From Pelagomonas calceolata (taxonomy: Eukaryota): a DNA stretch of 64,000 nucleotides. Both the position numbers and the translations under genes were made by a program. The number at the start of each line of letters is the position of its first letter. Positions within the stretch are counted from its first letter, which is position 1. A model generated the notes under the pieces. It ran no database searches and was not told where the DNA came from. It saw only the letters and a list, made by a program, of their open reading frames with translations. Positions 1 through 64,000 of the stretch are shown in pieces. The DNA is taken from positions 1,612,001-1,676,000 of the forward strand of contig CAKKNE010000005.1 of the NCBI GenBank assembly GCA_918797485.1. The letters run 5' to 3'.

Positions 1-498
1 ATTACATCGTTTTGTCCCGATAGGACAAAATGGTGTAATGGAGTCTCCAATATGAACACACACACACATATATAGTCATACGTCATAAATATAATTTTAA
101 AATTCTAAAATCTACATTTTGTAAGGTCGGGGCGGGATATATCGGTGACGTCATAATTTTGTTGATGTGTCTTTTTTACACCACTTTTTTGATTAGAGGT
201 TGATTGTCCTATGGGCTTATTCGACCTCTAAAATCGAAAAAGTGGTGTAAACTTGAACTTTGAAAAAGCACTCCGAGTCAACTTATATCATCATCCGCCC
301 CCGTACATGCGGGTATTTGTATACTCAGGCTAGTATTAAGAAGTAGGGAGGATACCTCCGGTGCAGTGCTGTCTAATTGCCTAAGGTGCAGTTCTGCAAC
401 GGTGTTGTGAGAACGCAGTAATAAGTACTACACTTGGGCCTTCGAGTTACCGCAATGGTTTGGTCATGGGCACCGGCTATTTTTTCTTCGGATTTTGC

Positions 499-3400
499 TT
501 AATTATAGTGTCCTTTCACTTGTGTCTGAGTTACAAGCCCAAGGGTCTCAATGCCAATCAAGGCGATATTGCATGTACTGCAAATATGGCCTTTCATGCT
601 GTTTGTGTAAGCAGATTTACAAAATGAGCATCGTTCAAGCTGACTTCCTCGATAAATAGGGTCAAGGCTTTTACAATTGATCTCAAAAGGATTTCGTTCA
701 TCATAATTTAGTTTGAACTCATTTCGTGCCTTTTGCTCGCTCTTCTGAAGGACGGTTTGCGCTTTGTTGTGTAATTCTGACTTTCCCTGCGCCGAAGAGT
801 CTGGTAAATCTAGCAGGCGACGCGCAAATGAAGCTGCCGTGATAAAGTTCCCTCCTTTGTATGCTTGCGTCATGGCCAAATTAAGAGCAAGAGCAAGATG
901 AGCCGGCTGTAGATTGCAGTGCGTGAAATAGGCGGATAATTCCATTTGACGGACACCTTTTTCGATCGCATTTGCATGTTTTAGACGGATTGCAGTGACA
1001 TATTCGCGGGTTATGTCCATCAGCTCTCTCACCTAAGCCCCCAATTTTAGATAACAAGGCACACGAGTGGAAAGGAAAATAGGATAGAGGAGAAACCAAC
1101 CTCATTGGCATGTGATCGGCTTTCTGCTATTATCAGAGGGATACACCGCAATATGTGATGAAATCTTTCCCGGGAAGCTTGAAAATTGCCTTTCTGGAAC
1201 AGCCGGTAAGAATTCCTAAGAGCATCGATAAGTTGGGGCATTGAATTTGCTATTCTAGGGAAGCAGCTACCATTAGCCACGTTGCCATCACGCAGCATTG
1301 CAATCTCATATGATGAGGAAAGGGGCAAGCCAGGTACCGAGGATTTAGAGGCAGCGTGTAAGACCAAAAAACGTCCCCGCATAGGACTAAAATTGACGAT
1401 TGATATTTGGCGATTGAGATAATTCATTGATGATCCAAAAGACCCAGCCGCAGCATGATCAGCAGCATGTGCAGAGTTCTTGCACCAACGGTTTTCGGGA
1501 CAAATTCCAGCAACCGGGACTATATATGTGCGAGATACTGCCTCATCAGCCTTGAGATTCGAGCTTGCATAATCGGCATCCTCGTTGGCCGCATCATCGA
1601 TGTCTAGATCCTCGCCCCATCCCCCTACCTCGTCGGATTCCGCCTCCACTTCATCAACTTTGACGTCGTGTTCGTCTAGATCAAGGTCGGCATCCCATCC
1701 CGGGGAACTGGTGTGATCGACGGTGTCACCGTGTTCGCTTTGGTCCTCATATGAGTTCCGAAAAGTGCTCTTTGGTATCGCGAGTAGAGGCCAATTATCA
1801 GATCGTAAGATTGGAGTCGGAGGTTGCATGAGCTGTGAATTGTGCAATACAATTGGGATGGGGCGGCCCGCACTTTGCAGCAGCTCTTTGATTCGCCCTG
1901 CTTCCTCCAGCATCCCATGCGAGACTGCTGTCACATAAGCAAGAGGAGACTGACCGGCCTCTTCTAGAACTCGAGTGCGTTCAGTGGCATCACCAAGAAA
2001 TAATGAGTTGTGAAAGCGCCCCATAATATCCCTACGCATCTCTGCAATCTTCAACATCTTACGAAGTTTCTCGATATTCCCAGTCAATAGATAGAGAAAA
2101 GAAAGCCGCTCGAAATTCTTCGTACGTTGATATGACATTTCAACCACCTGGTGATTGCCTTGTCGAAGTGCCTCCATACCAAGCCTGTGCCAACATTCAT
2201 CATCACCAATTTCGTAGGCAGTGTTCATGGCCACTTCAATATTTCCACAAGCAAGTGCTAATTTGAATCGAGTTTGTAGGTCATCAACAAAGTGCAAGGC
2301 CACTTCAGGATATCCTTTCTCTTGTAAGTAAACAATTATTGCTTTGCCGCACAGCTTTGAGTGCTTGATCATGTTCATAACCTCCAGATAGTTTTTATCC
2401 TCCAGGGCTAGCTTAAATACGGCCTCTGTATTATCAACAGAAAGAATGCAATGCTTCAACTCGCGATCAAGACAGTAGAGCTGTTTCTGATTTGCTCTGG
2501 TTATGTATACTGGGACATCAAGAGTGCGAATAATACCCGTATCCCCATTGGTCAGACAATACTTCACATGGTTTAAGGTGGTATAGAGAAAAATACGATC
2601 GTCCCAACCTCCACCTTTAACGCGAACAGTTTCAGTCACACTACACAGCTGCTCGAGATCTCGAGAGGCAATAGTTATACCTTGATTTAAGATCATTAGA
2701 CTATGTGAGACTAAAGACAACGCACCGTGTTTGCTCAGAAGTGCAACCCTGCTACAGTCTTGATTCCATATTACGTACTTGATTCGTGCAACTTGCAATT
2801 CAGCAAGAACCCTTCTCGATTGAGGCTCAAAGAGCATGACTCTGTCATCTGTACGCAAAAGAAGGCGGCCTGATGTTCCAGCAAAGAACATGCAATCAGT
2901 GCTGGGATTAGGGGGAGGGACACTTTTTCTTTTCTCATTGTTGAGATCCTTGATGATTATCTATGACAGATTTGGTCAAAGGAAGGAGACGGGCTAATTA
3001 ACAGTACCTGGCGATTTTTGTCTAGGACCGCAAAACGATTTCGAGAGAGGAAGACAGCAGATAAAGCCAATCCCCGCTTGAGGTCTGAACTTTCGCCCTG
3101 TTGATTTGAGGCAATTACATCACCAGGGAAAACAAGCAACTCGAAAGACCCACCATCCTGTTGAGAGAAAAGTATTACGTTGTGTTCGGATGGGTTCATT
3201 GTATTATACTCCAAAGATCGAGGTCCAGCGCATACTCCATTCTGCGCGTGGCCGGTGGGGCGACGTAATGATAGCATTGGCAAGTCTCGGCGGGTGCTAT
3301 ATTCATGAATACGGAGATATCGATCTTTCACATAGAACAGAGTATCCAGATGGGAGCCAAATGCCGGCCTTTCACGTTCAAGTTTGAAAACAATCATCCC

Positions 3401-4396
3401 AGAATCATGTCCAGCAGCTAACAAGTTTTGCACGGGGTGAGCTGCAAGAATCCAGAATCGATCATTTTCACGTCGAAATGTTTGCACACCAAGTCGTTTT
3501 GATATGTCCCAGACTCGGATAGAACGATCTTCAGAGTTTGACACTATTAACTCATGCTTTGGATGGAAAACAACACAAGACACGTTATTACTATGGCCGC
3601 GCATGGTATCAACTTCCCAGGCCTTTGTCTCATTCATGCGCCATAGCTTTACTTGTCTATCATCTGCACCACTAATCACCAACGGTAGTGTTGGGTGAAA
3701 CGATGCCCAGTTCACGCCACGATCATGCCCTTCCAAGACATACTTGACAATGGCGTCATTTCCTCCAAAAAGGTCGGCATTGACTCTCGAGACAACGCTA
3801 CTTGCACTAGTGCTACTGGCGCCAAGTTCTTGTAATGATGATGAGGTGATATGGGTTCCGATTGCCACGGGGGGGCCCCGTACAGTTTTCTTTCTGAGAC
3901 CAGTAATGTCCCAGACCCGGACAGTCTGATCTAAGGATGCCGAGACGATAAGGTCATCTTGGGGATGAAATGAAGCACACATCACATAATGGTTGTGTCC
4001 CGTCAGTACGCTGACACATGATCGACTTTGCCAGTTCCAGATACGGATTGTTTGATCGTCACTCGCAGAAACTACCCAGGGATATTCGCCATGGAAATTG
4101 ACAGTGCGAATATAATCCAAATGCCCAAGCAAAGTGAACAGACATCTTCTGAGTTTATAATCCCAGACTTTGATGCGATAATCATCACCACCACTGACTA
4201 ATAATGGCTGAACATGGTGAAAATCGATGCCTCTGACAGGGCCGTCGTGCTCATCGAATCTCTCGAGCAGCGTACCCATACGATAGTCCCAGAGTTGTAT
4301 TACTCCATTGTGCAAACTTGTCAAGATCCATGGTCTCTGAGGATGAAATGCTAGTCCTTTCACTCGATTACTTTTGGATTCAAATTTGGTCAACAT
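499..4396 (-). CDS. COPA: Coatomer subunit alpha (alpha-COP); 4 exons: 4396-3008, 2960-2726, 2680-1101, 1032-499
   Basis: N-terminus [19 protein letters not shown] with WD40 repeats, Coatomer_WDAD region ([14 protein letters not shown]) and C-terminal [19 protein letters not shown] introns read at 2961-3007 (47 nt), 2681-2725 (45 nt, in-frame) and 1033-1100 (68 nt) join three ORFs. Confidence 0.97.
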
Positions 4397-5179
4397 CTCT
4401 CGACCGCGCTGGATTATTACTTATATAATTCAATAATTAGATTGCCCCAATAGATACCCGGGGCTCTACCAGCTTGTAGTACCGTGGTAGCTTCTACCTA
4501 CTACTGCGGAACTTTAAACCTGAATCGACTGGCGACCGGCCGTGAAAACCTAGGGCCGACTTCTTTTGCCGCGGCAAGGTCCCGAACCCGGGCCGAATCG
4601 GAGGTGAATTTCCGAATTTCCGCTCCACACGATTTTCGGCGTACGCGGGCGGTATCGCCTCACACTTGGATCTCGGCGCGAGGTGCGTATTTACTAGGCG
4701 GAAAAGCGGAGTATACCCGAGTGCGTACCTGCTTCGAGTATACGATGCGGCTTGAGTGCGCGGCCATTACCAACGACAAGCGAGTTTGTGCACGGTTTTG
4801 CGTCCCGAACACGACCTGGAAACTCACCACGAACGAGTTTGGGCGAGGACGCTACGTTGAGGCCACAGCAACCCCGGGCCAGAGACCACCAGTCGATATA
4901 TAGCTTGGACTCGGCGGCACGGGAGGGGGCGTGGCGGCTTGCGCCGAGAGTCGGCTGCTATCCGCAGCATTATGAGGATACGGGTGCTCTCCGCAGCTGC
5001 GACGTCATTGGTGCCCATACACGTTCTGCTGGTGGTAATTCATTGGGCCGCCATGCCGGTCACGGTCATTTTGGCCCGGATGCGAGGCCTTTTTTAGATA
5101 TGAGCATATTCACCTTAGGCTGTCTGCCTTGCCGTGACGGCTGGTGGGCTTCGGTACCTTAAGGGCCGTAGGGTACCGT

Positions 5180-5950
5180 AGATACTAGAGAGAGAAACCT
5201 ACTAGCCCTTCCTACCCTGGATTAACTTGAACCCTAGATATGTATCTCCCACTCAGGCTCTCTAAATTTGAGTCTATACATCGGGTGTACATTGCACTAC
5301 GGTGAAATACAATTTGCTATAAAACACTCTCGCAGTTAGGTTGGCCCAGCCTTTGCCAGTGGCTGGTGAGCTAGGACCTTGCTACCTTACATAACGCTGC
5401 GACATAGTCACTTGCAGGCTCTTGCTAGGTTATTGCGAAGAATATACCCCCTAGTACTACACTAGGCCCCTCTTACTCTCCTACTTAGTCCCACCTTGAC
5501 GTCACGGTAATGACTCGGAAGGTTTACACCACATTCATTCTTAGTGCTAGTATTACACGGGGAGTCACTTACGCCAAACTCACTCACACCGTTGCAGAGG
5601 GTCGGTATACCACCGCACCCTACTTATTTCCTGCAGGTTGTGTTGGACTCCCGATCAAGCACTCCGATATTCCGCAAGCATTTATTCAGTCCGATCTTGA
5701 TTCAAAGCAGTCATATATGGACTTACCCAAAGGTATAAGTTTACGGGACACCGACGGCAAGCTTCACACATCCGGCCCGGGCGGCGAGTCTCCCTCAGGC
5801 TCTCTCTAAATTTGAGTCTATACATCGGGTGTACATTGCACTACGGTGTAAACACAATTTGCTATAAAACACTCTCGCAGTTAGGTTGGCCCAGCCTTTG
5901 GCTGGTGAGCTAGGACCTTGCTACCTTACATAACGCTGCGACATACCTAC
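5180..5950 (+). mobile_element. Decayed Ty1/copia retrotransposon remnants with a ~155-bp direct repeat (5252-5406 / 5793-5945) and an RT fragment
   Basis: ORF 5510-5809 contains HSDIPQAFIQSDLD..YMDLPKG, resembling the copia RVT_2 motif (D..AFL..DL...YM..P.G). The repeat contains TCGCA followed by a degraded PBS-like GTTAGGTTGGCCCAG, similar to the LTR end at 61660. Confidence 0.7.
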
Positions 5951-6125
5951 GGTACTCTTGCTAGATACCGTAGGTACCATGGTACCTTAGAAGGATAAAA
6001 ACGCGTTTTTTGTTGTTTTATCGCGTGGATGGGTAAATCTTCACTTCACTCGGTAAGCTTTGATTGACTATGATACTTTTATGCCCCGATCGTGCCAGAT
6101 ATAGAACCGCTGCGAAGCAAGCAAA

Positions 6126-9100
6126 ATGGATTACAAAAAGGGCGGCGGACTAATTCTCTCCTCAGAGCGAGCGCAGCTGGTTGACGGGCTGTGGACAATT
6201 CAAAAGTACGGTGATTTCGCTCCTGGGGATAAGCGACTGGCGCGTGTGTTTGTGACTGGCCGAGTAGAGATGCGACAACTTGGAGGACTGTTTAAATTGT
6301 CTTTTGATGGCTTGGCCGTGCAGCGACTGGCAGATAATCCTTCGCAAAGCCCTCTTAAAGCAAAGGTGTTCCTTACTCGCAAAAAGGCAAAAAAGCGCAT
6401 GGCAGATTTGGAAGAAACGGGTTACAGTGTGCCCATCTCACGTGATTTAGATAAGAATGGATTCGTTTGCAGTGGAGACGCGACCCTGGGCACATTTGAC
6501 TTGACACTGAGGAACGCACCCGACAACCCGCTACTTTATCGCGGGCTATGCATAGCAAAATCTGCCCAGGACACGCCATTGACAGAAGAACCTGCGGTCT
6601 ATGGATTCGTGAGGTTCGTTGACGACCGACCGCAGATAACTACAACGGAGAATGTCCTCGGTCTCCATGAGAACGAGGATTTGATGGGGAACAAGACTAT
6701 TATGCATGATGGCACAGACTCAAAATACAAGCCAATCCAGGCATACACGCGCACCGCACTGCGCAGGGTTATTGGACGTACATTTCATTGATTGTTACCA
6801 GAGGCGGAACTGGCTGTCCCCTAGGCGCGAAAGGCATGGAAGGCGCTCGAGCTTGCTGAAGAGCAGCAAATCGGCTTCGATGAGTTTAAACGCGCCCTAG
6901 ATCTCCTTGATTTGACACTTCTAGAAACACGTGCCATGCGACTTTTCGAGGCTGTTGACCTAAATCAATCAGATCAAGTTGGCATTACAGAATTTGAGAT
7001 TGCTCTCATGATAAATGATAGTAAGTTTGCAGTATAATATAATAACCTCACCAGTCGCGATTGGCCCATCCTATCTAACCTTGTAGGTACCCCAGATTTG
7101 GGTCTTACTCCAAATGATGCCTTTCGTATGTTCGACCTTGATCAGACTGGTAAAATAACAAAAACGGCGTTCCGGAGGGTTATTGGCGCTCTGGGGGCGG
7201 GTGAAAAACTACCCGGGAAGACGGTGGACAGTGAGGAACGAAAGATGGCAATTGAGGCATTTTTTGACAAACTCGACCTGGATAGAAGTGGCGAAATCAG
7301 TTATACCACCTTTAGAAGCGCCTGGGTTAAGCTGGTAGATGTAAACACAGAGTTAACGAAGAGACAAAGAAAACCGTATTCAGTCCCAAGGGCTCTTCAA
7401 ATGTTCCAGTTTTTGGCTGACATACTAAATCGTGCAGCTCTTCTCACACTATCTGCAGCAGAGGAGGCGGAGGAGAAGCAAAGTTTCCAACGCGCGAGAC
7501 AACATATAGATCGGTTGAGAGTTGAAGCACGAACACGCCGAGATGAACACCGTCGAGCAAGACAAGCGGAAAGGGAGCGTGTGTCACTGGTAGCAGCCAA
7601 AGACATTGCTCTCCGAAACAAGGATAGAGCCGCGCGGCTGGTACAGGAGCAAAAGTTGAGAAATAAGCAGCGCGCTGAAGAGAAATTGATGAAAAATCGC
7701 CTGGAAGCAGAGCAGGCTGCAGCGAAGCGCCGAGAGAATGCAGCTTTAAAAGCAGAGAGGAAAAAGCGAGAAGCCGATCGTGTTGCTATGATCAGGATGG
7801 CCGGTGCAGATCGCCTGGACTGTTCCCGGCGAAGCTATCGCTTGCTACCAGCAGAGCTGTACATAGGACGTGATGCGCAAGAGGGACTAGCGGACCTAGT
7901 AATGTTAGACCTCGGAGAAAATTGTCTCGAGACCTTACCAACAGGATTCCTTATGTGGTTCGCGTCGCTGAGATATCTCAGGCTTACTGCGAATCGCCTG
8001 GAGTATCTCCCAAAAGACGAATTGGGGGATATGGGTCAACTAGAGGTGTTGAAAGTTAATAGCAACAACCTCATTGATATTCCAGATTCTATTGGTGAGC
8101 TAAGTATGCTCAGAGAGTTGCGTGTGAGTAATAATAACCTCAGGAAGTTGCCAAGTTCAATTCAGCGCGTTGTGTCTATTGAATGCCTCAGTGCATCTTC
8201 CAATCAACTTGTTTCACTGCCAGACATGTCTGGGTTGCAATTCATGAGAGATCTCTGTTTGCGGGGAAACAAGTTATTTGAACTACCAGAATCTCTACCC
8301 GACATGGTGTCACTAACAAGGCTGGACGTGCACAATAATCAGATTCATAAATTACCTCAAAACATCGGAGATTTAAAAAAATTGCGTGTACTTAACATTA
8401 GCGTGAATCGAGTAACAACATTCCCAGATAGTGCATCTGGCTTGAGTGGCTGCGAATCTTTTCTCCTGCAGGAGAATGAAATTCTTCATCTTGGCGTTTG
8501 GGCTGGCGGGTGGAAATGTGCCTCGTTTTTAGACATAAGGGGCAATAAGATTGAGCATGTTGACCGGTCTGTGGGTTCTCTTCGAAATCTAACCGTCATA
8601 CGACTGGACAAAAATAAGATAGAGCAACTTTCTCCACAAATAGGCCTCGCCCAGTCACTAGAAGTCTTGCATGTTTCTGACAACATTCTAAAGAAACTCC
8701 CCGTGGAACTTGGCGCCCTGGCGCTACTGCACACTTTAAAACTATGTAAAAATTTCATTTTTAAGCACCTGCCAGAGCAATTGGGACTGCTCAGGTCGGT
8801 GACTGACTTGGATATCTCTCAGAACATGATTGAATCACTCCCAGACACAATTGGTGGACTTGGAGAGCTTGTAAAACTCAACTTGGCGCACAATCGGCTG
8901 TCAACTGTACCGGAAACTATCATCCATTGCACGCGATTGCATGAACTCTATCTATCTTCAAATCACATTAAGCGATTGCCGATGCACCTTGGAAAGTGCA
9001 CTCCTCTCCGCATTCTTGATCTTCAGTCTAATCTCATCGTGGAAATACCTGCAAACCTTGCATGCCTGATAAATCTTCGATCTCTACACCTTGGGAAAAA

Positions 9101-9860
9101 TCTTTTGCGGGCCCTGCCTCTTGATATCGTCTATCTCTGTGAGACTGTAGAGAAGCTTAGTTTGGATAGAAATCCATTCACTGACCTCCCACCTAGGTGG
9201 GCCAAATTTTCAGGATGCTCTGCGCACGAGCGGAGCCTTTGGCCTTCAGGTTACAACAACGAGCTAGCAATTTCCTGGGTAAAGGACCATTCTGCCTTCT
9301 ACCAAGCTGCCTCTGAAGAATGGCAGATGACCGGTCCCATGCATGTATCCAGCCGATCAAATCTTGCCGCTTACGAGGCTGCCGTCAAGAAGCGCTGCGG
9401 CCCTGCTTGGCAGCCTCACCTGCTTTCTCTTGTGCGTGCATACTATTTCAAGGCAAGGCATACTGGCAGCTGTCCGAAGTTTAATTATTTAACAGCAATA
9501 GAATCAAAACTTCGTTCCAGAGCCAGAAAAAGAATAGCTTCAATCCGCAATAGCCGCCATCGGGTGGCACTTGACGCTGCAGCAGAATACAATACTGTTT
9601 TAACAGAACTATACCATAGCAATCTTCTGTGTCGCTTGGGTAAGATTCAAGACCTTGGGCAAATCAGAAGAAAAAATAGAGTCTCGCGCCACTCGAAACC
9701 GAGAAAAACTATTGCTCTCAAACAGGCTCATATACTCAAGGCCGATCAGGATCGTGAAGGACGGATTGAATTGGAAGAACTCCACGCGCACCTTTGGAGC
9801 TCCTTTGGGTGTCCAGCTGATGGTGAGCATTTTTTTCCTTCAGGATTTACACGATGTTGA
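6126..9860 (+). CDS. EF-hand + coiled-coil + leucine-rich-repeat protein; introns ~6768-6824 and 7021-7086
   Basis: EF-hand loops (DLNQSDQVGITEF, DLDQTGKIT, DLDRSGEISY), an E/R/K-rich coiled coil and a long run of LxxLxLxxNxL repeats. GT-AG introns join ORF 6126-6791, a middle exon and ORF 7098-9860 in frame. Confidence 0.8.
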
Positions 9861-10225
9861 CATTAATGCAAGTCAGTCAGGGACATGTACAAGACAACCC
9901 GTCTCCGGAGTTCAACCAAGCAAATGGATCTAGCGCCCCTGGCGCCTGCTGTAGTCTGCTGGCGAGGAGGACGCAAAACGAGATTGACCGTGTTGTCTCT
10001 GAAATTAGATGTGAGCTCGAAGACGCGCCTATAAAGAACTTTTGGAGCTCGCTGGCCAGGTTCGAGCCGATTCAGCGAGACTGGGTCCGCTAGAGTTTGC
10101 ATGGGTCCGGCGCGCCTGCGAGCCGTACCTTTGATCCCTTTTTTATTCTATTCCTAAGTATTGCGCACGCGCATTTAAAAAGGGGAATAGGACACCTCGC
10201 GAGCGGCAGCCCGGGCCCTAGCGGC

Positions 10226-12841
10226 CTAGAGCCGGTCGAGGAAGCGGTCGAGAGGCGGGATTTCGGGGTTGAGTCCCTTGCGCTTGCGGACCTGCCCGAT
10301 GACAGCGCCGGGCTTGGACGCAAGGTCTGTTGGGTCGCCCTGGAGTACAGCCCAGTGTGAGAATACCATCTGGGGGAATGCCTTGCCACCCGTGGCCGCG
10401 CGAACGTCGGCGTTGAAGCCGAAGGACTCCATTACCGGCATGTGTGCCTTCATTTGGACCATCGGCGTGCCCGGGCGCTGCTCTTCGGAGAACACAACGC
10501 CGCGGCGGCGAGTGAGCACACCGTAGCAACCGCCCATGGCGTCCTGTGGCACGGAGATATCGACAAGGAAGAGAGGCTCCTGGAGAACAGGCTGCGCCAG
10601 CAGCAGCGACGCGAACATTACGCGACGCGCGGTTGGCATGATCTGACCCATGCCGCGATGTATCGCGTCGGCATGAAGCGTTACGTCAAGGAGCTTGAAC
10701 GAAACACCACGCATCTGCTCGTCACAGAGGACAGAAGACTTGGACGCCCACTGGAAGCCGGCAACAACAGACTCGCGGATCTCACCAAGATAGTTTACAC
10801 CCTTAGTCTGGTCGTACAGGAGATTGGCACCGGACCCGTCAGGCCCAAAGCCCCAGATCTTGCGTGCATCGCCAACATCCCAGCCGTATTCGTCGGCCAT
10901 GAGGCGCGCACGGAGTTTGGGGTCGTCCTTGGCCGAGACCTTGCCTGCCTCGATGGCATCAGAAAGCTCGTCGGAGAGGGGTGCCGCCTCCATGTAGAGC
11001 CGATTATGTTTGTTCGGCGACTTGGAAAGGCACGTCTGCGAAGAGTTTGCGGAGCACGACTCGCGGTATGAGACGACAGGATCGGAGACCTTGACGTCCG
11101 TTCCCATGAAATCCTCTTGGAGGTCCTTGAGGCAGATCTCGAGGTGAAGCTCACCAGTTGCCGCTATGATATGTTCGCCCGACTCCTCCGTGTAGCAGAG
11201 GACCATGGGGTCTGACTTGGCGAGGCGCTTGAGGCCCTCGACGAGCTTGGGGAGGTCTTGCGCCTTCTTCGGTTCGACTGCGCAGCGAACAACAGGCGAG
11301 ACGCTGAACTTCATCGTTTTGATGCAGTGCGCTTCATCATGTGTCGATATCGTACCGCTCTTGAGGAGGTACTGGTCGACACCTACGAGGCCGCACGTGT
11401 TGCCGGCAGGTATGTCCTGGACCTGCTCCTGAAAGCGTCCCATCATAATGAGCGTACGTTGGATATTCTTCACCCAGAGATCACTCTTCTTGCCAGGGAT
11501 GTAGTTGGGGCCCATGATGCGAACCTTCTGACCTGTCGCGATCTTCCCCGAAAACACGCGGCCAAAGGCAAAGAACCGACCCCGATCAGAGGACGGGACC
11601 ATCTTGGAGATGTACATCATGAGCGGTGCACCATCGGACGTGTCACAAGTACGGATTGCGTTGGCACATGCGTCGTCGAGCGGCCCATCGTACAGGTTCT
11701 CGACGCGATAGCGCTGCGCCGCTGCTGGCGAGGGTAGCTTGACGACAATCATCTCGAGGATTGCGTCACCGACAGGTAACCATTTCTGCATGACGCATTT
11801 CAAGAGGGGCTTGCCTACCAGCTCGTCCTCCTCTTTTTTGAGAGTCACGCCAACAGCCTTGAGGAGCTTCTGGATCTTCAGCTTCTTGTCCTCCATGATC
11901 GCCGCGAACATCTTGCAGATAGGAGTCATGATGAACTGGCAAAATGCGCGCTCGAGTTGGCCATCACGATCTGACTTGACCCATTTCTTACCCTTGGCAT
12001 CAAAGTAATTGTCGCCCCAGAGCTTCTGCATCATCTTGTCGTATCCTATGCCAAACTTCTCGGAATACATGCGCGCGAACTTGCACAACGTGAACCCCCA
12101 CTGGTGGAGGCCCGAACCAAATGACACAGTACCCTTCTCGGGATACACCTGACAGTCGCCGAGCAACTCATCGTTGTACGTTGCGATGATGACGTTGACC
12201 GACTCCACCGACCGCTGAAAACACTGGTACATATCCTCAGGTGAGAGCTGGAGCTCAAGCAGGGCGCGGTCAACCTTGTTAACGTGGAGCACAGGGCGAA
12301 CACGCTCGCCGATCGCTTGGCGAAGGACGGTCTCAGTCTGGACACAGACACCTTCGATGGTGTCGACGACCACCAAAGCGCCATCAGTAATACGTAGTGC
12401 AGCAGTCACTTCAGATGAAAAGTCGACGTGGCCCGGCGAGTCAATCAGGTTGATGAGGTAGCTGTTCTCAGTGATGGTCGGCCCGTCGTCAGATGACGCA
12501 AGCGCGAACGCCGCGGCGGCAGTCTCGTCACCCCCCGTGACTGCGAGCGCTCGGCCCTCAGCCTTGGCTACCTCGGCCTTCTCGCCATCGGACATCTTGT
12601 ATTCGAAGAACATGGAAATGCCTGTCGACTTGATCGTGATGCCGCGTTCTGCTTCGTCCGCTCGCGTGTCGGTGTAGCGCATCTCGCCGGCGTGCTTCTT
12701 CGCAATGATGCCCGCCTTGGCGACGAGCGAGTCTGTCAGCGTCGACTTCCCGTGGTCGACGTGCGCAATCACACTCATGCTCCGGATGTTGTACTTGAGG
12801 TCCATCAGTGACCGCAGCTGCTCGGTGGTGAAATTCACCAT
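10226..12841 (-). CDS. EEF2: Eukaryotic translation elongation factor 2
   Basis: MVNFT start, [34 protein letters not shown], diphthamide loop LHADAIHRG. Intronless with strongly GC-rich codon usage. Confidence 0.99.
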
Positions 12842-14401
12842 GGTGCCTGCTTCTCACGGCCGCGGCCGAGCCGAGCGAGACGTCGCCGAGTGCCGCCGCT
12901 AGTACGAGTACGTACGGTCGGTTTTTAAACGCCAAGAGCGCTCGGGACTCGAGGACTCTTAACATTATGTCTTCATGGGGGTACTTTCACCGCGCGCAGG
13001 GTTGCGCGTAGGATATAGTGCGTAGGGTCGTGAGCCTGGACTATGGGTAGCTAGGTAGGAATTAGCCGTACGTTGGTTTTGATGTCCAGCAGCGGGCTTG
13101 GCGGTGCTGCCGGCAATGCCCGCAGCGGGGCTTTGGCGTGGGGGCTCCTTATGATGTCGTCGGGTCCCATGCAAAGCGGGCTGCCATATAATTGCGATGC
13201 TGCTTTGATTCTAATTAGCTGCCGACGGCGCCTAAATTCACGCTAAAAACCGTGCATTCGGAAAATGCGCTATCGGCGCGAGGGAGAGCCGCTTGGAGCC
13301 CTGGGCGCCCAGGAAAGGGACTCCTAGGAAAATTTAGATAAATCTCGGAGACACCCAATTTTTACGCCCCCTTCGCTTCGCCTTCCAGGGCTCCTCAGCG
13401 TCAATTATCGTTCGCAGGGATGGATCGTACCCTCGACTGCCCTCGCGTAACGTGGATTTGGTCGTTTCGGTGCTTTTAGTCGACTGCGAGACGGTCCCGC
13501 CCGAGACACATAATACGACACTATCTCCAGCTTCTCGAGCACTTGAACGCAGCCGCAGTGTCCGGGGGTACCCCACGCATGTGCCCGACCCGTTTCCTTG
13601 TTTCGCGCATCCCGTCTAGCGGAATGCCGCGGGTCGCGCCGCGGTGCGGTACGCCGCAAGTAATCTCAGCGACAGAATTGGTGCAGATAGCTGCCCCTGC
13701 GCGTTTCACTGGCTTCAGTACCTTCTCGGGCAGCCTCGGCTCAGCAAAAATTTTTCGCGGGGAGCCTCGCGCGGCCCGCTAAGGGCGCGTCGAAGGGCCG
13801 AACTTCAGGCCAGCTTTTCTCGGCCGCTACAGGCGCACACTTGTCACGGCCAACGCGGCTGGGTAGCCCTGGCTGTGGGCTTTCCAGCGCACCAGCCCGT
13901 GACAAGTGTGCACCCGATGGGGCTGAGCACTGGACGTGTTTTGCCCTCAGTGGCGCCAGCTCTAGCCTCAGTGCCTGGACTCGTACGCAATTTTTTTTAC
14001 GAGTGCTCGGCAAGTGTTGGCGCAGCCCCGTAGCGTTAATGGGACGGGGCACACAGGCCCTGGTGAGTTTTGCGTCACTAGCCTCTAGTGTGTTTTGCTC
14101 CGCTCGCCGAAATGCTGTCCTTCGCCGAGCGCTCGCATAGTAGCGCTCGCCCCTTTACCCCTTTCCGATGACCACCTTTCCAAAACCATCGGGGCCGATG
14201 CTACCGCGAAACTGTCGCCGACACTAGGACCATTTCACCCGCTCTCACCCGTGACTCTCGCCGATGCCGTCCAAACGCGGTTTACAAAAACATAGCTTGG
14301 GGGTACCGAGCCGTAGGCCCGTCTACGCCCGTAGCCGGGGCTGCCGCCCGCACCGGGTGTCGAATAGAAAACCCGCTACTGTGAAAAGCTGGCTGGTTGA
14401 G

Positions 14402-15363
14402 ATGGCGTCCCCGATGACGAAAAAAGTTTTGTTGATGGGTCGCTCCGGCTCTGGTAAAACATCTATGAGATCAATCATTTTCGCTGACTATATGGCCCGT
14501 GATACAATGCGACTATCCCCAACTATTGATGTAGAATACTCTCACGTGCGTTTTCTGGGAAATCTTCATCTCCATCTGTGGGATTGTGGAGGACAGGTTT
14601 GCACATGTGCTGACAGCATTGGACTGAAATTATCCCGTAGGACGATTTTTACCGCAACTACCTTGAACACATGAGGGATCATATATTTCGATCAGTGGAA
14701 CTTTTGATATATGTATTTGACATAGAAAGTGAAGAGCAAGGAAGCGATTTTTCTCAATTCGCTGATGTAATTGAGGCTGTGGAACAGCATTCACCTGATG
14801 CCCGGGTCTATGTCCTGGTACACAAAATGGATCTTGTGAAAGAGGATGTTCGGAAAGCCGTCTTCTCTGAGAAAGAGGCCAGCATCCTCTCCCAAGCAAG
14901 TGATCACTTGCGTATTCAGTGCTTTCGTACATCTATATGGGATGAGACCTTATACAGAGCCTGGTCTCATATCGTGTACTCTCTAGTTCCTAATACAGCC
15001 CTTCTAGAATCACACTTGAACGAATACTGCACAATCTGTGGTGCAGACGAAGTTGTGTTGTTCGAAAGTACCACCTTTCTTGTGATCGCACACGCAACCT
15101 GCATTCCACATAGTGATACACATCGTTTCGAAAAAATTTCCAACATCATCAAACAGTTCAAGCTGAGTTGTCGGAAGGTTCAGGCGCATTTCGAGGGAAT
15201 GTTGGTTCAACATCATCAGTTGATTGCCCTTTTTGAGAATCTAACGAGAAGCACAGCAATCATGTTTATTTCCTCTGATCCTGATTTGATGCACACTGCA
15301 TTGATTTCTTCTAATGTGGCACAGTTTCGGGCGCAACTAAAGATCTGTGGTCTAATTGGATAA
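14402..15363 (+). CDS. RRAGA: Rag A/B (Gtr1) GTPase; intron 14597-14640
   Basis: [65 protein letters not shown] 44-nt GT-AG intron restores the frame. Confidence 0.96.
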
Positions 15364-16029
15364 CATGTCCGCCTCTGGATTATTGAGCTAGAGAGCTCGG
15401 CTCAACGGAATCTCTACCGGAATGTAACTTGATTGGCTTCAGTAGGCGGGGTAAGGAGCCGCGAAGCAGTGGCTGACGGGCGAGCAGCGATGACTAAGAG
15501 CACCTAGGCTATCATGATTCAAGTTGTCTCCAAATTATTTGGTCACGGCTTTAGGTTCGGCAGCGTGCGGAGTAGTGAGGGTCCTTGGTACTTTTAGCTC
15601 CGGCGCGGAGTGCTTGCATTCGGCTGAGTTACAATAAATAGAGACTCTGATGCATTAGCGTGCTGTGAGGCAGGCGTAAAGCGAAGGGACAACAAGTGCT
15701 GTTAGAAAGCCTGGCGATTCCGCAGCTACAGGATATGCCATTGTGACATTCCCACCCGTCATCAAAATTTCACGTAAACCAGCAAGCTTGCGGATGACTG
15801 GCTATTACGTAGTAGGTTCCAAAGGGGATGGCCAATGCAACTCGCAAATACCGAACCGCAACTCAAATTTTTTTTTGGCCTCAAGTGTTTGTCCAAGCAT
15901 GTCCTGCGGTAGTGATCCTGACAGCCTTTAAAGCCCATACGCTGTATCATGATAGCACTGGCAATTGAGAATAGTCCTCAGGCGCGTTCATGGCCGGCGG
16001 CGAGACTTGAGATTCGAGGGGTCCCCTAA

Positions 16030-16290
16030 TTTGAGATTCGAGTTCCGCAGCCCAGCCAAGAACCCTTTGTATGCCCCGAGACCGAGCTGGGGGCTGGTCT
16101 GGTAATTTGGTCTCCCAGGGGTTTCGGGTACCTATGGCCAGGTACCCGATGGGCTGCTAATCGTTTTTGCTCGCCCGGGCCCGTTTCGGTCACTGGCACG
16201 TCCTAGAGGGGTAAGTGCCCCCCCTATTCTCAATTTGCCGCCGTATCAAACTTCTACTTATAGAGATACGGCAAATTTTGGGTTGGGTGT
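16030..16290 (+). repeat. Dispersed repeat; internally deleted inverted copy of 35125-35570
   Basis: Blocks such as ctaatttgagattcgagttcc, ttggtctcccaggg, ggtacccgatgggctgc and tagagatacggcaaattt match the reverse complement of 35125-35570. Confidence 0.85.
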
Positions 16291-16395
16291 CTGCCCCGGG
16301 CCCCGTCCCGGGCCTCTTTGTATGTTGAGGATGGGTGTCCGCCCCCAGTGTCTGGTAATTCTTTCGAATACTACAAGAGCGAAATGGGCCCATCC

Positions 16396-16538
16396 TCTGT
16401 CGCGTTTAGACCACGCCTTCCGAGCCGCTGAAGCGTCTAGGTACCTTTGCGACGTAAACTTCCGAGTCGGGTTTACTACCCGAATGTCTCAGTACTAGTA
16501 TTTCTCCGAGTCGGAGCGGAGGAGTCGTTGTCTATACT
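16396..16538 (+). repeat. ~130-bp dispersed repeat, second copy at 30071-30186; internal inverted ends AGACCACG...CGTGGTCT
   Basis: Direct alignment by eye: tctgtcgcgtt(t)agaccacgcct.ccgagccgctga ... ggagcggaggagtcgt.gtct.tact. Confidence 0.85.
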
Positions 16539-16843
16539 AGACAGACCCATCCTCCATGGGTCCTAATTAAGATGAATTTTCCTGCTAATCTTAATATCAC
16601 GTATTGCGGAACATCCCTCAAATTGATAGCACATTCAAGTTTTGGCTGGTCGTTGGCGACGTACTGCGCATACTCTGGTTGCCGTCCTTAGCAAAACGCT
16701 GAGCGGGAACTGCCCCCCCCCCACCCCCACCCCCCGCCCACTAATTGATTAATCGAGATTTTAATGGCGTAATGTAATTGTTGTGTCGGGGATATCAACT
16801 TGGCCAATGCAAGTAGAAAGTACAAGCAACTTGAACGAGCTCC

Positions 16844-19800
16844 TTAGCATGTGAACAAATAGTCGAGGTACATGCTATTTGATGTCTTGTTCAAACCTCC
16901 ATTGAGTGATATCTCAACAAGAAGCCGGTGTTTGCATTCCTTGTGAGAATGGGGAGGATTCACCTCACAAGCGACATGAAACAGGTGCAAAATAGGCATG
17001 ACAAACTCAACTACGCCCCTCGTACAAACGGCATCAATAATGTGGGTCTTTGCATGTCTCATCGGAGCTACAGAACTTCTCAAAACGACCTTTACAAGAC
17101 CAGTTTCGAAAAACCCCCGACCAAAAATACTTATATCCACCCCTGCTGCGGCAGCTGGCACATTAGAGGCATCATACTGGGTTGCCTTAATTTCTGTGAC
17201 CTCCGGCGTTCCATAGTATGTGAAACATGTGCTGCAGTGTGCGCCAAAAGTCTGACCGTCCAGTGCTACCTCTACAAGCATATCTAATCGTTCTATTGGA
17301 AGATTGAAATGTGAAGATGCATCACCGTTGGTCGATTTCAAAGCCTCAACTAAAGTATCCGATTTTGAGGAAACCACTATACTGCCGGAATCAATAACTG
17401 GGGTTTCAAATGAAAACTCACCAGCTTTGCTGCATTTTAATGAAACAATTGTTGGCTCAATATGCGCTGACTTGTTGTCTTTGGGGCGAAGTCTAACAAC
17501 GGCTGATGTAAAGGACGTTAATACTGGAGCCGGGGATAAGTAAGGAAAATGCAACGAGAGACGGGTGCCGCCAGTCAAGGGTCCGCACATTGACGAAATC
17601 TCCTTGGTGTCACCTTGACCGATTTGCTTGTACAACACAAGCGACAAACTTTTATTAAGGAAATAAACACCATCCAGTGTAAGTCTCAACATGAATGTCC
17701 AAGTAGTCTGTTCTGCTTGGGCAATGTCATGGTCAGTCACAATATCTGAGCAGTCGTGACCCCGAATGCACTGCGAAATTTCAGCTAATGATGGTGGAGT
17801 AAAGGCAAGGGTGTTCTTATTCACATACCGAGGGCGGCAAAAATATCCTCGTTGACTGTTGCCCTGGAGAGTTAGATTAACCGACATTTTGTTGGAATCA
17901 AAGAATGATTGTCCCAAAATGCTAACTGCATCGGGGGTTGTGGATGGATGTAATGGCCGGCAATCTGGGGCGAGACTCAGTATTGTCGCGTTGTGTAAAA
18001 TAAATGTCGTCTTTAGCAAGGTAACAAAATCACTTCCATTTAAGGCCACGGCCACCCGGGCTTGGATTGGAAAATTGCCCTCACAAATGCAAGGACTTTT
18101 GCAACGTATTGCAGTGTCAAGTGGATCATTCTTGTCGCACAGTGCTGTCAATTTCGCCGGAACAATCCATTCACGATGCTGACCTCCCAGTTCTTTGAAT
18201 CGCACCTTGATTTCGTTTGTTTCAAGAAGGGACTTGCCAATGATAATAACGTCATGAGCATCAGTGGAACTACAACAGACCGGCTTAATTGCGGCAAGAG
18301 TTGGATTATCGTAGAGACGAATGCAGACGCGGCTTGTGGTGAAGTCTTTGCCATTCATGGCAACCTCAGCAAAAACAAACCGCGTTGTAGTAAATCGGGG
18401 CATTCTACAAAGAATGCCCGTTTTGCCGGCACCGATACGTGCGCCCTTTGGGGTCACATATTTACCAATTGAGGACCTTGGGCGGGTCTCCAATGCCAAG
18501 GTCCCCTCATCTAGGGGAGTGAACCTCACAACACAGCCAGATGATTTCCAAAATCCACCACCCCACAACAAAACCTTAGTTCCTCCAATGGTTGGTACGG
18601 AAGCTGGTTCTGCATAATTTACTGAGGATGGGACAAAGGCAAAACCACCAGTTTCAGTCAAAGTGGCACTTGAAACATATCGTTCACGCAAACCAGGGAC
18701 TGAGCGAGGACAGTGGACGTGCTCTGTGTTGAGGCCTTTTTCTAGAAAGTGACCCAGTCGTCTTGCTTCTCCCGAACCCCAGGTAAACAGCATGCCATCT
18801 TCTGCTCTAACTGCTGCAGAGGAGTTCGCTGCAGCATTAGCAAATGCCACTGAACCAGGGAAATGTACAACACGGCGAGGTGAGATTGTGTATGTGGATA
18901 TGACCGATTTCGAGTTCTGACCCGATACACACAGACCCAATCCAAGTTGGCCAAATCGATTGAATCCCCACCTAAATTTCCCCATGTCTACACGAAATGC
19001 CATATAAGCTATATCACACGGCAGTAGACGAGAATAGCTTGCAGTTGGAATCAAACGCAAGTACATGAGCCCAACCACAGGTCACAAATTCGCACTTAGA
19101 CGCATCGTCAGGCCAGCACACACGCGCTGGTGTGGGTTGCTTGGCGATGCGAAGTCCCACGCCAAGCTCACCACAGCGTCCTTCTCCCCACGCCCAGGGT
19201 ACGCCTCTTCTTGTTAAGATAATCGTGAAATTTGGTCCACACGCTGTGAACTTCGCTGGTTCGTGTTGCTGCGATGGAATTACAACAAGTTTTGGTAACA
19301 GTTGAATTTCAGCGCGTTGAGCCTACACGTGATCTGTGGTTACAGACAATCCAACAGGCAAATTTGGTCACGTGAGGATCAGATTTGTTGCAATGATTGT
19401 CATCTGTGAATCGGTGCCCGGTTTGCCCCTCACAACCTCGGCCCCAGGTGTAGACATCCCCAGTCAACGTCACAGCGACCGAGTGACGAGATCCGCAGCT
19501 AAGCGAGATGACCCGGTGCTGACTGAGAAAACTCACCTCAACCCAACTTTTACTCGCGTCCTCCACTCGCTTTGTCGCACCAAGCCCGAGTTGTCCACTT
19601 CCCCCTATGGATGTATGCAAACCTATATATAGCTGGATGACGCACCAGATCCCTGCGTCCATATGGATCCCTTGTCGTCGACTGCAAGCGAATGAGTCTC
19701 TCCAAACGAGACACACTTAATATGAGCTAAAACATCATTATGAGCAGTGCTTCCCTCCCCGTCTAGGCTGATTACGCGTCCCTATAATTCAACTGATTAT

Positions 19801-19972
19801 GCCCCCACCCCCCGCCTAAGCGCACCTCACTGAGCACACATGCTTGGCGGTAGTTCCCATGCAGCGCATCGACTTTTATATCTTTAAAATCGTGTAGGAC
19901 TTGTATTGTGTGTTTCTTGCACCCCCAAGCAAAGAGTTCGCCTGCCTTTGAATCTGAACTCAGCTTATCCAT
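16844..19972 (-). CDS. RCC1-repeat + IPT/TIG (Ig-like) domain protein, multi-exon at the 5' end (exact junctions not resolved)
   Basis: RCC1 motifs (GQLGLG, SCGSRHSVAVTLTGDVYTWGRGCEGQTG, LFTWGSGEARRLG) followed by IPT-like repeats (P.S.P..GGT.V...G.GF; VEVA.NG.DF). Confidence 0.75.
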
Positions 19973-20837
19973 GCGCTGCGATTCAATGCAAGATACAAAC
20001 TTATCTAAACTTGTATCTCGAACTTGTATCTCGATGCCGACTACTCCAAATCGGCCGAATAGGCATCCCTTGGAACAACACGCCCCCCCCCGTTTCTTAG
20101 GCCACACAAGGCTCATACTGCGTCTACCAGCAGGCTTGGCCGGCGGGGGTCCTGAGTTCTAGTGATAGTCACGGTACCCCGGCCGAGGTCACGGTAGCCT
20201 GAGGGGTTCGCGAACTTGAAAGTCACTGGCACGCTAGTTTGCTGCTATGTACCACGCAATGCATGCGGCCAAGAACAAGCTGCCTGAAGGTCGAGGCCGC
20301 CCGGGAAGGTACTCAAGCCAGTCGAACGCGCGGGGACAGCTATCTCTACCGATTCCGAGTCCGTCAATCATTTGAACATGTGCAGCGTACAAGCTCGTGA
20401 CGCCCCGAGCGCTCGTATTATGTGTCGCAGTCGATTAAAAGTACCCGAGCAGTCGATTATGTGTCGCACTGGCAGTCGAGAAGGGCCTCGAGGCGCAGGC
20501 CGCGCTCAGGCTGGTACGATCAGTACTGCGAAGGGGTACCCGTGGACATGAACCATTTTTTAGACTGTATCTCGAGCTAGCCTTATCGTTCGCTCCGGGT
20601 CCGGGGAAGCGCCCCAGACCAGACTCGGAAAAGCCGTTCGCCTTGCTTACTTTGACGCGCGACCTAGATCGCGACCCCATAGCCGGCTCTAGGCGGTGTA
20701 CGGTGGGCTGCCGCCCGAGAGACGAGGCAGCACGAGAGCACCAGCGCCAAAACCCGAGATCCCGCACCAGATGAAAATTGCCAGTCATTTGGAATTTTTT
20801 AACTTTTCAAGTTCAACCAATTAGTAAAGGGGCGGCT

Positions 20838-21710
20838 GGCACCCAAATTGGTAAAATTTTCAATTGATAGCCCGAAAGTCCTAAGCACACAGCGACACTA
20901 GCCTGCCACGGAGGTGCCCCCTCGCTTTTTCAGGGGCCATAGTAGTCACGGTATATGAATTAGAGCCCATTTTGCATCAAAACGGACGCTCACGGGAAAA
21001 CCCGTTCGCTAACCGTTTGGATGCCAAATGAGCTCTAATTCAATTATATTACGACCGAAATCCATGGTTCTGGGTGGCCGATTTTGGGGGTCTAATGATT
21101 TCTAGTATATTTCATGACTAGGGGGGTATTTCGAATATATAGTCGAGTTAGACCGGGCCCGCCACGTCATCAAAACGGTTCACTGCGTTCACCGTTTAGA
21201 CGCGTGGCGAGTCTAACCACGTAATCATATTAGATTACGCTTATATTATAATTTTCACGACAGATTCAATAGTATATTTAAACCTTCGATAATTTTACAC
21301 GCACAAGATCTTATAATCATTCCGCCAAGATTCCGATTAAACTTCAATAAGATCTTGGAGTTCATCAAGGGGACAGATTTGATGATGATGACACTTTGGC
21401 CATAAAATTCATCACATCCTACATCCGAGTCAACTTCAAGAAACTGTTGATATTGTATTCAGAAATCCCGATTTCTTAATTATACTTCAACATTCTCTTG
21501 TGATTCCGTTGGCTGACAGATTTGATGATGATGACACTTTGCAGTGGTGGTAAAATTGGTATCAACTTGCACAAATCCTTAATATCCACAATTCGCCACG
21601 CGTGGGGGCCCTTCCGCCCCCTTGCTTTTTGCCCCACACTCCGCCAGTATGTGAGGTACCCCCTAAGGCCCATTCGCAGTAAGCTGCGACGCTCGGGCCA
21701 GCCTAGTTGA
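20838..21710 (+). mobile_element. Repeat homologous to 30196-30650, interrupted by an AT-rich insert (about 20930-21595)
   Basis: The left block ccaaattggt..attttcaattgatagcccgaa..ctaagc.cacagcgacactagc and the right block cgcgtgggggcccttccg.ccc..cgcagtaagct are shared with 30196-30650. Confidence 0.7.
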
Positions 21711-21821
21711 GTGCTGTCCCCCCTTAGTAGTACTACTACTACTACAAGTAGTAAAAATGTTTGCACCGGAAGCAACTAGTAGTGTCTCTGCGTAATTTGC
21801 AAGTGCAGTATATATTACAAG

Positions 21822-24800
21822 CTAGAATTGCAAGCTGCCTCCTTGTTTCAGGGGGATGTCCGACTCCCCGTCAATATCTAAAGTTTTCTCGAGGCTAAGG
21901 AGAAGGGCAGTAGTGGCTCGGGTTAGACCAACAGTGGGACGGAGGACTACGACAGGCACCACCGTTACAAGTTGATGGGGCGACGATCGAGATAAGGCAG
22001 CAACACATGCTTGATGTGCATCTTCTAACCCGTTGACAATTGCATTGCGCGCATCTTCAAAGTGATGAGCACGTACATCATTTGTGGTCCCACGAGCATT
22101 CCAGGCAAGAGAGGAGCTACTATCGTGGCCATCAAGTCTGTTGGCTATATCATTGAGGGCAGTAGTAAGATGTGAGACAAGAGATCGGCCCACGCGAACA
22201 GACTCGCACACAAGAACTCGGCTACATTTGGCTAACTCGTGCCTGAACACAGGCCACTGGTGAGGCCGAGTTTTGATCACGAGCGTGTGGTGAATTGCGC
22301 GAGATATTGACCTGCCGATGACATGGATTGGACGAATGATGGAAGCGCCTTGGATAAATCTGTAAAATTGTTCACTAGACAGCTCATGCGACCAAACACG
22401 CCAAAGACGGTGCAATGCAGATGCCAGTGCATTTGAGACTATACGGCAGGGCCTTGTTGTGACCTCGACTCGCTCGAGAGTGAACATCTGGAACATATCA
22501 TCTAGGGAGTCAGAGCACAGCCGCGTCACACTTATCTGCCTAGGGCTGTAGTCGAGCTTCAGGGAGAGTGGTGCTACGTCAAGAACAAGATGACACTCAT
22601 GTTTTGCTGGCCGTGGCTCCAGGCACGGAAACCTGACCAATGGGGACCCATCTTTACTCTGAAACTTCACCTCACTAAAAACACTAGTGAGGAAATTGAT
22701 AACTTCGGCATCTAGACAACACCGAAGCGGCAGTAGTTTCACCTTGATTGCTGTAGTTGGCCCATCAATTAATGCACGAAAGTGCAAGAGTGCTTCACCA
22801 GTCTCACGTGGATGTGCATCGTGTGATTGCCAATGTCCTAGCATACGCTTTAGCGCCTGTTCTCGAGGTGATGACAGTGATTCGGAGACAGAAAAATCGC
22901 CCACACGCACATCGCATCCTGTCTGAAGGCTAGTGGAAGTAGAAGTACAAAATTTACTACACAACAAGACGACCTCTAGTAATTTATTGACGTTTCTCTG
23001 GTCCTGGATATGTATCGAATTGCATTTTAGGTTTCGCGGTCGCCCTCTCTGCACTTTACCCCAGTCACAACCAGCAAAGAGGCCGAGGTGAATTTCCCTT
23101 ACTTGTACACAAACGCATAGAATCTCCGAACACAGCATCCCAATCCTCAATTTACTCTTCAAATTGGGCTCTGACACATGATCTTGAAGCATCTCGGGAT
23201 ACACGCCATCATACCAGACTGCCGTGCTATTCGGTAGAGGTGGACTCTGTTCCCCCATGACTTTTGCTGTTACGTACTGTGATTTGTTGTCATCTTGCGA
23301 CGACGCGTTCTCGCCTACTGTCACAGTTCCTTCCAATCTGCCACCAACTGCAGTCCATTCTACAACTTCTTCCTTGACAGCAAAGAATAGGTGAATGAGC
23401 GTCTGTAGAGAATCAGAGCAACAATATATACGAGCCGTGTCACCATTCAGGTACAAATGGATGTTTCTAGCTTTCAAGCTATCAGCGGCCACTACGACGT
23501 CAATCACGTCTATAGTTGCAGCCTGTACATAATTACAGCGCTCTGCCTCATTCTCAATTTCTACTCCAGCATGTTTATTCTTCAACAAAATCATTGTGTC
23601 CCTCATTAAACCAGAAGCAAAAGAGGTTAACTTGCCAACAACGGACATTGAGCAAAATTGCAGGACAGCGACAGTCAACACAGCACGAAGGTCATGAAAT
23701 GAGACTGCACGAGGTATGTATTCTAAGGTGGTGTCAAGGAAAACAATGAACCATTTTGTGACTACAGAACTGGAAGGGGTGCCAAACCTGAGGCGGGTTG
23801 CATCAAAAAGCACACTGATGCGACGGTGTGGTACCAATAAGCGGCATGCCGCCCCGTGTATGGACAATGATACTGTCCCTTCCGGGGCGTATTCACCAAC
23901 AATGAGCCCCTGGTGTACCATGTTTTGGTCAGTCTGAGTTGGGCTCTTTGAGCGCCGCTTGCATACCACCACTTGATTGTCGTAAACTATGCGTGCATCC
24001 ACTACCTTAAAATATGCGGCTTGGTTGTCTGTTGTGATTGCGATCCCTCGCATTGTCACCAGGAGGGTGTTGGGAGGCCCTTGTTGCCAGTCTATGGCAT
24101 CCCACCGTTCTTCTTCAGTGTCTTCTAGGAGACACATTGCAAGAGAGCCCAAAATCAAGTCAAAGCTGACAATGGCGGAGTCACAGTCATCCAAGTTACC
24201 CACAAATTTGCGGGTAGTGGACGCTGTGACAGCAATAGTATCACAAGAGACAAGGCAGCAAAAGCTGGGGATATAAATAACATAGTGTGTCTTCATGATT
24301 GATTCGTGTTCCGGGCTTTTGCTATGCCCTTGGCGTGATAGACAGCTGCCATGTTCACGATTATTTTTGTTTCTATAAGCAGCCAACGCTGGGCGTGATA
24401 AAGGAGGACATGACTCAATCGATTGGACTTCAATGCGGCATAAATGGGTGTTAGTTGCGTCAATACTGGCAATACAATTCTGATTAATCCACAGGGAGCC
24501 TTCCTTGAGCTCAGCAGCCCAGAGGGACGAGGCATGCGAGGAGGAATGCGAGACTATCGACAAATTCGTCTTCCTGAGGGAGGCAGTTAGGTGCCACATG
24601 CCATCTACAGTGCGCAATATCCAGGCAACTCGCATTGAAGCTATGCTGACGACAGCTCGACATGAAACCGGAGTGGCGTTGATCATGTCATGAGCATCAC
24701 CAGGCCACAGTGTGTCAAGCAAATTTAAGCACCTAGCTCTCCAGCGAGCAAAGATTGTCGCATCAGAGCTCAAGAATGCGCATCTCAACATGCTTGCTGT

Positions 24801-26126
24801 CCACTCTTTGACATCTACAGCTAGTTCAATACACAGACTTAAGCTGATGAGCATCCCGTGCGCAGCTCGAGCTCTCAAGTTGACACTGGCGGCTTTTCCA
24901 ACAAATGACAAAGAGGTGCCGACGAAACGCAGTTTAAAAAGACCCAGGGTCGCTGTTTCGGCGTTATCGTTTATTATGACTTTGACGTTGCCCAAAATTG
25001 TCACGCGTACAGTAGTCTGCCTAAGCTTCGGGATCTTCAGCTGAGGCGGCTGGCATTTGCAGAAAGAACCATCGCATTCAAAAACACTACTTGCATTCTT
25101 GGTGCTTGTACCAGTCAACGAGCGATACATTGTGCTTTGAATCACTTTTCGAGTGTCCTTCCCAGAGCAAGTAACATCGGAATGACGTGTATTGATTACT
25201 CCTCTACTTTGATAAGCATGTTGGTTTTGACCTTGGGAGGTATGGAGCAGAGTCCCAAATGACATGTCGGCAACCAGTGGTGCACGAAAGCTTGGCGACG
25301 TGATATGGATGTCAATGTCAAAAGACTCTGCCAATTCACGAATCATAGCGTGCCCACTTTCGAGTTCAGAGAGGCCAACATCATTGCCGACTGATACTGA
25401 GAGCCGACCCCAGCTCAGCGCAGATCTTCTGCTTTCAGTGCACGTGTGGAGCTTAAGCTCTGCCAGTTTGAAGCGCAATATAGGTATTTTGGAATTTTCT
25501 ATTGCCACCGTTATGCCTGATACATCCACCAAGGTTCGCTGCGCCCCCTGCATAACCCATCGCACCAGGGCATTCTGCAAGTTAGCAGCCACACAGCATA
25601 CGTCCCTGCTGGCTACGCCTTTGGATTTGGAGGCATCCATCTTGCGAGCCCCCCCAGGTCCAATCCTGCACGGACTCAGAATCAGTTGAAAGCTACCAAT
25701 GAAACACCGGTCCGACGTAGATGCTTCCACATGAACACCTTTGAGTCTGAGTACACAGCCATCTCGATGCATCGATATTAAGCTTGTGGCAACAAGTTCC
25801 TGCAATGATACTACGTGCAACAATCTCCGCAGCTAAATCACTAGACTCTGCATGCCGCACAACGTGCAACACCACGCAATTTGTGATCGTCCAGCCAGGC
25901 CTAGGACAGGTACAACGCTACTCGTAAATCTGACTTTGTACATTGCATCTCACTGTAATAAGAGCGCGCCCACCGCCTTTTCATCCAGTGCTACATTATT
26001 GCATGTTACAATTCCGTCATGGACGTCAATCTCCTGAAGTTTTTTCTTTAGCACGCGGCCAAGGAGACGATTTAAGATGAGCTGAAAGAGAAAAGATGTT
26101 ACTCTAGATTTTACTTGTGAGAGCAT
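21822..26126 (-). CDS. ATG2: Autophagy lipid-transfer protein ATG2-like (5' exons approximate)
   Basis: Chorein_N-like start (LILNRLLGRVLK..IDVHDGIVTCNNVALD), KVKLLPLRCCLDAEVINFL, LKLDYSPRQIS and the C-terminal VPVVVLRPTVGLTRATTALLLSL resemble ATG2 conserved blocks. Confidence 0.75.
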
Positions 26127-27133
26127 TTTCTTCCCCACATAGTATGATACCGTAGGTATCGAAGTACCGTACCGTAGGTACCTACCTACGGTACGGTACG
26201 GCAGGTACTGTACCGTAGGTAGGTACCAGCTTGTACCAACTACGGGGGTAGTACTACAGTATGGATCACGGTATGTACCTACGGGTAGCTATGCAGGAAC
26301 CCATAATTCCAAGGCCTGGATCTCAGACATCCACATCATGATGAGGCCGCACTGCGGCAGGCACTTTCTACTAACTATGGACTGCCACTGGGCCCAGGCC
26401 CGGGCCAGTGAGGGGTAGCTTCAACTTGAAGTTGTAGTAAATTCAAGTTCAAGTTGCGCGCTCCTACCGTGACCGTGACTCGTGACGAGGCCACTTACAC
26501 AACCATGGGCCATCATGATGATGACGCACTGGCACATAGTACTAGTAGACGAGCGTACTAGATGCCGGCGCGGCTACCAGCGGGCGTCAGAGTGCATCAT
26601 CGACGTTTGATAGCCCGACGGCGGTGTAGGTTGGCGACATTTGTCGTTTACACAAAGAGGCACCATGTGCCTGAGAAATTTTCTCAACGCTGGCTTCCAG
26701 CACCATAGGGTCTATTATGGCACCAAACACAACCCAGGTTATTCCTGGGCTGCCCTTTGGGCTGGGACACCTCCGTGAGTGTACCAAATTCTAACGCGAG
26801 GCTAGAAGCCAGCTAGCAGTTACCCTGGTTACTGTACTAGCCTTAGGCTCCCCTCGGATTCTCCGGCCAACCACAAAGCCAAATTGGCTGTGGTTTGTGT
26901 CGGTCCTCAGATTTATTTAGCCCGCCCTCCCGGGCCCTCCCTGTTTGATGGGGCCCGGGGAGATCTACTACCTGTCCCCGGGGTTGGTTGGCCCGATGGG
27001 CGGCAACTGAGCAAAGAGTAAATTCCCAACTATTAGTCTGCTGCTACTCCACTAGCCACTAAGGAAACTAGGGTAAGCTGAATACCCTATATATTGTACA
27101 AGCTGGTAGATAAGGGGACGTACACTTGCCATC

Positions 27134-28268
27134 ATGACGCCTAACGAATTTGGACAAGTCCGTTACGGGGTAGAAATGTACTCTATGAAGGAAGAAGATT
27201 TTTTCAAGATGCAATGTTTGAATAACAAAACAATGTTTGGTGTATTTGATGGTCATGGGGGCAAGTTTGTCGCACGCAAATGCGCAGAATATGACTGGGG
27301 CAACGAGCAGTCGTTCGAGGAAATATTCTGGAAGCTTGACGAGACCCTGGGACCCCAATCTCTGAATTCAGGAACCACTGCGTCGATTATGATGATTGAG
27401 TGCGTCCTCTTTTCTCTACCAGTGTATTAAAAGGCACTCAAGTAGGCATCGCAAGAGTAACGACTTCAGAATCAGTTTGGCATGGGTAGGTGACTCACAA
27501 ATACTGGAGATTGATATGATTGCTCCTGTGGCGGGTGTTACTTACTTGACGTCAGCGCACAATTGCATGAACAAGGCAGAGATCACTAGAATTCACAATC
27601 AGTGGCGCGCGCGCAAATTTCTCGAGGAAATGCGCCTTCAGACTCACGTCCAAAATGATTTATTTCAATTTGGAGAACTCACGCAACAAACTTTTGCTTA
27701 CGAGAAGAAGTTGGAGTCCGCCTATGAGCGCATCTTTTCAAGCCATCTGCGTTGCGAGTCCCCATTGTTACAAAGACAACTAAGCTTGCTGGAGAAGAGA
27801 AAATCACATAAGAACGAGGATGGGGCCCTTGCATTGCATGCCCGCTGGTTGCAAATGCCACAAAGCTCTATTGTGCATGGCGCTTCTACCTGTGTTACGC
27901 GTTCTATAGGTGACTGGGATGCGTCACGCACGCTGATTCCTCACCCGGAGATAATTGAGCGTGTTGTCAAGAGGGGTAACCACAAACGCTTTGTAATTGC
28001 AAGTGATGGACTTTGGGGAACACTTTCGCTCAATAAAATTGCCAAGCTTGCCTATAGAAATCGCGATGATCCGCAAAAATGTGCTACATCAATACTGAGG
28101 CATGTGAGGCTGGAGTGTGCCCAACTAAATGGCGTCCGAGAACATCCGTTTAAAGATGATACGACCATAGTGATCGTTGATGTAATCGCAGCCCCGGCAC
28201 CACTTAACCCTCAGCGGGCAGAATGCAAGTCCAGCGTCAAATGGCCATGGCTCTGCAAACTCCGATGA
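27134..28268 (+). CDS. PPM/PP2C protein phosphatase; intron 27400-27445
   Basis: EDFF, FGVFDGHGG, SGTTA, AWVGDS, VTRSIGD, IASDGLW, DDTTIVIVD. Confidence 0.92.
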
Positions 28269-29104
28269 GGTAATAACGACGAGGCTTAATTGGGATTCTA
28301 GCCTAAGATAGTAGTGCTCGAATTCAATTCGGATCTTAACACGAACACACCTGAGGCGTTCAGTGGAAATTAGATATAGTACTGTTCGCCAAGATTGGCA
28401 AGAACATGTGGGAAGGGGCCGGCACCCACTGGCACGGACCACGGTAGAGAATGGTCGCCTGGGCCTTGGCTCTGTTATAATTGACGTGCTCCGCGAGTAC
28501 CACATGCTCTGGTTTGAGCTACGACGCTGGCCCCAGGGCCATTCATCATGATTTTAGGTAGTCCGAGTCGCCTTGTTAGGACGTAATGAGCTGGTAGTAC
28601 TAGTAAGTCCCAGTGTATCATGACCTTGACCGTGACTTGGCTCACACTGGCAAGTTAACTGACTCAAAATGTACTACTGTATTTCAAGTTCTTTATGATA
28701 AAAACTTGAATGGGCCCGGACGTAGAATATGCTCGACTCGGAACGCCCGACTTTGAATGCCATGTATTCGAGTCTGGAAATCGTAACGATAAGTAAAAAT
28801 AAACTTTTACACTCCTGCAAGTTATGATCATTGGACTTAAGTCGCCTGGCCCGGGATGTGCCCATCGCTCTGCCCTCGCCCATCGGGATTGGCTAAGCTC
28901 TTCCCACCGAGGCGCACGGCGCTCGCCGCCGGTTGCTACGCTCCCCTACTCGGTATTCGGTTTACACCGAAACTTGCGTTGTCGTTGCGACTTAGCTCCG
29001 ACCCGACAAAGTATAGGAAATTCGTTCCACGCCGGAGCGGGCTGGGGGATTTTTTTTTGCGTTTTGTCTACCACCTCTCAAAATATTGGGTATTAAAGTG
29101 CTCA

Positions 29105-29278
29105 CCAGGGGTCCGTTTTGATGCCCAAGGCCGTCCGGAGGGCGGCGTAGGAAGGGGGGACGTGTACTCTGTGGGCCCCACCCCGACCCTTCCCCTCGTC
29201 CGAGCCCCTTCGTTTTCGAGGGCCGACGCGGCGTCGCCGCGGCGGCGCCCGCGGGTTGGCCCTGGAAGGCCCCAGGGC
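29105..29278 (+). repeat. ~175-bp GC-rich dispersed repeat, second copy at 55157-55330
   Basis: ccaggggtccgttt.gatgcccaaggccgtccgga...gcgcccgcgggttggccctggaaggccccagggc is present at both loci. Confidence 0.9.
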
Positions 29279-30195
29279 TCTTACAAACAGACGGACACTA
29301 ATAATGTAGCTAGTGTATCTCTGAGGTCCGGCTTTTGGCGTCGGGGGAATTGGCGTGCACGATAACTCAGTCTGAGTTGCATGAACCTGCCCACTGGCCC
29401 GGTTTGGAGCTTCGTGCAGCCGCACGAGCCTGCATCTCGTCCAGTGGGCAGGATTATTGCCCAGGGGCAGCGCAACGAAAATCAGGCCGTTTCTCGTCTT
29501 CGAAGCACGAAATCTCGGCGCGAGGTGCCTAAACGTGCCCAGTGGACGAGCTGCTGCCCGACGACGTCAGGTACGAGCTGCGGTCGAAAAAAAGGGTGTC
29601 GGCGACCGAATATTGAACGAATGGTGCGCCTCATTCGTTTCGAGCGAGATCGAATGGGTCGCACCATTCGACGAATCTTGGGGCTGCGAACCAGCTGACT
29701 GCGGATTATCGTTCTACCCCAGCTGCTCGGCGATATTGCGGAGGAGAGGGCCACACAGCGTCCGGTATCGGGCGGGGGAGGGGGCATCGAAGGGCTGCTG
29801 CAGCAAAAGGGGGCATTTTCTCGCGACGCCGATGTCGGCGCGCAACGCACCCAGCGCAACTCCGGGAGATCGCGCGCGCGCGCGTCATTGTGTAAGTGGA
29901 CTTTTTTGTGTACGCGACGATCCGGCTGAGATAGCGGGCTGCCAATTGCGTCGCTTTGTTTAGCTAAATTTAGCAAGCGTTTCGTCCGTCGGCTAGGAAT
30001 CGTGGCATGTCACTGTCCTTGCCGGTAGCAGCGTCACGCTGACTCGGAGCCTTATATACTGGCCTCCTCATCTGTCGCGTTAGACCACGCCTCCCGAGCC
30101 GCTGACGCGTACGCGTCCTTTGCGACGGAAATTTGGGTTCAAGTTTACCCTAGTTTCTCGGAGCGGAGGAGTCGTGGTCTGTACTCACGGGGCCT

Positions 30196-30650
30196 GACGC
30201 CAAATTGGTGAGATTTTCAATTGATAGCCCGAACGGGGCGCCTTTCGCCCGCTGGGGTCCCAGGGGCATCCTAAGCCCACAGCGACACTAGCTTGCCCCG
30301 AAGGTGTCTCCCTGGAGATGTTGTGAGCCCCCCAAAATGGCCTAACGTGCGGGTATTTGGCTTAACTCGCGGGTTTTCAGGGGGTGAAAGTCAAAACTCG
30401 CTTCTATGCTGGTGCTTTCCCCCTCGAAGTCCCCCTTGGTACCCGCGGCGTCTGCAGGATGCGCAAACACGGCAACCTTTGGTGTATAGTTGCCCAAATT
30501 GTCGCCTGACGCGGCACGAAACGCCACTGGCGCAACGTTCGCGTGGGGGCCCTTCCGACCCCTCGCATTTTTAGGGCCTCACACTCGGCCAGAATGTGGA
30601 GCACCCCCTGGGCCCCATGCGCAGTAAGCTTTCCCCTTCGGGCTATTAAA
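30196..30650 (+). mobile_element. MITE-like element with an internal inverted pair tagcccgaa / ttcgggcta
   Basis: Homology to 20838-21710. Inverted motif near both ends. True termini and TSD not resolved. Confidence 0.55.
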
Positions 30651-30804
30651 GGGGAGGCGTTACAGCCCCCAATTCAATCGGGGTCCGGCCCCTTACTAGA
30701 CTCGGGAAGTTAGGCAGCAGGCCGCTTTTCACTTCCCCAGGTGCTGCCCCTGGCTCCGCTTAGAATCGCCAGCGGAGGAGACGGAGACAAGGAGGTGGAG
30801 AAGG

Positions 30805-33800
30805 TTAGGCAAGGACGTAGACGCCGTCGTGTGTGACAACCTTATTGTAAATGAGCCCGCGGTCAAGAATCCAGATAAGTAATGCAACTCGACAGAGAGA
30901 AGGGTTCTCAAGGCAGTGTGTGCGCGTGGGGAGCTTGGCACGAACTGCACTCCAAGATGGTTTGACCCACGATGTGTTTATGGCGTCCTCCAAGAAGAGA
31001 ACAAGTTGAGTGAGTTCAAGTGCGCTAACCTGCCCATATCTCGCATAATTTTCAGCGCATATCTGAATGCATCTAATATCCTCAGGTGTAGCAGACCCGA
31101 TTGGTAATGCTGCACATAGCGTTAGCAAAGCAATGGGGATTATCTGGTACAAAGGTGTTACTATAGTCGGGTTTAACAATAGGGAAGGGGGCAGACGAGC
31201 TTGGATTCGAAACGGTTTCGTGATGAATGTAGATGCTACTAAGTCAAGGTAATCTGAGACGAGTTTGGGTGAATATTTGAAGAACCGATAGATATTGCTA
31301 CGGTATAGATTGCTTTGCGTTGAGTTCGCAATGACAGAATGCCCAAGTGATTGCTCGTAGCTCATCCAATCATCAAAAGTTGAATTCCAACATTTTCTCC
31401 TTACGTAGTAACATAACTCGGCTTCACCAGCATTTGCTTTTGTCACAGTTCCAGTCCAAATCAACTCGTTCACACGAACAAAAATGTCGTCATTGATATC
31501 AAAATAAGCTTGCGGTAATGCTTCTGAAGACGGCGTCAGCAACTCAGATGACGAAATTGATTTTTCAAGCCAAGCCCAATCGTCGGAATACATGCACGGC
31601 AAGGCAAGATCGGGCTCCAAAAGCATGCATGCTTCAGGGAAAGCGAAAATCATTCTGGTCAAGAGCATATCCATTTCCCCATCACATTCCTCGATGAGAT
31701 ACTGCATAACCTGAGCAATTGACGGCACTGTGGAAAAGCACAGCCATTCACCATCCTGCTTGGACTCGGGGAACCTGCCACCAGTTTCATTGTTGTCTGG
31801 TAGCTTGACCGCCAACATATTTCTTTGATGTGCAAAATACCAATAAATACGTCCCTGAAAATCTAGTCCCAGCGATGGTGTACGTCCAACGGCTGTACAT
31901 TTAAGCTCCCTATCACGGGCTGCTATAGCTTGCCGCCTTCGGTGTTTTAGTTTCCCTGACCGTTGCTTGGCCAAGCAACTCGAGCAAAATTCGTGTGCCA
32001 TGGCCCAGTTTGGGAGTTTTCCTGTGCTTCTGGGAGCCATGTAGAAGTCATTTCGAGAATATACAAATGCACTTTGAAGATAGGCAAGATCGCCCCCGCA
32101 CCACGTGCAGGATGACTCTAGTTGCACATGACTTACAACAGAGCCCGGTAGCGACGGAAAATGATCTATCACCAGCAGATCTTGCAAAATTCTCGTATGC
32201 ACATGCTTATAAAGTTGCTTGCGAGTGCGGTCAGGTTCGACAAGTGATGCCAAATTATCGATTACTTCTGCCGCCAGGATCAATTCTCGCTGCTTACGCA
32301 TACTGCCTGAGGGATATTCTAGGGATGACCGTTCCGCCGCTAAGCTGGTAGCGTGGCATTCATTCTCTGTATTTTGACCTTCACATGTCAAAAAATAACG
32401 CGTGGTGCGCACATTCATATCACAGTCTGCTTGGCAGTCTACACCACATGCATTCACTTTAGTCGCCGAAGCTGCATAGATAAGCAGAGAACTGAGTATA
32501 GCAACCCAATCTTGTAAATTCCAGGTACAGTCAAAAGAAAGAGCCCGTATCGAACCAAACAACTGCTTGGTATCTTTGCTATGCATAGCTTTATTATTTG
32601 CTTCTAAAACACGATCCTTGTGGTCTAGAGACAACCATCGGGTCAATTGCAGAGATCGCACTGAATCTGACGAATCGTTCTCTGTCATCACAACTTCATC
32701 ATAGGTCATTGCCAAGTACCTTTTGTCTTTTCTCTTTAATATCAACTGGGGTATCATTAAAAGCGAATTGCAACCAGGGATGAGGACATGCTCGATGATG
32801 CAAGGGACATTGTAAATCATTGAGACATTTGAGATCATCCTATCAATGGTCCTAACTGCGCCCCCCATGACTAAGCTATCGCAAATAGGACAAAACCAAT
32901 ATGCATCCTTTTCGCTGTCTTTTCTTAAAGGGCGCTTAGAGCAGACTGTATGATAGTAAGCAGAGCATCGATCACAGCGTACAAGTTGCGACGAGGAACT
33001 CGCCTCATCCTTACCACAAACAGCGCAGAATCCCGAGTAGCTGGTGATCAAACTTGAATTGAAATTCTTCTCACGCACCAAACGTTCAAAAGTCGCACTT
33101 AATTTTACCGCAACTCGCGTGATGTGGTATCCCTCGGGCGTGCAGAGATCAGAGGTTTCGAGATTGTGTCTCATATAAGAAACAAAATTTGCGAGCGAGT
33201 TGCCACATTTCCCTGAGAAGGGGGGGTTCTTCGTGCTGGTTAGAGATGTAAATTTTGCTTTGAATTTTGATACCGCAGGCTGTGAGAACAATATTCCCAT
33301 GACATTCCTGCACCACTTGGTGATAGCTGAGGAGTTGCTTCTAAACTGAGGTACATGTGCAGTGTCGCCACGCATGTCGGGCGAAACAGAAGGTTCGTGC
33401 TTTGGTGTCCAAGCCGGGGAGATGTTGAAAATGGACACATTCCCCTGTACTCGCGGATTCAAGTTGCACCGATGCTGTTTGGAGCTTAGGGTCCTAGGGA
33501 TGGGAATTCGAAAACAGCTCTCCCTTTTCAACGTGGAATTTGTGCTCCGACGTAGACAGGAGATTATCCTCGCACCTGTGAGCGCTTGAGCAAGTACATC
33601 AGCTGATTCAGAATTTGGCTCGGCCATCCAACCCCCGGTACTACTAGAAGTTTCTGATCGGATCTCCGAGTCTGTGAATCCAAGCTCACGAAAAGCTTGG
33701 AGTGACAAAGTTAGCTGTGCGAGTGGTTGCCATGTTATCAAATTGACCTCGAGTAAAGACAGCATCAAAGGTTGCAGGCTGCTCGGATGACTTAATCCCC

Positions 33801-34644
33801 AGAAAGAAACCAAACTCTTCAGCGAAATGCGCATCAGAACCATTGCAGCAGAACTCAGCATTTTGTGTGCTTTGGTTTTTGCAACTCTTGAATGTCCCAC
33901 TAAGGACAGCAAAGCCCCCCATAGTTCAGCAACATCGGGAATCTGATGGCTCTTAAAAGCCCGAGCCCAATCAGTCAGTTGCAATACCATACCTAGCATG
34001 CCTTTTATGGGTTGCAAGCTGGTGGATTTGCCAGCTTTGATCAGTCGTCTAAGAGGTGAGACAGCAGTAGGAAAAGTGCGAAAATGTCCAATCACTTTTT
34101 GAGAAGACATACGTAAAGAGGACGACAGGGAATATATTTGGCCCTGTAAACTGGGTGGCGTGGGAATTCGAAGGCGCATTTCCTCCGAATTATCTCGTGT
34201 TAAGAGGAGCGTCCTGATATCATGACAACATGTACTGACGTCTAATTCAGCTGCACGTCTTAAGAGGCGGCACAGGCGATCGAGTTCACGTTCGCGTTCA
34301 CGCCCAAGGCGATGATCACTGAGATGAGAAGACCAGTCTGCATTTCGCTGAATTTTGCTTCCTTGCATCTCTACTACTTCAATGGCTTGCGCTTTCGACA
34401 GGTGTGATTCAAAAAAGGCCGAGTTTTCACCAAACGATGGAACTTTTTTGCTGCGCTTCAGAGCGAAGTCCTGCCCCCCCGCTTGTTTCAGACGTTTGCG
34501 CTGCGTTTTAGGCATTGAGTACGCTGGCGGACGCGCAGTCACTCGCGCGCAAATGGCCCGCTTTTCTTCTAGAAGGGATGCCATTCCTGTTCTATGTTCA
34601 GTTTCCGAGCATACTTTGCTGCCATCGGCCTTCATTCTAGCCAC
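30805..34644 (-). CDS. PHD-finger / WHIM (BAZ/WSTF-like) chromatin protein; an upstream exon is probable
   Basis: C4HC3 PHD (CAVCGKD..RCDRCSAYYHTVC..WFCPIC), WHIM2-like LGLDFQGRIYWYF, WHIM3-like GEWLCFS and chromo-barrel-like YYVRRKCWNSTFDDW. Confidence 0.75.
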   Translation of the reverse strand: MARMKADGSKVCSETEHRTGMASLLEEKRAICARVTARPPAYSMPKTQRKRLKQAGGQDFALKRSKKVPSFGENSAFFESHLSKAQAIEVVEMQGSKIQRNADWSSHLSDHRLGRERERELDRLCRLLRRAAELDVSTCCHDIRTLLLTRDNSEEMRLRIPTPPSLQGQIYSLSSSLRMSSQKVIGHFRTFPTAVSPLRRLIKAGKSTSLQPIKGMLGMVLQLTDWARAFKSHQIPDVAELWGALLSLVGHSRVAKTKAHKMLSSAAMVLMRISLKSLVSFWGLSHPSSLQPLMLSLLEVNLITWQPLAQLTLSLQAFRELGFTDSEIRSETSSSTGGWMAEPNSESADVLAQALTGARIISCLRRSTNSTLKRESCFRIPIPRTLSSKQHRCNLNPRVQGNVSIFNISPAWTPKHEPSVSPDMRGDTAHVPQFRSNSSAITKWCRNVMGILFSQPAVSKFKAKFTSLTSTKNPPFSGKCGNSLANFVSYMRHNLETSDLCTPEGYHITRVAVKLSATFERLVREKNFNSSLITSYSGFCAVCGKDEASSSSQLVRCDRCSAYYHTVCSKRPLRKDSEKDAYWFCPICDSLVMGGAVRTIDRMISNVSMIYNVPCIIEHVLIPGCNSLLMIPQLILKRKDKRYLAMTYDEVVMTENDSSDSVRSLQLTRWLSLDHKDRVLEANNKAMHSKDTKQLFGSIRALSFDCTWNLQDWVAILSSLLIYAASATKVNACGVDCQADCDMNVRTTRYFLTCEGQNTENECHATSLAAERSSLEYPSGSMRKQRELILAAEVIDNLASLVEPDRTRKQLYKHVHTRILQDLLVIDHFPSLPGSVVSHVQLESSCTWCGGDLAYLQSAFVYSRNDFYMAPRSTGKLPNWAMAHEFCSSCLAKQRSGKLKHRRRQAIAARDRELKCTAVGRTPSLGLDFQGRIYWYFAHQRNMLAVKLPDNNETGGRFPESKQDGEWLCFSTVPSIAQVMQYLIEECDGEMDMLLTRMIFAFPEACMLLEPDLALPCMYSDDWAWLEKSISSSELLTPSSEALPQAYFDINDDIFVRVNELIWTGTVTKANAGEAELCYYVRRKCWNSTFDDWMSYEQSLGHSVIANSTQSNLYRSNIYRFFKYSPKLVSDYLDLVASTFITKPFRIQARLPPSLLLNPTIVTPLYQIIPIALLTLCAALPIGSATPEDIRCIQICAENYARYGQVSALELTQLVLFLEDAINTSWVKPSWSAVRAKLPTRTHCLENPSLCRVALLIWILDRGLIYNKVVTHDGVYVLA

Positions 34645-35124
34645 CTGATCTCGCTTCCGACCTGACCTGCATGATCTCTCGCTCGATCTTACAGGGTACG
34701 CCGGGTCTCAACCCTTGCAACTCCAGAGCTCGCGGGTTCCCCGGGCAATCATATTCGCCCCACGGACTTCTTCTTTAATGGACTCTGGCCGGGCAACGCC
34801 GAGTCTTCAAGTTTGCTCTACCGTGCATACATCCTCGTGTTGGCCGCCAGTGCATCGCCCTAACTAAACGAAAAGCGTGTCGTGCGTCGTTGCTGTGGGC
34901 GAAAACGCCGAGGAGGCGCTGTTTGGAGCAACTTGACGAGCACATAGGCTGTAGAGTTAAGACAAAGCTAAAGATAAATCACTCTGGAGATTGAGCCCCG
35001 AGCCTCCAGAGCTCGCGGGTTTCCACGTCGACAGTCTAACCCGGGCAACTACAGGCAAAGTTGAAGATCATTCTGATCAGCCGGAGTCGCCAGTGGGCCC
35101 GGGTACCCAGTGGGCTGCGCCACG

Positions 35125-35570
35125 GGGGCGGACACCCAACCCCAAATTTGCCGTATCTCTATAACTAGACGTCTCGGCCGCCGCCAAATCAAGCCGGGGG
35201 GGGGGGGCTGGGGACCCTCTAGGGTGACCAAAACGGGTAAGCAAAACGATTAGGTTTGGAAATTTTAGTGGCCTGCAGCCCATCGGGTACCCGGCCGCGC
35301 CTATGCATCCGCCCCACGCCATAGGTACCCGAGGGCCCCTGGGAGACCAAACTATCAGCATAGAAGCGAGTTTTGATTTTTCAGTCCGCAGGTCCCTGAA
35401 ATACCCGCACGTTAGGCCCCAGATGGGCAACTTCGCGACCGCGTCTCGCCTCTAAATGACCCCTTTCCCCCAGCCCGGTCACGGGGCGTACAAAGGGACT
35501 CTGTGGGACCCCATAGCCAAAATCGGCGCCGGCCAAGTGGCTAGGAACTCGAATCTCAAATTAGGAGACC
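35125..35570 (-). repeat. Dispersed repeat, longer copy of 16030-16290
   Basis: Reverse-complement block matches to 16030-16290. Confidence 0.8.
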
Positions 35571-36072
35571 GCCCCCCGGCCCCCGTGCTGTGCCCAGGCC
35601 CTGCCACTGGGCCTCTTTTAAGTCAGTTTTTTTTACTTGGGCAAAAAGCGGCTACGCTATTAGTCCGGCCCCTGGGCGGGAGTTGCAGGTCGAGTTTGCT
35701 CATAGGGGCCTGAGTCTCGGCGGGCCACAGCGGGATAGCCGGAGTGTGCCCGTGCTTGGAGACCCGGAGGTAGTCGCACTATCGGAGTGACCTGCCCTTG
35801 GCCGACTTCTTTCCTAGCCTTGCCTACATTCTGCCCCCAGGCTAATCATTCAGGCTAGCTTCAGCCAATGGGTGGTTCTCACGATGCCAACTTGAACGCA
35901 CTGGCAATATTTACCTTATTTCCCCCAGAGAAAGAAAGTGTTGCTTGCTATTCTTGTGTTTTGTGCAGTAGAAGCTTCGTAGGGATGAGTGGCTGATTGA
36001 AACGCCGTGCACACTATAGCATGAATGATTGATTGGCAGGAAATGATGGTTATTGATGCAAGTCCAAAATGC

Positions 36073-37631
36073 TTAAGAGGGGGCTGTGCTCTGCTTACAT
36101 CGTTTGAGTTCAGGTGATGCACAGTCCACACCATGCGCTTGTGAAAGCCAAGACATAGCCAAGCATGAGCCCGCAGAGGGGCGTCTCAGGGCATCAATAG
36201 ATGTCAGTTTCAATATGACTCCCTTGGCTTCTAAACTGATACCGTGCCACACTTCGTTATCATCAAAGCTACAAACTGATCGCTTGTGCTCGAAATTTGA
36301 GTTTGCAGGCTGTGTTCCTGATAGCAAAACAAAAAGAACGATGCCCACACTCCACATGTCTGCAGCTGCACCGTCATAGCCACCCCCCCGGGCTGTGGTG
36401 CCCCTCCCCTGACGCTCCATCACTTCGGGGGCCAAATACCTAATTTGCACTGTGACGCGAATCTTAATTACAGTCATGGCGTACTGTGGCGTTCCGCAAA
36501 ATGTTCGACAGCCATGCGAGCCAACCTGAAAGAATGCGAATGGATTAGCACAATTGAGGTGAACGATAAACTACGCAGCTCCAAAACTGCAGCACCCTTA
36601 GCTAGGCCAAAGTCAGTTAAGAGAACATCTACATCAGAGAACTTTGTGCGGAGCAATATGTTCTCTGGTTTGACGTCCCGATGCGCAATCCCGCGTGCAT
36701 GCAGATAAGCCAATGCAGATAGCAAATGAACCATCGTGTCGCGGGCATCAGACTCTGGATAGTGACCACGCTTCACCACTCGATCAAACAAATCCCCCCC
36801 TTCTACGAGTTGCATCACAATAGCAAAGGAGTCGACATCCTTGTAAGCGTCATGAACAGATACAATAGCTGGATGTGATAGATTCCGAAGCATACGTGCT
36901 TCTTGAAGCAAGTCTGAGAACGAAAAAGTACGCTGGAAAGCAAACTTACGGGTTGGAATTATCTTTGCCGCAAAAGCCTGACCTGTGACGCGATTGACAG
37001 CGCGATAAACCTTCCCTATGGTGCCACTGCCCAACTCTTCACATAGCTGATAGTCTGCCTCGAGGTGCCTGTCTGGCGCTGCTGCAGCCAGAGTAAGCGA
37101 CCGGCAGGTGGGACCATGCTGTGGCGCCATAGTAGTATTTGAATGAGATACATTGACAAACACATGTGCTGTAAAGCGAGATTCTTGTATTTTAGGAGAC
37201 AAGAAGGTTAATTCATCACCGCTACTGAGGAGCCGTCTTTCCTGACGTTTTAGTTTGATTTTGTTTACGAACGTCCCATTTGAGCTCAAGTCTTCAATGT
37301 AAGGTAGGAGTTGGCTAGTTAGCCCAGGTCTATTTTCCCACGCCCGAAAGATTCGACAATGATACCCACTAACTCTGGAGTCGTCAATCACAACATCACA
37401 TTTTTTATTTCGACCAATAGTGTAAATGTCAATCTCCGAGTCTTCAGGAATTTCAGATTTCAAGCAGGCACGAGAGACGAGATCGTAAGTCTTCAAGCCG
37501 TCCGTCGAGGTGTAGAAGGGGGTAAGCCGAGCCCAAAGGGAAGCAGCGCCTAGTCTGGCTTCTGCGCTACCCTCAGAGCTTTCAAGTTGACTATCAACTG
37601 GCTGCGTACATTCTGGACTTTCGTCGAACAT
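36073..37631 (-). CDS. FHA-domain Ser/Thr kinase, CHK2/Rad53/Cds1-like; two introns near the activation loop
   Basis: N-terminal TQ/SQ, FHA (IGRNKKCD..SGYHC..DLSSNGTFVN), kinase motifs LGSGTIG, HRDVKPEN, DFGLAK, FCGTPQYLAPEV, DMWSVG. Confidence 0.88.
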
Positions 37632-37958
37632 TCCCCCACACAATTATCCTTACTAGAGTACCAGGTCCTACAAAAGTTATGTCATATCATTCATACCGTC
37701 ACGGTAGGTATATAGCACGAGTATGTCGTAGCGCTATGTAAAAATACGTGACCGTGCCGGTTAAGTTGAACTTGAACTTAAAGCCTGAGTCGGAGGCCGG
37801 CCCGGTTCACACAACGGACCCCGCCTCAGGTAATGCGCCCGGCGGGATTTCGTGCGAACTTGAACTCAGTCTTAAAGTTTGCGGCCGGCGCGGATACGAT
37901 ATCGTTCAATAAAATATATCATTGCTGGAGCCAGCCACTCGTTGAACGCTAAATCCGT

Positions 37959-40566
37959 ATGGAGATTAGTTCAGAACATTCTGCGCCGAGGAGGATAAAG
38001 CATAAGCCGTTTCATAAGTGGTCGCCAAGTGTACTGATCGAAGCTTTAAAGGACAAGTTTGCAACTCAGTCTAATTCGGTGCGAAGGGCGTTCCGAGAAG
38101 TTGCCCAGCCCGGGTGCACCCCGGTGCAATAGTTCATTTCGTTTCACAAGCAGTAGCGGCCCCTGTTAATGCAGGCAAGATCGAATTACAAAGCCGCAAA
38201 TTCGTCGTCTTTTGCACAACTTGAATCTCGTGGGAGTGGGCCCGAAAGTTTTGACAGAAGTGTTCAATACAATAGATGTTGATAGAAATGGGTCAATCGA
38301 CTATCGAGAGTTCAAGGACGCGTTCGGAGAAGGCATCTGTGGTGGTGGATATGAGGGGATGGATGTTTTCCATGGCGAAAAGTCTCATATTGAAAATATT
38401 AAAAACCGCTGTCTACGCAACAGCCCACGGAATATGAAGTTGGAAACTGCAATCACAGAATTGCGCACTCGAATGGCAACTCAGCACACGAAGGTCAAGA
38501 CAGCATTTCGAGCACTTGATCGAGACAGCTCTGGCAAGTTGGAGAAGGGAGAACTTCTATTGCTGCTGAAAAATTATCACATTAAATTACGCGACGCGGA
38601 TGTAGATAAACTAATTGCACGTATTGACACGGATAATTCTGGGAAAGTATCTTATCGAGAATTCAACAATTTTTTCGGATCAGATATAGCGGGTAGCGCC
38701 TTTGGCAACAGCACGGCGATGAATTCGGGATTGGGGAGGATAGAGGATAAATGCTGTTTTGAACGAAATGAACAATTATACAAGAAAAATAGCTACCAGC
38801 GCCACCAGAATTGGACCACAACTGACTTCATGAATGCCATGGAGTCAATCCTAATGACTCGAGCTCGTACTGTACGACGTATCTTTCGAATAGCAGACGT
38901 GGACAAATCTGGCTGTATCGATGCAAAAGAATGGCACAATGCCCTCAGCCAAATGAACCTTGAAATGTCTCATGAGAAGGCGAAGCAATTCTTTGATGCC
39001 CTGGACAAGAATGGTGATGGCCTTATAAATTATCGCGAATTTGTTGCCGCTTTCGGAGACATCGTTGCAGGATTTCGTGATACTGGGATTATTTCTAGCG
39101 CCAGCCCGCGACTAAAGCAACAAGTCGAGTTCGGAAATTCCATGTGCCAGCCACGGCTTGAGTCGAAGATGCCTCGATACACAGTAAGTCAGATTAGGGA
39201 GGTAGTTGCCAGACGCTTGGGTGGTAAATATACTTCGGCATGCTCTGCTTTTCGCAACCTAGATTTAGACAAGGACAGTTCCCTCGACAAAGAGGAGTTC
39301 AGGCATTTTATCAAATCGCTGAATATTGAACTTCATGATGAAGACTATGAAATGCTATACTGTGAGCTAGACCGTGACAAGAATGGTAGTATCGACTATA
39401 AAGAATTTTTGTTTTGGTTTGGAGAGGCCATCTGCGGTGCACCTTGGCAAGCAAATCAATCGACAGGCCTTTGCACGCGTGGTATCCCTCACACTGCTAA
39501 TCGAATACCCGAACCATGGCTTTTATCCAGCGAGGAAGCTCTACGACTATTGCATATCAAGCTCACTGAGACATCAACCTCGGTCAACAAGGTTTTCAAG
39601 CGATATAATAAGGACCGTGCTAGTCAATTATGCAGGAAACAATTCAAGATGATGTTTGACAACTACCATCTGCATGTTAATGATGACATTGTCCGGGAGA
39701 TTGTAAAACACATACAGCGGACTCATGGCAAGTTCCCAGCGGATGGCAATGGTATCACCTTCCCACTATTTGTCAGGGAATTTGGGAAATCCATAGCGGG
39801 CGGGGCCTATGTTGGTGTCGTTGATCACAATTCTAATTCAACAAGAAACTGCAGAGATATAAAGCCGACACCAAAATGTACTGCAAAACAGGCACGCGCA
39901 TTGCTCATAGACAAGCTTGTCACGAACTTCAAGCACAGTCGGGCAGCCTTCACTCGATTAAATATTGCTAGTTGTCATGCCATGAGCAGAGGAGAACTCC
40001 GAAATGCTTTAACCTGCTATCACATCCACCTCGACGACGATGCGTTTGGTGAGTTTGTACAGGAATTTGACAAAGACAATAATGGAGTCATTGACTTCCG
40101 CGAGTTTCTCTCTGTTGTTGGCGCTGACGTCAGTGGGGCTTCAGACAATGGCCTTAGTGTCACAATGCAGGCAGCTGACGACCAACAAAAGGCAAGGTTG
40201 AGGAACCTGCACAAGCAACTAGCCCATCAAAATTACCATAGCTCTGACTCGGATACCGATTCTAGCGAGCACCAACAAAACTCTCCCCACGAAGCAAAAA
40301 ATGATCATGAGGTGAAGCTTAGTAAGGACAATGAGACATGCAAAGTTGCCAGAAAAAGGTGCCAGCTAGATTTAGCTAAGTCTCGGCAAAACAAGTGTCC
40401 GCCATTGCCAACTATCTGGGATCTATCTGGCCTCAAGACCTCAGATGCACGGCAGGTGCCAGTAGGTCACGCGGCTCTCCATCGCAAACACTGGCGCATC
40501 CCTCCTTCACGTCCTCTCCAGCGAGTGATTTCAGGGCCTCTCAACATGACCCATTGTCGAAGGTGA
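37959..40566 (+). CDS. Multi-EF-hand calcium-binding protein (EFCAB6-like architecture); first intron approximate
   Basis: Many EF-hand loops (DVDRNGSIDYREF, DRDSSGKLE, DTDNSGKVSYREF, DKNGDGLINYREF, DKDNNGVIDFREF). Upstream ATG exon at 37959. Confidence 0.82.
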
Positions 40567-41394
40567 GACATTGGTAGAGCTTGAGCTCCGAGCTTCTGTG
40601 GTATCTTACATCTTGATATCCAGGAGCGCGCAAACAATCACTTGTCCGAGGTGGCTGGCAAACACTTGTGCAAGGTCACTGGAGGTGACGTTGTTGATGT
40701 GGTATTCGTTTCCGACCTGGCGCAAAGCCACCGGCGAGCGCCAGTCAGCGGGCAGTTTGTGACGGTGCGCACCAAAATTCAAGGGCCGGCAGGCTTGGCC
40801 GGCTGTGCAATGGCCTCTCGAAGTACCTGCAGCTCGTTTCAATTCCAGCCAAGTAACTGTGCCGGTCGCAACTTTGTTTTGAGGCCCACTCGACCCCTCA
40901 CCACTGGACCTCTAGTGGCCTCCGAGAAAAAGACCTGGGCGACCTGTCAGGCTAGTCTAGCACCCAGTACGCGAGTCCCGAGTACTGATCCGATGTCAGC
41001 AGCCGTCCGTTCAGGTTTAAGACGACGCCCGAGTCCGGTTCAAAATAAGGAACCCTGAAATAAGGAGCCTTCCTTTAGGTCTCTACTTTAGGTCGTTGCT
41101 CTCAAGTAGCCTAGGCCAAGAGAGACTCGGAGTCTTGACCTTCTCAGGCTGGCCCGGGTTACGTGTGGAGCCTGAGCCTGAGCCTGAGAGGTGGAGGCGG
41201 CCCGGGACAGGGGGAGTGGAGAGGTCAGAAACCCACAAACCATCAATGACTCACGCTAGCGAACCCGAGCCAGCGAGCTAACGAAAAAATTTAACACCCG
41301 TGACACTCTCACTCTTCACGGATTTTTTTTTTCGGAGGTTGCGCAGTTGTTTCACTCCACAAGGGCCCTTATTATCTCCAGTGCAGAAAGAGGG

Positions 41395-42321
41395 ATGAGC
41401 GATACACGACTAGAATGTCGTTTCTACGAAGAGCCATTTCCAGAGGTCGAATCGCTCGTGATGGTGAACGTGAGAAACATTGCGGAAATGGGCGCGTATG
41501 TGACTCTACTTGAGTATAACAACATAGAAGGAATGATCTTGCTTAGCGAGTTGAGCCGACGCCGAATCCGTAGCATCAACAAGTTAATCCGAGTAAACAG
41601 AAACGAGGTGGTAATGGTACTGCGTGTCGACAAGGAGAAGGGGTATATTGATCTCAGTAAGCGGCGCGTCTCTGCTGAAGATGTAGCGAAATGCGAAGAG
41701 CGTTACAACAAAGCCAAGGCGGTACATCGTGTGATGCGGCATGTAGCAGATAGACAAGGGAAAAGATTAGAAGAGTTGTATGAGATGGTCGGCTGGCCAT
41801 TGTATCGAAAATATGGCCATGCATATGATGCATTGAAACTCTGTCTATCGGGCGATGATGACGATGTCCTTCAAGTTTGCCCAAACATTGAGAGCGCCAC
41901 TAAAAACTGCCTGTTGGACTTCGTTAAGAAAAAACTCTCCCCACAGCCTATCAAGGTCCGAGCAGATCTTGAGGTCACTTGCTTCTCATACAGTGGTATC
42001 AATGCAATCCGTGAAGCACTTATCCACGGCCAACGTGAGTGTGTAGATGTGTGTCCAATCCAGATCAGGCTAATTGCCCCTCCAATGTATGTCTTGACCA
42101 CCATGACTTTGGATAAAGAGCTTGGTATTCAGACCTTAACATTAGCTATTTCTGCCATAACTGAAAAAATCCTTGAAAGAGGTGGAAAAATTGATATCAA
42201 AATGTCCCCAAAGGTCGTGTCAGCGCGCGAAGAAACCGAGCTTCAAATCATGATGGACCGTCTGGCCCAAGAAAACGCGGAGCAGGACGGTGATGAAGAT
42301 GAAGATGCGGATTGTCGGTGA
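41395..42321 (+). CDS. EIF2S1: Translation initiation factor eIF2 alpha
   Basis: CRFYE..FPEV, S1 domain, ILLSELSRRRIRS (Ser51 site), KGYIDLSKRRV, LIAPPMYV. Confidence 0.98.
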   Translation: MSDTRLECRFYEEPFPEVESLVMVNVRNIAEMGAYVTLLEYNNIEGMILLSELSRRRIRSINKLIRVNRNEVVMVLRVDKEKGYIDLSKRRVSAEDVAKCEERYNKAKAVHRVMRHVADRQGKRLEELYEMVGWPLYRKYGHAYDALKLCLSGDDDDVLQVCPNIESATKNCLLDFVKKKLSPQPIKVRADLEVTCFSYSGINAIREALIHGQRECVDVCPIQIRLIAPPMYVLTTMTLDKELGIQTLTLAISAITEKILERGGKIDIKMSPKVVSAREETELQIMMDRLAQENAEQDGDEDEDADCR

Positions 42322-42602
42322 CCACTATTCAAATTTCATCAGTATCTGAATGCTAGAAATCGATTCTATCACCAGTCATGGTGTGCAAAATGGCATCAAC
42401 TTCCAGTGGTGCGATCTCCACTCGTCGTAGTATCGACGGTTGCTCTTAACCTAATTATTATTAGCCCAGTCACGGTGGGCCTTTTTGCCCTGGTAAGCGC
42501 GAGGCTTGTTGGGGTACTGCCAGTGAAGTTAGTTCGAGAAACTTAGCCCTCCTTCTCAGGTCGCCTTCAAGCCTGAGTTAGCCAAACACCGGAAATTCCC
42601 TT

Positions 42603-42903
42603 TGCGATGCAGGGGGAAATAGAGTGTGTAGCTCCGGACTTCCTCGGCAGCGTAGTGTAGTCGTCTAACGAAATAGTTTCTCCCGTGTTTGATGGGGTTT
42701 GCGACGGGAAATTCGTCCGTCAATAAAAGGTGACTCAGGATGATAATAGTTAGGAGTGAGAGGCGACTCCCCTACTAAGGGGATATCGGAGTACCCTAGG
42801 ATGGGAAGTAGCCTAGGCGGGTAATATAAGTACGGGTTGTGCTTGGATACGTCTCAGTTGAATCTTGGGATCCTACTAGACGCCACGGTGTATTTCCATT
42901 GCA
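42603..42903 (-). mobile_element. ~301-bp LTR (TGCAA...TCGCA) preceded by a polypurine tract GGGGGAG (42904-42910)
   Basis: TG..CA ends and adjacent PPT. The 5' part matches 45752-45858 and the 3' part matches 46775-46951 on the + strand. Confidence 0.75.
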
Positions 42904-43475
42904 CTCCCCCATTGTCGTGATCGTGATAAGATGCGATAATCATGAAATCGCGGCAAGGAGGATAACATTTAAGATTAACATCATGATTTCAATAACTTGA
43001 AGGTTGATCATCCTGATGGTATCATGATTGTTAGTACCGACATCATGATGTAACATTTAATAGTTGAACATTTAGCAATTTAGTTGTCTTTGTGTGTTGT
43101 GTCGTTTAAAAGTTTCTTTCGGTCACGGTCATGCCACGCCGCGCCGAGCATAATACCCGCCGAGTTGCTCGAGGTACATTTCGGCCTTGTGCGCAGCCGT
43201 TAACGCACGCACGAACGCCGGCTCCGTGGCAACACCCGCGCACGACTCAATGGGACCGGGGTTATGAGCGCGCCTCGCGGCTCAAACCCCGTATTCCGTG
43301 AGGCCCGCCGCCCACTCGTAGTTCTGGCGTTAATGGTACTACTATCGATGCTTCAAAGCCAGTCTGTGGAGATAGTAGGCGCCATCCTGGAAGTGACGGC
43401 TCGGATATTTTATTTTACCCTAGGACTTTAAGTATCTTCGGTACCTAACGCCGTCATACAACAAAAATCCACGCG

Positions 43476-45201
43476 ATGAGTGGTGTGTCGGTCTTGCAAC
43501 ATTTCGAAGTATATCAAAAATCACGGGTAAGTGTAACTTTGCAGGGGGACGTACAACATAATTACCGTAGGTCGCCTTTGTCCAGGCTGTGGCAGAGGCG
43601 GCAACACGCCCGCAAAATATTGAGGTCATGCAGAATGCTGGTGTTATGCAACTTTTGCGTCCACTCTTGCTAGATAATGTATTGCTCGATGAAATAATGA
43701 TAGCAACTTAGATTATTAACATCGGACTGATAGGTGCCAAGTATTCAACAGTCTGCCGCCCTTGCTCTTGGTCGGTTAGCCAATTATAGTGAGGATTTAG
43801 CAGAGGCAGTTGTTGGTAATGAAATTCTTCCCCAGCTCGTTTACTCACTCTCTGAACAGAATGTACGTGATGCGTTTCATCATTTTACATGAATTTCTGT
43901 GCGTAGCGCTTTGTGAAGAAGGCCGCTTCATTTGTCCTCCGAGCAGTTGCGAAACATTCGCCTGATCTTGCCCAGGCAGTAGTTGATTCTGGTGCACTGG
44001 ACGCCCTAGTCCCATGTCTTGAAGAATTCGACCCAACAGTAAAAGAGGCAGCTGCTTGGGCAATTGGTTACATAGCACAACACACAGCAGAGCTGGCCCA
44101 GGCAGTCGTCGACGCTGGTACAGTTGCACTCTTAGTCCTGTGCATCCAAGAACCAGAGATAACTCTCAAGCGTATATCTGCATCTGCCCTGTCCGATATC
44201 TGCAAGCACTCGCCCGAGTTGGCACAAGCTGTCGTAGATGCTGGTGCTGTGGCTTATTTGGCCCCGTTGATTGTGCATCCTGATGCAAAATTGAAGCGCC
44301 AAGTGTGCAGCTGTCTCGCTCAGATAGCAAAACACTCTGTTGACTTAGCTGAGGTAATTGTTGAGGCAGAAATTTTCCCAAATGTCCTAAACTGCCTTAA
44401 AGACACTGATCCTTTTGTGAGAAAGAATGCTGCAACCTGTATCCGAGAGGTTGCCAAACATACCCCAGAGCTTGCAAAACTAATTGTAAACTCTGGCGGG
44501 GCTGCTGCCTTAGTGGATTACGTTTCTGAAGCTCAAGGAAATGGCAAGTTGCCCGGTATCATGGCGATTGGTTACATCGCAGCTTTCTCTGAAACACTAG
44601 CACTAGCCATCATTGTCTCAAAGGGTGTAGCTCCGCTGAAAGAAGCACTGGTTACAGAGCCAGAGGATCATATTAAGGCAGCTTCTGCATGGAGCCTGGG
44701 TCAAATCGGTCGTCATACCTCAGACCATGCACGGGCGTTGGCAGAGGGCGACGTCCTGCGTCACTTGTTGGCCTGTATGGTGCACCAAGACAGCTCAGAG
44801 GACCTCAAAACTAAGTCCAAACGTGCTTTGAAGGCCATATTGGCCAAGTGCACGCATCTCCAGGCTCTGCAACCGCTCTTGCGTGAGGCACCGGTTAAAG
44901 TGCAAAAGTATGTGCTCAAACAATTTGCATCAATACTTCCTCATGATGTTGAAGCGCGCCGCGCATTTGTCCAGAATGGTGGATTGCAATTTCTACAAGG
45001 TTAGTGAGCTTGGTGCCTTTGAGTTGCCTTAGTACTTGTGTTCTTGTCCGCACAGAGCTCAACGAAACTGTTGGTGGTAAACTAACAAAATTCATCCAAC
45101 AGATAAATAGCTGCTATCCGCCTGAAATAGTCGAATATTATTCACCAAATTATTCGAAGCGCCTTTTAGAAAAGATAGAAGATTACGCTCCCAGCCTATA
45201 G
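43476..45201 (+). CDS. SPAG6: Axonemal central-apparatus protein PF16/SPAG6; introns 43527-43570, 43679-43733, 43863-43906, 45000-45055
   Basis: Armadillo repeats VAKHSPDLAQAVVDSGAL, CLEEFDPTVKEAAAWA, C-terminal YPPEIVEYYSPNYS. Four GT-AG introns restore the frame. Confidence 0.97.
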
Positions 45202-45751
45202 TCATGCAGCAGCTGAACATTGACTTGAGCACCAGGTATTTTGGCTGGACTTCTGATAAGCTGCCTGAGGCAGAGGGACAAGCAAGCTCCCTGGACGCGT
45301 CGGGCAATCCTGATGCGGCTTGTGCTGGGCTAAATTGCAAATCACTGGGTCAACCCGCAATTTGCCTAATTCACCGACCCATCCCAGCCACGCAGAGAGG
45401 CTGAGTAACCCGGTAAAAAAAGGCATGATAAACTTTTCACGGTCACCTGCCCTGAGGGCAGCTAAAAACACGTACAATATGATCCTTTCGGCTGTGCGCC
45501 TTCCCGCGGTCCCGCGGATGGATCGAAGCGCAGCTCCGGCGGCTTTCGAGCCTGGGGGGATCGGGGGGGGATTGGGGCGCGCTGCGCCGCCAAAGACAGC
45601 CGTCTACCGCCCATAACTTCGCACCACCCGATCCGTTTGTTAGGGTCGAATGGGAATATGATAGGTCTGCCGCCTCGTCCGAGGTCGGGGGCGCCGTACG
45701 CGACCACTCCGACGTATCATGATTAGCCCTAGAAGCCAGCGACCCTCAGAA

Positions 45752-46951
45752 TGCAATGGAAATACACGTCTAGTAGGATCCCAAGGTCCAACTGAGACGT
45801 ATCCAAGCACAACCCGTACTTGTATTACCCGTCTAGGCTACTTCCCATCCTAGTGTACTTCCCATCCTAGGCTAACGGAACTGTCCAGAGGCATTGAACA
45901 ACCCTCCGGACGTTTTAAAACCTAACTTAAGTTGAACCTAAATCATTATAAAACATCACTAAACGTTATTCAATTACCAAACTCCACAAATTAATATATT
46001 AAACACGAAACTCAGAAGGCTCGCAATCTCGAAACTAACATAAGATGGCGGACCCCCTCCTGCCGCCGCAGAAGCCGGCGTCAACCCTTCTACGGAAGAC
46101 CCGGAAGAAAACAAAACATGGGACGAACTATTCGTCAACAATCCCGACGAATACTTCGGCAATACGAACTCAAGAAACTTTTACAAGCACATTCATCGTA
46201 CAAAAATGCGAGAGCATAATAGGTATGATGCCCCAACATTACCAAAATGACAGCAAAAACATAACTTGAACAGAGAAGATCTACAAGTTGTTTACTCTCT
46301 CTCTCCCAACTTGAAGAGACTTCAAGTTGATCTTCAAGAAATAAAATCCTACTACCCAGACGGAGAATTTGAGATCACAGATCCGTGGTTACCAAACAAC
46401 ATGGGCGCCGATAGGATAAACGCGATATGTCACCCTGGGCTGGCAGCCTGAGAATGATTACCGCAACTTGGCAAGTACAAGCCAGTGAACGTGCGTACTG
46501 GGGCACAACTGGACGCGGCTCTGCTCATATTGAGGGACGTACGTCAAGAGATGCATTAGATCACCTTTACTGGATAAATGACCTCAAAGGCAATGACGAA
46601 AAACGAGGAGCACGGCAGTGCTTTGCACTGATTCCCAAGTTGCCAGACCCCGTGGTACTAAAGTACGGAGAGAGGTTGTGCTCATACGCGTTCTTAATAG
46701 TCTAGGAGGGAATAAGGACTACCGTGACTCAGGCTAGGATAGGGATAGGGGTCACCGGGTATTTTTCTAGCATTCCTCCCGTCGCAGACCTCCTGAAACA
46801 TGGGGCTACCTATTTCGCTGAACTACTACACTACCGTGACGCCGCTGTCGCCGCCGCGGCGGCGGCCGGGGCCGGCCCACTGCCAGTGGCAGGAATCATC
46901 ATGATCATGATGATGATTACACACCCTATTTCAAGTTCCCCCTGCATCGCA
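45752..46951 (+). mobile_element. Decayed LTR retrotransposon: 5' LTR part, frameshifted gag-like remnants (~46045-46705), 3' LTR part
   Basis: Both ends are homologous to the 42603-42903 LTR. The A-rich interior has broken ORFs. The gag assignment is positional inference only. Confidence 0.62.
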
Positions 46952-47119
46952 AGAGGCCACATATCTACTCGCCTTTCCATTTATACAGGCCCATTGTGCG
47001 TTGCGAGGATTAATTCGGCCATCCCACTCGGCCCCAGAGGGGCGCCGCCGTTGCGAAACCCCCTTCGTTATAGATACATTGTGTATAGATACATTGTGAC
47101 AAATAGGTGAAGCGCTAAC

Positions 47120-48337
47120 ATGGATCAAGAACAGACACTGACGCGAGAGGTTCTTCGGTGGATCCAGTCACTGGTGCGAAGGCAAATGAGGGAGGGGGTT
47201 AGGCCAGAGGATGAGTTCGCGTGGGGGAGGGGAAACTCGGACAGTGGTAATGTGCGTGTGTAGGACCTGGCGTACAGCGTCAAAAACGTTAAGCGAGACT
47301 TCAGTAATGGATTTCTGGTGGCCGAAATTTACTCACGATACTATGACAAGGACGTTCAGATGCACAGCTTTGATAATGGGATTGCGCTGCGAATAAAGAA
47401 AGATAATTGGAGTCAGCTTCTGAAGTTTTTCCACAAGGTTGGAGTTCAGGACGTTGTCACCCCCGCCGAGGTGAATCTAATTATTCACTGTGAAGATGGC
47501 GCCGTCATCAAGTTTGTGAATAGGATGTATGAGGCACTTACGCAACGAACTTTAAAAAAGGTTTCACGCCGATTACTTCCCGCTAAGCCTCAAGCGTTTA
47601 CGCGCGAGACGGGCTCGACGGCAATCCGAGCCTGCCTTCGCGGCGCAATGCTAGCTGAAACCTCTGACGAGACGACTCAAGCTTGTCAGCTTGCAGAGCG
47701 CGTTGGTCTCCACGAGCAGAGCCTCCAGGAGGAACGAAGCCTAGAACCAGACAGATTTCACTTTGTTCGTGCGTCAAATGCACAAGGGGGTCCCATGCGC
47801 GCATCAGCACGCGTTGTTGACGCAGAGGCAGCAGCGGCGCCCAAAGTTACTGTAAAGGCTATTCAGGTGCGCCAGGTAGATAAGACTATTACACGGCCCC
47901 GTGGACGGGACGAGTCAAGTGTCAGCATGGACCTTCATGTGTCAGCTTTGTCGCAGACGACCCCCCGTCCTCCAGTTTCCGGTGATGGTATTTCAACAAC
48001 GTGCGATGCCATCGCCAATACACCAGCACTTGTCCAATCTTCAAATGATAATGCAGAAACTCTTCCTACCAAGGAGGCTGTTACAGCGTGTGCCCGCCTT
48101 GTGGGTGAAGCGGCTGCACTTGCCTCTTCTTTCGCGTCTGTGACAGTTTCTGAAGCCAGCAAGCAGGACTCCAACCTAACATCATTGCAGATTCAACAGC
48201 TAAGGGAGGTTGGATACGACTATAACTCTGCTGGTGCTCACGCTGAAGCTGCCGCTTGCGAGCTGCGTGTCTTCGAGGAAAAGCTATCTCGCGCTGAGGC
48301 TGCCTATCGTAAGATTAAGGAGACGTGCTCAACCTGA
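47120..48337 (+). CDS. SPATA4: SPATA4/SPEF1-type calponin-homology (CH_2) flagellar protein; intron 47174-47263
   Basis: LTREVLRWIQSL|DLAYSVKNVKRDFSNGFLVAEIYSRYY..MHSFDNG..KKDNWSQL. Confidence 0.85.
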
Positions 48338-48391
48338 CCAGGGTCTGTGAAAAAGAGCCTTGTCGAATTTGACAGGAAGAATGCGGACTGA

Positions 48392-48445
48392 GAATCGTCA
48401 ATCGTCAATCGTCCAATCGTCCAACAACAACAACAACAACAACAA
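48392..48445 (+). repeat. Short tandem repeats: (AATCGTC)-like x4 followed by (CAA)8
   Basis: Read directly from the sequence. Confidence 0.9.
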
Positions 48446-49346
48446 ATCAATAATTAAGGAATATCCTAAAGAAAAAGGACAACAACAAATCCACCTGGCT
48501 GCTCAGGCTCAGGCTGAATCAGCCTGAGTGCAAGGTCCGCATCTGCCCCCCCCCCCCACCCCCCTTCAAGGCAAATGGACAGATAATTAGATAGTACGCT
48601 GCACGACTGTCGCACGGACGTGGAAGGGGGGGGGATTCGACTCGCCGGAGTAAGTCACCGTGAGGGAAGTCGTGAGGGTCTCAATCGAAGTAGCGTGATC
48701 CACACAACCTCACGATGAGCGGCTGTGGGGAGATGCTACTAAATTTCCTCGGATGAAACCCAGATTAGAGCTCTAAAGACGGAAGCACAGTCCGTCTTCG
48801 CATTACCCGGAAGCAGCTGGCCGCCTGGGTTATTCGCCATGGTCGTTGGTGGGTTTAGGGCCGCCTGTCGCAGTGCTTCCATTCAGACCGCCGGGAGCCT
48901 AACTTCGCGGGGCCGTCTCATTCGCGTGCAGTATCGGTCCAACTGATCTGACGGCCGCTTTTGATTTGACGGAATAGCCCGGAGGCCGATTTACAGCCGG
49001 CCCAGGCTTTCTAAGCGCAGCCCGCCCCGTGAACCAGGGTGCCGTATGAGACCCCAAGGTGCTGCGGAATGCAGGCCTTTTGCATGAACCATCCGACTCG
49101 GAGGGGCAAATCAGCTAGCTAGCTAGCTCAGGCTAGCAAGCTCAGGCTAGTTTGATGGTAAAGGCTATTCAAGTTATTAAACGAGCATTTGCTTAATCAC
49201 TACGACCGTAGATTTAATTAAGGACTCGGAAATGACGAAGAAGATCGATTCGAGGACAGCCACGCCGCGATTATTTGTCAAATTGCCATTCAAGGGGTCT
49301 GCTGAGAATTACTTTCAGTGTAGTAGCCTCCTCTCCTCTCCTCTCC

Positions 49347-51112
49347 TCAACGAACAAGAACTAGGTCGTCTATCTTTAGAATCATGCAGATGCATTCAGT
49401 GGCAAGGTGGATGGCGCAAGTGTTAACTAGGAGAGGCTGAACTACATTGAGGGTGTACATATTCCCGATGCAGCCATGCTTCACATTGATACCTGCATCA
49501 GCTTCAGCAACACGATGTCGCTTACGGAGCTGTGTGACTATGTGGATTGGATTAAGCCCGGCGTTTTCAGCTAGTGTGTAAGGTACAACTTCGAGCGCAT
49601 CGGCGAACGCACTAAGGCAAAAACCAACGGAACCTGGCTTTGTTTTGGCTATATCGCTCAGCTTTAGGCAAGCTTCCACTTCTGCTGAGCCGCCACCTGA
49701 GATGAGGTATCGCTTCTTCACGAGCGAACGAACAACACAGAGAGCGTCGTGAAGCGAGCGGTCAGCCTCCTCCAGAACAAGCTTATTGGAACCACGAACA
49801 AGGATGGTAACTGAAGCATTCTTGCGTGGCACACCTGTGACCTTGACGACTTTCTGTGATGACCCAGGCATTGAGATCTCATGGACAAGCTGAGCTGTTC
49901 CAAGTTTAGCTGGATCTAGCGAATCTACCTGTGTCTTCCTATCTTCCCACACCGCTTCGCGTGACTTCGTCACACGCAATTTGGACACAGTAATTTACAT
50001 GGGCAACAGGAAGAAGGTCGAGAGTTTCAGAAATATGCGATATATCGTTGCGCTCAATATCAGCAACAACCATAATGCCCATCCTATGGTGGGATTTTGG
50101 GTAAAAAGAAGTTTCTCGGAGTTGGACGCGGTGGCAGGGTGACTTAGCGAGAAAATGAAGGGATAAATCGTTGTATGCGTCACGCAGAATGGACTTTTGA
50201 ATGAGTAGGACGGTGATTCCGCATTTCTTTATCTTCTTGCACAAGCCAAGGACGTGCTTGCGCTCCTCGCGAAGAAGCCGATCCATGGCCGCATAGTCGG
50301 AGACCACGACATTGTTTTCCATGTCGGTCTTGGGAGCTGAAAGGCAGAACTGGATGAGACCAACCTTAGCATTTTCTACACGTGTGGGACCTCCAGCCGC
50401 CTTCTTGGCACCTTGTGCAAAAACAATTCCGTCGACCAGCTCCGTGTCATCGACTGTCCCTCCGACTTGCTTGACAATTTTAATTGCTTCCAAGTCAACT
50501 GTTGTTGCAAAAGTTGTGTCAATGACACTCAGGACTGCGTCTACAGCTAGCGGCGCAAGGGTCTCCGAGTTCTGGGAGATAACCTTAGACGAGAGGCACG
50601 TCCTTACCGCATCAACAAGCCTATCCCGCTCACTGAGTGTTATCGGCTGTGCGCAGGACTGTAGAATTGAATCACATGTGTTGGCTGCTAGCACAAATGC
50701 CTCTGCAATCGAGGTTGGATGCAACCCCTTGACAAGTAGCTGGTGGCAGGCATCGAGCAATGATCCAGCAATCACGCAGACCGAAGTAGTTCCATCTCCG
50801 GCCTCAATGTCTTGCGACTTGCTTAACTCAACGAGCATTTTGGCCTGAAGTAAACCAGTCACCGTGATTAATTACAACTAGTCTTACTGTTGGATGCGCT
50901 ACGTTCATTTGCGTCAGGATCGTGGCCCCGTCGTTAGTTATTAGCACCTCGCCATCAGACTTTTGGATCATTTTGTCCATTCCCCGCGGCCCAAGCGACG
51001 TGCGGATCGCATCCGCGACTCCTTTGGCTGCCATAATGTTGGATATTCGTACATCTTTTTCTTTTTTTAATCCACGCTGCGACTCCCCGTCAAAACGAAC
51101 TGGAGCGCGCAT
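49347..51112 (-). CDS. CCT4: T-complex protein 1 subunit delta; three GT-AG introns
   Basis: [74 protein letters not shown]. Confidence 0.97.
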
Positions 51113-51665
51113 TTCCCTGCGCCAAAATTCGGCCGATCTCTCAGGGGTCACTAGTGTATATAGCGCTGGCTCCGGTTCAAGACCTGGATTCACTGGCAGG
51201 ACTCGGGCCGCCCCGGGGTAGAATATCATCATCCGATGATTCAAGTTACAGAAGGCCCGGCGGGCCAGCTAGGGCCCCTGCCGGGTACGACCGACCAAAG
51301 CCAGGGATTCTGGGCAGAGCCACGACCAAGTGTCTTCCAGTAACGTGCGCTACTTGCCTTCAACAGATAATTTCTGAGTCTTGTGTGGCATATGCGGTCA
51401 ATGACATCGGAGGGGTGCGATTTGATTTTCCGCAGCACCTTGGCTATTGGTAGGCTGCCCGTGGTCTCCCGGGTTTCTTATATGTTCCCTGGCTCGCGGA
51501 GGGGTGGCTAAGAGGGCCGGCGCCGGGGGCCCGGCCGGTTCCCTGGGAAGCGTGCTCGAAGCGGCGGCGAGGACTTCCCTCGTTCCGCCGATGCTCGGGC
51601 TACGAGCTCGAGGCCGCGCAGCCAACTCTAGTCTAATAGATTAGCCCGCCCGGGCTCACACTCGC

Positions 51666-52809
51666 ATGGCTTCGGCCGTGCATTTCAGCGAAACGTTTGA
51701 TAGAGACAACGGGTCTTGCAGAAAGCGGCTGAAGCTCTTGGAGTCAGATCAATGTCTCTTGGATACGCTGGAGCGAAACCTAGAAGTGCAATTTGTTTCT
51801 AATAGTGCGTCCCTCGTTATTCTCGCCTCTTCCACTGGTTGCTGTTGCTGTCAGGCAACACTTCAGATACAGTCCTATGTACACCGACTGAAACCTTCAA
51901 GGTGACCAAGGTTGAGTCATCCAACTCAACCCTACTCGCAAGCGGATGCCTCATCGGGGGCACAAGTGGAATCATTCGATCTTCAGTTAGATTCCATTGG
52001 GAAATATGCCGTACCACTCCACGCGTTGACTTCAGGCTGAGCCTCCCGGTATATAGTGATGAAAACACGTCTGTGGGTGTAGCACCAAGCTTGACGCAAG
52101 TTCAATCTTATAGTCAGGCGTCGTGTGCTGAGCTTGAACAGACCCTTCAGACGAGCACGATCCTTCTCAATGAGACGGGAGGGCATTTTTATCTAAAAGA
52201 AACAACACTGCATCAATGTCTAGACCAGATCTTGATGGTGATTTCACTTAAAGGCTGGCCACCATCGGCGATTCCACTCAAAGCTTGTGCTGAAGATGCT
52301 GCAAAACATGGTTCAGACATTATCTTAACCACACATTGCCTCAAACACTTTGCCCTTTTTTTGTCTCCAAGTGGAAAAGTGAACCTGGATGTTCGACGTG
52401 TAGCTCGTACACTCACGAGATCTCTATTTGTTACCAAAGAGATCTACGAATCCACGAGACACCTATTGAACGACCTTCATGACTGTCTCCCGGTGAGTTT
52501 TCGCTAACATATACCTGGCTGCATGCTTGCACCTACAGGCTCAAATTGAGCCCGCAATGTCCTGGCTCGATGGAATAATTACTGTATCTGTGAATGGGGA
52601 AGTTGCACTCGCTACTGACAAAGGTCGCACCTGATCTATTTATGAATTACTTGTATGACCGAAACACCCCCGCTATGCAATCGGTGCATAGGGCTACCTC
52701 GGAGTCCCCTTGCTTCGTGCGCCACAGGAGATGGAGGAGGGGGCTAGCGCATGCGCCTCCAGGGATCCAAGGGTCTATCTCTGCCCTGGGCTCTCAATCA
52801 TGGTTGTAA
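51666..52809 (+). CDS. DCC1: Sister chromatid cohesion protein DCC1-like; intron 51805-51854; 3' exons approximate
   Basis: LKLLE.., TVLCTPTETFKVTKVESSNSTLL and QASCAELEQTL resemble DCC1 conserved blocks. Confidence 0.65.
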
Positions 52810-52940
52810 GTAGGTCACTGGTCGTACGTGGCGCCGCCGTCGCTCGTGCTGAAGAGTAGGCAAACGCCCGGCCCGCCGTTGTTCCATTGGTTGGGGTTAG
52901 AGGGTCACTGTGAGGGCGGGCCCAAGAGAGCTGCTCTCCG

Positions 52941-53910
52941 CGAGGCCCTAAATCGGCGCGGTCGCAAATAAATCTCCAATTTCCTGGTAGGGAAGCGCCT
53001 GACCTGAGCGCAGAGCGACGCACCTCAAGCAGTTCACCAGTTGTCCGTCGCCACATGCCAACCTGCAGGCGGTCGGGAGAGCATATTCGGTGATGTCGAT
53101 GACGGGCCACTTGGGCATCTAGCGCCGTGTGCACTCCAACGGACGTTCGAATGACCACACCGCGCAAGTGGAACGGACTTAGAAGCCAGCGACTCCAACC
53201 GCAGGGAGTCGAATTCGCCCGAGAGCGGCATGTGTAGGATGTTGGACGTACTCTCCAGGCCGGGCCGCACCGCTGGCCCTCGGAACCCCTCGTACCTTCT
53301 CAAATTCACTCATACTTCTGCTGGCTTCTCCGGGTGCTTTTGGAGTGGGACCAAGTATGTACTACTAGTCCGACACACTCTAGTTGGCGCGTGGGGTTTT
53401 GGGGGCACTCTACGGCTAGCGTGGAGCCGCATTTGTGCCGCAAGCGCGTGTGGAGGTCCTAGGAACTCGTCCGCGCCTGGCGTAAAGAGCGCGCGTTGAA
53501 AGCTAGCCGCCTCGGCGGTCTGCGAGTGCCCAAAAGCCTGGTGCTCTGCGAAGGCCCTAAATCGGCGCGCGACTGCGGACAGATCTCCAACGCAAATAGC
53601 GATGCACCTTCAGAAGTCCACCAGCTATCCGTCGCCACATGTCAATCCGCGGCCGGTCGGGAGAGCATATTCGGTGAATGTCGATCGCGGGCCGCTTGGG
53701 TACCTATCGACAAAATTGGGCCGGTATGACGTACGTATGCATTCCAGCGGACGTTGGAATGACGCGCCGACGCGCCGCGCCAGTGGAATGGACTTATGGC
53801 CCGCGACGCCGACCGCGGGGAGTCGAACTCGTCCGAGAGCGGCCTTTAGGACGCTAGGCGTATTATCATAGGATACCAGCGCGGGTGGGGGGTTGGGGGC
53901 ACTCTCTGGT
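52941..53910 (+). repeat. Diverged tandem direct repeat, ~600-bp period (52941-53415 vs 53549-53910)
   Basis: Shared blocks aggccctaaatcggcgcg, tccgtcgccacatg, ggtcgggagagcatattcggtga, gggagtcgaa.tcg.ccgagagcggc, ttgggggcactct. Confidence 0.85.
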
Positions 53911-54253
53911 GCAAGGAAAACCCGCACCACCCCCGTCACCGCGCGCGGGCCCTCCAAGACTACAGCCCCCCTACCGCGCGGGTTTTAGCTCTCCGTAGTA
54001 TCTCGGCTTCAACTTACAGTGACGTCAACCTCAAGTTGAAGTAAGGGTAGTCATAGGTAGCCACGGACCCCCCTCTGACCTCCACAAATTTACTCCCGCC
54101 TCTGACGGGACGTCTCAGACGCTTTCCGACGTCTAAGTCACGCGCCAACTAACTAGGTCAGGTCGGAGGAAGTACTAGAAGTAGAAGTAGGCTACCGTGA
54201 TAGAGCCCGAGGTTTTGGCGGGGCATGAGCATGGCGGGCGAGCTTTTAGCAGG

Positions 54254-54977
54254 ATGAAGGCTTTTGACGAGAAGCCTACAGTGGCAGAGGTCGTCAGCTC
54301 TGGTATCGCGCAGCGCGTCGCCGCGTCCGCCAATCATTATAACCTTCACTCACCTCCCAGGAAGCTCCAGCAGTTACTCGATCGGTCTACGGTCCATATC
54401 TTGCCGCGGTGGTTAGGCTTTGCGCGGCCCAGCGTCCGTCGCTCACCGTCGACCTCCGCGCGTCTGATACCAAGCCATAGGCAGTGTGCCTTGCCCTCTA
54501 CGGCCTTAGGGTGTATATAATACAAGGGTGGTTCATTGTGACATACGGCTTAGGGATTTTCCTGCTGAACAACTTCATCGGATTTCTTTCCCCCCAGATC
54601 GATCCTGATGGTGACGGGCCCTTGTTACCAACTTCGACAGGCGACAACTTCAAGCCATTTAGTCGACGCGTACCAGAATTTAAGTTCTGGTACACCTCGA
54701 TAAAGGGCGTGTGCACGGCCTTTTTTATGACCTTCTTTTCGATATTTGATGTGCCCGTCTTTTGGCACAGCGCCGTGTCTCTCACAAAGTCGCCAGTAAC
54801 ACCCCCAACAGAGTGAACACTTACCACAGGCCCATCCTTTTGGTCTACTTCTTCGCTCTCTTTTTCTTGACAATGAAGCGCCAGATCAAGCACATGATCA
54901 AGCATGAGTATGTGCCCTGGTCCTGGGGGAAGAAGTCGTATGCGCCGGGCAGACAGGTTCACAAGATCCGGAAATGA
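54254..54977 (+). CDS. RER1: ER retrieval receptor RER1; introns 54313-54360, 54422-54480, 54765-54829 (all GC-AG)
   Basis: QQLLDRST...[79 protein letters not shown]. Confidence 0.95.
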
Positions 54978-55716
54978 TCACGCGGGCATAGAACGCGGGC
55001 ATAGCAAGGTAATGGTCACCCCGACGCCGGAAATTCCCCTTGATGCCCTATATATATATGAATAATAATAAATACTAGTCGCACACTGGCATCTACCTGA
55101 GACTACCTCTCCATACATAACTTGAAAAAATAGAATGTTGCTTATTAACCCCCCTACCAGGGGTCCGTTTCGATGCCCAAGGCCGTCCGGAAGGCTGCAT
55201 AGGAAGGGGGGACGTGTAATCTGTGGGCCCCACCCCAACCCTCCCCCCCATCCGAGCAGTCCCCTTCGTTTTCGAGGCTAACGCGGCAGCGTCGCGGCGC
55301 CCGCGGGTTGGCCCTGGAAGGCCCCAGGGCACCAACCCGCGCGGCTTGAGCATACCCTGGCTCGCTTCTGTCCACGCCTTTGCCTCAAGTACTGTTTTAG
55401 CCCGTATATATTAACAGTGGTTTTGAAATAGCTATGTCAATTCGGGTTGCGGGGGCGCGCGCCTAGAGGGGTGACGGGGGAGCTATCCCCCGCGAGCGTG
55501 TACGTAAGCTTGCTGCCGGTCGTAGAAGCGTGCGTCGTCGTCGCCGTGCCCGGGCGCGTTGGTGAACAGTGGTTTTATGCACTTCAAAATAAGCCCAGCA
55601 GTGGAGTCCGTTGGAGACGCTGTCTGCGGGAGAAGAAAATTCAATACAATTCGTATCGATCATACAGAGGGTTCCGGACATTCTATTTTTTATGTATGGA
55701 GAGCTAGTTAAGCAGG

Positions 55717-56155
55717 GCCGGAAGCAGGATATTCCCTAGCAGCCCTATATAGATATGGAACGATAGGAAATAATTAGTGGATAATTAGAGGCCGCTTTAT
55801 CCCGTCCATTGGAGAGATTGTTTTTCGGGCGGGTTTTATCTCGGACCATCACCGCGTCGCAGCTGATTTTTCAGCGCGAGGCTGCCCGCATGCACCAAAC
55901 TTTGCACGCAACCCATTATTTTAGCATACGGAAGCTGCGCCTCAGCAAAAGTTTGTCGCCATTCGGTCGGCCCCGGGCGTGTGGCTGTAGTACGCTCATT
56001 GCGCCAAAACCTGCCAACGTCGACTATTGCGCCCGACCCCCCTATAAATTTCGAAGTCTCCAAGGAGCCTTAAGCGTCGCAGGCTAATTCATTCTAATAA
56101 GAGCTAAGAGAAGGTAAGGAAGAATGTTACTCCAACGAATTAACCGACTTCCCAG
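55717..56155 (+). mobile_element. ~430-bp MITE-like dispersed repeat (copy 1)
   Basis: Aligns over its full length with 60975-61417. Confidence 0.85.
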
Positions 56156-58242
56156 GCCGGCCTAGGGGAACATCTAGTCGCACAGCCTGGCCAGGCCGGG
56201 GAAAAGGCCTCAGGGCCTCCCTCAGGCTTAAAGGTACCTTAAAGGTGTATGTCCTTTCTTTAGGATATTCCTACTTTATTTCAAGTTTTATTTACTAATA
56301 TTTAATAGCAACTTGAACTATTAAGAGCATCCCGAGCAGGGCCGGGAGGACTCGGAGGCTCCGACTCTGAGTCCGAGTCTTAGGAGTTTGGTTCTTTTCA
56401 CTAAAGGTCTTCCTTAATTTATTTTCCAAGTCCATTATTCAAGTTGAATTATTACGCCGCTTCGCCCCCCCCAGGCTCCGAGTCCCTAGAAGCGACAGTC
56501 CTCCAGCTATGGCACGGAGCCCTTCCCACGCATGCGGCCCATGGCACTGGCATGGGGGACTCTCGGCGGTGTCCCCCCATTGCAGGATCTTTCCAACTTG
56601 AAAATCCTCTCAACAATTGGAACTTGAATGTAGTATCATACACACCACACGCAACGCGTAATAAAACACCCGGGCCGTTGGTCCTTGGAATGCTCTTGAA
56701 TCTGTTGCATTATAGAGCCGAGTTCTTGGATTCAATTTGCCAGTGTTGAACTCTCGGGCTGCTGTTGCATTTGCTTATCTTGCAGGCCTCTAATCGCCGG
56801 CGGCCTTAGCCTGAGGGTCCAGCGGGTTCGGATAAATACGATCTTAGTCTAGGTGACACGCCTCCGAGTTCCGCGGTCTTTTTTCTCGTTGTTTCTTCCA
56901 GTGTCGGGGGTCTTCCGAGTCTCCTGACTGTGACATCCCCGAGGTCGGCACGGTCGACCGCGTCGTAACGAACCCTAGCTAACCAAACGTTGTCAGGTAT
57001 CTAGACGAGCAGCCGCCGGTAATCGTACAAAAAGCTATGGCGGGACAGGCTAAAAGTGGCTCTGTGGTGCACCACAGCGGGCTGCGAGGCTGCCTGATGA
57101 CTGGGGAGTTTGGCTGCATCTAAAAATAATAATATTGAAGGGAATTGACTTCAGCAGCTGTTGGAGCGCGATACGCCATTTGAAACCCCCTGGGCCTCAA
57201 ATCAGCTGCCGAATCCCCGCATATGCCCGCCGTGGTGGCTGGGAAGGCATACAACAAAAAGTCCTAGACATTCAGCGCGATATTCGCCCGATGCACGGTA
57301 CAGCGAGAAACGCGGACCACGCATAGACCGACATCCCATGGGCCTCTGCCGCTGCGTTTGTCTCAGATCGTCGGCGGCCACACGGACGATGATATCCGAC
57401 ACTGCGGTGGCCCGATCGGCTCGAAACTGCGCCAAAAAAGACGATCGCATGTCTTTTTTCATGGTTTTTGGCCGTTTCTCGGCGAGAAGGGATTCGTTTG
57501 CTGCCGCGTTTTCGGCATTGCGTCGCCCGGCTGCCCGCGACCACGACGTAGACTAAGTGTTTTGCACGAGGATGCCCGCGCGTTTTGTAGACTAACTGCA
57601 TCTTCCGCTGACTACGTAGTCGGTGTACTCTGAAATGTATCCGAGGCTCCGTTTACTGGTCCTTTTGACCTAGTCATGGCCTGGTAACGCCCCCAGGATG
57701 TACTGGGCAGCGTGGGAAGGCCCCAAAACCGCGTCTAGTACCCCCCGGGCTGCCCCGGCCCCCTGGCTGAAGTAGTCGGGAAGTAGTCGGACCCCGGATT
57801 TCGACCACTATCTCAGGCCGTCAGGAGCTCTTGTAGTCGGTAGAAGGGAGGGTCTTGGACGCAGGTGCTACCCCCACGTCACGGTGGTCGACCGTGACCG
57901 CCCCGGGGTGACATCCCGCTTCCTATTGGTTAGAAATTGTCGGCCCGTAACCTGTGACACGGAGATGCCAACAGGGCGGAATTTCGTTGTAAAGTGAGTG
58001 TGTTTGAACAGCCTGAGGAGTTAACTTCGTCACGGTTAGCACAAAGCCTGAGTTGGACTTGGACTCAGCGGACTCAGACTCGGATACAAAGCATTCACCA
58101 CTAGTATCCACTGGTACCTGAGGAGAACCATCAGTATGAGTAACTAGGGGATCATAGTAACTAGGGTGGCTGAACCCCGCACCGCGAGATACCGTAGGTA
58201 CCGTAGGTACCGAGCTAACTTAACAGTGTACTGCGGTATACT

Positions 58243-60315
58243 ATGGCTGCCTTTGGTACTGATTGGAAAAGCAAAGTGGGCCCGTGGTGCGTAAATCCGC
58301 TCTGGTTGAGAGGAATATTGAGTTTAGGCTTGAGCTCCTTGAGGAATTGAAAGCTCTCTCTCTAGATAATGCGCTCTCCCTGCCTCAGGTGTGTAGCGCT
58401 TTAAAAATCAGCTTATTGAACATCATAGATATGCGTTGCTGGTGATCAGAGTAGTGGCAAGAGTTCGGTTCTTGAAGCCTTATCAGGCATTCCATTTCCA
58501 AGAGGATATGGGCTGGTGACACGCTGCCCTGTGCGACTTGTGATGCGTAGTGCTCCAGAATGGTCCTGCAGTGTCTCCACCACCTCATCAACGCAAACAA
58601 TCACCCCCAAGTCACCTGATGATCTCACAGCCATAATTTTGCGTCTGACTGAGACTCTTACTCAAGGTCAAAAGGAGCTTTCATCGGATGCAATCATTAT
58701 TCGTTTGAGCTCCCCCGAGTCACCAGATCTCACAGTAATCGATTTACCGGGAATTGTACGTACAGAGACGTCGGAACGAGGGGTTCGGGTCATAAAACAT
58801 ATAAATAATCTCATCAACCACTACCTAGAAGAAGACAGGACAATTATACTTGCCATCATTCCGGCAAACCAAGACATTGCGACCATTGACATATTGGAAC
58901 GTGCCCGGATAGTTGACCCAGCTGGCGAACGAACCATTGGCGTTCTTACAAAGCCTGACCTCATTGGGCCTGGAAATGAACAGGAAGTGGTTGCCGTACT
59001 AAGGAACATCCGCAAGCCATTGAAACTTGGCTTTGTTATGGTCAAAAATAGGTCGCAGGCCCAGGTTGAAGAAGGCTTATCCTGTCAGACAGTAGCGGAC
59101 GACGAAGAAACATTCTTCCAAAATCACCCGACCTTCTCATGTTTAGATCAACGGCTCCTTGGAAGCAGGAATCTTGCCTCATCCCTGGCAAGACTCCTGA
59201 TACAACGCATCAAACAGCAAACTGCTCCTATTAAGCGTCAGCTTGAGGGTATGTTGAGTTCAATTAGAGCAGATTTGCGTGCGATGTCATCGTGTGGCAG
59301 CGCATCGACTGCAGGTCAAAGGCAGCGGCTTTTGGTCACCTTAACACAGGAGTTTGTCCGACACCTTAATGATTGCGTTCGTGGCGAGTACCGTGATCGA
59401 ATCATAGTGTGCAATCCCAATTTGCGTCTTTACACTCGTGCTCTGATCATATTTCACGAGTTGCAATCTAAAGTGGCTGCAACGGCGCCACCATTTCGTA
59501 TCAAGAACTTTACATCTAAGCTGGCTTGCCAGATGGAAGCTCTACGTGGGCGCGAACTTCCGGGGTTCATGAGCGCGCAGTCATTTTACATGTTTATTCA
59601 AGAATTCATCAATGCTTGGGACCCTCCAGCTCGCATGGCCGCCGCACAGATGCGAGCACTTACAAATGAAGTTGTTCGTGACTTGTTCGAAAACATAGCT
59701 GCCTCATACCCTGTACTACGAGAGTCATTTCAGGCCGTTGCGTCATCTATTTTGGAGACATCGGAGCACGAGGCACTACGACTGCTGGAGGGTCTTGTTC
59801 TTCGTGAGAAAGATCCGTTTACCATCAACGAGTTCCTTCAAGCACATATAAACAAATTGCGTTATGACCGATTTGAGAGTTCGGTGGATGCTGCATTCAA
59901 GGGGTCTATACTTGGTGATTGTTCCGGGCAGTCTGGTTCTTGGCAAGCTACTAAAAGTCATATTGGTGCATCTCTTCGATCTTGGTACCTTTCGGCCCAC
60001 GGAGTCAGTTCTTCTGCAAATGCCGAGGACATGTCAGCCATTTTAGAGGCATATTGGACCCTTGCATCAAAACGATATGTAGATAATGTGTGCATGTGTC
60101 TTGATGATCGCATCCTTGGCACCCTTTGTGGGAAGTTACAAGAAACGTGTTATCAGTTCGTTCATGATGAAGCAAAGCTGAGAGCCTTTTTCACTGAGGA
60201 TAGAGCCATGGCTATTCAGCGGTCTCGCTTAGAGAAAACTTTGGATAAGCTTAGTAAGGCTAATGCATCGATGAACAACATCCAGGCGGAACGCAGGCCT
60301 TCACGACGTCTGTGA
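58243..60315 (+). CDS. Dynamin-family GTPase, Mx/DRP4-like; introns 58287-58327 and 58389-58428
   Basis: LPQICVAGDQSSGKSSVLEALSG..PRG.GLVTRCP, LTVIDLPGI, RTIGVLTKPD, RGRELPGF, C-terminal GED. No PH or PRD domain. Confidence 0.92.
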
Positions 60316-60974
60316 TGGAGTCTGAACCACATGTTGCCATGTATCATGACTTAGGTGTTCAGGTTCTGTGCAACCGCCGCTGACACCCAGCGGGCTTAAG
60401 TTTAAGTTATCGGTCGCTGTTGAATCTCAAGGGCTCGGTCTGCAGCTAGCAGACGAAGAAGGCCGAGTGGGTACTTTTGCTGCATATCTTATTCGTACTA
60501 AACTCGCTGCAGGTGGTTACCAAGGGGTTTCGTGGAGCAAGTCAGGTATGTTATCGTATAAATAGGCGTTGAGCTTGCACACTCGATAGATAGGCGCAAC
60601 TGGCAGAAATCCAGGTAGGCGATATTCTAATTGAAATCAATAATTCACCCTGCGGTTCTTTTCAAAGTGCAATATCAACGCTAAAGTCTCTTCCCAAAGG
60701 TGCAGTTCAGCTGACATTTCTTCGAGTGAGCTAGGACATGCGTGCATCATGTTGTGTTTAGTTGCTACATCATTTCTTGGATCGTGCTTGACATGCTCTG
60801 GCCCTGAACCAGAAAGTGATGTCATTTTCCAGAAAGCTACCACCCCCGCACGCGAAGCCGAGAATAATATTGTCCCTCGAAACAAATTGACCAGGCATCC
60901 ATCTGCACCGTGACGAGAGGCAAGTGGCCGCACGTCGAGGCGACGGTGGCTAGGCACCCAGCTGCATAAGCCGA

Positions 60975-61417
60975 GCCGGACACCGGAAATTCCCTAGCAG
61001 CCCTATATAGATATGGAACGATGGGAAATAATTAGTGGATAATTAGAGGCCGATTTATCCCGTCCGTTGGAGCGATTGGGTTTCCGGCGGGTTCAAGTTT
61101 TTTCTCGGACCATCGCACCGCGTCGCAGCTGATTTTTCAGCGTGAGGCTGCCCGCACGGTACCAAAATGCGCACAGCCCATTATTTTAGCATACGGAAGC
61201 TGCGCCTCAGCAAAAATTTCCCGCCATTTGGTAGGTGTGTGGCTGTACGCGCATTGCGCCAAAACCTGCCAACGTCGACTATTGCGCTCCACCCCCCTAT
61301 AAATTTCGAAGTCTCCAAGGAGTCTTAAGCGTCGCAGGCTAATTCATTCTAATTAGAGCTAAGGAAAGGTAAGGAAGAATGTTACTCCAAAGAACTTTGA
61401 ATTAACCGGCGTCCGGC
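60975..61417 (+). mobile_element. ~440-bp MITE-like element (copy 2) with imperfect TIR (A)GCCGGACRCCGG
   Basis: Left end agccggacaccggaaattc; reverse complement of right end agccggacgccggttaattc. The left end also occurs at 42580-42600 and 55019-55060. Confidence 0.8.
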
Positions 61418-61888
61418 TAATAAATCTCTGACGAACTTCTTTTCGTCATATGAAGTCCCCTGTCGTAAGGGGTCTTCTCCGAGTCTTTCCTGTTCGTTTT
61501 CGTCGCCAACTGTTGCTTGGTCGCTCATTTTATTAAAATACTAACAAACGGCTTGGCTTTGGTCCCAACGAGTGTAGTGTGGACACTCGCGAATGTATAG
61601 GATTTCAAAAGGTAATACGGCGGAGTACTAGTATCTCTTAGGACCGTGGGCCCATAACCTGCGAATAATGCAAGACCAAAGGAGTACGCACCTTTGGGAG
61701 TACGGCGGCTGAGATAGTCTGCCGCGGAGCTACCTTAAATACACTAAGTAGTTTTGGTTTTAACTGTGTTTATTACGCGTTGCGTGTTGAAGGGTGATGT
61801 AAGTGTACTACTATATAAAGGGTATAGGACTCGGATAGGGGGGGTATTTCGCCCTATTTATCGCAATCTCCTCTTCTTTCTCCGTCTT
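61418..61888 (-). mobile_element. Ty1/copia remnant: PPT (61866-61888), 206-bp LTR (61660-61865), PBS GGTTATGGGCCCA (61647-61659), truncated gag-like start (ATG 61528)
   Basis: LTR bounded by inverted TGCGA...TCGCA, containing TATA-like and AATAAA (61769-61774) motifs. The PBS matches the classic copia internal tRNA-iMet primer site. Confidence 0.85.
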
Positions 61889-62344
61889 AACCTTATCATA
61901 GAAATCAGACGATCATCCAAGTCCGAGTCATAATCATGATACTCCGACTCGGAGTCCGGCTTGATCATGATCATGATTATTATACACTGTGGCAGATCAC
62001 TGGCATCACGAGGTCCCCATTTCGTCGGCGCCAAGGGCGGCAGCGCCTTATATGGCGGCGCGTCGCGGCCGGGCCCGGGGGGCACCGTCACGGTAACTGC
62101 AGCGGCCCGGCGGGTCACGCTGGCGGTACCGTGACCGTGACCCCGGCCCGGGGCCGGGGCCGTGACTCAGGTAGTACCGTGACTCAGGTCCAGCAAGACT
62201 CAGACAACGTAGCCGAGATAGCGGACTGTCACGGTAATTTATCACGCCACGGTAATTTAATGTGCAATAATATGTAAGGGGCTACAAAGATACATATCGC
62301 GGATACTTCGTTACATACTTTTCTTTTAGCTATCTTTCTCGATC

Positions 62345-62968
62345 ATGGAGCTTAACGCTAGCCTGCCTGCACACCAGGGGCCACGGGCGCTCGCTCGGGC
62401 TCGAGCAGCGCATATACTCTCGCAGAAGTTCGCGAACAGAGACCGCGTGAAGGCCAAATTGCTCGAGGACAAGGAAATATCTCGCTCCCAAGCTAGGGCT
62501 GGACGCCAGGCAACACAACGGCGCTGGAAACTTAAGACACGACATTCGCCCTTTCTTGTCGATTTGGTGGCAGAGAATGAACGTCTTGACGAAGAGAATA
62601 AGGTACGGCTTGCTGCTGAAGCGCATCAACTGAGACTTGTAGAAAAGCAAAGAGTGACTCTCAAGCATAAGGTTCTAGTGCGTGCACTGCGAGAAGAGTC
62701 TGATCTCGATGCGCTACGCCGCGAAAAGCGCGCAATCGTTGATGAAGAGCGTCGCTTGAAGGCTCTTCTCGACCTTGAGAAAACGCAAACTCGCAGTAGG
62801 CTTGACATGCGAGCTGCCCAGCGGGCAGAACGACAGCGTTGTACAGCAACGAACGACCTACGCCGTCGGAGCAACATTAATCGGCTCCAAAAACAGCAAC
62901 TTTTGAACCTTGCATTGCTTCGTGCAACCACCGATGATGCTCCTGATAAATTCGATTTTACTTTCTAG
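62345..62968 (+). CDS. Unknown coiled-coil protein, 207 aa
   Basis: Single ATG-initiated ORF with coherent helical R/E/L-rich composition (SPFLVDLVAENERLDEENKVR). It lacks the intergenic footprint octamers that crowd the flank. Confidence 0.75.
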   Translation: MELNASLPAHQGPRALARARAAHILSQKFANRDRVKAKLLEDKEISRSQARAGRQATQRRWKLKTRHSPFLVDLVAENERLDEENKVRLAAEAHQLRLVEKQRVTLKHKVLVRALREESDLDALRREKRAIVDEERRLKALLDLEKTQTRSRLDMRAAQRAERQRCTATNDLRRRSNINRLQKQQLLNLALLRATTDDAPDKFDFTF

Positions 62969-64000
62969 ACGGCACCCTGATACTCGTCGGAATTGAATCA
63001 AACCACACTCGTCTGGGCGGATTCTCCACAGGGGGAATTTGCTACTGTCAAATAGAGAGGGACTTTTTTGTCCCTTAAGTTACATGGTACTAGTAGCATG
63101 CCAGAGTGACGAAAATATGAGCCATGACCGTCATTTTCGACTTGGATATGAAGTTGAGACTGCTATTGCCAGCACGAAGCCTAGGGTGCAATTTACGCAC
63201 TTGCGTTCTTTTTACGTGAGAAAGCGGCCCACCGTAAATTACGCCGTGTTTTAATCGTAATTTATGCGTGCTCTTGTTTAGTAAAACCCGCAGATATATA
63301 GCTAGAGTCTCTAAAATGGACTTGTTGTAGCCACGCAGATTGCCAAAAGCAGCCTGAGCACGAGCGTGATCTGCGTTCCGTGTAACTATGCTGCGCGCCC
63401 CACGCACGCGGTATAAGACGCCAGTACTACTCTCGGGCTGCCGGGCACCGCCTTCAGCGCCGAGTCGTCGACGAGGTAGCGACCTCAGGCTCCGAGTCGG
63501 TACTTTGTCCGAGTCTAGCGGCCCGGGGCCACCACTGGCAGGGGACTGGCAACCACGGGCCGGAGGCCCTCCGAAACATCAAGTTACACCAGAATCCACT
63601 TTACCCTCCAGTATTACCCCACTTACTTCCGCACTTACACTACCTAGGTAGTACTTTCTTACACATTTAAAATTAAGCGGGCATGAGTTTGCTCGTGCCC
63701 CAGACCTTCTGGGATCGCCTTTCCCTCTTACATGATTCCCTGGCAACCGGCGAATGTTGGAATGACGTTGACTCAATCGCAGTTCCAATTGACCCCCCCT
63801 CCGAGGACGCTGCATTCACAAAGTCCTCGGCATTCTTCATTCATCTTTTCGGTCTAGAACTGCACGACTCCTTAGCAATGCTTTGCAAAGGCGCACTTCA
63901 CGTCCTGGCTACGGACGAGAAGTGTGCAATGCTTAAGGCCCTACAGGAAGAAGGCCAATCAGCAGGGCTTAAGTTCCAACTTCACAGGTTTGACTTACCA

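What the first reader, a model, noticed from the sequence alone, without database searches (positions are those of the whole stretch)
250..63584. Window-wide rule-based 6-bp insertion: XY -> XY-C-revcomp(XY)-G-XY for all 16 dinucleotides
Seen: intergenic DNA is full of octamers that look unrelated but obey one rule. Examples: AACTTGAA (250), TCCGAGTC (272), GCCGCGGC (4568), CCCGGGCC (4587), GTCACGGT (5059, 5501), CTCAGGCT (5252), TGCCAGTG (5354), GACTCGGA (5512), GGCCCGGG (5774), CACTGGCA (16191), TACTAGTA (16493), ATCATGAT (26335), TTCAAGTT (26442), ACCGTGAC (26466), AGCCTGAG (37782), CGCCGGCG (~56796). With uniform composition the 16-octamer set is expected once per 4,096 positions, yet it reaches 10+ per 200-300 bp in spacers and appears near background in CDS. 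Inference: each is the excision scar of a cut-and-paste element with a 2-bp TSD and C...G termini. Each flank forms a hairpin retaining one element base, is opened 2 nt down, and the overhangs join through the 2-nt revcomp(XY) microhomology. Established: flank hairpins are known for hAT, CACTA/CMC and RAG chemistry, and CMC elements have C...G ends with 2-3-bp TSDs. I do not know of a description of such a stereotyped, sequence-independent footprint saturating a genome.
Basis: partly seen in the sequence, partly recalled or inferred. Interest (0 to 1): 0.95.

Follow-up and report, generated by a model that had tools for sequence, protein, structure and literature searches.

The report
Rule-written six-base scars in Pelagomonas
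Non-coding DNA in the putative centromere region of the marine alga Pelagomonas calceolata is studded with six-base insertions that duplicate any two-base site around a C, an inverted copy of the site and a G, and that differ between wild alleles; they are likely scars left by a cut-and-paste jumping gene that has not yet been found.

Summary
The 16 octamers XY-C-rc(XY)-G-XY occur 178 times against 16-18 expected: 6.1/kb between genes, 0.45/kb in genes. They are real insertions. Against four metagenome alleles, 6 bp is the commonest clean indel length (11 of 34), and 8 of 14 six-base indels fit the rule exactly. Paralogous repeat copies show the same. Gene order places the window on P. calceolata chromosome 5, in the low-GC putative centromere. 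A sister species and a distant relative carry the octamers too. New here: nested scars, almost no imperfect junctions, and a second, TA-only 9-base scar. The inverted copy points to hairpin-sealed ends opened 2 nt down and joined by 2-nt microhomology (inferred). Best cause: excision of an element with a 2-bp target duplication and C...G ends (0.62). No such element or transposase was found. Main rival: host repair of Topo VI/Spo11 breaks with an added C (0.2). 'Genome-wide' is untested; only this one region was seen. Not found in print in 10 searches.

The parts
250..63540 (.). Field of 178 rule octamers XY-C-rc(XY)-G-XY, 161 of them intergenic
5354..5361 (.). TG scar; the paralogous copy near 5899 has the bare TG
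61092..61099 (.). TT scar; the paralogous copy near 55835 has the bare TT
16174..16198 (.). CC and CA scars, absent from the inverted paralog near 35200-35250
20168..20231 (.). Cluster; allele L002 has one more GT unit and two extra adjacent scars (GA, GG) here
20622..20629 (.). GA scar, empty in allele L001
20806..20813 (.). TT scar, empty in allele L001
22610..22617 (.). In-frame 6-base insertion in the ATG2-like gene, one mismatch from the GC rule; absent in L002-L004
26420..26433 (.). Nested scar: an AA scar at the centre of a TT scar (other central nests at 46850, 46878, 61943, 62142)
28562..28569 (.). TC scar, empty in L002 and L004
28683..28690 (.). TT scar, empty in L002 and L004
61626..61633 (.). 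TA scar; a contig lacking 6 bases here occurs in 4 of 4 metagenomes (its depth suggests it may be a paralogous copy)
5944..5976 (.). Second class, TA-only 9-base scar (TA-CCG-TA-GG-TA or its reverse complement), two copies; the L002 paralog has the opposite orientation at the first site
26148..26225 (.). Cluster of TA-class scars, partly nested; the first is empty in L002
58190..58209 (.). Tandem pair of TA-class scars
502..52504 (.). Marker genes COPA, RagA, eIF2-alpha, CH-domain sperm protein and Dcc1, in the order of Pca_5p09340, 09370, 09460, 09480, 09500

Best explanation
The octamers are six-base insertions written at any dinucleotide, and they are likely excision scars of a low-copy cut-and-paste transposon predicted to make a 2-bp target duplication and to end in C...G. 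Shown: XY becomes XY-C-rc(XY)-G-XY, repeatedly, recently and in open intergenic DNA. Inferred steps: (1) insertion duplicates XY; (2) at excision each end is nicked one base inside the element, so C stays on the flank; (3) that 3'-OH attacks the other strand at the boundary and seals the flank as a hairpin; (4) a host SNM1/Artemis-type nuclease opens each hairpin 2 nt past the tip; (5) the two tails pair through rc(XY)/XY, two 3-nt gaps are filled and ligated. In a haploid cell without a sister template each hop would leave one scar while copy number stays low, so scars can far outnumber elements. A gain of 6 keeps reading frames, which would make such an element cheap to carry.
For: Exact rule in 8 of 14 six-base allele indels, 7 of them not tandem (chance about 4e-19), plus two double events and at least five paralog pairs. 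The inverted copy of the site needs fold-back of the same strand, which hAT, Transib/RAG and MULE transposases make on flanking DNA (PMC5499845 passages); hAT scars use P-nucleotides and microhomology (PMC5873905 passages). CMCT-clade elements mostly end CA..TG and make 2-5 bp duplications (PMC12730594 passages), and an active RAG-like transposon exists in the pelagophyte Aureococcus (PMC9435367 passages). A second fixed scar only at TA (8 copies, polymorphic) looks like the work of a TA-targeting element, and the gene table lists one Tc1-like transposase. An SNM1A-1C-like gene and two Ku-domain genes are annotated. The species is reported as haploid (bioRxiv 2024.10.30.620910, section 13). 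Target bias is weak (pyrimidine at -7, p=0.002).
Against: No element found: C-starting inverted repeats with a 2-bp duplication number 11 against 10 in shuffles. No polymorphic site inspected was filled. 0 of 93 intergenic or allele-specific ORFs hit a transposase family. No CACTA, Plavaka, hAT, MULE, piggyBac, Harbinger, KDZ or RAG1 term in 14,639 rows against 16,667 genes, though repeats were masked before annotation. The high-copy repeats I could delimit start TGCGA, not C. A nick inside the element combined with a flank hairpin is not a chemistry I found described. Known hairpin scars are heterogeneous (28 types in 128 clones), whereas imperfect junction classes here are at background (ratios 0.7-1.3). 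The same scar in a relative at 37% protein identity needs a long-lived or horizontally shared family. The predicted +3 product at palindromic sites was not separable from background.
Confidence: 0.62

Rival explanations
1. No element is involved. A host type IIB topoisomerase (Topo VI or Spo11) cuts with a 2-nt 5' overhang; fill-in duplicates XY, a dCMP transferase (Rev1-like) adds one C to each end, the ends are sealed as hairpins, opened 2 nt down and joined. The scar would be a host mutational signature of abortive topoisomerase breaks.
For: SPO11 makes 2-nt 5' overhangs and can reseal nicks (PMC11922745 passages; its reference list cites the same overhang for Topo VI). The gene table lists a SPO11/Topo VI-A gene, Topo VI-B, two TDP2, three TDP1, a Rev1-like polymerase and an SNM1-like nuclease, with no LIG4 or XRCC4 term. 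It explains the missing element, the sharing across genera, scars in divergent, tandem and convergent gaps alike, and re-use of the scar centre (7 of 12 internal second hits, p=0.004).
Against: Needs near-perfect untemplated C addition and hairpin sealing, for which I found no precedent (0 papers). It does not explain the TA-only 9-base scar. The base before the cut shows no significant bias (p=0.12). Topo VI and Rev1 exist in plants without such a signature being known to me (recalled). The annotated SPO11 was not expressed in exponential growth (supplement of PMC9481584).
Confidence: 0.2
2. A transposon supplies the ends but the host makes the hairpin. An element with a 2-bp duplication leaves a 1-nt 3' overhang (Tc1/mariner-like double hydrolysis), and an unusual host end-joining route seals any short 3' overhang into a hairpin, reopens it and joins by microhomology.
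For: The TA class fits the same grammar, XY-left remnant-rc(XY)-right remnant-XY, with CCG and GG remnants, and one symmetric TA-CC-TA-GG-TA copy lies at 63641. The plain 5-base TA scar is at background, 3 vs 2.8. Tc1/mariner enzymes make no hairpin, and LIG4/XRCC4 were not found in the readable table.
Against: TA is its own reverse complement, so the middle TA could be a direct templated copy. The 3-versus-2 asymmetry is unexplained. No element of either class was found, and the table is incomplete.
Confidence: 0.12
3. The octamers are selected binding sites, slippage products or an assembly artefact.
For: They sit in promoter and terminator gaps; 8 tandem pairs could arise by slippage.
Against: Sixteen unrelated words share only a rule. 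They appear as single-step insertions into bare dinucleotides, where slippage cannot supply C-rc(XY)-G. They recur in independent metagenome assemblies and other species.
Confidence: 0.02

Closest known systems
hAT (Ac/Ds) excision footprints with P-nucleotides (PMC5873905, passages)
   Same: Inverted copy of flank DNA from an opened hairpin, one unpaired tip base, joining by microhomology.
   Different: There the tip base is the complement of the flank base, so it varies, the duplication is usually 8 bp, and products are diverse (28 types in 128 clones). Here the tip is always C, the duplication is 2 bp and one product dominates.
CMCT clade: EnSpm/CACTA, Mirage, Chapaev, Transib, Plavaka, ESTA, RAG-like (PMC12730594, PMC9435367, passages)
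   Same: C...G ends in most members, 2-5 bp duplications, flank hairpins shown for Transib/RAG; an active RAG-like element in Aureococcus.
   Different: No such element or transposase was found here; the Aureococcus element makes 5-bp duplications and its terminal motif is not in the window. A retained element base in the hairpin is not described in what I read.
Tc1/mariner footprints (TA plus 2-3 element bases plus TA; scar form recalled, cut chemistry from PMC5499845)
   Same: Fixed element remnants between duplicated target bases; best match for the TA-only class.
   Different: TA only and no inverted copy; the main class here uses all 16 dinucleotides and contains rc(XY).
Spo11/Topo VI breaks (PMC11922745, passages)
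   Same: 2-nt stagger at nearly any sequence, weak symmetric bias.
   Different: No added C, hairpin or 6-base scar described in what I read.
Pelagophyte introners (PMC9860276 passages; supplement of PMC9481584)
   Same: Non-autonomous DNA transposons with inverted repeats, 956 putative copies in this species.
   Different: The Aureococcus sp. family described has an 8-bp duplication; no link to these scars was tested.

Membership tests
Transposon excision footprint (hairpin type) | Target duplication flanking the scar | tested here: met
   XY on both sides; empty alleles hold one XY
Transposon excision footprint (hairpin type) | Inverted copy of flank DNA (P-nucleotides) | tested here: met
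   rc(XY) with C/G gives 178; the other spacer and non-inverted controls are far lower
Transposon excision footprint (hairpin type) | A resident element with matching ends and duplication length | tested here: inconclusive
   None above chance in 64 kb and five loci; a low-copy element would not be expected in so little DNA
Transposon excision footprint (hairpin type) | Same site seen empty, filled and scarred | tested here: inconclusive
   Empty and scarred seen, filled not seen
Transposon excision footprint (hairpin type) | Heterogeneous junction products | tested here: not met
   Imperfect classes at 0.7-1.3 times expectation
CMC/CMCT clade | Ends CA..TG | tested here: inconclusive
   The scar implies only the first base C; no element to read
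CMC/CMCT clade | 2-5 bp target duplication | tested here: met
   2 bp; 1-, 3- and 4-bp versions of the rule show no comparable excess
CMC/CMCT clade | DDE transposase with C(2)C and H(3-4)H motifs | tested here: inconclusive
   No hit in window or loci or by name in the cut gene table; genome not held
hAT | About 8-bp duplication and a variable tip base from the flank | tested here: not met
   2-bp duplication; C precedes the site in only 74 of 234 half-sites
Tc1/mariner (main class) | TA-only target | tested here: not met
   TA is 5 of 178
Tc1/mariner (TA class) | TA-only target with fixed remnants | tested here: met
   8 copies, all at TA; polymorphic
Spo11/Topo VI repair scar | Enzyme genes present | tested here: met
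   Pca_2p25160 and Pca_3p25470 in the gene table
Spo11/Topo VI repair scar | Dependence of new scars on the enzyme | not testable with these tools
   Needs knockout or inhibitor lines

The most novel reading that the evidence does not exclude
Pelagophytes have an element-free, host-encoded mutational process: Topo VI/Spo11 breaks, or any short-overhang break, are capped with a C, sealed into hairpins and rejoined into one fixed, frame-preserving six-base insertion. It would be a new DNA repair route, probably standing in for ligase IV joining, that has written about 4% of the intergenic DNA of this region and marks every past break site.
Probability: 0.25. Interest if true: 0.93.

Novelty: new variant of a known kind. 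Interest (0 to 1): 0.74.

Why it matters
In one of the most abundant oceanic picoalgae, a single deterministic, sequence-templated insertion is the commonest clean indel between wild alleles in this region and makes up about 4% of its intergenic DNA (1,098 of 26,525 bp). It implies either a transposase chemistry I did not find described (nick inside the element plus flank hairpin, leaving frame-neutral scars) or a new host repair route. Either can be tested in a cultured, haploid strain with a finished genome. The scars are easy to recognise and arise by one step, so they are also ready markers for population history, break-site mapping and dating of centromere DNA, and they will mislead motif searches in these promoters.

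Tried and rejected
Fungal origin (Neolecta guess): dropped. Whole genome: none held; the contigs behind my loci are not held either, so chromosome arms were not examined. Element hunt: inverted-repeat scans at chance. The motif CCGGAAATTCCC at 42589, 55027 and 60983 has no partner end and no viral match. High-copy repeats at 42603 and 61660 start TGCGA, with no match for the latter in viral or prokaryote contigs. The 86-bp inverted repeat at 6485-6570 lies in an ORF and is treated as chance. No Rfam family in the window. No EF2 relative in viral contigs. The Aureococcus RAG-like terminal motif is absent (1 match, 1.2 expected). +3 product at palindromic sites: observed/expected 1.38 with C/G centres against 1.41 with A/T centres, so no support; two CG +3 polymorphisms (26621, 28906) fit it but also fit slippage. 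No 2-residue scar indel among 9 same-species protein variants of one gene. The global alignment was noisy and replaced. Collapsing scars before alignment cut gaps from 16 to 10 for L001 but only 50 to 46 for L002, because mutated scars collapse on one side only. Huff et al. 2016 was not available. Ten literature searches returned no listing that describes this rule.
Full report
Observation. The 16 octamers XY-C-rc(XY)-G-XY occur 178 times in 64 kb and fill most of the top of the octamer list. Markov models of order 1-3 expect 16-18. The 15 other spacer pairs around rc(XY) give 14-47. Sixteen of 17 quoted coordinates are exact and one is off by a base. With refined gene limits, 161 lie in 26,525 intergenic bases and 17 in 37,475 genic bases. 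Collapsing scars iteratively removes 178 intergenic events and 1,098 bases, about 4% of that DNA, TA class included. One-mismatch relics number 602 against 356 expected on both strands, so roughly 120 older scars lie beneath. Versions of the rule with 1-, 3- or 4-base sites show no comparable excess.

Where it is. EF2's best named full-length hits are pelagophytes at 84-85%. COPA, RagA, eIF2-alpha, a CH-domain sperm protein and Dcc1 run in the order of Pca_5p09340, 09370, 09460, 09480 and 09500 in the Pelagomonas calceolata gene table (PMC9481584, supplement 4). The window is 50% GC against 63% for the genome, and that paper names Dcc1 among the genes of the low-GC, putative centromeric regions. 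I read passages of its main text and its supplementary notes in full as far as they hold text; these do not mention the octamers. Eleven of 17 pages of that file are pictures, one file is unreadable and the gene table is cut at 14,639 rows, so unseen supplements could bear on this. A second genome paper reports the same regions as poorly conserved and the species as haploid (bioRxiv 2024.10.30.620910, passages and section 13; its supplements were not seen).

They are insertions. Paralogous repeats within the window differ by rule insertions at 5354, 61092, 16174, 16191 and 16505, and by a one-mismatch copy near 42880. Four of the ten metagenome loci fetched are alleles at 95-99% identity. Their alignments hold 68 distinct gaps, of which 34 have clean flanks, and among these 6 bp is the commonest length (11). 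Of all 14 six-base gaps, 8 fit the rule exactly (one of them a tandem unit), a ninth does once a neighbouring substitution is allowed for (20502), one fits with one mismatch inside the ATG2-like gene, three look like slippage and one is unexplained. Seven exact non-tandem fits in 14 have a chance of about 4e-19. Two 12-base gaps are pairs of adjacent scars. Extra scars occur on either side, so both lineages gain them. Four further marine metagenomes each hold a contig lacking 6 bases at 61624, and contigs with one 6-base gap and no other change in 62035-62214. A sister species at 85% protein identity has 37 octamers in 9.6 kb against 2.4 expected. A relative at 37% identity has 10 in 5.6 kb outside long ORFs against 1.4 expected. 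Two short, mostly coding loci (L006, L007) show only 2 and 3, and L009 and L010, which resemble L008, show 5 and 3.

Anatomy that constrains the mechanism. (a) The middle is the reverse complement of the site, so one strand must have been joined to its own partner; a hairpin is the simplest way (inference). (b) C and G are constant and do not come from the flank: C precedes the site in only 74 of 234 half-sites. (c) The product is uniform; truncated or one-sided junction classes are at 0.7-1.3 times expectation. (d) Second hits fall in register: 5 at the scar centre, 8 tandem and 2 at the four off-register positions in the window; 2, 0 and 3 in the sister species (centre 7 of 12, p=0.004; small numbers, and tandems may be slippage). 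(e) Target bias is weak: pyrimidine at -7, little G at -2, CG and GC under-used. (f) Scars occur in divergent, tandem and convergent gaps, and are nearly absent from two repeat-filled gaps (0 in 1,977 bp, 1 in 1,625 bp).

A second scar. TA becomes TA-CCG-TA-GG-TA or its reverse complement, a gain of 9. There are 8 copies in the window, in three clusters. One is empty in allele L002, and L002 and L004 carry three in a row at a TA that is bare in the window. Paralogous copies show opposite orientations at one site. The sister species and the distant relative have none. It looks like the scar of a TA-targeting element, and the gene table lists one Tc1-like transposase. It fits the same grammar as the main class, but TA is self-complementary, so this is suggestive only. 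Both gains, 6 and 9, are multiples of three.

How it most likely works. Insertion of an element duplicates XY. At excision a nick one base inside each end leaves C on the flank, that 3'-OH closes the flank into a hairpin, a host nuclease opens it two bases past the tip, the tails pair through rc(XY)/XY, and two 3-base gaps are filled. Only the end product is shown; every step is inferred. Flank hairpins are established for hAT, Transib/RAG and MULE, with opening left to host enzymes (PMC5499845, passages). CMCT-clade elements mostly end CA..TG and duplicate 2-5 bp (PMC12730594, passages). An active RAG-like element with 5-bp duplications is known in Aureococcus (PMC9435367, passages). Against this, I found no element and no transposase, no filled site, and no relevant family name in the readable gene table. 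That absence weighs little: an element in tens of copies per 32 Mb would rarely fall in 64 kb, and repeats were masked before annotation. I give this reading 0.62.

Rivals. A host enzyme with a 2-base stagger gives the same duplication without an element. SPO11 cuts this way (PMC11922745, passages), and the table lists Topo VI-A/SPO11, Topo VI-B, TDP1, TDP2, a Rev1-like dCMP transferase, an SNM1-like nuclease and Ku, but no ligase IV or XRCC4 term. This explains the missing element and the sharing across genera, but it needs an unprecedented exact C addition and does not explain the TA class (0.2). A hybrid, with transposon-made overhangs and host-made hairpins, would cover both classes (0.12). 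A +3 product predicted at palindromic sites by any hairpin model could not be separated from background.

Novelty. Hairpin-derived excision scars are a known kind, but they are heterogeneous and their tip base varies (PMC5873905, passages). Ten searches of the held library (listings and abstract starts, passages for the papers cited) showed no description of this rule; subscription journals are mostly missing from that library. Unchecked notes from this scan report dense scar fields in other genomes, mostly TA-only or hAT-type, so dense scarring alone is not unique. None of the notes shown describes a 16-dinucleotide rule with constant C/G and an inverted site. I file it as a new variant of a known kind, with a 0.25 chance that the host writes the scar or its hairpin step by a new repair route. 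The claim that it saturates the genome remains untested, since only this centromeric region and its orthologs were seen.

Noticed in passing
window 5944-5976, 26148-26225, 58190-58209, 63641: Second, TA-only scar class (gain of 9; one symmetric gain-of-8 copy), polymorphic and iterated; GGTACC stays enriched after collapse (42 vs 13), unexplained.
   Followed up: partly
window 61660-61840 and 42603-42940, 45761-46025: High-copy repeats (roughly 50-100 times single-copy depth at their peaks) with diverse flanks and ends TGCGA / TCGCA; perhaps solo LTRs or a TG...CA element; no Rfam or Pfam hit.
   Followed up: partly
window 42589, 55027, 60983 (variant at 55725): Shared motif CCGGAAATTCCC, followed in three of the four places by a TATATA box, at the start of multi-copy repeats; may be a promoter-like or terminal motif.
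   Followed up: partly
window 13043-13972: About 930 bp present in the window and absent from L002, flanked by a 9-bp direct repeat; MULE-like duplication or a microhomology deletion.
   Followed up: no
window 26226-27106: 881-bp stretch with 13-bp inverted ends and TA on both sides, MITE-like; its interior is replaced in L002 and L004.
   Followed up: partly
window 175-251, 13819-13927, 20952-21048, 29618-29670, 54651-54711: Short imperfect palindromes of 50-110 bp in intergenic DNA.
   Followed up: no
L002 12526-12867 (-): Allele-specific insertion with a weak RING finger hit (zf-C3HC4_3, E=2e-4) in a spacer unrelated to the window's.
   Followed up: no
window 12900-14400, 16300-16760, 20680-21770, 26180-27100, 29280-30700: Intergenic spacers are wholly replaced between alleles whose genes are 98-99% identical, showing very fast turnover of centromere-region spacers.
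   Followed up: partly
Gene table of PMC9481584: No ligase IV or XRCC4 term in the readable rows although Ku genes are present; two orphan RNase H-like genes (Pca_1p27840, Pca_2p26960) are candidate divergent transposases.
   Followed up: no

Follow-up and report, generated by a model that had tools for sequence, protein, structure and literature searches.

Non-coding DNA in the window, the whole 64,000-nucleotide stretch analysed here, is marked throughout by a 6-bp insertion of one form. The window probably represents a putative low-GC centromere of the pelagophyte Pelagomonas calceolata. A target dinucleotide XY becomes XY-C-revcomp(XY)-G-XY, and every scar in the two repeat copies from which the analysis started (A and B, see table) obeys this rule. 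The scars are strongly enriched, are gained rather than lost, arise independently of their flanks, are polymorphic and are purged from coding DNA. They probably mark sites from which a cut-and-paste DNA transposon that duplicates 2 bp of its target has excised, the likely donor belonging to the CMCT (CACTA/Mirage/Chapaev/Transib) clade. We found no description of the motif in the literature, consulted mainly as open-access main texts.

The preliminary description of this DNA had treated two loci between 16461 and 30159 as homologous, and both are indeed copies of one 115-bp MITE; the five coordinates it gave, for scars and empty sites, are all read as it gave them. With the scars taken out, 10 substitutions separate the two copies over 109 aligned bases. 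They are two of about 49 loci: the family sample comprises 114 copies found by pattern matching, which come from 104 metagenome loci and the window and fall into 49 flank groups. The family is Mutator-like in that it is short and non-coding, with TIRs and a 9-bp target duplication (13 perfect, 7 with 8/9 matches and 13 poorer, among the 33 loci with both ends). It differs from Mutator-like MITEs in its lack of a detected autonomous partner: a Pfam scan of the longer ORFs of the examined loci found no MULE transposase. An Rfam search with the family and a search of viral contigs for the MITE gave no match. Because its own duplication is 9 bp, the MITE is only a target of the scars and not their source. 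A 69-bp hairpin at 179-247 belongs to a longer repeat and is not a MITE.

Table. Coordinates of the MITE copies, scars and scar-rich intervals in the window
Feature	Positions	Strand	Remarks
MITE copy A, lengthened by scars	16397..16544	+	family consensus 115 bp; imperfect TIRs, start CTGTCG, end CGACAG
Left 9-bp target duplication, copy A	16388..16396	+	8/9 identical to the right one
Right 9-bp target duplication, copy A	16545..16553	+	
Exact scar TC-C-GA-G-TC, copy A	16461..16468	.	at 1/49 loci
Exact scar TA-C-TA-G-TA, copy A	16493..16500	.	overlooked in the preliminary description; within a partly explained insertion
Exact scar TC-C-GA-G-TC, copy A	16505..16512	.	single TC in copy B and consensus
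MITE copy B, right TIR interrupted	30072..30186	+	in block 29995-30692, common to the L010/L061 locus
Left 9-bp target duplication, copy B	30063..30071	+	right partner visible only at the L010/L061 locus
Exact scar TT-C-AA-G-TT, copy B	30138..30145	.	also at the paralogous locus; decayed (C>T) in haplotypes L037/L039/L062
Nested element (about 506 bp) in right TIR of copy B	30187..30692	+	8-bp target duplication complete in L061, far end lost in the window
Scar field	1..64000	.	178 exact motifs; 159 entirely outside long ORFs, 5.4 per kb
Polymorphic scar GA-C-TC-G-GA	20622..20629	.	absent in L037, X12 and X14
Scar hotspot	26182..26632	.	window vs L037: 7 full scars, 2 three-base half scars, 3 substitutions
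Recent scar	28562..28569	.	present in the window; absent in 4/4 metagenome runs and in L037/L062

The MITE consensus is free of scars, and most loci are empty at these sites. The scar at 16461 occurs in 6 copies from 1 locus, with an empty site in 84 copies from 38 loci, and the scar at 16505 in 6 copies from 1 locus (empty in 79 copies, 33 loci). The scar at 30138 is found in 17 copies from 2 loci and its site is empty in 66 copies from 34 loci; copies outside these counts are truncated or deleted at the sites. A third locus (L022/L030) contains the 30138 scar with a second scar nested inside it. The two TCCGAGTC insertions of copy A are thus confined to 1 of 49 family loci and the TTCAAGTT of copy B to 2-3 of 49, far from being shared by most of the family, and we conclude that all are derived insertions. 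Empty alleles in paralogs and haplotypes show that the ancestral site holds one XY, which the scar doubles. The scars were gained separately in each lineage, as had been proposed, but A and B are two members of a family of about 49 loci rather than a plain pair of duplicates. The scar of B is common to the paralogous L010/L053/L061 locus and is older than the block duplication that made B. One site has been struck repeatedly (the nested scar of L022/L030), so scars are not homoplasy-free markers.

Across the 29.4 kb of non-ORF DNA there are 159 exact motifs, where 10.7 are expected from an order-3 Markov model and 10.0 +/- 3.4 from local shuffles; chance is therefore excluded for the scar class. 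Inside ORFs there are 18 (8.3 expected). Four of the 19 motifs that start in ORFs, those in eIF2-alpha and COPA, were compared with homologs, and none of the four proved to be an insertion. The central dinucleotide is the inverted copy of the flank in 159 of 320 non-ORF XY-C-NN-G-XY words, against a chance of 1/16, and strong enrichment is limited to a 2-base arm combined with a C/G loop pair. All 16 dinucleotides are represented as targets, strand-symmetrically. The flanks have almost no consensus; a C before and a G after the target occur at just 77 of 683 sites, so the C and G of the scar are not target-derived.

These target properties bear on two other origins. Replication template switching or slippage makes palindromes from local sequence; its products are short inverted copies, and slippage may extend tandem scar arrays, of which the window has 8 doubles. 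However, the target would have to be C-XY-G, and the low count of such sites largely refutes this origin, which also leaves the fixed 2-base arm and the fixed C/G without a reason; we give it very little credence. A hAT geometry, which also requires C-XY-G targets, was rejected on the same count; the target duplication of Ac/Ds, a hAT system, is 8 bp. The classic Tc1 footprint is a 4-bp core bounded by TA. Tc1/mariner elements thus share a dinucleotide duplication around a short core, and TA-duplication MITE-like elements are present in the window, but these transposons use TA only and derive the core from their ends, whereas the scars use any dinucleotide and a target-templated core. A Tc1/mariner-type footprint (the duplication plus two bases per element end) is refuted by a core that tracks the target and by TA being among the least frequent targets (3.1 per 1000); a fixed CNNG core from element ends was dropped once the core proved to follow the target. 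An assembly artefact is refuted by the avoidance of coding DNA and by the recurrence of scars, which are seen in Logan contigs as well as in the 104 loci, themselves drawn from many assemblies. Together, the Tc1/mariner-type footprint and the artefact are highly improbable.

Scars segregate between wild haplotypes, and the process is therefore recent. Exact or one-mismatch scars account for 13 of 17 non-coding 6-bp haplotype indels (12 of the 16 unique ones), as confirmed in separate runs. In the hotspot listed in the table, alignment of the window with a contig of run X14 shows 51 gap letters and a single substitution. The idea of a frequent, recent process thus stands, but a rate near that of point substitution does not hold as a general statement, and the A/B pair offered as evidence for it (4 scars, 10 substitutions) was a favourable pick. 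We estimated scars per substitution, as the preliminary description had suggested, and obtained 0.04-0.09 in non-coding DNA: 12 unique scars to 290 substitutions, 22 to 272 (CI 0.05-0.12), 16 to 182 in the MITE copies, and 0.04 from a steady-state estimate. Coding DNA has 0 scars to 271 substitutions, and parity is reached only in hotspots. X4 carries a 6-bp deletion in coding sequence at 22608, which is not a scar.

On the excision reading, an element with terminal C...G would insert with little sequence preference and duplicate XY. During excision the transposase would nick one base inside each end and seal the flanks as hairpins, the loop being the element's terminal C. A host nuclease would then open each hairpin two bases beyond the loop, leaving 3' tails that end in revcomp(XY) and XY; these would anneal by an automatic 2-bp microhomology, and fill-in would always give the identical product. 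For palindromic XY the hairpin model predicts a 3-bp side product, XY-C-XY or XY-G-XY. By our reading of haplotype indels, 5 of 10 three-base indels fit this form, and TACTA and TAGTA words number 41 and 40 where about 27 are expected.

Parts of this route have precedents. Flank hairpins, with palindromic inserts and joining at microhomology, are documented for hAT, Transib, RAG and Muta1 (PMC5499845). CMCT elements have mostly CA..TG ends and 2-5-bp duplications (PMC12730594), a range that includes the 2 bp seen here at all 16 dinucleotides, and CACTA elements with 2-bp duplications exist (PMC6004678). The CMCT clade shares the short duplication, flank hairpins (for Transib and RAG) and the terminal C...G that the scars suggest. 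It differs in that the available CMCT texts do not describe a hairpin loop that keeps the terminal C, and in that no element or transposase was seen here; no paper found shows, in its available text, a loop made of the element's terminal C. For Ac/Ds in plants, budding yeast and Candida albicans, flank hairpins, palindromic inserts (P-nucleotides) and microhomology joining are documented (PMC5873905). As described there, however, the products are heterogeneous, and the base at their centre complements the flanking base instead of coming from the element, whereas the scars have a 2-bp duplication, one dominant product and a flank-independent C/G centre.

The predicted donor would be a low-copy, highly mobile member of the CMCT clade. 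We searched the window and the 104 loci, about 0.67 Mb or about 2% of the 32-Mb genome, picked by MITE neighbourhood, a sample in which a donor of low copy number would escape notice. Neither a donor nor a transposase turned up there. Among the candidates from a scan for TIRs with 2-bp duplications, those starting with C were not in excess (C 130, G 135, T 103, A 83), and a CA..TG scan gave no multi-copy family. Large presence/absence differences are mostly deletions or elements with 8-9-bp duplications and, like insertions within MITE copies and repeat ends, yielded no donor. CMCT transposases are DDE enzymes marked by the motifs C(2)C and H(3-4)H. Transposase families in Pfam matched 0 of 20 window ORFs and 0 of 113 locus ORFs; of 666 locus ORFs, 226 were non-redundant with less than 62% GC, and the 113 are the longer members of that set.

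A filled allele was seen at one scar site only: L043 has a 2,483-bp segment, C...G between two AC, where L011 has the scar. The segment is without TIRs and has no ORF over 104 aa, and its junction could equally be a plain deletion. Its ends lie inside older repeats that continue in L052/L068 and L060, and we rejected it as the donor. It bears on the alternative that the footprints come from a different superfamily or geometry, such as a 2-bp-duplication group not yet described or an element that, like this segment, has no TIRs. The scar reveals only the terminal C/G and the 2-bp duplication, and TIR-less CA..TG elements exist, such as Kyakuja with its 7-bp duplication (PMC12730594). Given the course of the L043 ends and the lack of a second such pair among the comparisons listed, we consider this origin improbable.

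The empty donor search is also what would be expected if the sites were never occupied. A host or domesticated nuclease would make a 2-base staggered break, followed by fill-in, addition of one untemplated C, fold-back of each end or its sealing as a hairpin, and rejoining by 2-bp microhomology; Spo11/TopoVI breaks have a 2-base stagger. Scar density is very high and long-lived (excess words: about 149 exact, about 144 one-mismatch, about 170 two-mismatch), a second lineage, 84-92% identical, bears the same scar, and scars occur in hotspot bursts (26182..26632). Such an enzyme could also produce the clustering (variance 1.1, mean 0.56 per 100 bp) and the re-hits of the same dinucleotide, 3x above background (36 and 38 vs 12). 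A suspected preference for old-scar centres was not found (13 vs background 12), and density has no trend with distance to ORF ends. However, strictly C-specific addition would be required at both ends, by no known activity, whereas an element end gives the C/G for free; the small, MITE-centred sample could also have missed a low-copy donor. We therefore think it unlikely, though less so than the other alternatives, that Pelagomonas-type algae have an undescribed, still active process that breaks almost any dinucleotide with a 2-base stagger, caps the ends with C, forms hairpins and adds six bases. If so, the mechanism is new, and it would have written up to about a tenth of putative-centromere non-coding DNA and would exceed point mutation in hotspots.

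If the CMCT donor is true, the scars are population-scale evidence on the excision of CACTA-like elements with 2-bp duplications, and intense transposition can go unnoticed when only resident elements are counted. In these scar-rich regions the genome paper describes no build-up of transposons, which counts against the excision reading. In rice, about 4,000 polymorphic DNA-transposon elements are described genome-wide, with irregular deletions and filler at excisions (PMC4423477); excision likewise feeds standing variation near genes, but here the scars it would leave are exact and uniform, at about 5 per kb of non-coding sequence. Each scar keeps a full record of the cleavage, from the 2-bp stagger to the base in the loop and the point at which the hairpin was opened, and so predicts the enzyme mechanism. 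Being recognisable and polarised, scars may be used, with care for recurrent hits, to map break-accessible chromatin and to date haplotypes. In the non-coding sequence of this alga, which is probably very abundant in the ocean, they are the most frequent indel longer than 2 bp.

The scars are 6-bp insertions whose core is dictated by the target: a dinucleotide XY becomes XY-C-revcomp(XY)-G-XY. In a blind scan, C-NN-G cores flanked by 2-bp direct repeats are enriched, almost solely outside ORFs. Exact scars number 159 in 29.4 kb of non-ORF DNA, where 10.7 are expected, and 18 in ORFs (8.3 expected). Enrichment is far weaker for alternative loop bases or arm lengths than for C/G with a 2-base arm, and the weaker C/C, G/G, and G/C loop classes partly overlap exact scars. 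All 16 dinucleotides serve as targets (CG, GC, and TA are the rarest), and the flanks have almost no consensus. An origin of the scar C/G by copying from the target is ruled out because C-XY-G occurs at just 77 of 683 scar sites. We conclude that the process is real, recent, highly stereotyped, and of the footprint type.

Excision of a transposon (the donor) is the likely source of such a scar. A flank hairpin at the left end would read XY-C-revcomp(XY), with its mirror at the right end. If each were opened two bases past the C, the tails would end in complementary dinucleotides, anneal, and after gap filling give exactly the scar, which would explain the uniform product. For palindromic XY, the model predicts a 3-bp by-product; in our reading this matches 5 of 10 three-base indels, and the word excess is modest. 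We infer the nick inside the element, the hairpin opening point, and the donor identity. Flank hairpins are demonstrated for hAT, Transib, RAG, and Muta1 (available part of PMC5499845). Ac/Ds footprints, as described in the accessible text of PMC5873905, involve P-nucleotides and microhomology, as in our model, but are centered on the complement of a flank base. The constant C/G and 2-bp duplication are compatible with the CACTA/Mirage/Chapaev/Transib clade (excerpts of PMC12730594 and PMC6004678). In rice, where two species differ by about 4,000 transposon polymorphisms, excisions are irregular, whereas the scars here are highly stereotyped (PMC4423477, available portion).

No donor or transposase was found in the window and the metagenome loci compared with it, about 2% of the genome, and an enzyme that makes scars without any donor therefore keeps a small share of the probability. 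The sole filled allele is a 2,483-bp segment of locus L043 with C...G ends and a 2-bp duplication, the absence of which in locus L011 leaves a perfect scar. The segment is without TIR or long ORF, its ends lie within older repeats, and the difference is equally explicable as a deletion. The literature covered yielded no report of the motif or of pelagophyte footprint fields; supplements to the two P. calceolata genome papers may contain repeat families relevant to the donor.

Copies A and B belong to one 115-bp MITE with TIRs and a scar-free consensus. A 20-base pattern common to both matches 105 stretches of metagenome contigs exactly (104 loci). With the window this gives 114 copies in 49-50 flank groups. 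These copies are non-independent, since one locus is in some cases represented by several haplotype contigs, and the exact match served to select every copy. Among 33 loci with both ends, a 9-bp duplication is perfect at 13 and 8/9 identical at 7, suggesting a Mutator-like origin. The preliminary description located the scars of both copies correctly throughout. Those of copy A at 16461 and 16505 occur only at its own locus (6 copies, versus 84 and 79 empty copies), and there is a further scar at 16493. The copy B scar is present in 17 copies at two loci versus 66 empty copies, and a third locus carries it with another scar nested inside. Copy B derives secondarily from the copying of a block that is shared with the L010/L061 locus, and its scar predates that event. 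Its right TIR holds a nested element.

In non-coding haplotype comparisons, 290 substitutions accompany 17 rows of 6-bp indels, 13 of which are scars (12 of the 16 unique ones). A block-wise count over 15 pairs gives 22 scars versus 272 substitutions over 45 kb of non-coding DNA, a ratio of 0.08 (CI 0.05-0.12); two scars are probably double-counted via L032, the 15 may include paralogous or converted pairs, and 103 complex non-coding blocks are excluded for scars and substitutions alike. The 63 kb of coding DNA, crudely masked as ORFs of at least 200 aa, has 0 scars versus 271 substitutions. MITE copies show 16 exact scars versus 182 differences from one consensus, both inflated by shared changes, and standing scar density implies 0.04 at steady state. 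The non-coding average is thus one scar per 12-25 substitutions. An initial suggestion that scars approach the substitution rate holds at hotspots only: 26182-26632 has 7 scars versus 3 substitutions (in metagenome run X14, 51 gap letters and 1 substitution). Copies A and B differ by 4 scars and 10 substitutions. Among the 12 of 23 indel rows listed, scar 28562 is absent in 4/4 metagenome runs, a count of runs (contigs) and not of allele frequencies.

One-mismatch (347 versus 203) and two-mismatch (1860 versus 1689) scar words are in excess, which indicates a long history. Exact scars cover 996 of 29,501 bases and, by our own arithmetic, exact and decayed scars together about one tenth. The same scars are present in a second lineage with its own MITE subfamily (L008, L020, L076, L078; 84-92% identity; 72 scars versus 18 for the next loop pair) and also in high-GC loci (59 versus 23).

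The window encodes COPA, EF2, eIF2-alpha, CCT, dynamin, and Dcc1 and is thus eukaryotic; the best named relative of eIF2-alpha is from Chrysophaeum taylorii (78%). GC is about 50%, and DNA of this type is common in marine metagenomes. Each P. calceolata chromosome has one low-GC (52%), gene-rich region with genes including Dcc1, MCM, and Rpb2 and, in the part of the paper available, no transposon accumulation (10.1101/2021.10.25.465678). A second paper also finds such regions and reports that they are poorly conserved (10.1101/2024.10.30.620910). Rpb2 and MCM genes are present on fetched metagenome loci. We infer that the window is a putative centromere of P. calceolata.

The window and L013 match as far as 16603 and then have different neighbors, likely a rearrangement polymorphism. 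The TACCGTAGGTACC-like arrays vary strongly among haplotypes and are possibly a second, TA-anchored footprint system. L011 contains a near-perfect inverted duplication of ~8 kb inside one contig, either real or an assembly artefact.

Coordinates of repeats and structural variants (window positions unless prefixed; L, metagenome locus; X, metagenome run)
Feature	Position	Details
MITE copy A	16397-16544	
MITE copy B	30072-30186	
Element nested in right TIR of MITE	30187-30692; L061	~506 bp, 8-bp duplication
Decayed relatives of nested element	20843-21698; 15992-16320; 35122-35593	
Filled allele	L043:10245-12727	140-bp remnant in L021
Old repeat family containing 16603 breakpoint	55702-56139; 60960-61394	
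MITE-like segment	26226-27106	11-bp TIRs, between two TA
Variable segment	26622-27081	absent from L037, L062, X14; 83 other bases instead
Variable segment	20942-21598	657 bp, missing from L037, L062, X4, X5; 13-19 bases instead
TACCGTAGGTACC-like word arrays	5944-5990; 26144-26227; 58175-58222	also in L011, L043
Additional MITE-like elements	L060:4923-5308; L043:12532-12896; L044:640-762; L002:9317-9873	8-bp duplications
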